A stretch of DNA of 64,000 bases from Fistulifera solaris (Eukaryota): assembly GCA_030295235.1 (NCBI GenBank), contig AP026172.1:1-64000 (forward strand). Reading direction: 5' to 3'. Below are positions 1 to 64,000 of this stretch, piece after piece; the stretch's first letter is position 1, and each line of letters opens with the position of its first letter. The notes below the pieces were generated by a model that was not told the origin of the DNA, did not search any database, and saw only the letters and a list, made by a program, of their open reading frames with translations. The translations under genes and the position numbers were made by a program.

Positions 1-96
1 AACCCTAACCCTAACCCTAACCCTAACCCTAACCCTAACCCTAACCCTAACCCTAACCCTAACCCTAACCCTAACCCTAACCCTAACCCTGACCCT
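1..96. repeat. Telomere, (AACCCT)n = (TTAGGG)n on the minus strand
   Basis: 15 perfect AACCCT units at 1-90 followed by a variant GACCCT, at the very start of the sequence. Confidence 0.98.
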
Positions 97-456
97 TAGA
101 AACAAAAAGAGGGCAGGATTGACTCTGACAAGGTATTTTCCACGAAAATGTACCAGGAACCCTAGAAAATGAACACGGACTCTGTAGCCTTGGTACATAA
201 TGCTACACCACGTAGAAACCAGTACCAGTGGCTACATCCAAAAGAATTCCCAATGCACTTGCAAGGACCGACGTGGCAAGAGAAGAACCTTGTGGATCAC
301 TACAAATGACTCCAGTATGTCCGAAAGGTATTCCAGAAGCTATTCCGCACCCTGTGACTTCAAGCCAAAACTCCATAAAACCACTGTCGAACGCACTGTA
401 CCAGGGTACCGCTGCGTGTCCTCCAAGACACAGAACACGTACTTGAAATAAGTTTG

Positions 457-1047
457 TCACAACTTGCCAACAACTTGCACTTGTACTTGCTCAACTTGCA
501 CTTGCACTTGCACTACTTGCACAACTTGCACTTGCACTTGAACTACTTGCACTTGCACTTGCACAACTTGCACTTGCACTTGCACAACGCGACTTGCACA
601 TCGCGACTTGCACAACCTGTACAATGCACTTGCACTTGCACAACCTGCACAATGCATTTGCACTTCTTGCACAATGCACTTGCACAACTTGCACTTGCAC
701 AACTTGCACTTGCACTTGCACTTGCATTTGCACTTGCACTGCGACAACTTGCACTTGCACAACGACTTGCACATCGCGACTTGCACAACCTGCACATGCA
801 CTTGCACTTGCACAACCTGCACAATGCATTTGCACTTGCACAACGCACTTGCACAACTTGCACTTGCACAACTTGCACTTGCACTTGCACAACGCGGCAA
901 CAACTTGCACAACGACTTGCACAACTTGCACTTGCAGAACCTGCACAACGACTTGCACAACATGCACAACACACTTGCACAACTTGCCAACAACTTGCAC
1001 TTGCACTTGCACTTGCAGAACCTGCACTTGCACAAAGAACTTGCACA
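457..1047. repeat. Subtelomeric satellite of TTGCAC / TTGCACAAC units
   Basis: Dozens of 6- and 9-mer units; higher-order duplicated blocks (about 590-665 vs 763-836); produces spurious LHLH/VQVQ/CKCK ORFs in all frames. Confidence 0.93.
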
Positions 1048-1099
1048 ATTAAGCGGCATCAGGAGCAGCATAGTCCCTCACAAGCTCATAGTCTAGTGC

Positions 1100-2118
1100 T
1101 ATCTCGGTTTGAAGTCATCATGCACAGAGGTGGCTTTGTTTTGGGGTTGAAGGTGGGGTCAGACCATTTCTCAGCAAGTAACTCGTGCCATTTTGAAGGG
1201 CTTACATCAGACTTTTCGCATCTAACATCGCCTGGCTTTTATGATCATACCTGTGCAAATATGCATCTTTTACATCAGATTCACACAAGCAGTGCATCAG
1301 ACTAAGGAAAGGAAGTGCACTGCGCCACTGCTTATCTGTGTCTTGACGAAAGCACTGGTTTCCAGGGCATTTAAATTTTGACATTTTCGACCTCGTGCGC
1401 AAGAAATTAACATCCGCCTCATCGGGTTATCGGATTGTCATTCAGCCATTTTGTTGCCTTAGTCAATGTCCAATTTTTGGGTTTTTCACGGGTGAACGGG
1501 CGATGCACTTCTGAGCGGATTAAATCAATCTTTGGTTTGAGAGATCGCTTCCGATTCTGTTGCCGAGACACAAATGGTTCTTCATCAAGATCCATAAGTG
1601 CTTTGTCACCATCTTTCAAGCCCATACATAAAACAACCAAACAGTCAATAGAACCACCTTTTTCAATATAGCGGTGTTCTGCTGCCGTAATTGCTTTTGG
1701 GGCTTCAACGTATCGGAACTACTGTTACTTTTATGGACTGTGGGCTGGCGAAGTTGAAGAACTGGCTGCCCGTCCAGAGGAAGAGCTGGAATCATCTGTC
1801 CTGTCGCCAAAATTCAAGCTGCTTATTCTTGAGCGAAGTTGACACTAGCGTTATCACTGCTATCTTCACTCATGTTTATATAATTGTGGTGATGAAAACA
1901 AAAGAGGACGAGTAATGAAGAATGGAGAAATGGTCAAAACCAATCCGGCACTCAACTCAATGTTTTCAACTCAAGGTTTTGAGTTTGTCACTCCAGATTT
2001 TGGCTGGCAAACTTTGAGTTGTCCAGCCAAAAACCTTGAGTTTGGGTACCTCAAATTTTATCCCGGCACCTAGGGCGGTATCCAAACTCAATGTTATTTT
2101 TTGGTAAATGGCCAAGGC
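1100..2118 (-). mobile_element. Decayed transposon-like remnant (pseudo-ORF plus motif-rich terminus)
   Basis: ATG near 1873 followed by in-frame TAA/TGA and frameshifts; protein-like fragment LCMGLKD...KPKNWTLTKATKWLNDNPI; six AACTCAA/TTGAGTT motifs in both orientations at 1953-2090. Confidence 0.4.
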
Positions 2119-2149
2119 CTTATTCCCCTTTTCCTAGCTTCACTTCTTC

Positions 2150-2745
2150 CTCAATTCCTCCTGCTTTGATTCCTACTTCCATGTAATGCTACCACTACTC
2201 AAATTCCTACTTCCTACTTCTAAGTTACCGTTTCTAATTCCTACTTCCTACTTCTACGCTTCCTTGTTCCAAGTTCCATGTTCCATATCCCAATTCCCAA
2301 ATTCCTAACCCTAACCCTAACCCTAACCCTGAAATCTTCTTCTTTTCCTTATTTCCAACATTTCCTTCTATTCCATCGTCCTTACTCCCTTGTTACTGAT
2401 TCCTACTTCCTATTTACCTAGTTCTAAGTTCCTTTTTCCAAGTTCCAAGTTCCATATCCCAATTTCCAAACTCCTAACCCTAACCCGGTCTGTAGCATGC
2501 CTGCGGCCGAGGGATAGAGCCCCTCCGCGTCGATAGACCCACCTGGGATGGCTCAGGTCTTTGCTCTATTAGGGCTGCTGCTCTCCCATTTGAGTCAATT
2601 CTTCTTTGTGCAACCTGCCCCTTGTATTCCTGGTTGCATCATCCTCATTGCATCCTCCTCATCACCCTACATGTCTCACCAGGTGGTTTTCAGAGTTCTA
2701 GCTTAATTTCTTCCCATAGCTGCGTTTTTCCACCCTAACCCTAAC
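2150..2745. repeat. Interstitial and degenerate telomeric repeats
   Basis: CCCTAA tracts at 2304-2330, 2473-2486 and 2733-2745, embedded in TTCCTAC/TTCCAAG degenerate units; about 2170-2330 and 2398-2486 look like a duplicated unit. Confidence 0.85.
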
Positions 2746-2918
2746 GGTTTTGCACCAAAAGACGTTCAGCAATGGAGTACCGGATGACATGTACCATTCT
2801 CCATTTTTACGCCAAGGTTAGCATCAGCCTAATCCTAAGAATGAGGAATATTTTAAGATGCTACCAAATTATAATCTCAATTAGTTTTGTTCTTCATTTA
2901 CGAAGCCTCTTCATGTGC

Positions 2919-5900
2919 TTATCGAAAACGAAACTTGATGTAAGGTAACTCGACCTCTTCGTCCGTTTCCTTATCATTGGCAATCACTTCCAGGATTAAA
3001 AACAGCTGATTTGGAGGAAACTCTTTCTTGGTAATACTCGTTATCACTTCAGTCATCTTCATTGCTTTGCGCTCCTCAATTTTTTCTTGTTCGCAAAGAA
3101 CGAGTAGAGAATGCTGACACCGTGTGAAAGCATACTGATCTCGAGGTTGTATTGCTCTTCGAAGTAGTCCATGAACTCTCCCATTGTCATATCGCCCATT
3201 GCAATATCCAAGCTATCCCAAGCGGTCCATTCCCATTCCTTGCCCTGTAGCTTACTTTTGGTCTTGGCCGGTGGATTGGGTTCTGACATGGTCATGAACG
3301 GTACTGCCAAGTTCAAGAAACCATTCTTGTATGCCTCAATTGTCAACTTTTGCGCGGCGTCCCGATCAGCTTGTACAATTCAAGACAAATGAGTCCAGTC
3401 ACCAAAGCTGTCGTCGTGGCAATCGCAGGAATGATACGTCCTGCAATCGCTCTTGAGCGGTGAGCATCGGCAGTGGGGATGCTGTAATTCATTGCGCGAC
3501 AGTTGGAACAAGCAGTCACAAAGTTGTTGTGTGCGTCGATGTCTTTGTCGAATTCAATTGCTACAAGCTCCATGCCCGCAAGTTCAGCCGGTTTGGGTAG
3601 CTGCGCGAGCAAGTCTGACACGTTATCATTGTCTCCACTGCTTTTCTGTTCTTCAGCTTCGGCGTCGTTGGCAGCTATCTTGACACCTTCAGCAGGAACA
3701 AAGTCAGGAACGATGACTTGCTCCAACATATCCAGCACATCTACATCTGCAGGCACTTGAATGCCATACATTTCCGCTCGCAAGTTGGCGCCCATAACGA
3801 CGAACTCCAAATGGGTCTTCATATCATTAGCATCGACATCAATTGCGTTTGGGTCAAAACGAGGGGCTTGGGGCAACGCTTCGATCCCGACCAGAACAGT
3901 TGCCCGCTGCTAGTCACTTGATCGGCAGGAAAGTTGTGCAAAAGCTGTAAGATTTGGTTGGAAAACTGATTTTCGAACGTCAAACGCGCCCACGTCACGC
4001 AGTCTTGATACGTCGTGGGACGATCCAAAGTTTGGAGCAGTAGTTTAATAGTTTCGGCTTTGCTGTTTGGATGCAACGATTCCAAGTACATCTCACCTCC
4101 TTTGATATAGCCATTCACTTCCTCAGCAGCCTGTTTGAAAGCGCCTTCAAACCAGTCGCGCGCCCATTGCAACGTGTGCTCAATCTGGTTAGGGAAGTTT
4201 TCAGTGTGCAAACAGGAATACTCTTTTCGGGAGGGTCGCGAGTAGCACCGTAATGCTCCGTCACGTGGGGAACGACAATTTGAGTGTTTCCTTTGTTCCA
4301 AGAGTACCACTTTCCATCATTGGCAAGCGATAAAAGAGACAACGTTGATCGACGTACAATCGCGCTTCGACATTGTCCAACGCCGTACAAACCCCCGAAA
4401 GCTTGTCATAAAAGTCATCTCCGAACAAATGTTCAGTTTCGGGTGCAACCTTTTCCTGATATGCCGTGACTCTGAGTTGCGGGTTCATGTGTTGCGCCGC
4501 CTTGGCCGCCGTGGTACTCTTGAACTCGTTGATGTCCGTGTTCCGAAACAAAAATTGACGCGACAAGTTTGATTTCTCAATGCGATCCATGTCCGTGACA
4601 TGAACCATTCCTCCCGAACCGCAAGCAACACCCATCATGGCCCAGTTTTTGAGCATTTCACAACCAATGGCTCCAGCGCCGATCAAGAAGTAATTCAATG
4701 CTCCCAATTTCTCTTGCATGTCTTGACCGAACACAAGGACTTGACTGTCGTAGCGAGTGTTGGAGTTTGCTGTCATGTCCGATGACAACAACGTATCTGG
4801 TAAACACTCATCCGCGTCCAGATACAAGAAACCAGAAATCGGAGTGAACTTTCCGGAACACGCCTTCAAGACTTCCTGGCCCACTACACCTCCCAAGGCC
4901 GCACACGTGGGACTCAAGATCGCCCGACTGCCATGCGCCAAATGCAAGACGATACGCTCTGCTTTCGCGTCTGCGACAACATCGGGCTTGATCTGTTTCG
5001 CCAAGTCAAGCACTTGCTGACAAGCGACAGCATCCGGAGGAAGCTGTCCATGCTGATCTTGGTATTTCGCGACAGCTTGGAAAGCCACATGTAGCAAAGG
5101 AGGACGGTCAAACTTTGCGAAATCGCTCATCATCATATCTCCCGGATTCGCCAATTTGTCTTTGTAGGATTCGAAAGCCATCTTGACTGGTTGTTTGACC
5201 TGCGTAATGTAACCCTGTGCGTGCTGCACCGTTTGTTGTGTCAAATCGAGACCATCTAGCGTAAAGGTGTAGGGCCCAGTCACCGTGACAGGATATTCGA
5301 CATTGTTTTCGAGCCCAGTTACTCCTTGCAAACGCGAAAAGGTGACCTTGTCGCCCGTCTCCAAGCCATGGCGTCCTTGATCTTCCAATACCTTGACCGT
5401 GGAGGCGCCTCATCGGTCAAGACTGTTTCAATCTGAGAAGTAGCCGCTGGTTCCCCATCTTTGTCAAATACCGCAAATTCTGCACCGAAATCACAAAAGA
5501 CTTGGCCGAAGACCGACATTGTTAAGGCGTAAATGAAGGAAGCACCCACTGCACGGCACTGCTCATTGATGGCGAATAACGTCTCAGTGGGCAAAAGAAT
5601 GGTGACAACCACTACCGAGACGTTTGAAGTAATGAGTTCGGTGACTGTTTCGGTTGCAAGATCGGGCACATCCGCGAGATCGACCTTGACATAGGGATTC
5701 AACTGCGCCAAGAGAGGACGACAGAGACTAGCTCGACTTTTCCCGCTCGACAAGTCCTCCAGGGTCAAGTAAAAGTTTCCTCCCAAATCAAAGGACGTAG
5801 GAGACATCGGATCGACGAGAACGATACGATTCAAGCCAGCCAGAATAGTATTCTTGGCTACTTCGACACCGCAACCGGAAAGACCCACCAACAAACACGT

Positions 5901-6115
5901 CGAAGCCATCATACGACGTTGTGCTTCGTGTCCCATGACATACAGCTGACGTGAATACAACTTTTCGTCGACTGCAAAGAAAGAAGAAACAGAGAAGGAA
6001 GAGAGAGCTTGTGAGTCTGTGATGGAGAAAACAAGCAGTAACGACAGACTTTTGTATCTCTTTCAAGCGCACCTTCGGCTGTTGCGGAAGCATCCATTTT
6101 ATCTTGAGTCGTCAT
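2919..6115 (-). CDS. UBA1: Ubiquitin-activating enzyme E1
   Basis: [39 protein letters not shown], catalytic-Cys region [18 protein letters not shown]-terminal PYIKFRFR stop; short intron near 5972-6049; several 1-bp frameshifts join the ORF pieces. Confidence 0.96.
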
Positions 6116-6430
6116 CGAATAAGCTCTCTTTTCGTAATAGACTGCACAATAAAATATATTCAACAGAGATGATAATCAACACACGGGAAGTTATCAAACA
6201 AGAAGATTGAATAGCAAAACAGTACAAGTACAAGTACTGGTAGATAAAAGACTCAATAGTTTTGTTGCCTCCAAGATGGCAAGACGACGACGACGCCGCG
6301 CTTTTCGTAGAGGAGCGTCTACGTAAAGGTTACGGGCTGTGTTTAATGGATACGGTACCTCTTTTTTGCGATCTCCGCCGATGCGCAACGAAATCCTACC
6401 AGCGGTACCGGTACCGTACCGTTACCAGTA

Positions 6431-6512
6431 AGGAAACGGCGTTAAAATTCTGCCTCGTCGTGGACGCTACGTAGAATCTTATACTGGGAGGCAAAATTTT
6501 AACGTCCTTCCC
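6431..6512 (+). mobile_element. About 80-bp MITE-like hairpin element, copy 1
   Basis: Arms CGTTAAAATTCTGCCTC ... GAGGCAAAATTTTAACG; near-identical copies at 31051 and 49703. Confidence 0.8.
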
Positions 6513-6699
6513 AGTACCAGGTAAGTTGCGCGCGAAAGCAAAGGCGAAAGTGTCACATTCTATGGGTCAGTCATGAGCTACGAATCACGAATGCGAGAAG
6601 ACATTAAAGAAAAGAAAACGACATACGGAGTAATATTATAAAACACGCAACCAACACACAACAAACCATCATAATTGAACATCAAACTTCCTTTATCAT

Positions 6700-8087
6700 A
6701 TGAATTCTCCTTTGGGTATGACGGCGGCTTTGTCGCGCTTACAAGCTATAAGACGAAAACGACCGCAACCGTGGAAGCTCGCTGGTGGTTTATTGTTGGT
6801 TGGATTGGGGCTCTTGCAAAGTCTCTACCATCTTCAGCAATCGCTTCAATTATCGAATTTTCAAGAGCAACTCGCTGATTTCACTTTACCGCTTGCTCTA
6901 TTCTCGAACCCTGAGGTTTCCTCCAAGAATTTCTACTACGACCACGATGACCATGACACGTATTCGCGCTTTGCTTACGCCTTTGTGATAGGAGGCTGCG
7001 ATCCCACGAATCTACCTACCTATCAAAATTATCTCTTTAATATTGCTATTGCGGCCCGCAATCTGAAACGTCTTGGGAGTCAAGCTGATGTTGTGGTGCT
7101 CTTTCAAATGTCAAAACCGCAACAGAATTGCAACTACCGAAACAAGATTTAGAATTGTTGCATGCGCAAAACGTCACTGTTTATTATATTCCTCAACAAT
7201 TGACTGGACGAGAGTCATTTTATCGAACGCAATTAGACAAGTTCCGAATACTGGGGCTCACACAATATGAGAGAGTTCTCTTTATGGATGGCGACATTAT
7301 GCCATTGTGTAATTTGGATCCTTTCATGGAATACGAAAAATTCCAACAAAATGTTGTCATGGAAGGTCTATACGAGCCATTCAATGGAGGATTTTTCATG
7401 TTGAAGACGGGATACTTAGAAGAGATACAACAAATTATTGAAAAGCGCGAAGAAATGGCAGCCGAGCTAGAGTATCCGCACTTTAATTTTACGATTGGTT
7501 GGGGTCAAGACTTGACATACGATCCTTGGGTGAGCTTAAGAGAAACTGGTACAAACTGGTCCTTTTAGCCGGATTCGCAGATCAGGGTTTACTCTATTAC
7601 TATACAAAATACCATCGCAAATCCGTCAGTCTGTTGCATCGTGATGGCGGCGTCCATCACTATGGGTGGAATGGCACGACCGTAACCGAAATTGGTCCCT
7701 TTAATGAGACCGTCGATAGCTTGCACAACGATACAGATTTGGATTCTATGATTCGCGTGCCCGGGAAGCATAGCCGATTCCATTATCCTTTAACTGTTTT
7801 GTGCATTTTACGGGCAATGCTAAACCATGGCTTTTGGGAGGAGCACCCGAAGATTGTTGCGTACCAGAGACACAAAACAAGTCAGCGAAACATTTTGGAT
7901 GTACGAGCTATCGGAGATACTGAAAGAACATGGGCGCACGGATGTTGATATTCAAACTCATTGGGATCAAAAGAAGAAGAGGCAAAGGCCGGCTTTGGGA
8001 TTGTATCCAACGTATACACAAGTTATCAATGCGAGCTCCGATATCATGACTCCTCTGAAGCGAGTTAGGCCGAGAGAACAATCATAA
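6700..8087 (+). CDS. GT8-like glycosyltransferase, type II membrane, paralogue 1
   Basis: N-terminal TM helix; FAYAFVIGGCDP, KFRILGLTQYERVLFMDGD (DxD), FNGGFFML, DQGLLYYY, HFTGxxKPW; split by frameshifts. Confidence 0.85.
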
Positions 8088-8479
8088 TCATCATTTTGGT
8101 AAATCTTTTCGTTATTCGTAGGCTTGTACCTTGTACCAGGGTAGAGTGTAGACATTCTTTTCGGAGCTAGACTCGAACTCTAGCACACTGCACTTGTCAC
8201 TTACTTTGTCCACAACACGTGACTCAAGACATAGCAGAAACGATAGTGCTACCAAAAACGTAAGTTATGTATTGATCAAAGAGTAGTGAATACACCCAAA
8301 CTCAAAGTCCTAACTTCTTTAGAAGTCCCCATTGCCCATTGCATCTAAATACTTTGTACCTACAAGTAGTAGGAAAATGCCCGACGAACACGACACACGG
8401 CATGTTGCGACATTCAAATGCATTAAAAGACTTTTCTTTGACAACAAGTACTGTACTTGCTTGATGAGCACATCTCATC

Positions 8480-9812
8480 ATGGACAAAGAAGATGCCTTC
8501 AGAGACGATGCAGCAACACTCTTCCTTTTCGATTAAAATATGGTTTTAACGATTATTGCTGTAGCGGTTATTCAATTCCGGGGAACATTCATTACGTGGA
8601 GACTGTTCTGGGGAACCCAAGGGATGCCTCGTCGACACCGTCAATAAATGAGCTTACAATCTCGTCCGATCATTCTTCACCCTCTGAGAGCGCCAAAGCT
8701 CTCCAATGTTCGCATACACGTTCGTTATTGGTGGCTGCGATCCTACGAATCGAGCCAGTTATCAGAACTACCTTTCAATATTGCTATCTCAGCACGAATC
8801 CTCAAGCGACTTGGAAGTCAAGCTGATATCGTGGCTCTCTTTCAAATGTCACAAACAGCCAAAGAGCCCCAACTTCCAAAATATGATCTAGATTTGCTTC
8901 AGGCACAAAATGTCACTGTATATTACATTCCTCAGCAACTGACAGGACGAGAATCGTTCTATCGAACGACGTTGGACAAGTTCCGCATTTTGGGCTTGAC
9001 ACAGTATGAAAAGGTCATTCTCATGGATGGAGATTTTTACCGTTATGTAATTTGGACTTTTCTTCCTACATGATACCTTTCAGGAGATTGTTGTGATGGA
9101 AGGTCTTTACGAACCTTTCAATGCCGGCTTTTTATGGTGAAAACTGGGATATCGCATTTACAGGAGGTCCAAGAAATCATAGAAAAGCGTGAGCGAGAGG
9201 CCCTCACCTTGACATACCCTTACTTTGATCTGAAAATGGGATGGGGTCATGATTTATCTGATGATCCTTGGGTTTCATACCGTCAAACTGGAACAAATTG
9301 GACCTTCGAATTTGCTTTTTCGGATCAGGGGCTTTTGTATTACTACGCCAAATATCACCGAAAATCGTACAGTTTGTTAAATCGTCGTGGTGGGGTGACG
9401 CATTACGGTCGAAATGGAGACACTGGTCAGAAGATAGGCTCCGTCGACCGTTCGCTCAGTCAATATAGCTCGGTTGCGGAACCAGTTGCAATGAAGTTGA
9501 AAGCGAAGACTCGTCGTCATCCTTTTCCGCTGCGCTGCATGCTTCATTTCACAGGAACGACAAAACCGTGGCTTGATGGGGCGCTCCAAAAGATTGCTGT
9601 ACAAACGAAACCAAATACAAGTCCGGTAAGCATTACTGGATGTTTGAATTGCACGAGCTCATGCAGGAAGTGAATCGTGATATCGATCTAAAAACGCATT
9701 GGGATCCCCTAAAGGCCAATCATCGACCAGCACTCGGCTTATTTGCTACTTCCGATCAAGCGCTGCACGCGCAAACCAATCTTTGACAAGTTTACAGCCG
9801 GTAAACGCTTAA
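8480..9812 (+). CDS. GT8-like glycosyltransferase, paralogue 2
   Basis: FAYTFVIGGCDP, KFRILGLTQYEKVILMDGD, DQGLLYYY, HFTGTTKPW; C-terminus aligns with paralogues 1 and 3; frameshifted. Confidence 0.85.
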
Positions 9813-10096
9813 TTTCTACCAACAACAGCGCAATAGTGGAATTATAGCCTTAATCGGAATGACGTCATACATAGGATTCAGGATTCCCGACCTATAATCC
9901 GTACTGTTGACAGACTTTACTTCTTACACGTTTACTTACCGATCATGTCGCTTCACTTCAGTCATGGTATTCTTCGTGGCTTTATTCCGTTTGCACAATA
10001 AAAACAATAGGTGTTTTTCGTGTTTGACGCCTTTTAGTTGAACAAATACGACAGTCAGCTGTACTATCTTTCTAGTTTCACCAAATTAAAAGGAAA

Positions 10097-10506
10097 ATGT
10101 TTATCCCCAAGGAAAACCGCATCGCTACTTTCAGCTACCTCTTCAAAGAGGGCGTTTGTGTCGTCAAAAGGACACTCGTTCGCAGACGCATCCTCACATC
10201 GAAGGACCAACCAACTTGGAAGTTCTCATGCTCATGAAGAGTTTGCAATCGCGTGGCTTGGTCAAGATCACCTTCTCGTGGCAGTACAATTATTGCTACT
10301 TGACGGACGAAGGCATTGAATACCTTCGAAACTACTTGGCGCTCCCTGCTGAAATCGTTCCCAATACGCACAAGAAGCAGGCCGGTCGCCCTGATGTGCG
10401 CGAACGCGATGACAAGTTCGGCGGAGGTGGACGCCCTGCTTTCCGTGGTGGAGATCGTGAATACCGTGGTCGTGAAGGAGGATTCGGTCGTGGTGGAGGT
10501 CTCTAA
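10097..10506 (+). CDS. RPS10: 40S ribosomal protein S10 (eS10)
   Basis: MFIPKENR...YLFKEGV, NLEVLMLMKSLQSRGLVK, FSWQYNYCYLTDEGIEYLRNYL, RGG-rich tail; one frameshift near 10168. Confidence 0.96.
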
Positions 10507-11076
10507 AGACAGAAGATAGTTGATTTCGGTTAGATTGACTTTTTCAAGCATTTATTATGTAGCTGATTGTGTGCAATTGCCTTCTGAAGTGCCACGAACG
10601 AATCTTCCAGCACCATCTTAGGCTTTATCGTTGATTGCCCCAACATCCGGAAAGGATGGTACAAGGTACGCTAGACATATGTTGGATGGCGGGAATGGGT
10701 ACTACTGTACCCCTTTGATTTTTGGAAAGCGGGTGGAAGCAATTGCCGACGCCAACGTGCTTGACAGGATGCAGAGTTAACAATTAACATCCGTAACCGA
10801 ACCTCACAACTCATGACTTAGGACATTGAGTCCAGTCTTGGTAGAAACGGACAACACTTCGGGCCATGCATAGTACTGTACCTGGTAAGTTGTACCGGTA
10901 CCGCACCGGTACTACGTACCTATGTATGTGGGCGCAAAGATGCGGCGACTTGTTTTTTTCTTTGAACCGCAAAATCGTGACTTCTTCTGTCGCCATGATA
11001 ATAACATTATGCGTTACGATCATTAGAATTAGAAAGACTTCTTGAATTCAGTGTCTCCTTATGTCTTTTATTGAAG

Positions 11077-11873
11077 ATGAGTAAATATCAAGCATTAAAT
11101 TACAGCGCGAGCGAATCATCAACGAGTGATCTTTTGGAAGATTCTTTGACGTGCCCTTTGTGCATCGAAATGTTTGATACAGATTTGGAAGTAGTTGCAA
11201 AACAGAAGCGAGACAAACTCATCGTTCCAGTACGGAATCACGGAAACCTCTGCTGTCTTCAGAGAATCGTTTACCCGTCTCGTGTACCGCTTGCTGGTTT
11301 ACGTTTTGCAACGCTTGTTTGCATCGAATAATGTATCGACCTGGCGGGGTTAAATGTCCCATTTGCCCTAATAAGGATCTCAGCGTAGCAGCGCCTGCTA
11401 TCAATTTGCCTCTGGTGCGTCTTTTACACCTGATAAAACCCATGGTAGAGACTCCGGTACTATCAGTTGATATGGTCCATACAGTAGTAACCCCTACAAA
11501 GGAGAAAACAAAAACGCCCATTAAGGCGACGAAAATAAGTGCAAAGAACGTTATTCAGAAAAGAGAGGACCATAGCGCTCCCAACGCAAGAGTTGCTGAA
11601 TACAAACGTTTAGCTGATAATTTGTATCAGGTGCAAGCCATTGTCGGTCGTCGCTCATCTCCCGGAAATAAGTGGTACAAAGTTCGCTGGGCCGGCTATG
11701 CAGAAGAGGACGATACTTGGGAGCACTGGAAAGGTTTAAAACACCTTGATAGTACGTTTCTCCAACAAATGCGACTATTGGACGAACAAGCCAAAAGAAA
11801 AGAAAACAAAATAGCATTTGATCATAGCTGTGTGTTGTCGTGTTTACACTCACCACGCGTGGAACGCACGTAG
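11077..11873 (+). CDS. C4C4 RING finger plus chromodomain protein
   Basis: CPLCIEMF ... CTACWFTFCNACLHRI...CPIC, then YQVQAIVGRR...WYKVRWAGYAEEDDTWE; one frameshift between about 11175 and 11270. Confidence 0.8.
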
Positions 11874-11969
11874 TTTGGTGCGTAGCATTCGATGCTGCCA
11901 TTTGAAACACTCAATCAAGTAATCATAATAGAATGATGAACATGTCTCTATTGGCAATATGTTCCGTTG

Positions 11970-12973
11970 TTACTGCAGTCTACTTATGTTTTGTGCCTCG
12001 TTCAACGAAGCAGTCTTCTTCGTGTCACTAAACCGTGAGGATTCAAACTCGTTCTGTTTCCCCCAACAGGACGCTTTGATACCTATCTTTTCTTCTAAGA
12101 GAGCACCTGCGTTGGCATCATCTAATGCAAATTCGATGTAGGTCAGAGATGGGTGCTCCGCTGCGAATTTTCGTACGTGCTTTGTTTGCCAAAGGTAAAA
12201 TTGTCGAATGTCTTCGTCCGTTCGATTCCGCTGTGGCTGTTGGGGCCAGAGCCGTCTGCAGGTTTTCAAATGTTCCATGAGACCACCCCAACGCTGCACA
12301 CTACTGACCCAATCATCCGGGTCTCTCGTCGACAAGATGATCGTTCCTTGGGGTAGGACCTATAAAATGCATCTAGAGCGTAGACAGATGGGTCCCAACA
12401 ACCCTCCATAGCGTTGTTATCCGTCCAGATATCGTAATTTCCGCATCCTCGGAACATATCTAGTCTTTTGGATAGATTTTTAAGCATGCAGACACCTGTT
12501 CGTAGTTTGTTCTCACCAAAGTAGTGCACCGAGCGCTGTTCCCCGCATTGAAAGTAGGAATGAAGCGACGTGGTGCCGCTTTTGAAAATACTCGCCACCA
12601 GTACGGGGAAAGGAATGTTTATCGGTGGTCTTTTGAGGGGTGCAACGCGTGTTTGCGATACAGGTTTCGAAAAGGGTTTGACTGTCTTGCTGGAATTTAC
12701 TGAAGTAATAAAAGAGCTTTTCTGTGGAGCGCGCTCATGAGATTGGACTTTTGTTTGTGCGATACCTTTCGGCAAAGCGTTGATTGTGACAATTTCAATC
12801 GTGTTATTTGCTGTTGTTTTACGAACTTCCAGCGATCGCTTCGAGTTAGCCACGAGATTCTTAACATCTGCATACATCGCCCAGGAAGCGAAACAGGCAA
12901 TACCGAGAAAAGCAAGTTGTGCAAAATAACGCATGTGCCTCCACCGCTTCCGTATTGGTCGTTTGATATCCAT
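11970..12973 (-). CDS. Membrane-anchored sulfotransferase-like (P-loop) protein
   Basis: N-terminal TM helix; PAPS-loop-like SIFKSGTTSLHSYF; 3'-PB-like LSTRDPDDWVSSV after a frameshift near 12350. Confidence 0.7.
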
Positions 12974-13448
12974 GCTTTTGACAAGGACTAAAGGGTGTGT
13001 GAAAGTTATGAAAGTTTATGAGGCTTTGCACAAATACGGGGTTTTCGAGTAGTGTTGTTGGTTGTAAAATGAGAGGAATGACGGAGGTGCACGCAACACC
13101 GCAAAACACTCCGATCTCCGCGATCTTCGACGTGCGCCGTAACACGTTTTTACCTCCCTTTAACGAGGACATTGTGTCTGTTGTGAACACAAACTGCACT
13201 ATCCGTAGTATAGTGTCGATATTTGTATAAAGCAAATCGTACTAAAATAACTGGCTTTCCCCCTTATGTTTTTCCCCTCCTGTCATAATCCTCGCCATCG
13301 GCAATCGCTTTTTCCGTCAAGGAAAATAATAATACTCCGCAAAATAAGCTAAGAAACGTTGGGGTGCAAAATACAATTGATGAGGAATGTCATGAAGTGC
13401 ATGACATCTTGACTTGTCAGTTGTCAGCCTCAAAACCATAGCAAAGTC

Positions 13449-14459
13449 ATGGGACGTTCCGGCAGAATAAGAATAGCTCGGCTAATAGTAGTTGCTTCTG
13501 TCACAATAAGCGGATTCTTCCTTTCTGCGACTCTTACTCGTGTTTACTTGGAAGCGGATGACCTGTCATGGAAGACAACAATTGACGAGCTGGAAGGAAT
13601 CATCTTAGATAGCGATGAAGAGAACGTTGTCGGTGAAGCGGATTTGCAAATAATAGTTGCTATCGTTGCTTGTACCAAGTCGAAAGACGACTGGAAGTCA
13701 GTCGAAACGACTGCTCTTCACAATATTCTTATTCCTTCGATTGAACGAACTGTTACGCCCTCCGAAAAAAAACACGTGCGGGTCGATCTGGTGGTCGGAT
13801 TTGATGATAACGACCCATTTTGGAATGATCCTGAAAATCGAAAAAAGCTACAAGCATCGACTCATGTCCCTATCAGTTTCATTTCTGTTCCGAAACAGCC
13901 CAGCCGGCCCTATCGGATTCCTTTCAACGAAGTTTGTAGGGCCAGCTATGAGTATGGGGCTGACTTTATTGCTCGCGTGAACGATGACTCGGAATTTATT
14001 ACTCCTGGATGGATCACCAAAGGTGTAAATCGGTTATCACACTACAATCCACCTTGGGTAGGCGTCGTCGGGCCAACGTGTCGACAAGGCAACACACAGA
14101 TTCTTACACATGACTTTGTACATCGAACCCACATGGATATATTTGAAAATTATTATCCAGATGAATTCGACAATTGGTGGATCGATGACTGGATCACTTA
14201 CGTCTATGGACCCAAAAGGACAACGAGGTTACCCGATTGGGAGATGTTTCATCATACTTCCAAACACGGACAAAGGTATCAAGTAGAACAATCCCTCAAG
14301 AGACAATTACCATTAAGTCTTCGTCGAGGCGCACAGCAAATTGAGTTGTTTGTACAGCAGAACGAATCACAAGTGCTGCTTCATCAGCGTACAGTATTGG
14401 GAACTGATCGATTGGCTGGTGTATGGGGTCCCATAGCAGATTTTGTTGCTTCACATTGA
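13449..14459 (+). CDS. GT-A fold glycosyltransferase-like type II membrane protein
   Basis: Intact 336-aa ORF; TM helix; VVGFDDND, FIARVNDD, VGVVGP, THDFVHRTH, NWWIDDWI motifs. Confidence 0.7.
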   Translation: MGRSGRIRIARLIVVASVTISGFFLSATLTRVYLEADDLSWKTTIDELEGIILDSDEENVVGEADLQIIVAIVACTKSKDDWKSVETTALHNILIPSIERTVTPSEKKHVRVDLVVGFDDNDPFWNDPENRKKLQASTHVPISFISVPKQPSRPYRIPFNEVCRASYEYGADFIARVNDDSEFITPGWITKGVNRLSHYNPPWVGVVGPTCRQGNTQILTHDFVHRTHMDIFENYYPDEFDNWWIDDWITYVYGPKRTTRLPDWEMFHHTSKHGQRYQVEQSLKRQLPLSLRRGAQQIELFVQQNESQVLLHQRTVLGTDRLAGVWGPIADFVASH

Positions 14460-15319
14460 GGGTAATATGGTTCTAGTCAGTTGCAACGTCATCTAAGGAC
14501 AAAAGCAGCTGGGATTACCTTCGGTGCGCATAGACTATGAATATCGACAACGACTGGGGGTTTATTTTTAAGTAAAGGGAGCATCGGACAAGGCAAGTCC
14601 TCCTGGGTTTGTAATTGCTGACTTTCGCTCTTACACTTGCGATAGAATGATGAACATATTTTCGTCGGCCATGGATCATGAATAGAATTGTTTTCCGTAC
14701 CAACTTGCTCCAGGCTATAATATTCTATCACGCTAGTCCTCAACGAAAAATTTCTCCACCTAGAATACTATACTACGTAAGTTTATCTGTTTTTCTTAAT
14801 TTGAAGCCAGCTGATTGTGTGATAGCTATGTGTAACGACTGTTCCGCTGACCAAAAACTGAGAATAAACGTGGGGACTGAAGTCAGTCACGGTGAGAGGA
14901 GCCAACACTAACCCTGATACCGTACGAACTACTTACGAGGCACATCAATGCGGAAAACATGAGCTACTGCTAACGTTCGACCTAATTGTTTTTCAATACC
15001 GAAAATCATGCTTGGGGCCTCGAATAGCAATGAGGTGAACGGAGTCGAATTGTTGTTCGGGACTGAGAATTAACCGAATCGCACAAAGAGTACATAGGTG
15101 GGGCTTAGACTTGGTCAATGTCCCCGTGACCGTGACCGACCCTTTTTTCTTCGTCCTCGTGACCCTTCTCTCCTTCGCACATAATATCGACGACATAACT
15201 CACTCTTCTTCATCATTCTTTTCGGACCGTTGTACGTTGCCCCCATTTTCGTCATCCTAGAACTCAGTAAAACAACTTGGCATTTCAAGGTTCAATAAGC
15301 AAGACGCGAAGAAGCTACG

Positions 15320-16865
15320 ATGATCGCATCTCCGTCTGCTGCAACGCTCACCACAAGGGCATCCTTGTCGACAATTTCTACAGCAGATTCATTGCGTCGT
15401 TCTTTGATTATCAGTTTCTTAATAGCGCTAGTTATAGGAGCGTTACAGCACCTTCAATTTTCGAGAACGGTACGGAAAGGGTCTCATTTCGAGGTTCTAC
15501 ATCAACGCTTCGATCTACCTGTGATACGCTCCTCGTCGGCCACAAATAAATACGAAATTACCGAATTGGGCGAGGACTCCACTGATAGTCCTCCCACACA
15601 ACCAAGAGGCTCTTCTTCACAACAATTACGACCTCCACCACAACCTCCTCTTCGAACCCGAACAACCCATAATTCAATAAACAAGCCCCCGCCCAACGTT
15701 AAAGCCAGCAATCGCACCGATTTACCTTTCTCAATATCACCGTTTGCCTACGCATTTGTTATTGGTGGCTGTGATCCGGAGAACCCGCCCACGTATCAGA
15801 ACTATCTGTTCAACATCGCGATCGCGACAAAAATGCTAAGAGAAGTCAACAGCACGGCCGATGTAGTAGCGTTGTTTCAGATGGGACAAGATGTGCCCGC
15901 CGGGGAGTCACTGCCACAGCGTGATCTGCAACTGCTGCATGCCTTGGGAATATACGTCTATTACATACCACAACAAACAACTGGCCGGCAATCCTTTTAT
16001 CGAACACAGCTAGATAAATTCCGGATATTGGGGCTGACTCAGTACGAGCGCATATTGTTCATGGATGGAGATGTGTTGCCGCTGGGGAATCTGGATTTGC
16101 TTTTGAATTGAGTATGAATGGCACGTTACAAGAAAATGTCGTCATGCGAGGTTTGTACGAGCCAGCGAATGGCGGCTTCTTTCTCGTCAAACCGGGAACG
16201 CTAGAAGATATCCAACGAGTCATTGAATGGCGCGAAGAAACGGCATTGCAACTTCCGTATCCGCACTTCGACCCAGATATTGGTTGGGGCACGAACTAAT
16301 ATCGCCGTGGCTGGCACAAAAGAGCAAGGAACCAATTGGACGTTTTTGGCAGCCTTTGCAGATCAAGGTCTATTGTACTATTATACTATGTATCATCAAA
16401 AATCGGTCAGCTTTTTTGCTGCGAGACGGGACGGCGGAAAATTGGCAATATGCGCCCGACGGTACCGTGCAACTTCGCAATCATGTCTCATTATTGAATT
16501 TTAGTGTCGCGGAAATCAGTGCTATTCCGGGACGACATCACTACTACAAATTTCCGCTGAATTCGTTCATTCACTTTACTGGCGCAGGAAAGCCTTGGAT
16601 GCGAGGTGGTCCTCCTGAAGACTGCTGTACCGAAGAGAACAAGTTCAAAGAAGCCAAATATTATTGGTTCTGGGAATTATCAAAAATGAACGAAGCACTA
16701 AATTTGGGAATTGATTTCAAGCAGCATTGGAAAGGCGGCAAACATAGACCGCCGTTGGGCTTGCATCCTGTCTATGCTCACGCACTGAATGCTTCATCAA
16801 ACTTGCTGACACCGCTGGAGAGAGTCTATCCGGAAAGCGCGGCCGACTATAACACATTTCATTAG
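15320..16865 (+). CDS. GT8-like glycosyltransferase, paralogue 3
   Basis: TM helix, Pro-rich stem, FAYAFVIGGCDP, ERILFMDGD, ANGGFFLV, DQGLLYYY, HFTGAGKPW; frameshifted. Confidence 0.85.
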
Positions 16866-17503
16866 TGGGCCGAGCAACATGTCGCTGCTCTTTGAGGGCA
16901 CGTTCTTTTGGCTAGGCTTAGCGTTTTGAATAGCATACGTTTACAATGTTGACATCAAGGATGTTCAAGATGCTTTAAGAAATGGAATAGAGTTAGCTCT
17001 AAGAAATCAGAAGGATAGCGCTATCAGACGTTTTGTCGTACACCCTTACCATTTCGCGCGTACTTGTACATACAACATACTATGGTACTTTGGATTTGTA
17101 CAATACGTTATTTTCGTGTGACTGAGAATTAGGGACTGACAATGACGGGTGTGACACCTTTCTATGGTCGAAAAAGTAGGATCGTCTACACGTCAGCATG
17201 AACCAGCGTAAATCCAAATGTCTTTGAACATGCACAAGCGAACATCTTTTTCTTCTCTCGCACGCTTCTTTTCTTCTCTCATTTGAGAAGAAAAGAAAAA
17301 GTAAAGACAGACTAGCCTTTCCGTCTCGTCTTAAGCTTCTTATTTGTAGAATATACTTCTCCTTGTAAACTTGGCATGAGCGGCAAGGAGCTTGTAAATT
17401 GAGAACACTATTATTTTCACCAAACCGAGATTCTTTCGTTTTCTCGCTATCGGCACATATATTTTTAACGGAAAGTGATAACAAAACAAAGCAACAAATC
17501 ACA

Positions 17504-18256
17504 ATGACATTACATAGGGTGCTTGCTTTTCTGCTAGTTTGCGCGCTTCCGAGTCATCTGTCGGCGTTTCATCCTCAACCGCAGAAAAGGCCGTACGCAA
17601 TCTCAATCAACAAACAGTTTCCGTTCTATATGTCCGATATTCCTCGTGAAGACAGTGAAAAGACGAGGAGAGAAACTCCTTTCAAGAAATTGTTAGCTTT
17701 TTAAAGCACCTCCGCCTCCGAAGATCTGTTTGTATTAACCGGTGATGTATTGGCGCTCTCTGTCTACGGTCTTGCCGATCACATTGTCTCACAAGAGATG
17801 ACACACCAAATGGTTTTAGATAGTCCGAATCCGATGGAACTGCAACAGAAAATGGCAGCTGATTGGGGACCGCCTGTGTGGCTTGATTCGACGCACAGTT
17901 ACCATCAGCACGTACTACAAGTCACACTTAGTGATAAACTCGTGACACATTACTCGCCGCTACTCGAACCCACAAGTGTAGCTGTGTGTTTGCTGTTAGC
18001 ATCGTGGCTACTGTCGGGATGGTGGCACCAAGCGTTCGCAATAGAAACCACACGAAATGCGGAACGAAACTTGTTTAAAACAGGACAGACTTGGCTGACA
18101 TCGACCGCAATACTTGTCAGCCTAGTGGCTGTTTCGCATCTCATCATGGAACCCGTTATCTTTACTAAAGGAGACATTTCGTTCCTCTTGGACACGCTCA
18201 CTGTCATGGCTATGTGGAGATTCATGGTCAGCTGTATAATAGATTGGAGATTGTAA
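17504..18256 (+). CDS. Plastid-targeted multi-pass membrane protein (possibly DUF3054-like)
   Basis: Signal peptide ending LSA-FHP (ASAF-type bipartite presequence); GDVLALSVYGLADH and further TM helices; frameshift near 17700. Confidence 0.55.
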
Positions 18257-18560
18257 AGTATCCCCAAGCAAAGAAAAGCCATACAATGAGCTCAGAGAGG
18301 GAATAACAAGGTGGAAGGCAACGGGCTGCTTTAGAAGCAATTCAGGCGCAATTATGTCGAAAGAACCAAGAGGTACTACCCCTAGAGACTAATGCTATCA
18401 AATAATTCCGTTACTAGATGGGTCTTGATGTAATTCATTTTTCTCTCTTACGGAGTATACAAAGAACTAACCGCATCCGAAAATCGGTGCGTTCTAGACT
18501 AGCAATCCTAGTCAAAATAAGCAACCACTAAAGCGCACAAACAGTGGCATTGCTCTGCGA

Positions 18561-21500
18561 TTAAGAGTATGTCATTAGAGAAGAAAGATGGCCTAGGTGC
18601 TTCTCGATCATGCAATTCTGCAGCGTGCGGGTACAGTCATCGATTGTCAAATCACACGACGATAATCCCAGCAGGGCAAATTCCCAGCTAGCACCGCTGC
18701 GAAACAAACACCAACAGTAACCGTTCTGGTAGGAAATGTGTCGAAATCCGGAAACGTACATCGAACTATCTCTGTCCCATCAGCAGAATTGAGCATATTA
18801 AACGCAGCAGACAAAATGTGGTCCGCTTGCTCGCCAAGGTACGGGCCCAGTGAAAAGCATATGTAATGAACATCAGTTACCGCTCTGGGTAAAGCGACTT
18901 GGAACCGATCTTCGACGTATGCAACAGAGAGATCTTCCGATTGAGAATTTTGACGATGTACAACGTCAAGAAGATGAGTATCTTTGTCCATCAGAAGGGC
19001 CAAGGGCAGAACATTTTCACCGTTGGCTACCTTCCAATACAATCCAATGCTAAGGTTTTCTGGTAGTGGTGCAGCATAGTCCTCGATTCGAATACTTTCG
19101 CCTGAGCGCATCAATGCTGTTCTCTCAGCTCGTCTAGATATGCGGGTTGCTGATCCCTGGGCAATCACCTGTATTTCCGGTTGCATACTGCCGAATTCGC
19201 GAAATCCTTGATAACCTGTCGCCATGACTTCTAGGTCCCACGTGTTTCTGTTCTTTGCTCGAGAAATCCGTAAGAGCACGACAGACGTGTCCGAAGGTGT
19301 AAGTTGAGGAACAAATCGACCAACACCTTGACCAGTAATAGCGTCTTTACACCGTATTTCTAACGACTCTATGCCAGAAAAGAGTTGTCTCTTGCGGTCA
19401 TTACAAGGCAGAGTGTTCCAACGTTCATTGGGACGTTGTCCAAATCGATCACTACCGTATCGATTGTCGGTTGACCCGGTAACTCTAACCGTTCAGGAAA
19501 AACAATAGAGCGGTTGGGATTAGTTCGGTTAGCAAAGTATACTGATTCATCCCACAAAATGAATCCATTGTCTAGATCAGTGGCTACGAAACTGGTCTCC
19601 AAGCACGGTCCCGACCTCCATGATAGGTCTAGCGCTATCTTCGAATGTTGTCTCAGAACAAAGACATGACCTGGCATCAAAACAGGATAGAACTTCGCAG
19701 TCATCTGGACCTTCACCTCTATTTGACCCGTAGCTCCGGCGCAATAAAATTCTCTCGCTTGCTCGGAACGCGCTGCCACAGTGTACCAACATGATACCTC
19801 CTCTTTCGGCAATGTTAGCATGATGGCCCCCATAAACGTTTCTTTGCTGATTTGACGATCATAAATACGAAGTTCTAGTTTCTCGCTCCTCTGCACAAGC
19901 TCTTTTGCCATATCCCCGCCAATTTCACAAAAGATTTCGTTTTCTTTCCATACAGGATTGCTCGATCGACGAGCAGGGCCCGTTTTACCACAAGACTTGC
20001 CACCGAGATACAGTTCAACAAGAGGTTCCGCTGACTTCATTTTACCAAATATGTTGCGATCCAGTGACACTAAACCACGGGCCTGTGAGACGGTAACGGT
20101 CAAAGTGGCGGATGACATGATCGAAGTCATTGCTTGTCCATGATTGTGGAATGGTATAGCACTACTTTCTTGCGAGTGAAAACTCGAAAGAGAGGACTGA
20201 CTAGCTTGAAGCCCAAATGAAGGGCTTTCGAACGACAATTCGGTGCTCCTTATCGACTCATTGGCGTCTTTCTCAACCGGAATAGTATTTTCAAGCTTGT
20301 TATTTACGGGCACCCCGCTTGTACCAACTCATATGTAGCTGAAACACCAAAGGAATGCATAGATTGTGAGTGAGGTTTTGTATAATCGACATCGATAGTT
20401 CCTGTTCTTGGCCCAACATAATGTAGCGACGATGACAACTGGCCAGAGGTCCGCTTTGTTAGTGCCATTGCTGGCAAGACGGGGGTCGTACTTGTGATGA
20501 CCGACGCCGGATTTTCTTTTCATTTAAGATGAAGTTCTTTGCGTCCTTCGCGAGTGATTGTTCAGCACTGACATTATTTTCGGTTCCTTTTGATGCAAGT
20601 ATGCGGCGCGGATGCACAACAGCGGTAACTTTTCGACTCCACAGAGATCTTTTGGTTTTAGAATCAGCACTCGACCCACTTGATGAGTTATATGTATGAA
20701 CTTCACACCCATTGTCCGCTTCAGATGTTAAGGTGTTTCGTTCGGAAATATTTCGTACCGTAAAAGTAGCTCCCAGTTTGGCGCAAGCGACTGCATCGTC
20801 AGAGGATTTCACACGAGAAGGAGGGGCGCAATTTCTATTGCTTGAAGTTACTTTATCAGCTGACAAACTCCACTTGGGCGTTTTTCGACGACCTCTATTA
20901 TTTTCATGGATCGGTGCACCTCCAATCGGTAGTACAGGATTAACCGTATAGCTAGCCGCTGACGGAATGCGATGAGTTTGTACCTCGTCATGCTCTGTCT
21001 CGCTAGTGTCAGAATCGCAATCACCGGACTTTTCATCCCTTTTGTCATCATCACCTTCCATTACAACGGTCAATGCTGTTTCGATAGCTGCAGGAGTCTC
21101 ATTGCTTGATTTGGGAATTAGTTTTGCTTGAAATAGTTTCGATTTGATGCTCGGTGATTCAATGTGATGGCCTGGCGGATCACGAAGCCGGTAATCTTGC
21201 CTTCCAGATCCCCTATCGCGACGCCCGCCACGTCGTTTTCCTGAAGATGAGATTAAATCATCAGAAGAGTTCCATCGTTTTAACGGCCTTCTTTTACGAC
21301 TCCCATTGTCGAACCCTTCATGAAAAGACCAGTTTAACAACTCTGGATTAGCCCATTGTACTCTTCTTTTTGTCGTTGCGTATCACTGTCTCTGCATGTG
21401 GGCCAGAACTGATCGCCGACTTGAATGTCATTTCTTGGCCCGTACTCATTATTATTCTTGGCCGCGAAGTATTCGAAGAAGAGTGCTGCCGCACCACGCT

Positions 21501-21851
21501 CACAACTTCGGCGCTAACTGCTTCACCCACAAACGATGATTGGTGCTCATCATTATGGACCATCACTTCGCTTTCCTCGCCCTCTGTGACTGATTGAGGT
21601 TGCGAGGAAATGTTCTCCTCTGGAGATTCGTAATCGTTCTCAAAACTATCTCCAGATTCCGTCTCAGACTCATCAGAATATGATCTTCCGTAAGATTCAT
21701 AGTCACTGTCGTAGCTTTCTTCTTCAGATTCCGAGTAAGGACTGTCGTGTAAATGCGGCTTCGAGGTAGAAAAGCTTCCGTCAATACTCGTAGGCTCACT
21801 TTCAGAATTATCAGACACCATTGCGTTGTCTTTTTCTTGCTTTTCCGTCAT
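18561..21851 (-). CDS. C2-TerD-TerD protein, paralogue A, with acidic/Ser-rich N-terminal region (join of upstream ORFs uncertain)
   Basis: C2: TLTVTVSQARGLVSLDRN...GKTGPARRSSNPVW; TerD-like: LDLSW...ESVYFANRTNPNRSIV...IDLDNVP and SIGLYW...LLDVVHRQNSQSEDLSV; ORF pieces 21348-21851, 20459-21340, 19369-20313, 18647-19279, 18561-18761. Confidence 0.7.
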
Positions 21852-22623
21852 GTGTAGATGCTTTTGAAGCCTTGAGGCGACTTTCCGTTATCTCTTGATC
21901 AATCTAGGCGCGTGTTGGCTCCTTTACCTGCTCTGGTAAGCGTCGTCGAAGGCCATGTCGTTGACTGTGCTTTTCATCGATCATGCGCGTTTATTGAGTC
22001 TGTAAACGAAAACGTTGCGACCCGTTTGAAACAAACAATAAAGAGCATAGAAGCAGGCAGGCAAAGGGGCTACACCGTATGTGAGAGTGCAGTGTTCAGT
22101 AAGCGTGTGAAAAGAAACGTCTTGGGTAAGCTGTGTTTCTGGAGGACTATTTCAGGTCGATGACAAAAATTGGAGTGACCAAAGTCCTGATTTTTTTTTG
22201 TAAAATTATCCATGGATAAGTTTGGGCTGCTAGCTTTTCTACAGGAGTGACAAGTACCTTGAGGATTAACTTAAGAGAGTTTTGGCCGAAATGACTGTCC
22301 TACGGAAATGGTTAATGGTTATGGTCATAGTGTGTGATAGAGACATTGTAAAATCGTGAATGAACTTGAATGAGTCCGGAGCGAAGGTGGCAAACTTGAT
22401 TATTCTGCGCGCGTTTAAAAAGCTGAAGCAAAACTGGTACTTGATACTGGTACAATGAATAGCACCTTAGCAGTGAAAATTTACTCCGTATTAGATCAGA
22501 AACACACATATTACGGTTTATAACTTGATTATATCCCTTCGAATCTTTTCTATTCCCAAAATCAACGCATATCGATGGCCTAATTTAATATTTTACTAGC
22601 CAAGGTAACTTCCTCTCGCGATG

Positions 22624-25600
22624 CTACCAAATACTGGCAACTTTCAGTAGAAAATCTTCAGGAATCATGATGCTTTCTTTTGGAACAGGCACCAGAGGAG
22701 GTAGTTTACAAGGTAGTTCAACAGGGAGATCTCCGGGGGTAGGTATTCGACTTCGTTTCACCTCTTCTCGGAAAGCGTGGGCAACTTCGCAGCTATTCGT
22801 CGCTTCTGTCGGACGTCCAATCACGTAAAACGTCCAGGGAGAGTCTACCGAGGATCGAAGAAAACACCCTATCAGAGCCCCCGTCCAAGTGGTAGGTTCT
22901 GGTACGTCATAACTTATGGCCACATGGTTATCGCCGCCCAGAATACTACAGTGCAAGCTCAATAAAGGATCAGCTACTTGTCCATTGTACGGACCCAAGG
23001 AAAAACAAACGAACATAGTTCGACTGGAAACGCGAGTCAAGTCTACTTCGACTTTGTCGCGGTAGCTTCCGACCGGAATGTCATCATCGTCCTCGCCTTC
23101 CCCTCCGCAATGCAGAACCGAGTTATCGCGACTGTTGGGATTTTCAAACAAGACCTCGTCTAGTTTGTGAAAGTCCCTGTCAAGCAATGTTATCACACTG
23201 TCAAGCCGCACTCGATAGTGCGTGCCCCATTGTATATGCACAGATATCTCATTCGCCTCCAAGTAATCTTCAACTCTGATGCAACTTCCTGGCCTTAGCC
23301 ACGCCGATCGCCGAGCCGGCGGAACCTTATCAGGAATCGTATGTCGACAGAAGGCATGAAGCTGCGGTATTAAGCTGCCGCATTCTCTTATAACAGGATA
23401 ACCTTGACCAATCGGACACAATTCCCATGAATGATCCTTTCGGGTAATCCGAAACAAAACCATACTGGTGTCACCTCGCGACAATTCTGGAATGAATCGA
23501 CATACTCCGTCATCGGAATCAGAATTAATGCAACGTACTTTTAGAACACCCAACGCACTTAGATCATCGCGAGGCATACATAAAACCATGAATAGCGACA
23601 TAATGCTCTTATGGACCTTCTCCAGTTCCAGTTGCCAAATTTCTTCGCCATCTGGACGGCAGTAAATCTTCTGGTCCGATCTCAGCACACCCCACTTCAC
23701 TATGCTTTGATTTGGGTTTACTGCCCGAGAGAAGTAGATGCTTTGATCTGGAATTACTTGGCCGACTTCGTCCAACGCCACACACGCTGACTCTGCCAAT
23801 ACATTCTGATACCCCCAGGAGAAGCCGATGGTTAAATGATTTGGCAATTGCAGCAAACTACCTGGCACTACATCCGGAGCAGCCGTTGCGATAAAGTCAA
23901 CAGAAACAAGGAGCTCTCCCGAAGCCCCAGGGCTGAACAAATCGTGATGTCGAGAACGCTTCATAACACGATACCATGTAGCGGACTGACTTCCTACAAC
24001 AGGAACTTGAACACACCCCATGAACTCATCATTCCCTAACATATCCTGGTCGCAAAGTCTCAACTCGATTTTTTCCCCAGAGCGAAGTAAGGCTCGAGCT
24101 TGGTCACAGCCTAGTTTTACCTGAAACATGCCCCGCTGGAATACTGGATTTAGTGTTTTATACACGGTATCACTTCTTCCGACACATTTCCAGTTGTAAT
24201 TTTCGAAAACAAAGGCTTTGACAAAGGATCGGACGTCGTAGGTCGTCCCAGTAAGTCTTTGTCCAGCGCTACCAAGTTTCGACCCTGCAAAACATGTATT
24301 AACATTGTGGCCGATCCCATCGTTCGACCAATTACTTTGCGAGCCACCGGCGCAACACTTTCGGCTTCAGTAAGGTCATCTGATATGACTGGGGTGCTTC
24401 TCGGCAGCTTAGCGATGGCTGCTCCTAATGAGGCTCGTCGATTCATACGACGCATCGCACTCGAACTAGCACCATGCGTTGTCGAGCCACGACGACTCGC
24501 CATTGGGGCAACCTGCGTACTAGTTGTTGCTTTTGGATTTACAGCAGTCGTTGCATCTGAAGTAAAAGTTTTGCGACAGAGATTACTTGTATTGGTTGCG
24601 GACATTCGCCTGGCAGCCGCTGCCACAGATGCTCGCCGTCCACCACGTCCAGCATCTGTTTCCGAGGTTCGGGATTGTTTCATAATTTTATTCCAGTCCG
24701 AGGCGGCATTTTCTTTTGCCTCTTTTTCTTTTTTCTTTTCCAAAATGGCTAGCATTCCCAAACTACTGTCTGAATTAGATCGTACAAGCACCGGCATACC
24801 ATCCCCCGACTGCTTACGATTACTTGCCCCGTTTTCTCTTGTCTCCAACATATCCATGAGATTCTTTGAAGAATTTCGACGCCGCGCTTTTGTCTCATCG
24901 TTTGGTTCTCCTAATCTTGGCCGAGAAGAGGATCGCTTAGGTGGCGATCCCTCCCCAACACGAAGCCGTCTCTCTTCATCACTGTGAGCACGTCGAGGCC
25001 GAGGCCGTGACGCCGGACGTACTTCACGCGGTTCATCCTCACCTAGAGCATTAATTCGTGACCGCGACGAGCTACGTTTTCTTCCTTCCTCGTTTCCTGA
25101 TTCTTTTGTTTTAGGACGACGACGAGCACCATCTTCAGGCCGGGGCTGTTGATCGGAAGACTTTGACTTTTGCGAAGAATCTTTACTGACATTCGAAAAT
25201 GAACTATCCGCCGCATTTGTGGTGAAGAAGGCTTTTTCCGTGCTGATTTTGATGACGAAATTAGATTTTCTAAACCGACATCATCGGTACTTTCGGAGTG
25301 TGTCGATGCTGTCAGAGAAGACGAAGTTCCCTTGCTTGATCTTTTTTGAGGTTTCTTGGCCTCTTCAGCTGTTGCATTTCTCTCTGAACGTTTTGGCTTA
25401 GAGCTAGAGCTGATTGTTTTTCGATTTGTGGGTGATAAATCAGTTTTGTCCTCATCGATCGTCGTTGACACTGGTCGAGTTGCCTTGCTTCGCTTCTCCG
25501 GACTATTGTGCAAAGATGTATGCAGTTCTTTATTCACCCGCAGCTTTCCAGTGTTCTTCAATAAATGAGGTGATGAATTTGATCGCGATACTCGCCTCCG

Positions 25601-25711
25601 AGGAGCTTTATCTTCATTATCAGTCTCAGGTTTGTCTCGAGGAGGTCGAGGACTTGAACGCTTCATCGGAGATATCATTTCGGCAGACGTCGAATCGCTG
25701 GCTGTCTTCAT
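22624..25711 (-). CDS. C2-TerD-TerD protein, paralogue B (best-conserved copy)
   Basis: S/R/K-rich N-terminus; C2 with acidic loops LVALDKD...TSDP...KTLNPVF...DQDMLGNDEFMG; TerD-like LTIGFSW...SIYFSRAVNPNQSI and LDEVLFENPNSRDNSVLHCGGEGEDDD...VEVDLTRV; frameshifts join three ORFs. Confidence 0.8.
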
Positions 25712-26645
25712 TGTGGCTTAATAATTCTCTATCTGTTTATTCCCAACTTTCTTCATTTAAGTTCTTTAAAAATAATAAAAAAAACAATGATGCTTCTCAC
25801 ACAAACCCGCGTCGACGAGAAGAAAGTCACTTGTTCTTATTATTTCTGCTTCTTCGCCCCTGTTTCGCTTTTCGGTTCCAAAACGGCAAACGGGCGAACT
25901 GGGACTATTGAGGAGAAGAGACATCACAACGCGGTCATCAATATAGGTCATACGGATCACATGGATGACCCAGAATTCTACAGGTACCAGGTACCGTACC
26001 TGGTAAATCTTAGTGCTCCCCTTCCTTTTGTAGTGACCTTGCGGTCTGTCGTCGTCGGTTATCCGAACGGTTCTCGCAATAAATATTTTAGTGGTTTTTA
26101 TCATACTGGTTAAAAAAAAAGTCAGTCTTCCTTGTTAAGTTCGACAAGTACATTCGACCGTGACTGAAGGAAATCCAGTCTTGGTTATCGCCGGCCAACA
26201 CTTTGATCTATAGTAGTTTGGACAGACCAACCACGAGAGTGCCATGGAAATTAATGCGGATGATAAATCTGACGAGAGACTAGACAATGGAGCAAATTAG
26301 CAGAACAAGTAAAGGATAAGCAACAGTCTATGCAAACCAAATATTCATGGATCACGACTAATGACTGCAATACAGTCTTAGTTACTATGATTTACACTTG
26401 ACCTATAAAGAAATGACTACGAACCAGAAGAATATTCGACGTAAGCAATTTAGCTGCTGATAATCAATATACAAGTATTGCTAACAGAAGATAAATAGAG
26501 CTTGCCGAGCCTTCTCAAAAACAAAAATAGCATTCTACGACGGAGAGTATTATGATTCATGGGTAAAATCCAGTCAGTACCTCTTGTCAAATAAGCCTAT
26601 AAGAACTAAATGCATTTAACTTCTTTGTACCCATATTCTCGCAGT

Positions 26646-28919
26646 CTAGTTTCCTGAAGATGTTTTCATAGCTTTGAGCAATCGGTCAGCAAAAATAACT
26701 CCATCTGAACTATCTATATAAGATTTTGCTGGAACGTCAAACGGTTCGATCGCAAATAGGGACGACGGCTTCGGTGATGGGTGGAGATTGTAAACATAGT
26801 CGCACAATGCGTGTAATGAATTGCATTTCGTTGGCGAACCAATTGCCCAAAAGTCCCAATACGACTCATCTGACCGATTGAGACATCCGACCAGGATATG
26901 TTTGTAGCCACAACTGGGATCAATAGGGCAGTCCGTAAAGCGAATGAGCTGAGCTTCCGTTGCTGGATCCCAAACATGACAGGAGAATTCTGCAGTAGTA
27001 ATGAACGCTATTGTTTGAACTCTCATACCCACGCGGTGCAATTCCAGTTCAATCATTTTACGAGTCATTGTGGCACTGCGATCTCGCGACTTCGTGTGAT
27101 GTTGATCAACAACGTCAACGCGCTGACCCCGTTCATCTAAGAACAATGCCATGACATCACCTTTCTTGCATCGAATGTCTATGACCAAACTGATCAGTCG
27201 TGGACAGTAATCAAGCAAATGAATACATGTACCTGGTTGCATCCACGCTGTCCGTGAAACACTAAAAGGATCTTGTATGATATCGCACGCACACATGTGC
27301 AGCATTGGTATCAAAGCCCCAAGATCCGATATGATTGGAAAAGATTTCATTAAAGCCATCATTTCAAATCCATTGGATTCCAAGGTGATTCGACCAAGCA
27401 AGGTGATTTGACTCGCTGGAACTTTCATCCGACCAAGACCTATTCGCTCTTCCAAACGGCAGGTCGCAGGTTCTGACGAGTCATTCACCACAACAAAAAG
27501 AGAGCCGCTACCGACTCCGGGAGATTCTTCAAATTGCACCGCAATGAAGTAGATTGGCGTTCGAGTGATCCACTCTTGTTTGTATGAGACAAATCGCTCA
27601 AGCATTCATCCCACTGGACCAGCCCATGCTTCTTCGTTATTGCAATAGCCGAGATAGGAAGACTACAATGCCAGTAGCACGAGGTAGGTATATTCTTTAA
27701 AACCGAACCAGCGTCTAAGTCATGCATTGTAGACCCCTCTAGTGTAATATATGCACAGACTTCAAATGGTGAATCTTCTATCGAGAAAAACCAAGATGAT
27801 TCTGTGGTGTGCATAGGCAATGGTATCGACCCAAGAAATCGCGGACCATTGTAAATACGGAGCTCAATAGGTTTGTAATCCTCTTCATTTTTCAAAAATC
27901 CTTAGCCTCATCACACGACAGCGACATCTGTAATGTCACAGGTGAAACCGTGGTTCCCGCTATCGCTACTATCTGTGATACTTTTTCTGTCCACTCGTTG
28001 TGGGATGTCAAAGCGTACGCTTGATACCACAATTGTGACTTCGTCTGCATCCATTTTGAAGGGAAGAGCGCTTGTTGAAGTTCAATAGTGATTTGCAGTC
28101 CAGCTAGGGATCGTACAACAGTGCGGCGACGGGAAGGCGACTTTTTTGGACTAGAGGAGGAACTACTTTTCGTGAACTCCGTTGAGCATCATCACTGCTG
28201 TTTTGATGGCAACTCTCTGCACTGCTGCGATGCTGTCGAATCGACTGCTCTCCATGACTACCTTGAATGGATTGTGGTGTTTTGATTCTCTCCGACTCTG
28301 TACCAGCACTTTGGGATCTTTTAAGGATAGGCGGGGAAACAATTTGCAATTGTGCCGATGAATGCCGAGTCACCGGACGAGGTGTGACCGGAGTAGATGG
28401 ACCGGACGTCGATAGCGTGGGGACTTGGGCAACAACATCACCAACACGAGGCATACTAAGACGACGACGGGGACCGCCCGTGGATCGAATGGTACGACGA
28501 GAAAAGGGTGAGTCAGCAAGACTGCCGCGTCGGGGCGTGTGGTTACGCCCTGAATCAAAGCCACTCGCATTTCCTGTCGAGGAACGACGGTGCATCGATC
28601 GACGTGGCGACGAGCTGCGCCGCGGACTGACTCGTTCAGTCGCAAAAGTCGAATCGTGCGAGCCTCGGGTTGTACGTTGATGTCGCGAAATAGACGAACT
28701 CCTTCTTTGTGAACGTCTGCTCTCTGCTAAATCGCTTCTTTCCATGTCACTGCTACTTTTAGACGATATTGACCTCGATCGCGCAGCTCGTGACCTTTCT
28801 CTCCCAGGCTCAAATACTTCACCAGGCAGCCCGTCATCTTGGCACTCAATCGAAGTACTTCTCGGCTTTTTATCGGATTGATTCGAGCACAAAGCCGAAG
28901 GGCTTTCTTTGGCTGCCAT
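26646..28919 (-). CDS. C2-TerD-TerD protein, paralogue C (shortened and diverged)
   Basis: S/R-rich N-terminus; C2 remnant IELRIYNGPRFLGSIPLP; ISDLGALIP linker, RTAWMQPGTCIHLLDY, VDVVDQHHTKSRDRS...IELELHRV align with paralogue B. Confidence 0.65.
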
Positions 28920-29470
28920 GTATTCTCTAGCTGATCATCTTTCACCATATCGGTCGACACCATCTCTTCAACCTCAATTCAGAAGCGCTTTGCCAGCAAA
29001 GAAAAACTGTTGCAAGAAAAATTATTGGTGATGCCAATAGAAAGAAAAGCCGAGAACAAGATTGATGTAAAACCAAACATCGACAAAGACTCTCTTCTTT
29101 CTTTCACAGGTCACCACAACTCGAAACCATTTAAAATTCAAATCTTAATAATGTCTCATCACGTCTCGAAGCATTATCAAATGCTCTACTCTCACGATCG
29201 CGAGACTGCGCAACCAAGGAACACCGCAGAAGCACAGTGGCTAGAAAAGTACTATTAATTTATCTTCTGAAGGCCGCGAGCATAAGGCCCACACCGTAGC
29301 CGATGGCAAACGTTAGTCGTGTCGTACTCGTGAAATGTTAGGCCGTTCATCTACACAAATCCGACGTGTCTAAAGAGTTTAGCCAAGAGTCGATTAAGTC
29401 GAGAAGTTTCTTTAGAATAGTAGGTTATTAACAATTACTAGCTTTAATATCACAAGGAGGGTTTAGTTCG

Positions 29471-30282
29471 CTACTTAAAGTAGCTATCGTCGAGGCGTTG
29501 AAGGCCAATCAAAATGTACTTCTTCTGCGCTTTTTGCCGTAACAAGGGAGGCTTCTCCCGGCTTAATTGTTGCATGGATTGCGCGTGACGGGCCAGACGT
29601 CGAGCGGCGGGTGATTCAAGTGTTTCTGAGACTTGTGGGGATGCCGAACCTATTTTCGTCATGCTCAGACGGCGCCGTGGAGGTAATTCGGTTCCACTCG
29701 TGCGACGACGCTCAACAGAAGCTGTGCGTCTACGCCGGGGTTCCACGGAAGAAGAACGTCGAGCTCTTCGTGGTGTTTCTGAAGCAACTTCTGCTGCTGA
29801 TGGAGAAAGAACGAGAAATTCTTGCTCTAGTTTGACAGCCGAGGACGTTCTCCGTGGCCGACGACGGGGACTGCGTTTCGAAGATTCATTTGATTCGTTT
29901 GTTTCATTGGAGTGATTCGTGCATGTCGACATTCTCCGCCTCGGACGTCTAGGGATTGTTTTTCCTCTTGTTGATAAGGAGAAACGAGTGGTGAGCAACT
30001 TTGTATTTGCTTGAGTTTTTCTTTCGTGAGAGTATGCACATCTCGTTTCGGCGTCTGAAAAGAGCTTTTATCCACGCCTGTACTCCATTCTCCTGAAGAA
30101 TCAAAGGGAAAGTCATCTTCAAACGCACTAACAGAATCAGAATGCACTGTCGACGGAGTAGAAACAAAGAAGTCGTCGGCTTTTGATCGAGGTGTCGAGG
30201 GCGTAACAGACCCTCGTTTCTCGCGAGGTGTTGTTACAGGGCGCGGCCTGCTGCGACGACAGCGCGGTGTAAGTGGATCCAT
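29471..30282 (-). CDS. Stand-alone Ser/Arg-rich low-complexity protein
   Basis: MDPLTPRCRR start plus frameshifted continuation with RRMS, RRTS, RRSS, RRLS motifs. Confidence 0.55.
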
Positions 30283-31050
30283 GGTGTCTGCAACAATTGC
30301 TCTGTCGAGCCGATTATTGTTGATTTTGTTGTTGCTCTTGTTGATTGATGGATGAATGTTCATGTTTCAAGCCCACCATCGCTGGTTACTGGTGTGTGGG
30401 CGAACTTTGTGCGTCACGTCTTATTGTGTCAAGGGAAATGAAGGAAGGTCTTGCCGGTAATCTACTGGGTAATATGAGTTTAGCGTACTTAGGATAATAT
30501 TCTTAAGCCTCCTATCCACAATAGCTTCATTTGTAGCTCCGAGACATACCAGTGATTATCTGGATTTAACTTCGTTTGCAACTTGAACTTCCCACATGGT
30601 ACTATCTACTACGACCAATGGGTACGTAGTACGTAGTACCTTCATGACTACAACTACTGGGTGATAATGACCAATGACCCTCTTGCGAACTCGAGACGAA
30701 AAATCAAAAACGAAGGTGAGTTTATTGTTTGTTCATCCGTTTCATCCGTAAGAATCATCGAGGCAAACGTTGCATTGTGGCCAATAGACTCGAAAAATCG
30801 AAGGAAAAGTTTGTTCCATTATATCCCCAAAATTTAGATAGAGACTATGTTCAGGCTTCTGGTTCGTTTTTGAAGATCGTTCTGGGAGTGTCGGTTCATG
30901 CTTTTCAACATTATGTTGAACGACGTGCCATTGATAATGCCCGAATAAAGAGAATCTATTGTAATCGTCAAAGCAAGATATTGACCATCATCAACGCGAG
31001 TGTTGGGACTCTCACGGTATAATTGATGAGGTCGAACCAAGCCCATATCC

Positions 31051-31131
31051 GGTAAGGACGTTAAAATTCTGTCTCCAGTACAAGATTCTACGTAGCCTCC
31101 ACGACGAGGCAGAATTTTAACCCCGTTTCCC
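31051..31131 (-). mobile_element. About 80-bp MITE-like hairpin element, copy 2 (reverse orientation)
   Basis: Reverse complement of the 6431 and 49703 copies with a few substitutions. Confidence 0.8.
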
Positions 31132-31584
31132 GGGCTCTCCCTCTGCCGATAAATTTCTTAACGAAAGCTACGTGAAATGTACGCAGACATTCGAAGCGTT
31201 GTATCTTTCATGCTTTTTACGTATTGTAATCAATTTAACATCGATTATCATCTATCGGTACAAAATATCCATAGTGGTGAAAGCGATGCTGGCATTGGTG
31301 CTCAAAAGACCTGAAAAGTGGCAAGATCGAATCTAGCCAATATCCGGGTTTTCCTCTGGTCGACTGTCGATAAATATCTCTAGGAGGCCTACGTGTAATC
31401 TACGTAGACATGTATTCCAAGCGTTGCATCTTTCATCCTTCTCGACGTTCATTGAGTTCGAATGGATGTCAAAGAATGATAATGACCTCTCTTATTCATA
31501 TCACTCTCCTTTCTCCTTGCTTCAAATAGACGAATAGAGATCCTTCTTGCGCAGGATAAGAAACTAAGATTGTCTGAAATCGCA

Positions 31585-33961
31585 ATGTCTTCTCAAACAG
31601 TCTCAAGACGGCCACGGCCTCGACGACATCCAGTTCAAAAGAGATCGCAACATGTACCCGGAAATAACAGCGGTCACGAAGACATCACTGGCGATATTAG
31701 TCCTAAAGATCGGCACGAGGACGCAGCATTAGCATCGGGAGTTACACACACCTCCCCTCGAAGACGTCTTGTAAGTCATCATCACAGTCTTCGTCGGAAA
31801 TTTGATCGAAGTCCTGTTCGAAAAACGCATCATGGGACGCCAAAGCTGCCGCTGCAAGGATCATCGTTGCCACCGCCGCCTTCCTTGTCGCCGAAGTTTT
31901 CGTCCAAAACAAACGATAAAAGCTGCGACCATTCTCATAGCCGTGAAGAAAACAAATCGACAATTGCGACTGATCGACACAAAGTACGACGTCGTCCTGC
32001 TATCGGTAAACTAACAATTCGCGTCGCACAATTAAAAGCAGAAAATTTGATGCCTGTCACTTATCAAGTGCCCCTGGAGATTAAAGCGGATTCGGTCAAG
32101 AATATAGGAGAGACACTTGTCAATACACTCAAACAACCAACAAATCTAAAACGTGCTTTACGCAAAGCTCCAGATGCTCTCATGAAGACGCCAGCAGCTG
32201 TTGTTTCCAAAACATCCGATGCCCTTAAAAAATCTGCCGACACCTTTGTGCAACTGCATTATTTTGATTATGGTTGGAAGTCCGGCCCGAAAAGCTCTAT
32301 ACAAAAGCGAACCTGTTCACCTGAATGGTCGGACGAAGTGCTTGAACTGCAATTGGGGGCCGATTCAGCGGAAGCGTTGTTAAAAAGCGGAGAGCGTTTA
32401 GAGTTACGACTATGGAGTCATGATAATGTCGTGGGGGATTCGTTTTTAGGGAGCATACAAATACCATTGCTGCCCAAAGAGAAGGAGAAAAGGGCAACGT
32501 ACCGTGTTTTGAAGCGATCGCCCAATGATTCCTCGTTACAAAGTCACCACGCGACCGGAGAGTTGACTGCGTACGTTTCCTTGCACGCCGAAACCATGGT
32601 TGATCTGCATCGCGGAGAAAGTTTTCCTTTGCAGCAATCAAAGATCACTCTGGGCGTTTCTTGTCGTAAGAACTGTTTTGAGAGCAGTATGGTCGTTCTA
32701 GATCAAGAGGGTTTTGAGAGCAGTATGGTCGTTCTAGATCGAGAGGGTACTGTTATGTGGGACGAATGTGCTTATCACGATCACTGCGTTACAGACGCTA
32801 TAAGCATTGCTTACAACGATTCCGAATCAAAAGATCTGCACTATTATCACATGGATCGTTGCACCATTGATGTAGATTTACATAACTTGCCAGACAAAGC
32901 GGTAGCGCTGTTTCTTATTGTTTATGTGCCTTCCGAGGAAGCTCCACTCCAGCTAAGAATTTTAGAAACGGAATCCAGGACAGCACTAGCTCGCTACCTG
33001 CCCCACTTAGTGAAAGCGTCGCACACTGTCATCTTGACGAGACTAGCGCGGCACTCTGAGGGTTGGTTTATGGCACCGATTGGCGAGAGTTTTGTCCAAA
33101 TACAAGATTTTGGCAATTTAGTCCCCGTTATACATAGCTTTGCGCAGGATTTGATTACAAAACATCTCTGCTCGCATAATATTTCTGCCACGGCGGTGCT
33201 TCGTCGACAGAGACCGATGCTTTTAGGAAATGGCAATGAGGAGTGGAAGCTTCGTATATCTTGGGAGGAAAAACAAAATGACCACACAAATATGAACTTC
33301 GTCACGAAAGCTTTGCTACTGGACGGGGATTATCACACTATGGACCACGTCGATGCAAACCTACAGAGCTCTCTGAGAGGTGGCGTTGTATACATCAAAG
33401 GATGGCGTCCGAAACGCTTTGAAAAATTTGAGGACTTTCTTGTTGACAAAGTCGAGGCTATCAACATCCACGATGTGAATAACGACACGGGCGATTTTAC
33501 TGACGAATTTGCTCTGCATCTTTCCAAATTGTCAGGACGTGTACGTCATGTCTGCTTCAATATTTTATTGGCTAAGAAAGGAGAGCAAGCTGGTAGGAGC
33601 AGCATAGAAAAGGTGACCCTGCTCGTACACGACGAGTTGAGCAACACCGAGTTCGCGCGTTTTGTGTCGCCGGTCCGCAATGATTCAGGTCTGCTTGTCG
33701 TTTGTTTTTCTCGATGTGATATGGACAGTCAGGGAAGGTGATTGGGTTTTTGAAGTTGCAGCGATGGCAGCTGGTCCGTCTGATGTGGGGAAGCAATGGA
33801 AATGGTTCTTCGGAGAGAGTGGACACACTGAGCCGTATGCGCTCGTTCCCCAACAAAGCGCCAATTTAGATATGCTGTCCAGAGAGATTCCCTCTTTCAA
33901 TGTTGTAAACGCGACGCCAAAAATCCTTGCCGATGAAACTTTACTCCAATATCGGATCTAG
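31585..33961 (+). CDS. C2-TerD-TerD protein, paralogue D
   Basis: GKLTIRVAQLKAENL...KRTCSPEW...LELRLWSHDNVVGDSFLG; ITLGVS...WDECAYHD...IDVDLHNLP; IQDFGNLVP; LRISW...DHVDANLQSSLRGGV...FALHLSKL; frameshift near 33735. Confidence 0.75.
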
Positions 33962-34538
33962 ATCGGCAGTACATTTCGTGCGCATTTTTTCTGATCAGTT
34001 GCAGCACGCAAGAGTTTGCGTTGAATCTGGTATCGCTTCGTTCCAAACTATTGTTCTCGGACGTTTCTTCAAATTAATGATGCATAGTCTGGTTAGGTTC
34101 CTAGTTATTTGGCCCTCTTTACATAGTTATCATCAATGGCGCTGTTTTTTAGAAATATATCCGGGACTGCTATTCTATTGAGTCACCCATACAATGTCAT
34201 TGTCGTACCAGTGAGAAGGTTACCTCAGTGACCGTCATTTGCACAACATTAAGCCCGCGGTGAAATGTCGATATATTTAGTAGGGAAGCGACATCGCGAG
34301 CATCTCATTGTTCTACTTTCCTGTATTTACCGCGGCAACTCGATGTAATAATACCCAATCCCGTATGCCTGTACTGGTACAAGGTACTACGTATGCTCGG
34401 AATTAACCCGACGGATCAAATCAAACGCGCTCATCGCTCCTCGCGCCTCTCGCTGTGTCGAGAGAGAGCGCGTTTTCAGCACCATTCGTCGAAAGCTGTC
34501 TCTTGCCAAACACTAGCAACACAACAATTATTTAAATC

Positions 34539-35231
34539 ATGCGACCAGAGAGCTCTTACGTAGACGATTGGTGTATTTTTGAGGATGACGAGCCTAGCTG
34601 GAATGACGATTCGACGAGTTTTGGAATCGACTTTGTGGTTGCCGCCGATCCAGCTGCTAGTCCGCGTCGTCGAGTTCGTCGAGCATCTCTTGCTTCAAGC
34701 TTATCACATACACCGGATGTTTCTGATTCGGCGATAGGAGGAGGCAGAAGCGTCAAATCGGAGCAGGTGAGACCGTCAAAAACGTCTTCAAGGGCAACAC
34801 GTCGACTGTCCCTTCGTGGAAGTTCTACGCAGCCCTCTCGTCCAGCGCCTCCTCGATCACCCGTCAAGAAAAACGCACATCGCCGCAGTTCAATATCACA
34901 CACAAACGACAAACTATGCGAAAACATGGCATCATGCAGTCTCCTTGATCTCATGAAAGTCAATCACATCAGTGTCGACACGGCTTCCTCCAGTAGCGGC
35001 TCGGCCACGCCTCCTCCTCCCAAAAACCAGCAATCACAGTCCCCGACGACGAACCGTAGAAGAATACAACAGTGCTCAGAGCAGTCCCCGCCGCTCTTCC
35101 CCTCGACGCACTCGTCGGCTCGTTTCTATGCCGAAAGTGGGATCCGCCAATCCTGGATCGCAATCCAACGAGAATGCGTGTACGCGTCGCATGGCTCGTC
35201 GCATGTCCTTACAAGCATAGAGAATGCATAA
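34539..35231 (+). CDS. Stand-alone Ser/Arg-rich low-complexity protein
   Basis: ATG after an AC-rich leader; acidic DDWCIFEDD start; RRAS, RRLS, RRSS motifs; probable frameshift into RRLVSMPKVGS tail. Confidence 0.55.
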   Translation: MRPESSYVDDWCIFEDDEPSWNDDSTSFGIDFVVAADPAASPRRRVRRASLASSLSHTPDVSDSAIGGGRSVKSEQVRPSKTSSRATRRLSLRGSSTQPSRPAPPRSPVKKNAHRRSSISHTNDKLCENMASCSLLDLMKVNHISVDTASSSSGSATPPPPKNQQSQSPTTNRRRIQQCSEQSPPLFPSTHSSARFYAESGIRQSWIAIQRECVYASHGSSHVLTSIENA

Positions 35232-35776
35232 ATGTAAATAATTATAATTTTTAGGAGGATAGATTAAGAGACGCTAAGAGAGACGCCATGGTGATCTCGG
35301 TCTCATCGCTTGGTTCATCGACTCCTCGTCCCATTTTTTTATTGGGGTTAATTTCGCCTGCGCGCATCAGTATTACAAAGCCAGGAAAAGATCCTGTCGC
35401 TTGTCAACTTAGTACTAAAAAAATCGAATTCGTGACTCTGAGAAAGCGACACATTCAAAGCTTCAAAGTGTACCAGGTAGCGAACCCAATAATGGCCTTC
35501 GCAATTCGCAATCACGCTCAACCGCACACACACAACACACCTCTCTCATCATTCATCATTTCCAGGTACTCCGTACCAGTATCATTCATTGTCAAAGCCA
35601 CCTTCGAGGCAAACGTCAACTACTAACACTACAAAGTATATTATTTGCTGCTGATTGCAATTGAAACTAATTCCAGTTCAAGGGTGTGAGTTGTAACAGA
35701 TCGTGTAACGAAAAATTTGAACGCCAACAATCATCGTCTTCCTCACACACAACAACATGACACATTTGGACGAATG

Positions 35777-36982
35777 GATGTCACCAAAAAGAAGCTTTAC
35801 CTCGAAGAATCGTTTACTTCATCAACACAGGCGTCGGACGACTGGGAGGTCTTTCCATCATGGCATGAAACGATTCTCGTCTCTACAATACCAGAATCTC
35901 CAGTCAGTCGTCGTTCGTCGCTCGGATGTAATAATGTGCACAGCGTCAGTTCCTTCAGTTCGCAGCGACTTCTCTCTAAGCCTGTTGAGTCGCCTCGGAC
36001 GACACGTTCCAGTCGGCAGCCGCCTTCCTCGCGAACACCTCGACGTGTCTCGGCATCAACTAGTTCCTGTCCTCATTTGAAAGAAAAATCCCTCGATTCC
36101 ACCGCTTCCCCGATTTCTGTCGTATCGAGTCGCAACGTGTCACCCTCTCGCCGCCGACGACCTTCCGCAGTATCCACGTCCCAGATGTCGGCAGGAACGA
36201 CCGATACAATGGAAGCATCCCGTCATCTCCCCCGAAGCGAACAGCGTAGTAATGTTGACAGTGTTCGACATTCATTGCAACCCAAGCCAATATCGCAGCG
36301 ACAAGCCCAAGCGAACTCGGAATCTAGATCCAAACAAAAGAAACTCGCAACAATCGTAGTGAAGAAAAACGATTTGTCACCCACGGTAGCGGATAGAAAA
36401 GAGTCTCGCCGGTCCTCTTATGAGAGGCGTCCATCAAACAGAAAGAAAGAAAACGTCCAATCACTCAAGGATACACCACGACGGAAACCGGAAAAGCCCG
36501 AGGAGTCACCGCAAATAGCACACAAGAACGTATCGAGAGAAGCAACGAAAACAAGGCCAAATTCGAGAAGAGCTTCCATGACAGAGGGGGTCCCAAACGC
36601 TGCAGAGAAATTCGTTTCGAAACGAACAAGCGATCATCGTGGCATTAGCCGCCGTTCTGCGTCACCGCGTCGTCGACGTGAGTCGATGGCTTCCAAAGCA
36701 TCCCTGCATCGTTCTAGCAGTCGATCGAAATCACGCAGCAAGGCACGTCCTATGGATGTCTCGGGTGATTCTTCCGCGAGGAACAGCAAAAGTCCCCTGT
36801 GCACATCACGGCATCGCTTGTCGACAGGATTCGGCACTGACAATCAAGTTTGCAAACTCGTTGTGCGACAACTTCCTCATCAAGGCTCTCTTCGAAAAGG
36901 ATGCATCGAGATTTTGGAGAAGTCGGATCATTCAGTGCTTTCCCCCTCGTCCGTTTCCCAACGTCGCTATTCCGTGTTTTGA
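35777..36982 (+). CDS. Stand-alone Ser/Arg-rich low-complexity protein
   Basis: About 400-aa open frame; DDWEVFPSW near the start; many RRxS motifs. Confidence 0.6.
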   Translation, partial: DVTKKKLYLEESFTSSTQASDDWEVFPSWHETILVSTIPESPVSRRSSLGCNNVHSVSSFSSQRLLSKPVESPRTTRSSRQPPSSRTPRRVSASTSSCPHLKEKSLDSTASPISVVSSRNVSPSRRRRPSAVSTSQMSAGTTDTMEASRHLPRSEQRSNVDSVRHSLQPKPISQRQAQANSESRSKQKKLATIVVKKNDLSPTVADRKESRRSSYERRPSNRKKENVQSLKDTPRRKPEKPEESPQIAHKNVSREATKTRPNSRRASMTEGVPNAAEKFVSKRTSDHRGISRRSASPRRRRESMASKASLHRSSSRSKSRSKARPMDVSGDSSARNSKSPLCTSRHRLSTGFGTDNQVCKLVVRQLPHQGSLRKGCIEILEKSDHSVLSPSSVSQRRYSVF

Positions 36983-37387
36983 ACAAAGATAGAAGAAACG
37001 CATATATTCGTCTGAGGCGTCAGGAACAATGGAGACAATTTGAAATGAGCAAATGACGGTGAATGGATTCTAAGCTTTCGAATGCAATGAGGATGAGATC
37101 TCCGCGCCCCATGCTTAGCCAGTAGTACTGTCCAAGTGTGAATTCTGCAAATCATTCACGAGTTTATTGTTTTACTGTTTTTTTATAGTGTACCCGGTAC
37201 AGAGCCTAAAAAAGAGCCGTTTCAACTGTGATTGCTTCGATAAATGGATCGTTCCTTTTTTCCCGCTTTTTACTTGCAACAACATGCAACGCGATCGTCG
37301 CATCAATCTCTCGATTGCGAGAGCGGCGGCTCCGGCATTATCTCTCTCTCCCTTTGCGGTCTGCAATCCTTACATTTCAACTCAATC

Positions 37388-39266
37388 ATGAAGAATACAC
37401 AACAAGACGATGTCTCCTCGTCGGCCGGATCCAGCGTCGACGAAGACGTGTTTGCGGGAAACGATTGGTCCCCAGAATCATTGCATTCTTCAACGACGAC
37501 AACGAAGCCTCAGCAGCAACAGAATCAGCGACACAGCAAACAAAATGCAAAGACGACCGACTCATCCTTGTCTTCGAAATCTCGCAAGGTTACACGAACT
37601 CATTCGCAACTTCGTAATCTGGTCGTGAAATTGCTTTCTCCCGTTTTACGTTCGTCGAACGCAACACAAAGTTATCCCGCCGGTCCCGACAGGCCTCTGA
37701 AACGCACTGTGAAGGAAACGCAACAACCTCTGGAGAAGAAAGATAAAAATCGTCGACCTTGTAGCGGAGATTCAGCACCGCGACGTTCTGCGCCTCCCCA
37801 GAGTCGTCAACTTGCGCTTGCTGAAGAAAAGAAACAGTCACGGCGCGACTTGACGGCAAAGCAGCAGCACAAATCGATTGGTCGACTTTCGATTAGCAAC
37901 ACACCTCATCCCGAAGAAAATGTAGATACGAAACGAAAATCGATAGCAAATGGGACATCGGAGGGGGAAGAATACGGGTCGTCCTCGTACGTCATTTGTG
38001 ACGCAAGCCAGTGTCAAAAGAATGGGAACGGTACCTGCATTAAAGACTGTTTCGAAAAAGGACGTACCTCGATCCGATGAGATGATGAAACAATTCAAGC
38101 AATCGCCGAAACAAACTTCGAGACGTATAGAGCAGGGACTCGCCGCAGCAACTTCTATTCGACGCAGCCCTTCACCCAACAAAAAGCAAGCTTCGGATCG
38201 TAGACTCACCTTTGCCAAGACTCCGTCTCGTCGAACGATCAAAGAAGGACAACACGAGCCAGGTCAATCACGTCGAAAATTGGTAGAAGGCAGTGCTGCT
38301 CGGAGTGAACGCAACCTTATTCGCACGATGCCTTCGGCTGCACAGATCCCAACCCCGCCAATAACCGATACAGTAGATAATCGAGCAATACGGAAAGGAT
38401 TAGACGAAAGAACGAGTATCGCGAATAAATCTCGAAAGGAACTGATTCAGATGGCATCGCAACGACGCTTTTCGTCTTCCGGTACGGAAGATGTGTCGCC
38501 TCGGGAGCCGTCTCGGAGAGCCTTGACGAAAAGCCCCATTGCAAAAGATCGTGGAGCAAGGAAAGCGGTGCCATCCGTCAGCGATAAGCAACCGGATATT
38601 GAATGGAAGCCCGAAATCGAAGAGAGTTCCGGCCAAACAGGGTCTCCCGCACGCTCGAATGAATTGAAAATTGTTCAGGGAAGCGTCGTATCGCCCGATT
38701 CTCCCCCTCGTCAGGCACAACGGGTTTCCATGAGAACGATTGGTGCATCCTCTCTTTCGTTGCGCCAGATTCCGCAGATAATAGAGGAGAGTCTCTCCAG
38801 CGCGAGCCGTAGCAAAAGCAAAAAAGATCTTTCCCGCCGTGTTTTGCTGAGCTCGACGGGAAAATCTGAAGCCAGTTTCAAGTCGCAGCGTTCGGTGACC
38901 AAGAAGGGAAAAGATAGCAACCAAGTTGCTCGTCGAGACGTCGCTCAGCCACCGCGCGGCGCTCTCAAGAGAACTGACCCAGTGAAGAAGGAATCGACAC
39001 CGAAGCTGCTTCGCACAGAAGGTACGGCTATGTCGAGATCTTCTTCGAAAAAGAACGTAACAAATCGTACTGCTCGGCGCAGGTCTATCGACCTAAAGAC
39101 TAAATCTCCTCGGCGTCGTTCTGTCTCACCAACGGAACCTACCGAAAGCTCAGACTTTGACTACAGCCAGACAAAAATATACCCCTATACCGCCTCACCT
39201 ACAAGAATGATATCTTTCGCTCCGAACGTGTCCTCGAGAAGGAATATGAACTGGATCCAATTTTGA
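37388..39266 (+). CDS. Stand-alone Ser/Arg/Lys-rich low-complexity protein
   Basis: ORFs 37244-38080 and 37950-39266 joined by a frameshift; acidic start then basic RRxS-rich body. Confidence 0.55.
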
Positions 39267-39576
39267 ACAAGGTAAAATAGTTAGTCTGACAACTACGCTC
39301 AGTAACCTCGTAATTTTAGCTCTCAACTCATTGCATCAATAGTTTATGTATTTATCTTGTATCGTTGTTGCTGATTACAATTAAGGGTACCTGGTAGCAA
39401 TGAATTAGCGTCAATTTCCTTTCATCGTTTTGAATCTTTAGCTCGCTTTGGCTTAAAAATTTTACACTATATCCCTTCTTGTAGTTTCGTTCGTCACACC
39501 GGTCATAATGCATCTTCCGAACAAAAGTCTCGTCCATTTTCGTTCTTCACTCAACTTAACAGCAGCAGGGAGGAGG

Positions 39577-42173
39577 ATGAAATTCTTTCTCGAGCTCCTT
39601 CTTGCCCATAATACAGTTAATAACATGGGAGAAGTCGACATTTCCGGTAGTCCCAGTGCAAAGGCAACAGTTCGGTTAGGGACCGCCATAACGACACGAT
39701 CTTCTCCGAATGTATTGATCGACGATGCAACGCTCGACACGATATTCTGTCCAGTTGATGGTCTTTCGATTGCTTCCACTCTTGACGATGTATTCTGCTC
39801 AGCTTTAACGGATGATTCGATCGTCGATTCGCCCACGCAGCGACGGCGGAAGCAGCTTGGCGAAGTAAAAGCCCTCAGCAACGAGATCGACAATCTCTTG
39901 TTAAGAAAGACAATAATAGACTCGTTTCACCGAGAAGTGCAAGCCGGCGTTCTTCGAAAAACCTTTCAAAGCAACGCAAAACAGAGTTGAAGAGCAGCCC
40001 GCGGTATCCAAGCGCGTCGAAACAGTTAATCATCGAACAGGAGTCGTTAAAGTCGCCTCATACTCAAGATGAAATGATTAAGAGAAATTTACCTTTGAGA
40101 AGTGTTTCAAAGTCGCGAATACAGAATCTCGAAACAAATGACGAAGACCTAGGGAAAACAACGAAAAGACGAAGTTTCGTTTTACAAAGAAAAGGTGCCA
40201 GAGAGCTACAGAACGATATACTCGTCAACAACTCAGACCCAAAACGAAGTTCGTCACGAAAGTCAGCAAGTAGGAATCTTGAAATGCGGATCGAACGGTC
40301 GGTTAGTTCACATCGACGAGGGAGTTCCGAACCACGGATAAGGGATCTGAGGCAACAAAATAAAGATGACTTGGTCGAAGGTGGATGTCGGTCGTCACGA
40401 ACACGGAGTTTAGAAAGGAAGGTCGAACAGTTACGAAGCGTTCATAAGAGAGGTGATGCTGACCCTGCTGAGAAACTAAACAAGGACAAAAGTGAAGATA
40501 GGCCAATGACCCCCAAACGCTTCAAAAACATTCCCGGGCGAAGCAGCTCAGCGTCGGGGCTAGAGAGATTAACTGGGCAAACAAGAAGAGCGCTTAACAA
40601 ACGAAGTACCTCAGATTCTCGAATCTCACAGATCGATCATCACCACGAAATTTATGAAGTTAAGGAGGACGTAAAGAAGAAAGTGTCGTCTCAGACCATC
40701 CGTTCGATACGGCGGAAAGAACGCTTGCAAAGTCCGTCTGGACGCTCGCGGCAATCACTGAAGAGAAGGAATTCCAATTCACGGATTGAAATTACCGAGG
40801 ACAAACTTTTAAAGGGCATTAAAGAGTCTTCAGAGCGCGCAGCTAGATCCCCAAATCGAAATAGATTAAAAGCGAAAGTTGACAATGGAGTTACAAGATC
40901 CGAACCTACAAGAAGCTCACACAGACGAAGAACTTCAAAATCTCCTGTAAAAGATTCCTCTTTACAACCAAAGAACGACGCCAAAGAAAAATCGCAACGG
41001 ACACGCGGCTCACATTGTTCAAAAAGTTTCCATGGACATATCAAAGAATCAATAAAACAAGAAAGTGAGCGACGGAGCATTTCACAGGATAAAAGGGAAA
41101 AGTTAGAACGCCGCGGCTCAAAGTTAAGGATTGTTCATCACGACGGTACGGACAAAGGTGACAGTTCAAGGAGTTCTGACGCGCGAGACAGCTCGATGTC
41201 TACTAACCAAAATTTGAAGAGAGAAGGGCGCAAAGTGTCAACTAAAGACACAGTGGTCCGTTCCGAATCTTCGCCGCACACACCTTCATCGGACGTAAAT
41301 TATGTCAGCCCGAAGACATGGACTGTAAACAATTTCCAAACGGATAAAGTTTACCTAATACGGCCCTTTTGGCGAAAAAACAATCCAACAAAAGGGCGCA
41401 ACACCAATTTTGAGTTAGTGGCGTCACAAGCACTACAGCATCCCCCACAGACTTTTGAGGATGAACCAGAGAATCATAACCAACATCACGTTACAGAGTC
41501 TACCATGAAAAGGACGTCTTTTCCCATGCTGTACTCAAGCTTGCAACCGCTTTCCGGGGAAATTGTTGGGGACGCGAAACTCTTACAAAATGAGTTGGTT
41601 GTGACGCGAGAGTATTTCCCCACTTCCTTGGAAGCATTTGAAGCAGCAATAACGCCGAGAAAAGAGGAAAAATTGGCACTTCTACAAACTGACGAAATTG
41701 ATGAGCATCACACGCCTGCGTCTCCACGTAGGCAAATCAAGAGTTTAAGTCCGACGAGATTTTTCAAGAAGGCATCTAAACGATTGAGTAGCGCGGTGGC
41801 GCAATTATCTGGACGCGTGTTCCCAGCAGGTACAAGCGATTCGTCGAGTCGAAAAGAAACATACCAAGAGGCGTCTGTCGCTCAGAACAAGGTAGATGTA
41901 GTCCGACAGGAAGCTCCTCGTGAGTCTGCTGTCCAACCTAAAAAATCTTATGGAAATCTTGCTCAAGACATGTACGGCAATGCCAAAGAAGACAGCGCTA
42001 AGGAGGACCCGATCACGTCGAAAGAGGGTGAAGGAAGAACCAACGCAAAGCAATCAACACTTTCACGGACCAGGGCCCGCAGTAGATCGGCGGGTCGTTT
42101 GCAGCTAGAAAATGATAATGCAAGGGCTTCCATTAAACGGACGAACAACGGCAAAAGTGTGCCCCCGCATTAG
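39577..42173 (+). CDS. Large Ser/Arg/Lys-rich low-complexity protein
   Basis: 728-aa open frame 39987-42173, probably joined to upstream MKFFLELLL...VLIDDA ORF by a frameshift. Confidence 0.6.
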
Positions 42174-43883
42174 CTTCAAAATCCTTCCGTGACCTCGACT
42201 TATAGTGTCGAGCTTCTTTTTAGATGACATATGGGTCTGATGCAGGATCAAACCTTACATTACTAGAAGGCGGCCACCATATTCTGGAAGTCAGCTGGTG
42301 CGCTGCTCTTTGTTTTCCTCCTTCACTGATTAAGAAGAAGAATGTAAAATGATTGATTATAAACAAAAACACGTGGAGCATGGTGTTTTGAAAATTTGTT
42401 TATGGGACTTGCCACAGAGCGATTTTGTTCTAAAGGTTACAAAAAAGGCTACCGTCGCACGGGCTTGATCTGTTTTATTTATTTTACATAAGGCTCTCAT
42501 CACGAAAACTCATTAGCTATAAACATCTCCCAACTATGATTTTAAAACAGATGTTTAGAAAAGCCAACGAAATAAACTTGTTGAATGAATCGATTGTGCC
42601 GTGGACTCTCTCGCCATGATTCTGCTCTTTCATTATCAAACCGGCTTCCTACATGAAATGTAAGCGTCTGCATCGCACAGTTTGTGAGAGCGGTCAGCAA
42701 CCTGTTCCATTGCGATTGTGTGAAACAAGCCATCACATCCGTTCCCAACTCGAAATGTTTTAGGTGCGGGTAACCTGGCATCCACTTCAGGAGAGCCGAC
42801 GTAACCGAAATCATTAATGTTTTGTTTCCTTGTAAAATCTAATACGTCTGACAATACTGCTGCTGGGTGTAAAGCAACAACGAACCCGCCACTAATTCGA
42901 AGAGAGATCACATGACAATCTGATAGCGTTTTGCATGAATCATGTACGGAACCGGTAAATTGTTTGAATGAAAAGTGCAGATTCGATCGAATGAATCAGT
43001 CGACAACAATGTGTGTTAACGAAGTAAAGAAGTCGTTTGAAGTATGTCATCGAAACTTAAAGATGTGTTCGATTCGTAGATATACCAAAAAGTGTTGTTT
43101 GTTGTGCCAAGCTGTTTAGGAAAATGCTTTCAGCCTGGCGATTGGGAAAAGCCGTACCAGTACGTCTATGGAATACAAAGACGGTCGTAGACCTGGCCCA
43201 GATTGAGAACGACTCTGTTGATTGCTTTCCCGCTGTGGACTGTCTGATAGCGAGAGAGTCTTTTCATCTACACCATCTTTTTGACCTCGTTGCTCAACGG
43301 TCGCTCCTTTCTTTGGGTTCTTTTCTTTTTTTTCTTTTGACGACTCCTCTAAAGGAGTATGTGTAATATACTCCTTTGCATATACTCCTTTGACTCCTCT
43401 GTCCTCTGTGATTGTTGTGGTTTGTGGTCGAAAATCGACTGTCGCAGCTTTAGGTCTGTTATGTCACTTATAAGATCCTTTCTAATGGCAGCTCGGGACT
43501 GGACGCAACGGCTTTTCTCTTTTTCAAACCCGTACCAGGTACTTTGTGTATAAACGAAAAAGGTCATCCGCTTCTCCGGTTCTCCACAAATTTCGGCGAA
43601 CGCGACGAGAAAACAACTTTTCTGGGACAATTCGAGAACAGAAGTTGACAGTTGACCATAAAGTCCGTGTCACGAGACAAGAGCTGGATGGCTGCTTTCG
43701 GTCTTCTGTCTTTCCGTCGTTATTATCTCACCCAATGCATACTGCAACCGGAGTGTCAGATTTTTACGTTTTCATCGGAACACACAGTAAAGTAAGTAGT
43801 TTTCGTGTCGACACAGCAATAAAAACGAAAAAAGAAGGATGTTACTAAGCTTTTAAGATGGAATGGCAATAATCACTACAGCA

Positions 43884-46797
43884 ATGTCTTCTTCGAACGG
43901 ATCAAAAATGTGAAGCAAGAGGAGCAGATCCGCCGGGAAGATCGAAAAAAGCCAATCATAACAGCGGAAATACTGACGAAGCTTCTCCTGTTGAATTACC
44001 AAACAATGAGTTTTTCTCAGAGCGGCGTTCCAAGAGTCGAGGACGCTCCTTGGGGCGATCTACCAGTAGCAGGGGATTGCATAGAGCAACTAGCAGTCGC
44101 TCCCTTGCCAAATCTCAGCGTAGCGAGTCTCTGGCAGCGTCTAAGGATAAACATAGGAGTGAAGGTAACGAAAGATCAAAGAGCTTAGGAAGAGGAGAAA
44201 GAGGAAGATCGAAGAGCCGAGGAAAAAAGAAGGCCGCGACAGAAGACGGCAGATCAAAAAGTCGAAGACGGAAATCAGAACGCGGCGAAAGGTCTAAAAG
44301 CCGCGGAAGATTACAGCAGAAAGGGTTTCAAGAAACGATAACGTCCCCTCATCCTGACGGAAATGGAGATCAGCTACCAAAAAGAGATCGCACTCAGAAG
44401 ATAGAGGTGTCATCATCTAAAGCGGCACAGTCACCGCGTCCATCGATTTTAGAAAAGGCTCCGAGAACCCAGTCTGGTTCGAATCGTAGCACATCTCCAT
44501 CCATACAAAAACTCGATGCGCCTTTTATTCCACCAATTCGAAATGTTGAGCCAATTCCAACGTTATCAAAAGAAGCTGTTAACAAGTTACCGGCCGAAGC
44601 AAGCATTTCCTCTAAACCAGCTGCCGTGAATCGAGGTGTAAGGCGGAGTACCTCGGCACATGCCGACATGAAGACGGCAATAAGGTCCCCAAAGCGATCT
44701 CAGTCGACCGATGAGATCAAGATATCTCAAAGAAAAAAAGCTGCCAACGCCCCCTTTTTTCTGAAAGGGAACTCACCCCAGATGTACAAGTCAAAACGTT
44801 GCCAAGACAACGTCTTAGCAATTCAAATGCTTTTGACAGAGTAAGTCTTCTGAAAGACTTTCAGTCGACGGATGATAATCCTTTTCACCAAAGCAAGCGA
44901 TCGATAAGGCTGAGTATAATACCGTCACATATACCCAATCCACAAAAGTTGCAGTGAAGAGTTATTCTGATCTAACGAAGTCCAGTTATCAAACGCGACA
45001 TTCGCCGAAGACCAATACGCAAACCTTGGTGGCATCCAGCGTCGTTGTTTGTAACTGTTTCGGAAGGTCGTATGTTGGTCCCTATGCAGCGCAACATTCT
45101 TGGTTTCAAAACTTACTCTCATCCTTACATTGAGGTATACGTTGACGGGAAACTGCTTGGTAAAACAAAACATGCTTACCGAACCGTCAATCCTGCATGG
45201 AAGAGCGGCAACTCATTCTCTACTCATTATGACGCTATAACTGCCAAAGAAAAGGCTTCTCGCAGCGAAAGAATAGAATTACATGTTCATCATCTTGGAA
45301 AGGGCGGTGTTGCTGCATTTATGGGAGCTGTTCGCATTCCCCTCTTAACACCACGGTCGAGCAGAGTGGTACCCTGTGCAACAACGTTCTGCTCTGGATA
45401 GTGGATTGTATTGCATTAATGCCTCGGGAGAGCTGCAAGTGCAAGTGAATTTTACTGCGCATTCTTATCCAGAATTGAAGCCTGGTCACGAGTTACTGAT
45501 CTCTGGGAATGCTGAGATATCACTCAATCTATCTTGGTCCAGTGATTCTTCCCTTGAAACGAGCTGCGTCGCCCTTGACGGAAAGAATGGACCGCGTACT
45601 TTGGAAAGAATCGCGTTTACTTTGCAAATCGGATTAATATGAGTAAATCTGTTGCACGACCGGAGGTGCAAGATCACAAGGATATGGCGACACGAGATTC
45701 GTTGTTATTTGATTTTGGAATGGTGCCGGGAGAATGTTGCAGCTTTTTTTGTTGTTTTGACGATTCGCGACAAATCATTCACGCTGTCTGACTTACAATC
45801 CTTTCAGCTTTCTGTCAGGAATGAGTCGACACGCTGGAGGAATAGGGCACATATCGGTCAATTTAAGCTTCTAAGGAAACATCAGCTATTTTGTTGCGCA
45901 TCACTCGTTCGACTCTGGGGACAAGCAGCACGTGGAAAATTGCAACAATAATCAAAGGATATAAAGTATTTCGCGAGTTTGGAAGCCTTTTACCCCAACT
46001 TCAAGAGCTCTCGGGTGATATTCTGCCAAATATAGGAACCCCTACTGGACGAACAGCATTAATGCGATGTGGCGATAGCCTTCAACTTTTGGATTACGTA
46101 CCGGATCATCTACCAAGCAAATTGGTGACTGGCTTCTTCTGGAAGGTCAAAAACAGGGAACCATTAAAAGTCGCAGTATCTCTCCCTCGACGAAGAGTTG
46201 CGGAGGTAGACGCAATTCATAGGACACAACCAGGGTCACTCACGAGCCAAGGTGTTCTATACTCCGGAGGAAACGAAGAATCACGAGAAGTTCGAGGTAG
46301 CCTTTGCCCAACTATCATCAGATGTACATTACATCTGCTTTGTGTTAGGTCCTTGTAGCCGTCAGAAAGTTGATGATATCGAAAACGTGGCTTGTCATAT
46401 TGTAAACTCCGGCTTTGGGGGCTGAGTTAGCGCGATGTACATTGTCAAGCTTCGAAAGCGTTCCCACAAAATCAATCGGCCTAGGATGCTTCTACAAGAC
46501 GGAAAAGGATGGAGCTTTACCATTCTCGGTTTATGTTCCACTGATACTACCTTTGCGGGACGTCTGAGCGAGCTTCGCAATCACATATTCGAAAATCCCC
46601 TGGAACCCGCCGTCTCACTACCTCACCCTCGACTTCTAAAAAGCGTTATGCCGCCAGCCATTCCACTGCCACCGCCAAGACAACTAGTGTTTTCGGACAT
46701 CGTGGAAGCACATCACAAATTCAACCACGGACAAAATGTATCTACCTCTACTCTACTTACAGTACGCAGACAATCAGAGAAACAATATAAGATCTAG
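43884..46797 (+). pseudogene. C2-TerD-TerD paralogue E, heavily disrupted
   Basis: RSKSR-rich N-terminus; C2 LFVTVSEGRMLVPMQRNILG...SHPYIEVYVDGKLLGKTKHAYRTVNPAW; LNLSW...LETSCVALD; VFREFGSLLP, RTALMRCGDSLQLLDY; many frameshifts and stops. Confidence 0.65.
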
Positions 46798-47246
46798 AAA
46801 GTCTAACAATATTTTGCTGTTTCCGTTGGATAGAAAATCACTTTCTGATGCTGCTTGGCTGCTTGAGATCCACGAAGACATCGACCGACTTACAAATCCA
46901 TAATCTAGGTACCTGGTAAGAGGAAGGTTGCCTTTAGGCACAGGGGCTATACAGATCTAATCTATTTGAAACATAAGCCAATGCGTGAACAAGAGCAAAG
47001 TACAAGGAAAAAGTAAAGTCTCTCGAGCTAGACTCTTTTTACTCTCCAGACTTTCGGTTGATGAGAGAGTTTAGGTTCTTCGGAGAAGAACCGTTTCTGC
47101 AACGCACACACAAGGAGACTCGGAATTTCATTCTTGCATGACACATGATACTTTGCATCATTCACCATGTTTTCAGCACTATAGAATAAAGTCTGCAGTC
47201 CCTAGCACAAAGAACACTTCAATTGATGTGTGAAATTTTCGGCAGT

Positions 47247-47262
47247 TGTGTGTGTGTGTGTG
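47247..47262. repeat. (TG)8 microsatellite
   Basis: Direct read of the sequence. Confidence 0.9.
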
Positions 47263-47906
47263 ATGTGTTGTGTTTTGATTTCACATTTTGCAAAGGGAAA
47301 ACAGGTGATTGTAAGAGTAAGAGCGGACTGCGGCGAAGATGTCGAAGGTCGAAGGTGGAATGTCGAATAGACGTTCAAATTAAACGGAGCTAATGGTTAC
47401 TGGAATCGGTACATCATAGCCCATAGTTCTAGAGGTTCAGATTTGATTAGAAGGAGAATGCAGAACCGAAACAGCCGGATGTTTCGATTGTTCTATTTGT
47501 GGTAGAAAACAAGAAAGGTTTCCTTTTTATGTTTTCCGAATTGGGAGATGAACCTGACGTCAGGTTGAACTTCTCCTTGTGTGTAGAAGAAAAATGCTAA
47601 CATTGAACACGTCGGCCTTTTTTTTCAAGGGCGTGGATCGACGCAGTTTCTCTTTCTGGTCGCTGATTTTCACTTGAGAACTTCTGGCGTGAATGACCAA
47701 GTGCCGCAAGCTGTTTAGCCTGTTGCGAAGTACGTAACCTTTGTCGTAGCTGGTAACCTGAGAAAGGAAAAAGAGGGAAACGAAAATACACGAAGCAACT
47801 CCACGACTTCGTAATTCGAGTTGAGCACTTGTACCCGACAACAAAAGGCAAAAACAGGTAATCGAGAAAGCTCGAAACTCTTTTGTTACAGTAACAATAT
47901 GAATAG

Positions 47907-49072
47907 GCAAAGGTAAAAGGAAAGTTCAAAAGCGAAAACAGTTCTTCCACTCTCAAGAACTGTTTCCCTTCGAAACTACACTACATCCTCAACGAGATGG
48001 AGAAAGACGGACTCGAACACATTATGAGCTGGCAATCGAGTGGTCGGTCATTCAAAATTCACAATCAACAGCTCCTTGAAAAGGAGGTTCTTCGGATGTA
48101 AGTGTACGGAAAAATTACTTCTTCAATCAGCAAAAAAAAACCGGAATAGCCAAGCAGTATTGAACAGGGAATCTATCGCAAACTAACATCTCCTTTCTTT
48201 GCTCATTTTAGGTACTTTACCCAAACCAAATATGCGTCATTCCAAAGGTACAGCCAAGCCTCGATTTTGTTTATGCTCTTTTCACTGTACCTAGCTAACC
48301 AATTTTAAAGACAGCTGAATATATACGGTTTCGTTCGAATCGGCTCTGGTACGTGAATAAACTTTCAACCTGTGCTTGCCTGCTGTTTCTCTACCAGTTC
48401 TTTGCCAACCGATGCGTTTCACTATTTCTGTCAGGTGCCGATAAGGGTGGCTATTACCATAGTATGTTCCTCAAAGACCGCCCTGAGCTCGCGAGTCAAA
48501 TCCCACGCGAAAAAGTAACCAAAACTGGCGCCAAGTCTCAAGTATCAAGGGCACCGGTCGCAGGTGTACAAGGTTCGAACGAGGGACGAGAAACAGCACA
48601 AGTTGTGTCTCAATCGTTCCCCATTTTGGGAAGCCCATCATTCGTCGCTTCCAATCTCCCCCCGATGAGTCGAACACACGTAGCGTCTCCTCCACCCATT
48701 CCGAACGCAATTGGCAATCTGGGTTTGCTGTCTTCGCTAGTCTTGTCTCCTACCACAACTACGGCGCTCTCCGACTTATGCGCAACTCAAATCGGCCAAG
48801 AGCTACTCTCGTTGCTTTCGCAACCCGCGCCACAGTTTTCGCAGCTGCCCAATGCAGCGATACCGTCCGTCAATCGAATACCTGTTGGGCTATTGCAATT
48901 TTCGTCTCCGGAGATTTCCGCTCTGTTGGAGCTATTACTGCGCAGTGAAGGTACTGGTACCAATATCAACGAGAACTCCATTCTCTCTGTCACAGAAGCA
49001 CACTTTCGGAGTCTGTTGAGCAATAATAATTCGCAATGGCCCCATCCTCGGCAACCCGGTGACCGTCCTTAA
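47907..49072 (+). CDS. Heat-shock-factor (HSF) type transcription factor; 5' exon(s) not resolved
   Basis: Spliced DNA-binding domain FPSKLHYIL...IMSWQSSGRSFKIH...YFTQTKYASFQRQLNIYGF...GGYYHSMFLKDRP; GT-AG introns 48098-48211, 48248-48310, 48349-48434. Confidence 0.9.
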
Positions 49073-49702
49073 GCCAAGGTTTTCCCATTTCAGGGGGGGA
49101 AGGGGGGAATGTCGTGAAATGACAACTGGTTTGATTTGTTTTGATTGTATTTGAATTCATTCATTTTAAAGATGTGGCACTTTTGGTAATAATAATTCTG
49201 CTTGAACAGAGCTCAGCCAAAACAAATTGTTTGTACGTATTGGAAAAGTAAGGAGATAGAGACCTGAAAGTAGAGACTCGGGATGAGCCTTTCGTTGTTG
49301 ATTATGTTGCGATGATTGATGTTGTCTTCTGTTGCCTCAATCGTCGGCACTATTTGACCTTCACGAAATGTGGTAAAATACCCCTTTAACTACTCCGTAC
49401 TAAGTACAAGTACAGAATACAGAATACAGAATGAATCATCGAGTGCCTACCTGGTACTACGTACTGGTACCTATACCGTACCTGATATACAAACGTTAGT
49501 AATTAGTGCCGACAATATTTAATCGCAATGAAACGGCTTTTCTCAGTAAGAAGCGTTATCTGTTCTGAAAAAGCTGCTGAGAAGTTAAAAACAAGTTACG
49601 CGGAGTACTCCGTAATAACAATGTAATACAAACAAGACTTGGACATGTTTGACCGACAAGCGGTGGTTAGGTACCGTACCACGTACCAGGTGCCAGGTAG
49701 CA

Positions 49703-49783
49703 GGGAACGGCGTTAAAATTCTGCCTCGTCGTAGACGCTACGTAGAATCTTGTACTGGGAGGCAGAATTTTAACGTCCTTCCC
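49703..49783 (+). mobile_element. About 80-bp MITE-like hairpin element, copy 3
   Basis: GGGAACGGCGTTAAAATTCTGCCTC ... GAGGCAGAATTTTAACGTCCTTCCC. Confidence 0.8.
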
Positions 49784-49975
49784 AGTTCGGTTTCGGAAAT
49801 AACTGGATTAATGACTAAAACTCAGTCGTGGTGAAGTACTGAGAACTTTTTATCTCTAGCCTTACCAGGTAGTGTGATGACGGGTGACGTTTTACGAGCG
49901 AAATTTTCCTTGACGTACAAAGGGAAGCAATTTCGTGGTCTTTTACAAGCACAATGATAACTGCCTTCCCTTATC

Positions 49976-51100
49976 ATGGCTCTATCTTTATCAGAAGCAG
50001 TTGAACGATGGAAGGAGAGAAGGGAAAAGGACGGTTCGCACGTTTTTGACGTAATGGCGGTAGTGACTTACCGTCGCGACGAGTCGTCGTCGTTGATCAA
50101 CACAAGGAATGGTCGATATCGTCGAATGGGTTTAGCAGATCCAAAAGCACGTGCATTTCTTCGGATTTCCGCTTCAGTCAACTTTGCTAGCTTGCCTACA
50201 GAGGGAAGCATAATCATTTTATTTGGGGTTACTGTAAAGACTGAGGCGCACGGAACTGAGTTGCGGCAAGACGAAAGAACGCACGAAGGCCCTTTATGGC
50301 TAATAATGCTTTCACACAATGCCACTGGCGAACAGCGACAGGAAAATCAACAAGCTGCAGCTTTATGGCTGTGGTGGCAGCAACAGAATGACAATGCGTT
50401 ATCGGAACCAAAATGCGTCCATCGAACGCTTGGCGAAATGGCGCTGACGGCGGGCATGAAAGGAAACATTGTCGCTCATGTGTGTCAAGTTCAAGTTTGC
50501 CACCCCCAAGGCTTGAACAAACGAAGATTCGGTCGCACGCAAACACCGCATGTCATTGCTTTACTGACAGACGCAGCGCGCAAGACATTCGCATCATTTC
50601 TCGATAAAACAGGAACATTACTCCAAAAACTGCAACGCGCACATCAAACTAAGGAGCTCATTCACATAACCTCGTTGCAATCAACAACGAGCAATGGAGA
50701 AGAGGTTGTATTGGTCGCAACACACGACACACAGATTTATACCGTCGCGACGACGAAATTGCAGTATTCGTTCAGTCCGGAATCGCAGGCTTTCTTATCG
50801 CAAATGCCTTGCTCTCCACCGACCGACGTACGCAGCATCATCTCGCCCTTGTATCGTATCAATAAAAGTCGAACGGTTCCGCATCTTGCTCCGGGACGTG
50901 GGGCTATTTTGGAAATTGAAGGAGAATCGGTTATGGCGAGTTATTCTACTGTGTTTGAGGTACTCTCGTGTGGCGGTGACTTACTCCTATTGCAAGCCTT
51001 AATCGATGAAGCGATTCCATTACGGTGGACGATTCTTTACAACGGCGTTGTATCGCAGGTATCACTGGTCGGCTTCCCATTGAATGTCGAAGATACTTAG
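49976..51100 (+). CDS. Hypothetical protein with probable tandem OB folds (POT1-like)
   Basis: Intact 374-aa ORF; FDVMAVV...GLADP...LPTEGSIIILFGVTV and HRTLGEM...GNIVAHV...LLTD patterns resemble consecutive OB folds. Confidence 0.5.
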   Translation: MALSLSEAVERWKERREKDGSHVFDVMAVVTYRRDESSSLINTRNGRYRRMGLADPKARAFLRISASVNFASLPTEGSIIILFGVTVKTEAHGTELRQDERTHEGPLWLIMLSHNATGEQRQENQQAAALWLWWQQQNDNALSEPKCVHRTLGEMALTAGMKGNIVAHVCQVQVCHPQGLNKRRFGRTQTPHVIALLTDAARKTFASFLDKTGTLLQKLQRAHQTKELIHITSLQSTTSNGEEVVLVATHDTQIYTVATTKLQYSFSPESQAFLSQMPCSPPTDVRSIISPLYRINKSRTVPHLAPGRGAILEIEGESVMASYSTVFEVLSCGGDLLLLQALIDEAIPLRWTILYNGVVSQVSLVGFPLNVEDT

Positions 51101-52980
51101 TTTGATTGACACTTCGAATCTTCACACGAATGAGATAACACGAATAATCGGGAGCGAGGAATAGTCGAACGAGTCACCTCGATAAGCTGGAAATGAAGAG
51201 AAGTTTGCGTCGACTTAATCCATGATCATCTGCTTAAACAATCAAATGAACGGCGGACACCCAACTGCATATGCTACGTCCTGCTGTAAAAAAATCAATG
51301 AACGTAACGTTGTTTCATTACTTGGGTCGAGATCAGATCTCGACAGTGCGATGACTGCCACAGTGCTAATGATAATGGCGCAAGAAACGCAAATCCTCCG
51401 CACGCTGTATTTATTGACTTCGAGGACGAGTTACTCTAGTGATAGGTCAAACAACGATAAACAGTGCGAAAAATTACTTTATTTTCTTATCAATGCCTGT
51501 ATTTACAGTCGATAGCTTAATGTTGTTGACGATTTGCTATTTACATCACTATCAGTGTCTGAGACCGACAAACAAATGTGAAAGTTTGTGTTTGAAATCG
51601 CTTTGTATCGGCGTAGCACGAAAACAAGTTTTCTTCCTACATCATCTCTTATCTGACGACTTACCTGAGCTGAGCTTTGTACATTTTGTTGACGCTGTCC
51701 GGTGTCTGTGAAAACGAATAAAAAGAAATGGCGTTACGAAATCACTTACGACTAGCATGCCTTGTGGTTATTTAGCCAATCGCGACAAAGGCGCCACTGA
51801 TTAACAGATATTGTTCTTGTGATTCTTGTTCTTCCTGAAGAACAATAGTAGATGAGGAGTGTGTCGATGATGGGAGTGAAATGGAAGTCGAGTATCCTTG
51901 GAACGTCGAGTCGTCTTCTGAAGCGTCCCTGTTAAGACGCTGAACTGATTGCTTTGATCGAGACGAATGTTTGACATGAAGGTGTCGTCGACGTACGGCC
52001 TCCTTGCTGTGCTTTTGTTGGAGTTTCATGGTTAAGCTTTGCTGCTGATCTGGGTTGTGATTGTGGCACCTGTAACACAAGAGACGCTGACCCGTGCAAA
52101 ATTGCGTTTTTTTTATTTGCGTTCGATGGACGTAGAAAATGAACTTGATCCAATGTACCGGCTAAAAAAGTTGCCGACGACACTTCTCAATAGCACAAGA
52201 ACCAAGAACTCGCGAACTGCAGAATGTAGTTCAGTTCTCAGGACTTGAACCTTCAAGCCTTCCCGCCATCATCCGTCTTCGCATTCGTCGCAAGGTTCGT
52301 GAAAAAATGTGACGGCCTGTTCTTTGGATGTTTAAGCCACGTTCTACATATAGAGTAGGCAAAAACAACGGTATTCAAATTCGTATACGGAGTACTGGTA
52401 CCGGTACCGGTACCAAATAATAATAGTCTCTTCACCTTCTGCCCTTTTCCCTCCGCCTTCAAATAATCCGCAACCCCACCAATCCAAACTGCAACAAATA
52501 ATTTAGCATTCCCTCAACAACCAGCATGCAAACCATGAGGGGGCTAATTAAAAGAACTGAAAGGTTTGATACTCCGTCCTTTTTCAAAACGATCAGCCCA
52601 GGATACGGACACGTCGTCATAGCGATCCTGAGTTAATGAGACCCACGTTCATTCCTTTTTTCTAGACGACAAACGACAAGTTATACTGAAAAAGGAATCC
52701 AGGATGGCGAAATAACAAAATGCTGTCCTCCGACATTATGTTGAGATCGCGCAACCTGCTACTTTCATTCTTGTAAAATGGGAATTCAGTCAAGCTAAAG
52801 AAGTATTTGCTCTATCAATCCTCTCAAATGCCTCAATCGATCTGTCCGTGTTCACATTTCCATCGACTGAAAGGCACCAACAAAAACAACATGAAATCAG
52901 ATGATTTGTATCCATTATTTTGCGACTCACAAGAGTGTTGCCGGGTATCCACTCATAAACATTTTCAACGCTTGTGAAGA

Positions 52981-55286
52981 ATGAAACTCGCCCTTATTGC
53001 TATTTGTTTCTTATCGTCCTTCGCCTGTTTCGCGCAAGCGAATTGCGGTGAGTCTCCTCCTTCACCGCCGACGAACTTGATAGCATCGCCAACGGCCGGT
53101 ACGTTGCGAATTGATGCAACACAGTACTGCGAGAGCTCGGGGACTCGCATTGAGAAAACGAATCAAGGAGAACCGTATGTGGGTTTCTTGGATCCCAACG
53201 ACTGGATGGCGTTCGATGTCGACTTACCCACGGCGGGGTCGTATCAAGTGACTTACAGTGTTGCTTCCATGACCGGAAAAGGCGCCTTTCAACTCGAGCA
53301 GTTGGGAGGATCTACCGTCTATGGAAGTATCACTTCTGTTCCTAGCACTGGAAGTTGGTATTCGTTTGCGACGGTGGCTCACATTGTTCAGTTGCCGCAG
53401 GGCAAACAGGCATTGGCAGTGGCGATTCGTCAAGGTGAATTCAATCTGAACTGGATTGAGTTGAAAAAGATTTCTAGTGACGCTCCCGACAATACTGTTC
53501 CTCATGCTGCTTGTCGTGCGGATGAATACGTCCAGATCAGTCTGGGTCGAACGAACCGTGTATCTGCGGTGGATTATTGCGACGCACGAGGTGTTCAACG
53601 AAAGACCAGTCAGAATGGAGGCTACTACGTGAGCAGGGTTGATGCGAATGATTTTGTAGCTTATAACATTGAAGTGCCAAAGTCGGACCTTTATCGGATC
53701 AGTTATCGAGTCGCCAGCAAAGATGGATCGGGTGGACTGGTTGTCGAAGTGTATGATCAATCCTCAATAAAGACCGTGTCCAAGCAAGTCAACGTCCCAT
53801 CAACGGGCGGATGGCAGAAGTGGGCTACCGTATCGCATACGGTCTACCTATCGCAAGGGAAGAATATCTTGGTTATTCGTGGGAAAGGTAGTGGATGGAA
53901 TTTCAAGTCGATGGACATTGGGTTGGGAGCAGTATCGCCTAGCCCTCCTGAGGCCAACCCTGTGCCAGTGTCTCCTCCTGCTATGTTTCCTATACCTGCG
54001 CCCGTTCCAGCCCCTGTAGCAACCCCAGTGCGAGCACCGGTGTCTTCAACACCCAACAAGGGCTTTGTTCGCGCTGATGGGAAGCGCATTGTTGACGGTA
54101 GCGGTAACAATTTGATCCTTCGAGGACAAGGTTTGGGTGGATGGATGCTTCAAGAGCCCTACCAGATGCTCACAGTCGAAGCTGCACCAAAGGGGCAATG
54201 GCAGATGTTTCAGAAAATTGAGCAAACGGTTGGGACAGCTGGTTTAGAGCAGTATCATCGTGCGTGGCTGGACAACTGGTGTACGTACGAAGATGTCAAG
54301 GAACTCAAAGCGTCGGGATTCAATTCGATTCGTGTTGCTTTGCATTACAACCTTTTCACACTTCCCATTGAGGACGAACCCGTGCGAGGAAGAGATACGT
54401 GGATCCAAGACGGGTTTGATCGATTGGATTTACTTCTTGAATGGTGTCAAAGAGAAAAAATTTATTTGATCTTAGATCTTCATGCTGCGCCAGGGGGGCA
54501 GGGACGAAATTCTGCCATCAATGACTACGATGATTCGAAGCCAAGCATGTGGGAAGATGAAGAAAACGTCCGTAAATCGATCGCATTGTGGGTCAAGTGG
54601 GCAGCTAGGTACAAAGACAATACTTGGATCGCAGGTTATGACTTGCTCAATGAACCAAACTGGGGATTCGAGCCAGGACATCTAAATGGATGCTCGGAGC
54701 AGACAAACAAGCCGCTGAAGAACTTTTACGATCGTGCCATCGAAGCGATTCGCAAAGTCGATAAGAACCATATCATTTATATCAATGGAAACTGTTGGGG
54801 CAATAATCACAAAGGGATGTGGCCCTTCGCAGACAATAACATCGCTTTGAGTTTGCACCGCTATTGGATCGAAAATACCGACGCATCGATTAAGGAATTT
54901 TTAGACATGCGTGAAAAATATAACGTGCCTTTGTGGATGGGAGAATCCGGCGAAAACGACAACAACTGGTACAAAGGCGCAGTTCAGTTGTTGGAGCGTC
55001 ACAATATTGGATGGGTAAGTACCGCGACCGTTCTTGTCAAATGACCAAAACAGCAAGCTAACGTGCGCCAACGAAGGCATGGTGGACGTGGAAGAAACTT
55101 CAATCGGCCTCGGGTTCTTACTCGATCGACCCGCCTGCTCAGTATCAGACTCTGGTGGATTACTGGGCATATGGAGGTACCAAGCCAGCAAATGCGATGG
55201 AAACTTTGATGGAACTTGCTGGAAATGCCAAATTGAAAAATTGCATCCGCAACGATGAAGCGATTACAGCTCTTACCGGTATCTGA
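52981..55286 (+). CDS. Secreted CBM6-CBM6-GH5 endoglucanase
   Basis: Signal peptide; two CBM6-like repeats (IDATQY...PSTGSW...NLNWIE; SAVDY...PSTGGWQKW); Pro linker; GH5 LGGWMLQEPY, ILDLHAAPGGQ, LLNEP, WMGESG; 62-nt intron 55015-55076 restores IGWAWWTWKK. Confidence 0.92.
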
Positions 55287-55357
55287 GGTCTAGTTCTTTT
55301 ATGGGTATGACCTTAATCAATAAGAGCTCCGGTAGAAAATGATTACATCCTTTCTCT

Positions 55358-57553
55358 CTAATCCTCCCTCGTAACTTCCAGAGGCGCTACTTCAAAAGAG
55401 ACGGAATCGATTCGCATTGAACCATTAATTTGTTCGAAATTGTGGACCAGTTGACCAGTCGCGCCTATACAAAGAGGACACGAATACATGTCATGTCGCA
55501 CTAGTTCGCCCTGTTCTCGTTTTAGACCGCATTGCACGATCGGATGATTTTGAAAATCTTGCATAGGCTCTTGTCGTTTGCAAGGCATGCAGAAGAGCCC
55601 CGCTGGTCGCAATGTAGGAAGGCCGTACACCAGCCACTTGACTGTCCCGAGTTGAATCGTATCTGAAACTTGCGTCCCCGCCTCTTCCGAATCATATTTC
55701 AGCAAACTTTCATACTTGCTACATTCCCACCACAGCTGTTCCAAGATTCGAATGATTCGCTGCCCCTCGTTTTCTTCGTTCAGCAAACCTAACCAGTACA
55801 GAACTGCTATTAACCGTGACTTGCTGATGAGCAGCGCGTCACTGTGCTTGACCGGAGCAGGTAGCTTCATCACTACGCTATCGGACATGCACAAAGCATT
55901 TGGTGCTGATCCTAGCAAGGCGAATCCGAGTAATCCCTTGTAAACAGCATTTGACGAAGGCAACGAGGAAGGGATGGGCCGGCGACCAACATTGGGCTGT
56001 TGCAAAGCCAGTATCATTTGCTCTAACCGAGCCGCTGCCACTGGACCGGTAACCCGATTCTTTTCTAAATCATGCATCAGTGCTTCCAAGTCGGCCGCAT
56101 ACACAGTCGTAAATACAGCGCGGCTCAAATCATCCCCATTGATGTTCCACTGCTTCTCCGTGGACTGGGGATTGGAAGCGCGGGAACGACGGCGTCGAAG
56201 TTGCGACGGACTACCATTGACACCAAACGCACCAGACACCGCCTCAGAAACTTTACGATCTGCAAATTGATTGTGCCATTGATTCAAATGATTAAGCACG
56301 AGCATTCCTCTCCTCAGTAATGATCGAAAACCCGGATTGATCAGCAGTTCACGTGACAGCGGTGACGGAGCAATTAACAAATTTCCGTTGCTGCTTGGCA
56401 GATTGCGACGATGATTACCGACATAAAAATGGGAAGCGACTTCAAAGAATACAGCGGGAGAGAACAATTTCCACCGACACGCATCATTCGGTTGACTCCA
56501 TTGTCGGGACATTAGATCGGTCGTGTACTCGTGACCCGGTAAAACAATGACACGATCTGCCGTCTCGCGTGGCATTTGCAGATGTGATGTGCATCGATGT
56601 AACAATTCGGCAAAGCAGCGTTCCATGGCGTATCCAGCGGCAGATGTTCGAAGAAGAGAATCGGCAGTCATTTTGTTGGCTTTAATTTCTTGATTGGTAT
56701 CAGTATCCGCTTCGAAGGGAACTCCCGACCCACCTGAAAACACTGTATCTCCCGTGAACAACAAGGCAGACATGGAGGAAGAAGAGGGTACCTTGGGACG
56801 CAAAACGTAGGCTAAAGAGCCACGAGTGTGTCCTGGCGTCGCCACGGCTTCAATTTCGATAAAAACATTCATATCGTTGGAATCATCCGCAGGAAGGGGA
56901 ATTATCTGACCATTCACAAGTGTGTAATTGCAACCTGGAACTTTCTCGACTGCACCTCCCATAATGTACTTCAATGTGTCTTTAAATTGTAGTTGCAGCG
57001 CTCGATTCCCCGCCGTATGATCGTGATGTTTGTGTGTACTGAGAATACTGACGACTTGTATCCTCCGCTTTCGGTAATGCCTTTCACCAATGAGATAAAT
57101 TTGCCGCGTGACCGCTTCAGCATCACCACAATCAATGACGAAAGCGAGAATGTTGCCGCTGGCATTGGGTGGCACCGAAACGATGAGATATCCTAAATTA
57201 TCCATGAATTGCGGCAGAGCATGCACAAAAACGCGTTGCTCCACGACGACCAATCGTTGCTCCATTGTTCGACTGTGGTATCCGTGGGACTTATCGAGAC
57301 GTCGAGCTTTCATGGCAAGACGCATGATATAAAAATGCACCCAGCGCCCTATCGAAAGGGGATACAAAAACTCGACAATAAATCCCATTCGATTTGTGAG
57401 CGGCTGTAATATCCAACCCAAGAGGAAGGTAGGGAATTTCAGAGCCATTGTGAGTAGCCAAAGTAAGCAAAGAAGAAGGAATCCAGTCAAAGTCAAAGGC
57501 GACATGAGGCAAGGATTGTGTCGCCATTCGCGAAACGAGAAAGGATTTGTCAT
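55358..57553 (-). CDS. Glyoxalase II-like metallo-beta-lactamase fold protein with N-terminal TM segment
   Basis: Intact 731-aa ORF; DNLGYL, THKHHDHTAGN, TPGHTRGS, LFTGDTVF, LPGHEY. Confidence 0.88.
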   Translation of the reverse strand: MTNPFSFREWRHNPCLMSPLTLTGFLLLCLLWLLTMALKFPTFLLGWILQPLTNRMGFIVEFLYPLSIGRWVHFYIMRLAMKARRLDKSHGYHSRTMEQRLVVVEQRVFVHALPQFMDNLGYLIVSVPPNASGNILAFVIDCGDAEAVTRQIYLIGERHYRKRRIQVVSILSTHKHHDHTAGNRALQLQFKDTLKYIMGGAVEKVPGCNYTLVNGQIIPLPADDSNDMNVFIEIEAVATPGHTRGSLAYVLRPKVPSSSSMSALLFTGDTVFSGGSGVPFEADTDTNQEIKANKMTADSLLRTSAAGYAMERCFAELLHRCTSHLQMPRETADRVIVLPGHEYTTDLMSRQWSQPNDACRWKLFSPAVFFEVASHFYVGNHRRNLPSSNGNLLIAPSPLSRELLINPGFRSLLRRGMLVLNHLNQWHNQFADRKVSEAVSGAFGVNGSPSQLRRRRSRASNPQSTEKQWNINGDDLSRAVFTTVYAADLEALMHDLEKNRVTGPVAAARLEQMILALQQPNVGRRPIPSSLPSSNAVYKGLLGFALLGSAPNALCMSDSVVMKLPAPVKHSDALLISKSRLIAVLYWLGLLNEENEGQRIIRILEQLWWECSKYESLLKYDSEEAGTQVSDTIQLGTVKWLVYGLPTLRPAGLFCMPCKRQEPMQDFQNHPIVQCGLKREQGELVRHDMYSCPLCIGATGQLVHNFEQINGSMRIDSVSFEVAPLEVTRED

Positions 57554-57871
57554 TGTCTCTGTTCGCGATAACAGCGTCTGATATTCGTTTTGCGTAGCAA
57601 TTTTGAATGATTTCGTTTCGCTTTTTTTTGATTGATAATCGCAACAGAGGAGAGCAGCTGCGAAAAAAGGATTGGGATTGAGATATTATTTAAAAGTTTA
57701 GAATTGCTGAATGGGTTGATTGACCGTCTTGCTCTCTTTAATCAAGTAATACAAATAGGGAAAAAAATGAAACGAGGCAGGGACCATCAACGCGAGCAGC
57801 GAGGAACTTTGTTACGTGAAAGGTTAAGGTTAGATGAACTTTTCCGGATATTATTGTGTTTAAGCACACTG

Positions 57872-58353
57872 TGTCAAAGCATGACGCCCTATGCGACATG
57901 ATGGTGTGTCGGACTGGTGCAAAGATGACGTGAGCACAGCGGACGCACAAAAGATGTCGCGGGTGATTGCGGAGGTGAAGTGGGCGACTGGGTTTTACTC
58001 TGTAGGGAATCGTGGAACGGAGGTTTTCCCAGGTCGCATGAAGGATTGGAATAATTGGAGCATCAGTCCGAATGTGGAGATTTCGGAGGTGATGGCTTAT
58101 GGAGGATACGGATTTTCTAAGGAGATGGGATTGACTAGGATTGACGGCAATATAGTAGAAGGTCAGGGGAAATTATTTGAGAGGACTAATTACCAGGATT
58201 GTTGGAGGATTGCGTCGAACAAGAGAGTTTAGTTTTAGATTATAATCTGTAGACAGAGAGTTTGGAACAAGTTAGGTTTCATAGAGCGTCTCACCAGGGA
58301 TCGAGTTCCGGTGGTGAGAGAGAAGAAGACAGAAGACCGCGGAGATTTTAACA
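57872..58353 (+). repeat. 5' LTR (482 bp)
   Basis: TGTCAAAGC...TTTTAACA; by eye differs from the 3' LTR by one substitution and three 1-bp indels. Confidence 0.96.
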
Positions 58354-58423
58354 CGCTTTAAAGCGTGGTGTTAAGTGTTAACCAAAAGGGCTAGAAGCAA
58401 GCAGCTAGAAGCTACGAAGAAAG

Positions 58424-61400
58424 ATGAGTGACGAAGGTGATAAGATTGCTACTTTGCGTTACTATCCGTTGAACGACAAGATCGCTGACACGGGTTACGA
58501 TGGTTGGCGTTACAAGACGATGGCGTACTTCAAGAAAACGAGGTTGGGCGGATGTGATCGAAAATGTGATGGTCAAGATCCCGACCAAGGAAGAGATGGA
58601 AGCGGAGAAAGTATCGAAGGAGAACAAGTTGTTGTTCAAGCACAATCAGGAGGTGTTTGAGCAGCTTGTGATCGCGTGCGAGGAAGTTCCGCTCGGGTTG
58701 GTGATGAGAGCTGATGGGGATGCAAGATTGGCATTCAAGTATCTCGATCGGAAGTATGCAAGAAACTCGGAAGAGGATTTGGCGGAGGGCGTTGGCTGCG
58801 TTCAGTCGTTGCAAGTTGGCAAAGAAAGAAGACGATCCTGACAAGTGGTTCATGGAAACGGATCGATTGAACAACAGGCTGGCGGCTATTGGGAGAGAAC
58901 ATCGGAAGTCGGAAGTTGAGTTGAAGGCGCATTACACCGGAAACTTACCAAAGGAGTACGGCGATTTGCTGACAAAGTTGAGTGGAAAACTTCGCCGACT
59001 ACGACGTGTTCGCAATCGAGGAAGAAATTCGGGAAACAAATGGAAGCGTGATTTCAAGCCCAGCGGCGAGGAAGCTGAAAAGAAAGAGAAAAAACCATGC
59101 ATTGAATGTGGAAAACGGCGGCAACAAGAAGAAAGGAGCAAAGAAGAAGTTCAAGGGACGTTGTCGGAAACTGTGGCGAGATCGGCCACAAGGCATTTGA
59201 GTGCAAGAAAGAGAAAAAAGTTGGTCTGTTACAACTGTGGCAAGGAAGGCCACAAGGCAAATGAATGTCCTGATAAAACAGACAAGAAAGATGATGACAA
59301 GAAAGACTTGGGAATGTTCGTTGGAATGAGTTTTTGCTGTGAAGTCAATCAAGGCGAAGGAAAATTTGTTGGGTCGACTGGAGCGGAAGAAAAGTTTTTG
59401 CTCGACAGTGGTGCGACGTGTCACGTTGTTGTTGATGAGACGATGTTGACCGATGTCCAAGATAAAAGAGATGTGTTGATTGTCGGAAACGGAAAGGAGG
59501 TGACGACAGTCAAGTCTGGGACATTGACGTTGCGTACTGAGAGTGGGTTAGTGAAGCTACTAAATGTTCGAGTGGCACCCACGTTTGCGAAGAACATTAT
59601 CAGTACCGGCTCGTTGGAAAAACAAGGCAATAAGATTGAGATGTCAAATGGTGTTATGACAATTACGGATGCCAGTGGAAAGCATTCTGTTAAGATCCCA
59701 AGGAGGAACGGGACGCTTTACTACTTAGAGGCGACGCCAGTCAGTGAAGGTGTCGATGCGGTGGAAAGTACGTCGAAACTGGATATCAACGAGGCGCACG
59801 AGAAATACGGACATGCAAGCAATACTCCATTGAAGGAGGTGTCGAAGCAGCTTGGTATCGTGCTCACGGGAGAGAAGAAAACGTGTGAGGCTTGTGCATA
59901 CGCAAAGGCGAAAGCAAAGGCAGTGTGCAAATCAACGCTTGTGAAGGCGACAAAGAAAGGCGAGCGCTTGTTTGTGGATACAAGTGGCCCGTACAAAATG
60001 TCGTTGGCGAAGAACTCGTATTGGATCCTGGTGGTGGATGATTTAACGCGCAAGGCATGGAGTTTCTTTGTTGACAAGAAGTCGAAGATCAAGGATGTGA
60101 TGGAGAAGTTCCTTGATAAGCTGAGTGGTTGTGGTGTGGAGGTCAAGTTCGTTCGATGTGACAATGCAGGCGAGAACGACAAGATGAAAGAAATGTGTGA
60201 AAAGAAAGGAATTACTATGGAATTTACCGCGCCGCTTTACACCGCAGATGAATGGCGTTGCAGAAAGGAAGTTTGTGACGATTCGAGAGACAAGGCCGTG
60301 GCTATGATGCTGGCGGCAAAGCTCACTGATGAGCACCAAGGGAAGTTGTGGCCTGAAGCGGTGAACTCTGCCACAAGGTTGGATAATGCTGTGCCGAACC
60401 GGAACATGAAAGAGAGTCCGGATCTCTTGTGGTATGGCAGTCAGCCAAACTTCTTGCAGCACTTGGTGCAATGGGGTCGAGTTGGATACATGACTATTCG
60501 AGACCAGCAGCCAAAGCTGTCGAAGAAATCGGTGCAGGTGGTCATGGTTGGATATGCAGACCTTCATTCGGGTGATACGTATCGGGTGTTCAAGCCTGAG
60601 TCGGAGACGGTGGTTCTTCAGCGTGATGTCACATGGGCAGACTGGCACGGATCGAGTGGTTCGGTCGCTGAAAGAGTTAAGGATGTTTGCCACCGATATG
60701 GACATCGACACCACGGATGATCAGATTGGGGAGGAAGTCGCTCAGGTCCCTACTGAAGCAGGGAGGAAAGAGTATGTGGAGCCGGAAGTCGCCGAAGAGA
60801 CAGAAAGTGCGAAGGATAGTGCTCCAGTAGCGACTCGGCGAGGAAGATTGGTGCGTGAGCTGGCACGGCCGGACGTCATACAATGTAGCGAACCCCGATG
60901 GTGAAGAAGCTTTTAATGAAGCGGTCAACATGATCCTGAGCATGAATTTTGAAGACTTGAAGAATGATCAGTATGTGGGTGGAGGGATCGATGATGCAAA
61001 GCAGTTTGTGTTGAATGCAGAGCTGATGTCAGATCCGGGGGAACCCGAAACCGTAAAGGAAGCATTGAGTGGAAAGGAAGCTGTTGAGTGGAAGGCAGCT
61101 TTGATGAAGGAGATAGAGAACTTCTTGAAGAGAAAGGCTTGGAAGAAAGAGCTACGCAAGAAGATGAAAGCAAAAGGGAGAAAACCTGTGAGCTCGAAGT
61201 GGATTTTCAAGAAGAAGAATGAAGTCACGGGCTTAAGGTTCAAGGCAGCGTCTGCGCCGCGAGGTTTTGTGCAGATTCCTGGCGTGGATTTCAACTTGTC
61301 GCACTCACCAGTGGCCTCGGACACTTCGGTTCGAATGGTCCTATTGGTTGTGTTGTATAAGAGAAAGGACAAGTGGATTGCCGAGTTGATAGATGTTGAA

Positions 61401-62712
61401 GGCGGCATTTTTGGAAGCGGGTCTTGATGAAGAAGTGTACCTGGAGTGGCCTTATGGATTGGTTGAATTTGGCTACATCACAGAGGAAGAAGCACGCGAG
61501 TATGTGATATTGTTGGATAGAGCGATGTACGGTCTGGTTCAGTCGCCTCGACAGTACTATTTGCTGTATGGCAGCGAGTTGGAGAAACTGGGACTCAAGC
61601 AGTGCGCAGCAGATCCGTGTGTTTGGTACAAAGAAGAGAATGGGGAGACTGTTTTGATCATTGTGGTTTATGTTGATGACTGCATTGTGGCTGGGCCAAA
61701 AGAACAAGTGGAGTGGTTCAAGACCCAGATCAAGAAAACGGTTCAATATCGCTGAGTTGGGACCAATCAAGAAGCATCTTGGAGTTTGGTACGAGCGAAA
61801 GTGCGATGCTGCAGGAGAGTATTATGAAGTAAGGATGGATGACTACAAGAAGGCGATTGTCAAAGACTGGAAGGCACTGTACGGCGAGTTGAAAGTGGAG
61901 AAGACGCCCGGTTATCCAAATGAGTCACTGGTTAAGAGTGAAGACGAACCGATTGACCTCGAAGTGTACAGGAAGTTTCTGGGTCGCATCATGTGGATGG
62001 TCAGAAAGGTAGCACCAGAGTGTAGCAACGCGACAGCGAGTTGGCAATGTTCATGGATAAGCCTGGGAAGGAGCATTGGAAGGCCATGAAGCGTTTGGTA
62101 GGCTATTTGGCAAGTACTGACGTGCACTTGAAGTTGCGAGAGCCGTTAAACCTAAAGGTATATGCCTGGGTGGATTCGAACTTTGCTACGAATAAAGAGA
62201 GCGAAAGAGTGTGACTGGATTTTTTTGTTACGGTGGGCGGTGGACTTTGCGTGTTTTCGAGCAAGTTGCAGCCGTCAGTGACTTTGTCCAGCACTGAAGC
62301 AGAGTATTATGCGGCGTCTCACGTGTGCAACGGATATCAAGTTTCTGCAGATGTTGTTTGAGGAGTTGTTTCCAAAGGAGTTGACTTCGGCCGGGTGTGT
62401 TGCTTGAAGATAACACCGGCGATCTTCCTTATGGAGAACCAAGTGGTTGGCAACAGAACTAAGCACATTGATATCAGGATGCATCATATCAGAGAGATGA
62501 TGTCGAAGGAAGGAAACATGGACCCGAGATTGGTTGTTAAGTTTGTCAAGTCAGAGAACAACATTGCAGATATTGCGACCAAGAACGTGACGGAGAAGGT
62601 TCATGATAGGTTGGCTCCCATTGTGCGTGAGGGACTAATGAGAGAGTTCATTAGAGCCATCTTGGCAGCCGACAGGGAGGATGTCAAAGCATGGCGCCCC
62701 TATGCGACATGA
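58424..62712 (+). CDS. Copia gag-pol polyprotein (frameshifted in this assembly)
   Basis: Zn knuckle CYNCGKEGHKANEC, protease LLDSGAT, integrase HEKYGH...CEAC, VDTSGP, RCDNAGE; RT YGLVQSP and YVDD; RNase H VDSNFA, KHIDIR, ADIATK. Confidence 0.93.
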
Positions 62713-63166
62713 TGGTGTGTCGGACTGGTGCAAAGATGACGTGAGCACAGCGGACGCACAAAAAGATGTCGCGGGTGATTGCGGAGGTGAAGTGGGCGAC
62801 TGGGTTTTACTCTGTAGGGAATCGTGGAACGGAGGTTTTCCCAGGTCGCATGAAGGATTGGAATAATTGGAGCATCAGTCCGAATGTGGAGATTTCGGAG
62901 GTGATGGCTTATGGAGGATACGGATTTTCTAAGGAGATGGGATTGACTAGGATTGACGGCAATATAGTAGAAGGTCAGGGGAAATTATTTGAGAGGACTA
63001 ATTACCAGGATTGTTGGAGGATTGCGTCGAACAAGAGAGTTTAGTTTTAGATTATAATCTGTAGACAGAGAGTTTGGAACAAGTTAGGTTTCATAGAGCG
63101 TCTCACCAGGGATCGAGTTCCGGTGGTGAGAGAGAAGAAGACAGAAGACCGCTGGAGATTTTAACA
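62682..63166 (+). repeat. 3' LTR (485 bp)
   Basis: Near-identical direct repeat of 57872-58353. Confidence 0.96.
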
Positions 63167-64000
63167 ACACTGCTCTTCGGATCCTTCTTGCCGATAATTT
63201 CCTTTCCTTTTACCAACAAAGTTCGGCGCCTTTGCTGGTAACTGCAAACCAGTTCTTGGATGATTGTGGCAGAGCTCATGTGTTGCGAGATGAGCCACGC
63301 GTTCTCTGCTCGGCTACGACTGCCGTTTTCTCTTCTTCATCTAGGTGAGGCTATTCTTTTGTACATCTCTACCTCATTTGATGATGATTCGTCGAGAACC
63401 TAATCGTCCTGATGTTCTTATGTCGATCATAGAGATGCCGCTCGATTAGCTTGTTGCCACCTGGGGTTTGCCCTTTAACCGTGTTTTAAACCTACGCAAT
63501 GGCACGGTTTCGGAGTTTTTTACCATGGAAATTTAGCTGGAAGATCTTGCGATCTCAAAGTCGAAACCATCCGTGACCCATCCGGATTGTCTTGATGAAT
63601 TAAAGCCAGAAGACTTGTGTGTTGACGTGGATGAAGCAAAGGTGGAAGCTCCTCAAGGAGTAACACTTATCATCGACGTTTCGGGAAACCATGATGATGA
63701 TCCTATCGCCATTAACGCTTCTGTAGCATTGAATACGCCAGTCGTGACCATCGTTAATTCTCTCGATGGAGCACGTAATTGCCTTCGACTCCAGAAAACT
63801 ATCTCGGTACCATCGATCGATTTGCAAGTCAATGGGAGAGCTTACTGCGTGAGTACGAGGTTATCCCAGCAAATCTTTATTTCCCGAAGTGCTCCGATGG
63901 CAAAATCGAAGCGAGTTGTGCCAAGGACACGCTATACAAAGTTGACTTTTTCTTACTGGAATGGTACGGGTACCAACAATTGAAAGATGATCCGGAAGGG

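Follow-up and report, generated by a model that had tools for sequence, protein, structure and literature searches.

Five diverged C2-TerD-TerD paralogues form a subtelomeric array in the diatom Fistulifera solaris

Five C2-TerD-TerD loci, designated A to E, are present in the 64,000-nucleotide stretch of Fistulifera solaris contig AP026172.1 analyzed here (the window). On balance, all five are probably intact genes that arose by tandem duplication and diverged strongly within a eukaryote-wide C2-TerD-TerD family, retooled as membrane-docked scaffolds. F. solaris is an allodiploid diatom and, judging by locus tags, the array lies on chromosome 6L. Tandem Repeats Finder identifies a telomere repeat, (AACCCT)x16 with 98% matches, at positions 1–96 (TTAGGG type seen from the opposite strand). 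Beyond it, positions 470–1048 are a degenerate ACTTGC-based satellite. Thus, the array is subtelomeric and begins 18.5 kb off the chromosome end. The five loci are located 18.6–46.8 kb from the telomere, and the stop codons of A and E are at positions 18561 and 46797.

A tblastn search of the window with the ORFs of loci B and D matches exactly five loci, with identities of 25–31% and E-values from 1e-5 to 1e-36. The same five are found by a family HMM run with --max on all six-frame ORFs of the window, and this search reveals no sixth locus with a C2-TerD-TerD match. HMM positions 6–578 are covered by the combined pieces of each locus; the array copies align with the family over its full length and in the order C2, TerD, linker, TerD. 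The shared layout comprises a disordered Ser/Arg-rich N-terminus of about 300–500 residues, a C2 domain and two TerD domains joined by a conserved linker. Profiles and predicted structure agree that A–E are paralogues of this one layout. An earlier, sequence-only reading had proposed the paralogy, the subtelomeric position, particular linker motifs and Ser/Arg-rich N-termini, and it was correct in these points. The motifs are present and aligned across the five loci, and the N-terminal ORFs are rich in Ser, Arg and Lys. Residues 1–465 of the 1026-residue homeologue of locus B, for example, contain 17% Ser, 12% Arg and 9% Lys.

The Pfam gathering scores are 25.3 bits for TerD (PF02342) and 22 bits for C2 (PF00168), and the TerD matches of the array copies reach only 28–61 bits. 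Of the five copies, locus B (22624–25711, minus strand, ~1026 residues) is the best conserved, and it alone has a complete set of acidic Ca2+ ligands in its C2 domain. Its approximate parts were assigned from Pfam, the homeologue alignment, AlphaFold and fold matches: disordered N-terminus (24330–25711), C2 (23884–24329), TerD1 (23356–23883), linker helix and strands (~23266–23380), TerD2 (~22798–23265) and C-terminal helices extending to 22627. Pfam detects TerD in two stretches (8e-15, 55.2 bits) and C2 (4e-7, 30.6 bits). The homeologue FisN_6Hh458 (P0173) aligns with locus B over 25711–22627 with 85–91% identity.

The core of locus A (18561–21887, minus strand) spans 18564–20360 and corresponds to GenBank protein GAX17156.1 (600 residues); a Ser/Asp/Arg-rich N-terminal ORF runs on upstream to ~21.85 kb. 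As GAX17156.1, it matches TerD (1.6e-14, 54.3 bits) and C2 (3.9e-10); the C2 score of the locus itself is 42 bits. The ORF of locus D (31585–33961, plus strand) is open from 31486 with its first ATG at 31585, and the deposited GAX17153.1 (636 residues) starts at 32050. The Pfam matches of D are TerD (1.3e-6, 28.4 bits) and C2 (4.9e-8, 33.6 bits). For locus E (43873–46797, plus strand), GAX17149.1 (572 residues) starts at 45072, within the C2 domain, and an upstream Arg/Ser/Lys-rich ORF at 43873–44844 would be the true N-terminus. As GAX17149.1, E matches TerD (1e-16, 61.4 bits) and C2 (1e-6); the C2 score of the locus itself is 38.5 bits. Locus C (26646–28934, minus strand) is the most degenerate copy, with a shortened C2 domain and deleted TerD loops. 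It has no Pfam match above threshold (TerD 0.069, 13 bits; C2 none), and its 800-residue relative P0006 has no Pfam TerD match. The family HMM matches C with 149 and 38 bits, and the 149-bit match is its sole tie to the family.

Several loci are interrupted by apparent frameshifts. The deposited proteins of A, D and E map to the window in blocks of 100% identity (in D, bar one residue) that are separated by single-base frame hops. There are four blocks with 1-nt hops at 18710, 19378 and 20313 in A, a 1-nt hop at 33732–33734 in D, and eleven blocks with about ten hops in E. Furthermore, run contigs differ by 1 nt at three hop positions: they carry an extra C after 18710 in A and an extra A after 24222, where the frame of B changes, and one is a base short at 33732 in D. 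Because identical blocks are parted by single-base hops, the frameshifts are best read as assembly indels, and all five genes are judged to be intact.

This bears on the possibility that the copies are decaying duplicates, i.e. pseudogenes or near-neutral relics left by a burst of duplication in the subtelomere. Locus C lacks a recognizable C2 and TerD profile signal, and just 36–62% of the conserved columns of all kinds are kept in the array copies. A sixth member also appears to be left solely as an N-terminal ORF. This open, Ser/Arg/Lys-rich ORF of 785 residues (39649–42173, plus strand) was found by tblastn with P0033, a relative of 1461 residues with its C2-TerD-TerD part at residues 986–1401. 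It is homologous to the N-terminal 846 residues of P0033 (residues 5–88 with 65% and 103–846 with 38% identity). No C2-TerD part follows it in the window and the family HMM has no match in 42.2–43.8 kb; the ORF probably represents a sixth family member, as a remnant or derivative that lacks the domains. Decay is nevertheless very unlikely for A–E. Once single-base assembly indels are allowed for, A, D and E correspond to uninterrupted deposited proteins, and for B and C there are relatives of 1026 and 800 residues, likewise uninterrupted, that match them from end to end. P0006 aligns with C over 28553–26658 with 55–69% identity and frame hops near 27890 and 27490–27590. In addition, conservation extends to the structural core and linker, and the fold is predicted with high confidence.

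The fold was analyzed on models of locus B. The core model has a pLDDT of 84.6 and a pTM of 0.78 (AlphaFold), and TerD2 modelled alone has a pLDDT of 89.4. TerD1 superposes on the TerD-family structures 9a6r_B, 3ibz, 2qng, 2qz7 and 2kxt with Z-scores of 20.9, 16.8, 15.6, 15.3 and 13.8, respectively. For TerD2, Foldseek ranks chains of the same five entries (9a6r, 3ibz, 2qng, 2qz7 and 2kxt) as its six best matches (E-values 3e-11 to 2e-6). The C2 domain matches those of dysferlin, myoferlin, otoferlin and E-Syt2 (Z-scores 7.2–8.9, r.m.s. deviations 2.3–3.1 over 88–101 residues). Both C-terminal domains of locus B are thus predicted to be TerD β-sandwiches, preceded by a predicted C2 fold. Together with the Pfam matches, this bears out the proposed C2 and double-TerD identity.

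The layout is not an undescribed one; it is widespread. The family HMM gives 751 matches at E≤1e-3, 186 at ≤1e-10 and 55 at ≤1e-30, and C2 plus TerD are found in 34 of 40 matches scanned with Pfam. Members occur in Stauroneis, Amphora, Chaetoceros, Thalassiosira, Seminavis, Anaeramoeba and the green alga Cymbomonas. An Amphora query yields 340 matches at E≤1e-10; 118 of the 120 listed contain both Pfam domains, and none of these 120 is named as a canonical F. solaris copy. Such proteins carry automatic database names like 'TerZ', 'SCP2' or 'C2 domain-containing'. Judging by these matches, the layout is already known in public databases, abundant in diatoms and common in other protists. A functional study of the family or the array was not found in the literature searched, as had been supposed, and the family has apparently never been studied.

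Canonical members include Seminavis robusta CAB9502985.1 ('Tellurium resistance protein TerZ'), Chaetoceros debilis A0A7S3PVS5, proteins of Amphora, Stauroneis and Thalassiosira, Anaeramoeba ignava KAJ5069265.1 ('cAMP-binding protein') and Cymbomonas KAK3281888.1. They share with the array the order C2, TerD, linker, TerD, C-terminal helices, full-length HMM matches and the linker RDFGSLIPE ... ER.A.MRKG..IR..DY. Canonical proteins have ~560–660 residues and begin directly with C2, whereas the array copies add the N-terminal extension; Pfam TerD E-values are 1e-40 to 1e-74 in the former, compared to the low scores of the array. Four features make the array special: a long-branched clade, tandem expansion, loss of acidic Ca2+-loop residues and the long N-terminal extensions.

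A single clade (SH-aLRT 99), nested among pennate diatoms, unites the F. solaris copies with their partners and P0007. This clade comes from a 'quick' tree search whose output flags long rows, and its unity could be inflated by long-branch attraction. Its end branches reach 2.4 changes per site, compared to a median of 0.76, in line with the fast divergence noted earlier. The tandem expansion is unusual, as all 15 environmental loci of at least 6 kb hold a single copy.

Bacterial TerD domains had been described as Ca2+-binding. The TerD identity of the array stands, but the typical acidic Ca2+-loop residues are mostly lost in its copies. The ten TerD loop columns are the DLD and GD...G...GDDE motifs of the family consensus, which we take to bind Ca2+, following the title of PDB entry 2kxt. 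Acidic residues occupy four of these columns in A, the B lineage and D, three in E and one in the C-like relative. Deletions have removed the TerD2 loop from A, C and E. B retains the acidic run EGEDDDD and D retains NNDTGDFTDE in TerD2, so that some metal binding may persist there. Of the five acidic ligand columns in C2 loops 1 and 3, the B lineage keeps five, A three, D two, the C-like relative one and E none. The value for the B lineage is taken from the complete row of P0003 (83% identical to B), since the row of B itself spans three of the five columns and the first two were read by eye.

In total, the array copies keep 9–15 of 24–26 family-conserved acidic columns (35–58%), compared to a median of 96% of 26 in canonical rows. 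Non-acidic conserved columns are lost to an equal degree (28–48 of 72–78 kept). The loss is thus non-selective, and a general relaxed or altered constraint would account for it no less well than Ca2+ binding having been lost specifically.

The copies might instead share the presumed role of the canonical family, namely as membrane-recruited Ca2+ sensors or buffers that hold Ca2+ by remaining or relocated acidic residues, duplication having merely partitioned expression or location. The retained fold, linker and domain order are consistent with this, as are the full C2 ligand set and TerD2 acidic run of B and the partial TerD2 loop of D. With merely one to four acidic residues left in the ten loop columns, the TerD2 loop missing from three copies and the C2 ligands from E, such a role is unlikely.

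The favored reading, retooled membrane-docked scaffolds, can be described as follows. The canonical protein is a single-copy product of ~600 residues with three Ca2+-binding β-sandwich modules, in which C2 docks on acidic membranes and the conserved linker holds the two TerD domains together. In the Fistulifera lineage, the gene would have been duplicated into the subtelomeric array, where the copies evolved several-fold faster. They retained the three-domain fold and linker, but roughly half of the conserved acidic positions were shed, most TerD Ca2+-loop residues among them, and long, basic, Ser/Arg-rich disordered N-termini were gained. The translations of the array proteins contain no hydrophobic N-terminal stretch, so that the proteins are probably cytosolic, lack a signal peptide and would attach to membranes via C2. 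B would require Ca2+ for attachment, whereas A, C, D and E would attach weakly or independently of Ca2+. Instead of sensing Ca2+, the proteins would provide a scaffold or adaptor, formed by the rigid double-TerD body and the disordered arm, which is probably phosphorylated and thereby regulated. Copines, which consist of two C2 domains and a von Willebrand A domain, offer an analogy in that an N-terminal C2 anchor precedes a globular interaction module; their C-terminal domain is unrelated.

The best multi-domain structural match of the locus B model is chain A of PDB entry 7JTK, Chlamydomonas radial spoke 1 (Foldseek E-value 3.5e-17, 501 columns, TMq 0.51; VIA Z-score 17.6, 343 residues). Because this match spans both TerD domains, a tandem TerD-like body exists in a solved eukaryotic complex. 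There is no detectable sequence similarity between chain A and the array protein, and radial spokes are not known from pennate diatoms. Chain B of 7JTK is described as a radial spoke protein of 801 residues with two domains (PMC13090124). Eukaryotic TerD proteins include FAZ28 and FAZ30 of Trypanosoma brucei (PMC10953051), and TerD/capA/B is tabled among candidates for horizontal transfer (PMC3188802). By description, Dictyostelium CABP1 (capA/B), FAZ28 and FAZ30 resemble the array proteins in having a TerD domain in a cytoplasmic protein; the parts of PMC3188802 and PMC10953051 consulted mention no fused C2 domain, which the array has. The sole links to CABP1-type cAMP-binding proteins are that table entry and the automatic name of the Anaeramoeba homologue.

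Bacterial TerD, TerZ and SCP2 proteins (2kxt from Klebsiella; 3ibz and 2qz7 from Streptomyces; 2qng; 9a6r_B, an SCP2) share the β-sandwich and the Pfam TerD domain with the array. They are single-domain proteins of ~190 residues in multi-gene ter operons, whereas the array proteins are eukaryotic, fuse two TerD domains behind C2, have degenerate Ca2+ loops and lack ter neighbors. In bacteria, TerD proteins come from operons linked to stress and phage resistance. A Pfam scan of 29 of the 33 window ORFs of at least 200 residues (stop to stop) detected no TerA, TerB, TerC or other ter-family domain; of the remaining four ORFs, three lie in the subtelomeric satellite and one is antisense to a retroelement. 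With no other ter genes among the 29 scanned ORFs, the array is a set of paralogues and not a multi-component Ter system; a Ter-type system had been suggested.

The bacterial context, the subtelomeric site, the tandem expansion, the very long branches and the uneven conservation (relatives are 44–67% identical for A, 55–69% for C and 80–85% for B) would suit a stress, defence or recognition cluster that diversifies rapidly, as a subtelomeric family of the contingency type driven by biotic conflict. However, no effector, sensor or other conflict-type domain occurs in or beside the genes among the scanned window ORFs. Having no signal peptides or transmembrane segments, the products are not surface molecules. 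Moreover, the copies are not variable but old and stable; for each there is a 55–91% identical partner elsewhere. Such a cluster is quite unlikely, and a defence or recognition role of the array is pure speculation. A long shot is the combined case, in which an ancient three-module Ca2+ sensor became, in the Fistulifera lineage, a subtelomeric set of fast-diversifying, Ca2+-independent membrane adaptors with long, phospho-regulated disordered arms, possibly replacing the canonical gene and driven by conflict or recognition (e.g. viruses, bacteria or mating partners). The array would then parallel, in a eukaryote, the bacterial Ter proteins that are linked to conflict.

Further disordered ORFs are interspersed in the array. 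Two overlapping Arg/Ser-rich ORFs lie between C and D (29471–30366, minus strand), with no Pfam match and no significant similarity to the other disordered ORFs. Four Ser/Arg-rich ORFs (34536–39266, plus strand) likewise have no Pfam match and resemble neither each other nor the N-termini of A–E. Neighbors in the window include a ubiquitin E1, a chromo/RING protein, a GH5 enzyme, an MBL-fold protein and a copia element.

Five loci make up the array: A (18561–21887), B (22624–25711) and C (26646–28934) on the minus strand and D (31585–33961) and E (43873–46797) on the plus strand. Across these 18.6–46.8 kb the loci match each other in tblastn searches with 25–31% identity (E from 1e-5 to 1e-36). 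An unfiltered search of all six-frame ORFs of the window with the family HMM, a profile of the five loci, returns A–E and no further locus. Pfam matches both C2 and TerD in four loci. The values for C2 and TerD are 1.2e-10 and up to 1.6e-14 in A and 1.5e-9 and up to 1e-16 in E (TerD on the deposited proteins in both cases), 4e-7 and 8e-15 in B, where TerD forms two stretches, and 4.9e-8 and 1.3e-6 in D. In locus C, TerD is matched at 0.069 and C2 is without a Pfam match; the family HMM gives 149 bits. tblastn and the family HMM agree on an array of five paralogous C2-TerD-TerD loci, as proposed in the sequence-only reading, with Pfam support for both domains in four of them. TerD matches were obtained, the loci align as paralogues, the linker motifs named in that reading align in all five of them, and the proposed array ends, 18561 and 46797, coincide with the stop codons of the outermost loci, A and E. 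The array is real and was correctly described.

The same reading proposed a candidate undescribed Ter-type system. The C2-TerD-TerD layout is old, widespread and already present in databases. The B ORF gave no match in a word-indexed search of proteins, which is attributed to the limits of the index. The exhaustive protein search with the family HMM yielded 751 matches at E ≤ 1e-3, 186 at E ≤ 1e-10 and 55 at E ≤ 1e-30. Among 40 matches scanned with Pfam, 34 show C2 and TerD, four TerD alone and two no Pfam match (P0006, a C-like protein of 800 aa, and P0033, a protein of 1461 aa). Named diatom members come from Stauroneis, Amphora, Chaetoceros, Thalassiosira and Seminavis, the last carrying the name 'Tellurium resistance protein TerZ'. 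Members outside the diatoms are found in the metamonad Anaeramoeba ignava ('cAMP-binding protein') and the green alga Cymbomonas. With the Amphora protein as query, 340 matches were obtained at E ≤ 1e-10. Of the 120 matches listed, 118 have both domains and none is named as F. solaris; Odontella and Skeletonema are represented, as are numerous environmental sequences automatically named 'TerZ' or 'stress response protein SCP2'. The automatic names 'TerZ', 'SCP2' and 'cAMP-binding protein' are misleading for this family. A literature search on TerD with C2, diatoms, tellurium resistance and the locus tags, covering texts without supplements, found no study of it.

Canonical members, which have no long N-terminal extension, comprise 560–660 aa with the C2 domain at the start and two stretches of TerD (Pfam 1e-40 to 1e-74). 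In the family consensus, the C2 ligand pattern is D ... SDPYV ... D.D..S.DD, and each TerD contains a DLD motif and an HSGD...G...GDDE loop. The linker is strongly conserved (RDFGSLIPE ... ER.A.MRKG..IR..DY).

A core model of B (532 aa, alignment of 39 family rows) has a pLDDT of 84.6 and a pTM of 0.78, the latter indicating a fixed arrangement of the three predicted domains. Residues 1–114 of the model resemble the C2 domains of dysferlin, myoferlin, otoferlin and E-Syt2 (Z 7.2–8.9). Residues 114–289 (TerD1) match 9a6r_B, 3ibz, 2qng, 2qz7 and 2kxt with Z-scores of 20.9, 16.8, 15.6, 15.3 and 13.8, respectively. For TerD2 modelled alone (pLDDT 89.4), the top six Foldseek matches are chains of 9a6r, 3ibz, 2qng, 2qz7 and 2kxt (E from 3e-11 to 2e-6). 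Both predicted TerD domains of B match TerD-family entries, which supports the domain identity suggested in the sequence-only reading. The best multi-domain match of the B core is chain A of 7JTK, a structure of Chlamydomonas radial spoke 1 (Foldseek E 3.5e-17, 501 columns, TMq 0.51). In the VIA comparison, 343 residues spanning both TerD domains are aligned with a Z-score of 17.6; no sequence similarity between the two proteins is detectable. The tandem TerD-like body of this radial-spoke protein was missed by sequence searches, and a literature search for radial spokes with TerD returned nothing relevant. 7JTK shows that a tandem TerD-like body can be built into a eukaryotic complex as a structural component.

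The array copies diverge strongly from the canonical form. A tree of 43 family members, made by quick search on long rows and possibly affected by long-branch attraction, places the F. solaris copies in one clade (SH-aLRT 99) together with P0003 (a B-like relative, the partner of B), P0006 (partner of C), P0005 (partner of A), P0033 and one further protein. In this quick tree the clade sits inside the pennate diatoms, beside Amphora; its terminal branches are up to 2.4 changes per site long, versus a median of 0.76. Environmental loci found with ten canonical members as query contain a single copy in 15 of 15 cases of at least 6 kb with a canonical member, several of them repeating the same gene. 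The tandem expansion in the array is unusual. Diversification of the copies driven by conflict was considered as an alternative reading; we regard it as improbable.

Of 24–26 family-conserved acidic columns, the array copies keep 9–15; the median of the canonical rows is 96%. One to four of ten TerD loop columns remain acidic, and A, C and E have lost the TerD2 loop. Only the B lineage retains the full set of five C2 ligand columns, whereas A keeps three, D two, the C-like relative one and E none; the value for B is read from P0003 (83% identical), as the row of B in the window is without the first two columns. Retained Ca2+ sensing would agree with the C2 ligand set of the B lineage; for the array copies it is unlikely. 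Other conserved columns are also affected (28–48 of 72–78 kept), and the loss of acidic positions is not selective. Neutral decay would account for such unselective loss. The linker is nevertheless aligned in all five loci, and decay appears improbable. We class the array as a diverged form, specific to this lineage, of a known, uncharacterised eukaryotic family; it is not a new type of system.

The designation as a 'Ter-type system' is not supported, since no other ter-family gene was found by Pfam in 29 of the 33 window ORFs of at least 200 aa (stop to stop); of the other four, three lie in the subtelomeric satellite and one is antisense to a retroelement. The neighbours of the array are a ubiquitin-activating E1, a chromo/RING protein, a GH5 protein with CBM6 modules, an MBL-fold protein and a copia-type retroelement. 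The locus is a paralogue array.

The array proteins combine a common fold and domain order with a conserved linker and degenerate acidic loops. All copies have Ser/Arg/Lys-rich disordered N-termini with several R-R/K-x-S/T sites (nine in the B homeologue), and a hydrophobic leader is absent from all of them. Most likely, the proteins are cytosolic and would dock on membranes via C2, in a Ca2+-dependent manner in B only. The rigid double-TerD body together with a disordered, probably phosphorylated arm may provide a scaffold or an adaptor.

Diatoms rely centrally on Ca2+ signalling to sense nutrients, osmotic shock and grazers; to our knowledge, few Ca2+ effectors are known in them. The main value of the present analysis lies in the canonical C2-TerD-TerD protein, an unstudied Ca2+-effector candidate with three putative Ca2+-binding modules that occurs throughout the diatoms and in distant protists. 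The array supplies natural variants for comparison, with the same fold and linker and a graded loss of Ca2+ ligands. F. solaris is transformable and used in biotechnology.

The exhaustive HMM search returned three proteins named as F. solaris, GAX17156.1, GAX17153.1 and GAX17149.1 (loci A, D and E), which share one contig of 57,073 bp and are named 'hypothetical protein' or 'C2 domain-containing protein'. On the window they form blocks of 100% identity split by frame hops of 1 nt; A contains three of these, D a single one and E about ten within its 1.7 kb. Public run contigs show a one-base difference to the window at 18710, 24222 and 33732, exactly the hop positions; at 21367 a base is absent in one run, and a second run agrees with the window. 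As the deposited proteins are otherwise contiguous and run contigs differ at the hops, the frame changes are assembly indels. Introns are ruled out by the contiguous mapping. The in-frame stops of locus C at ~27.9 kb do not mark it as a pseudogene, since P0006 aligns across them in another frame. ORF-based reading of this genome consequently produces false frameshifts.

Within 20 kb, 33 indel differences between window and run contigs were counted, part of them from a diverged subgenome. In the deepest run, 157 of 294 contigs are only 90–95% like the window, which fits a second, diverged subgenome. FisN_6Hh458 (1026 aa) is 85–91% identical to B across 25711–22627; thus, the B gene encodes ~1026 aa and has a homeologue. 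For A and E, the deposited models begin within or just ahead of C2, and that of D begins at 32050, 465 bases downstream of the first ATG of the ORF. Since a single ORF includes the disordered N-terminus in longer relatives (1111, 1033, 800 and 1461 aa), the true A, D and E proteins presumably include it, and the deposited models are probably N-terminally truncated. Many single-base indels, probable truncation and misleading names are the annotation lesson of this region.

A 785-aa Ser/Arg/Lys-rich open ORF (39649–42173, plus strand) shares homology with the N-terminal 846 aa of P0033, whose C-terminal part is C2-TerD-TerD. The family HMM detects no C2-TerD domains behind it within the window, and it may be a domain-less derivative or remnant of a sixth family member. 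At E ≤ 1e-3, the disordered ORFs match neither one another nor the N-termini of A–E.

The strand switch of the array is marked by an element of ~75 bp (31055–31130) with terminal inverted repeats GTTAAAATTCTG ... CAGAATTTTAAC. In one run its depth is 859 versus ~20 in adjacent bins (~40-fold excess), and its ends coincide with breaks in numerous contigs. The element probably represents a high-copy MITE-like repeat.

The telomere, (AACCCT)x16, occupies positions 1–96, with a degenerate ACTTGC-type satellite after it. At 2304–2330, 2.3 kb inward of the chromosome end, lies an interstitial telomere-like repeat (CCTAAC x4.5). The E1 gene (4261–6062, minus strand; ThiF 2e-48, E1_4HB, E1_FCCH), 4–6 kb from the telomere, is spread across two frames, as the array genes are. 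No tRNA was found in a tRNA scan. A 688-aa ORF (52978–55044, plus strand) has two CBM6 modules (3e-42) and a GH5 cellulase domain (6e-25), a bacterial-looking architecture for a diatom; horizontal acquisition is possible. The Ty1/copia-type retroelement (58708–60720 and onward, plus strand) contains a gag zinc knuckle, pre-integrase and integrase core, and a strong GC skew at 58–64 kb coincides with it.
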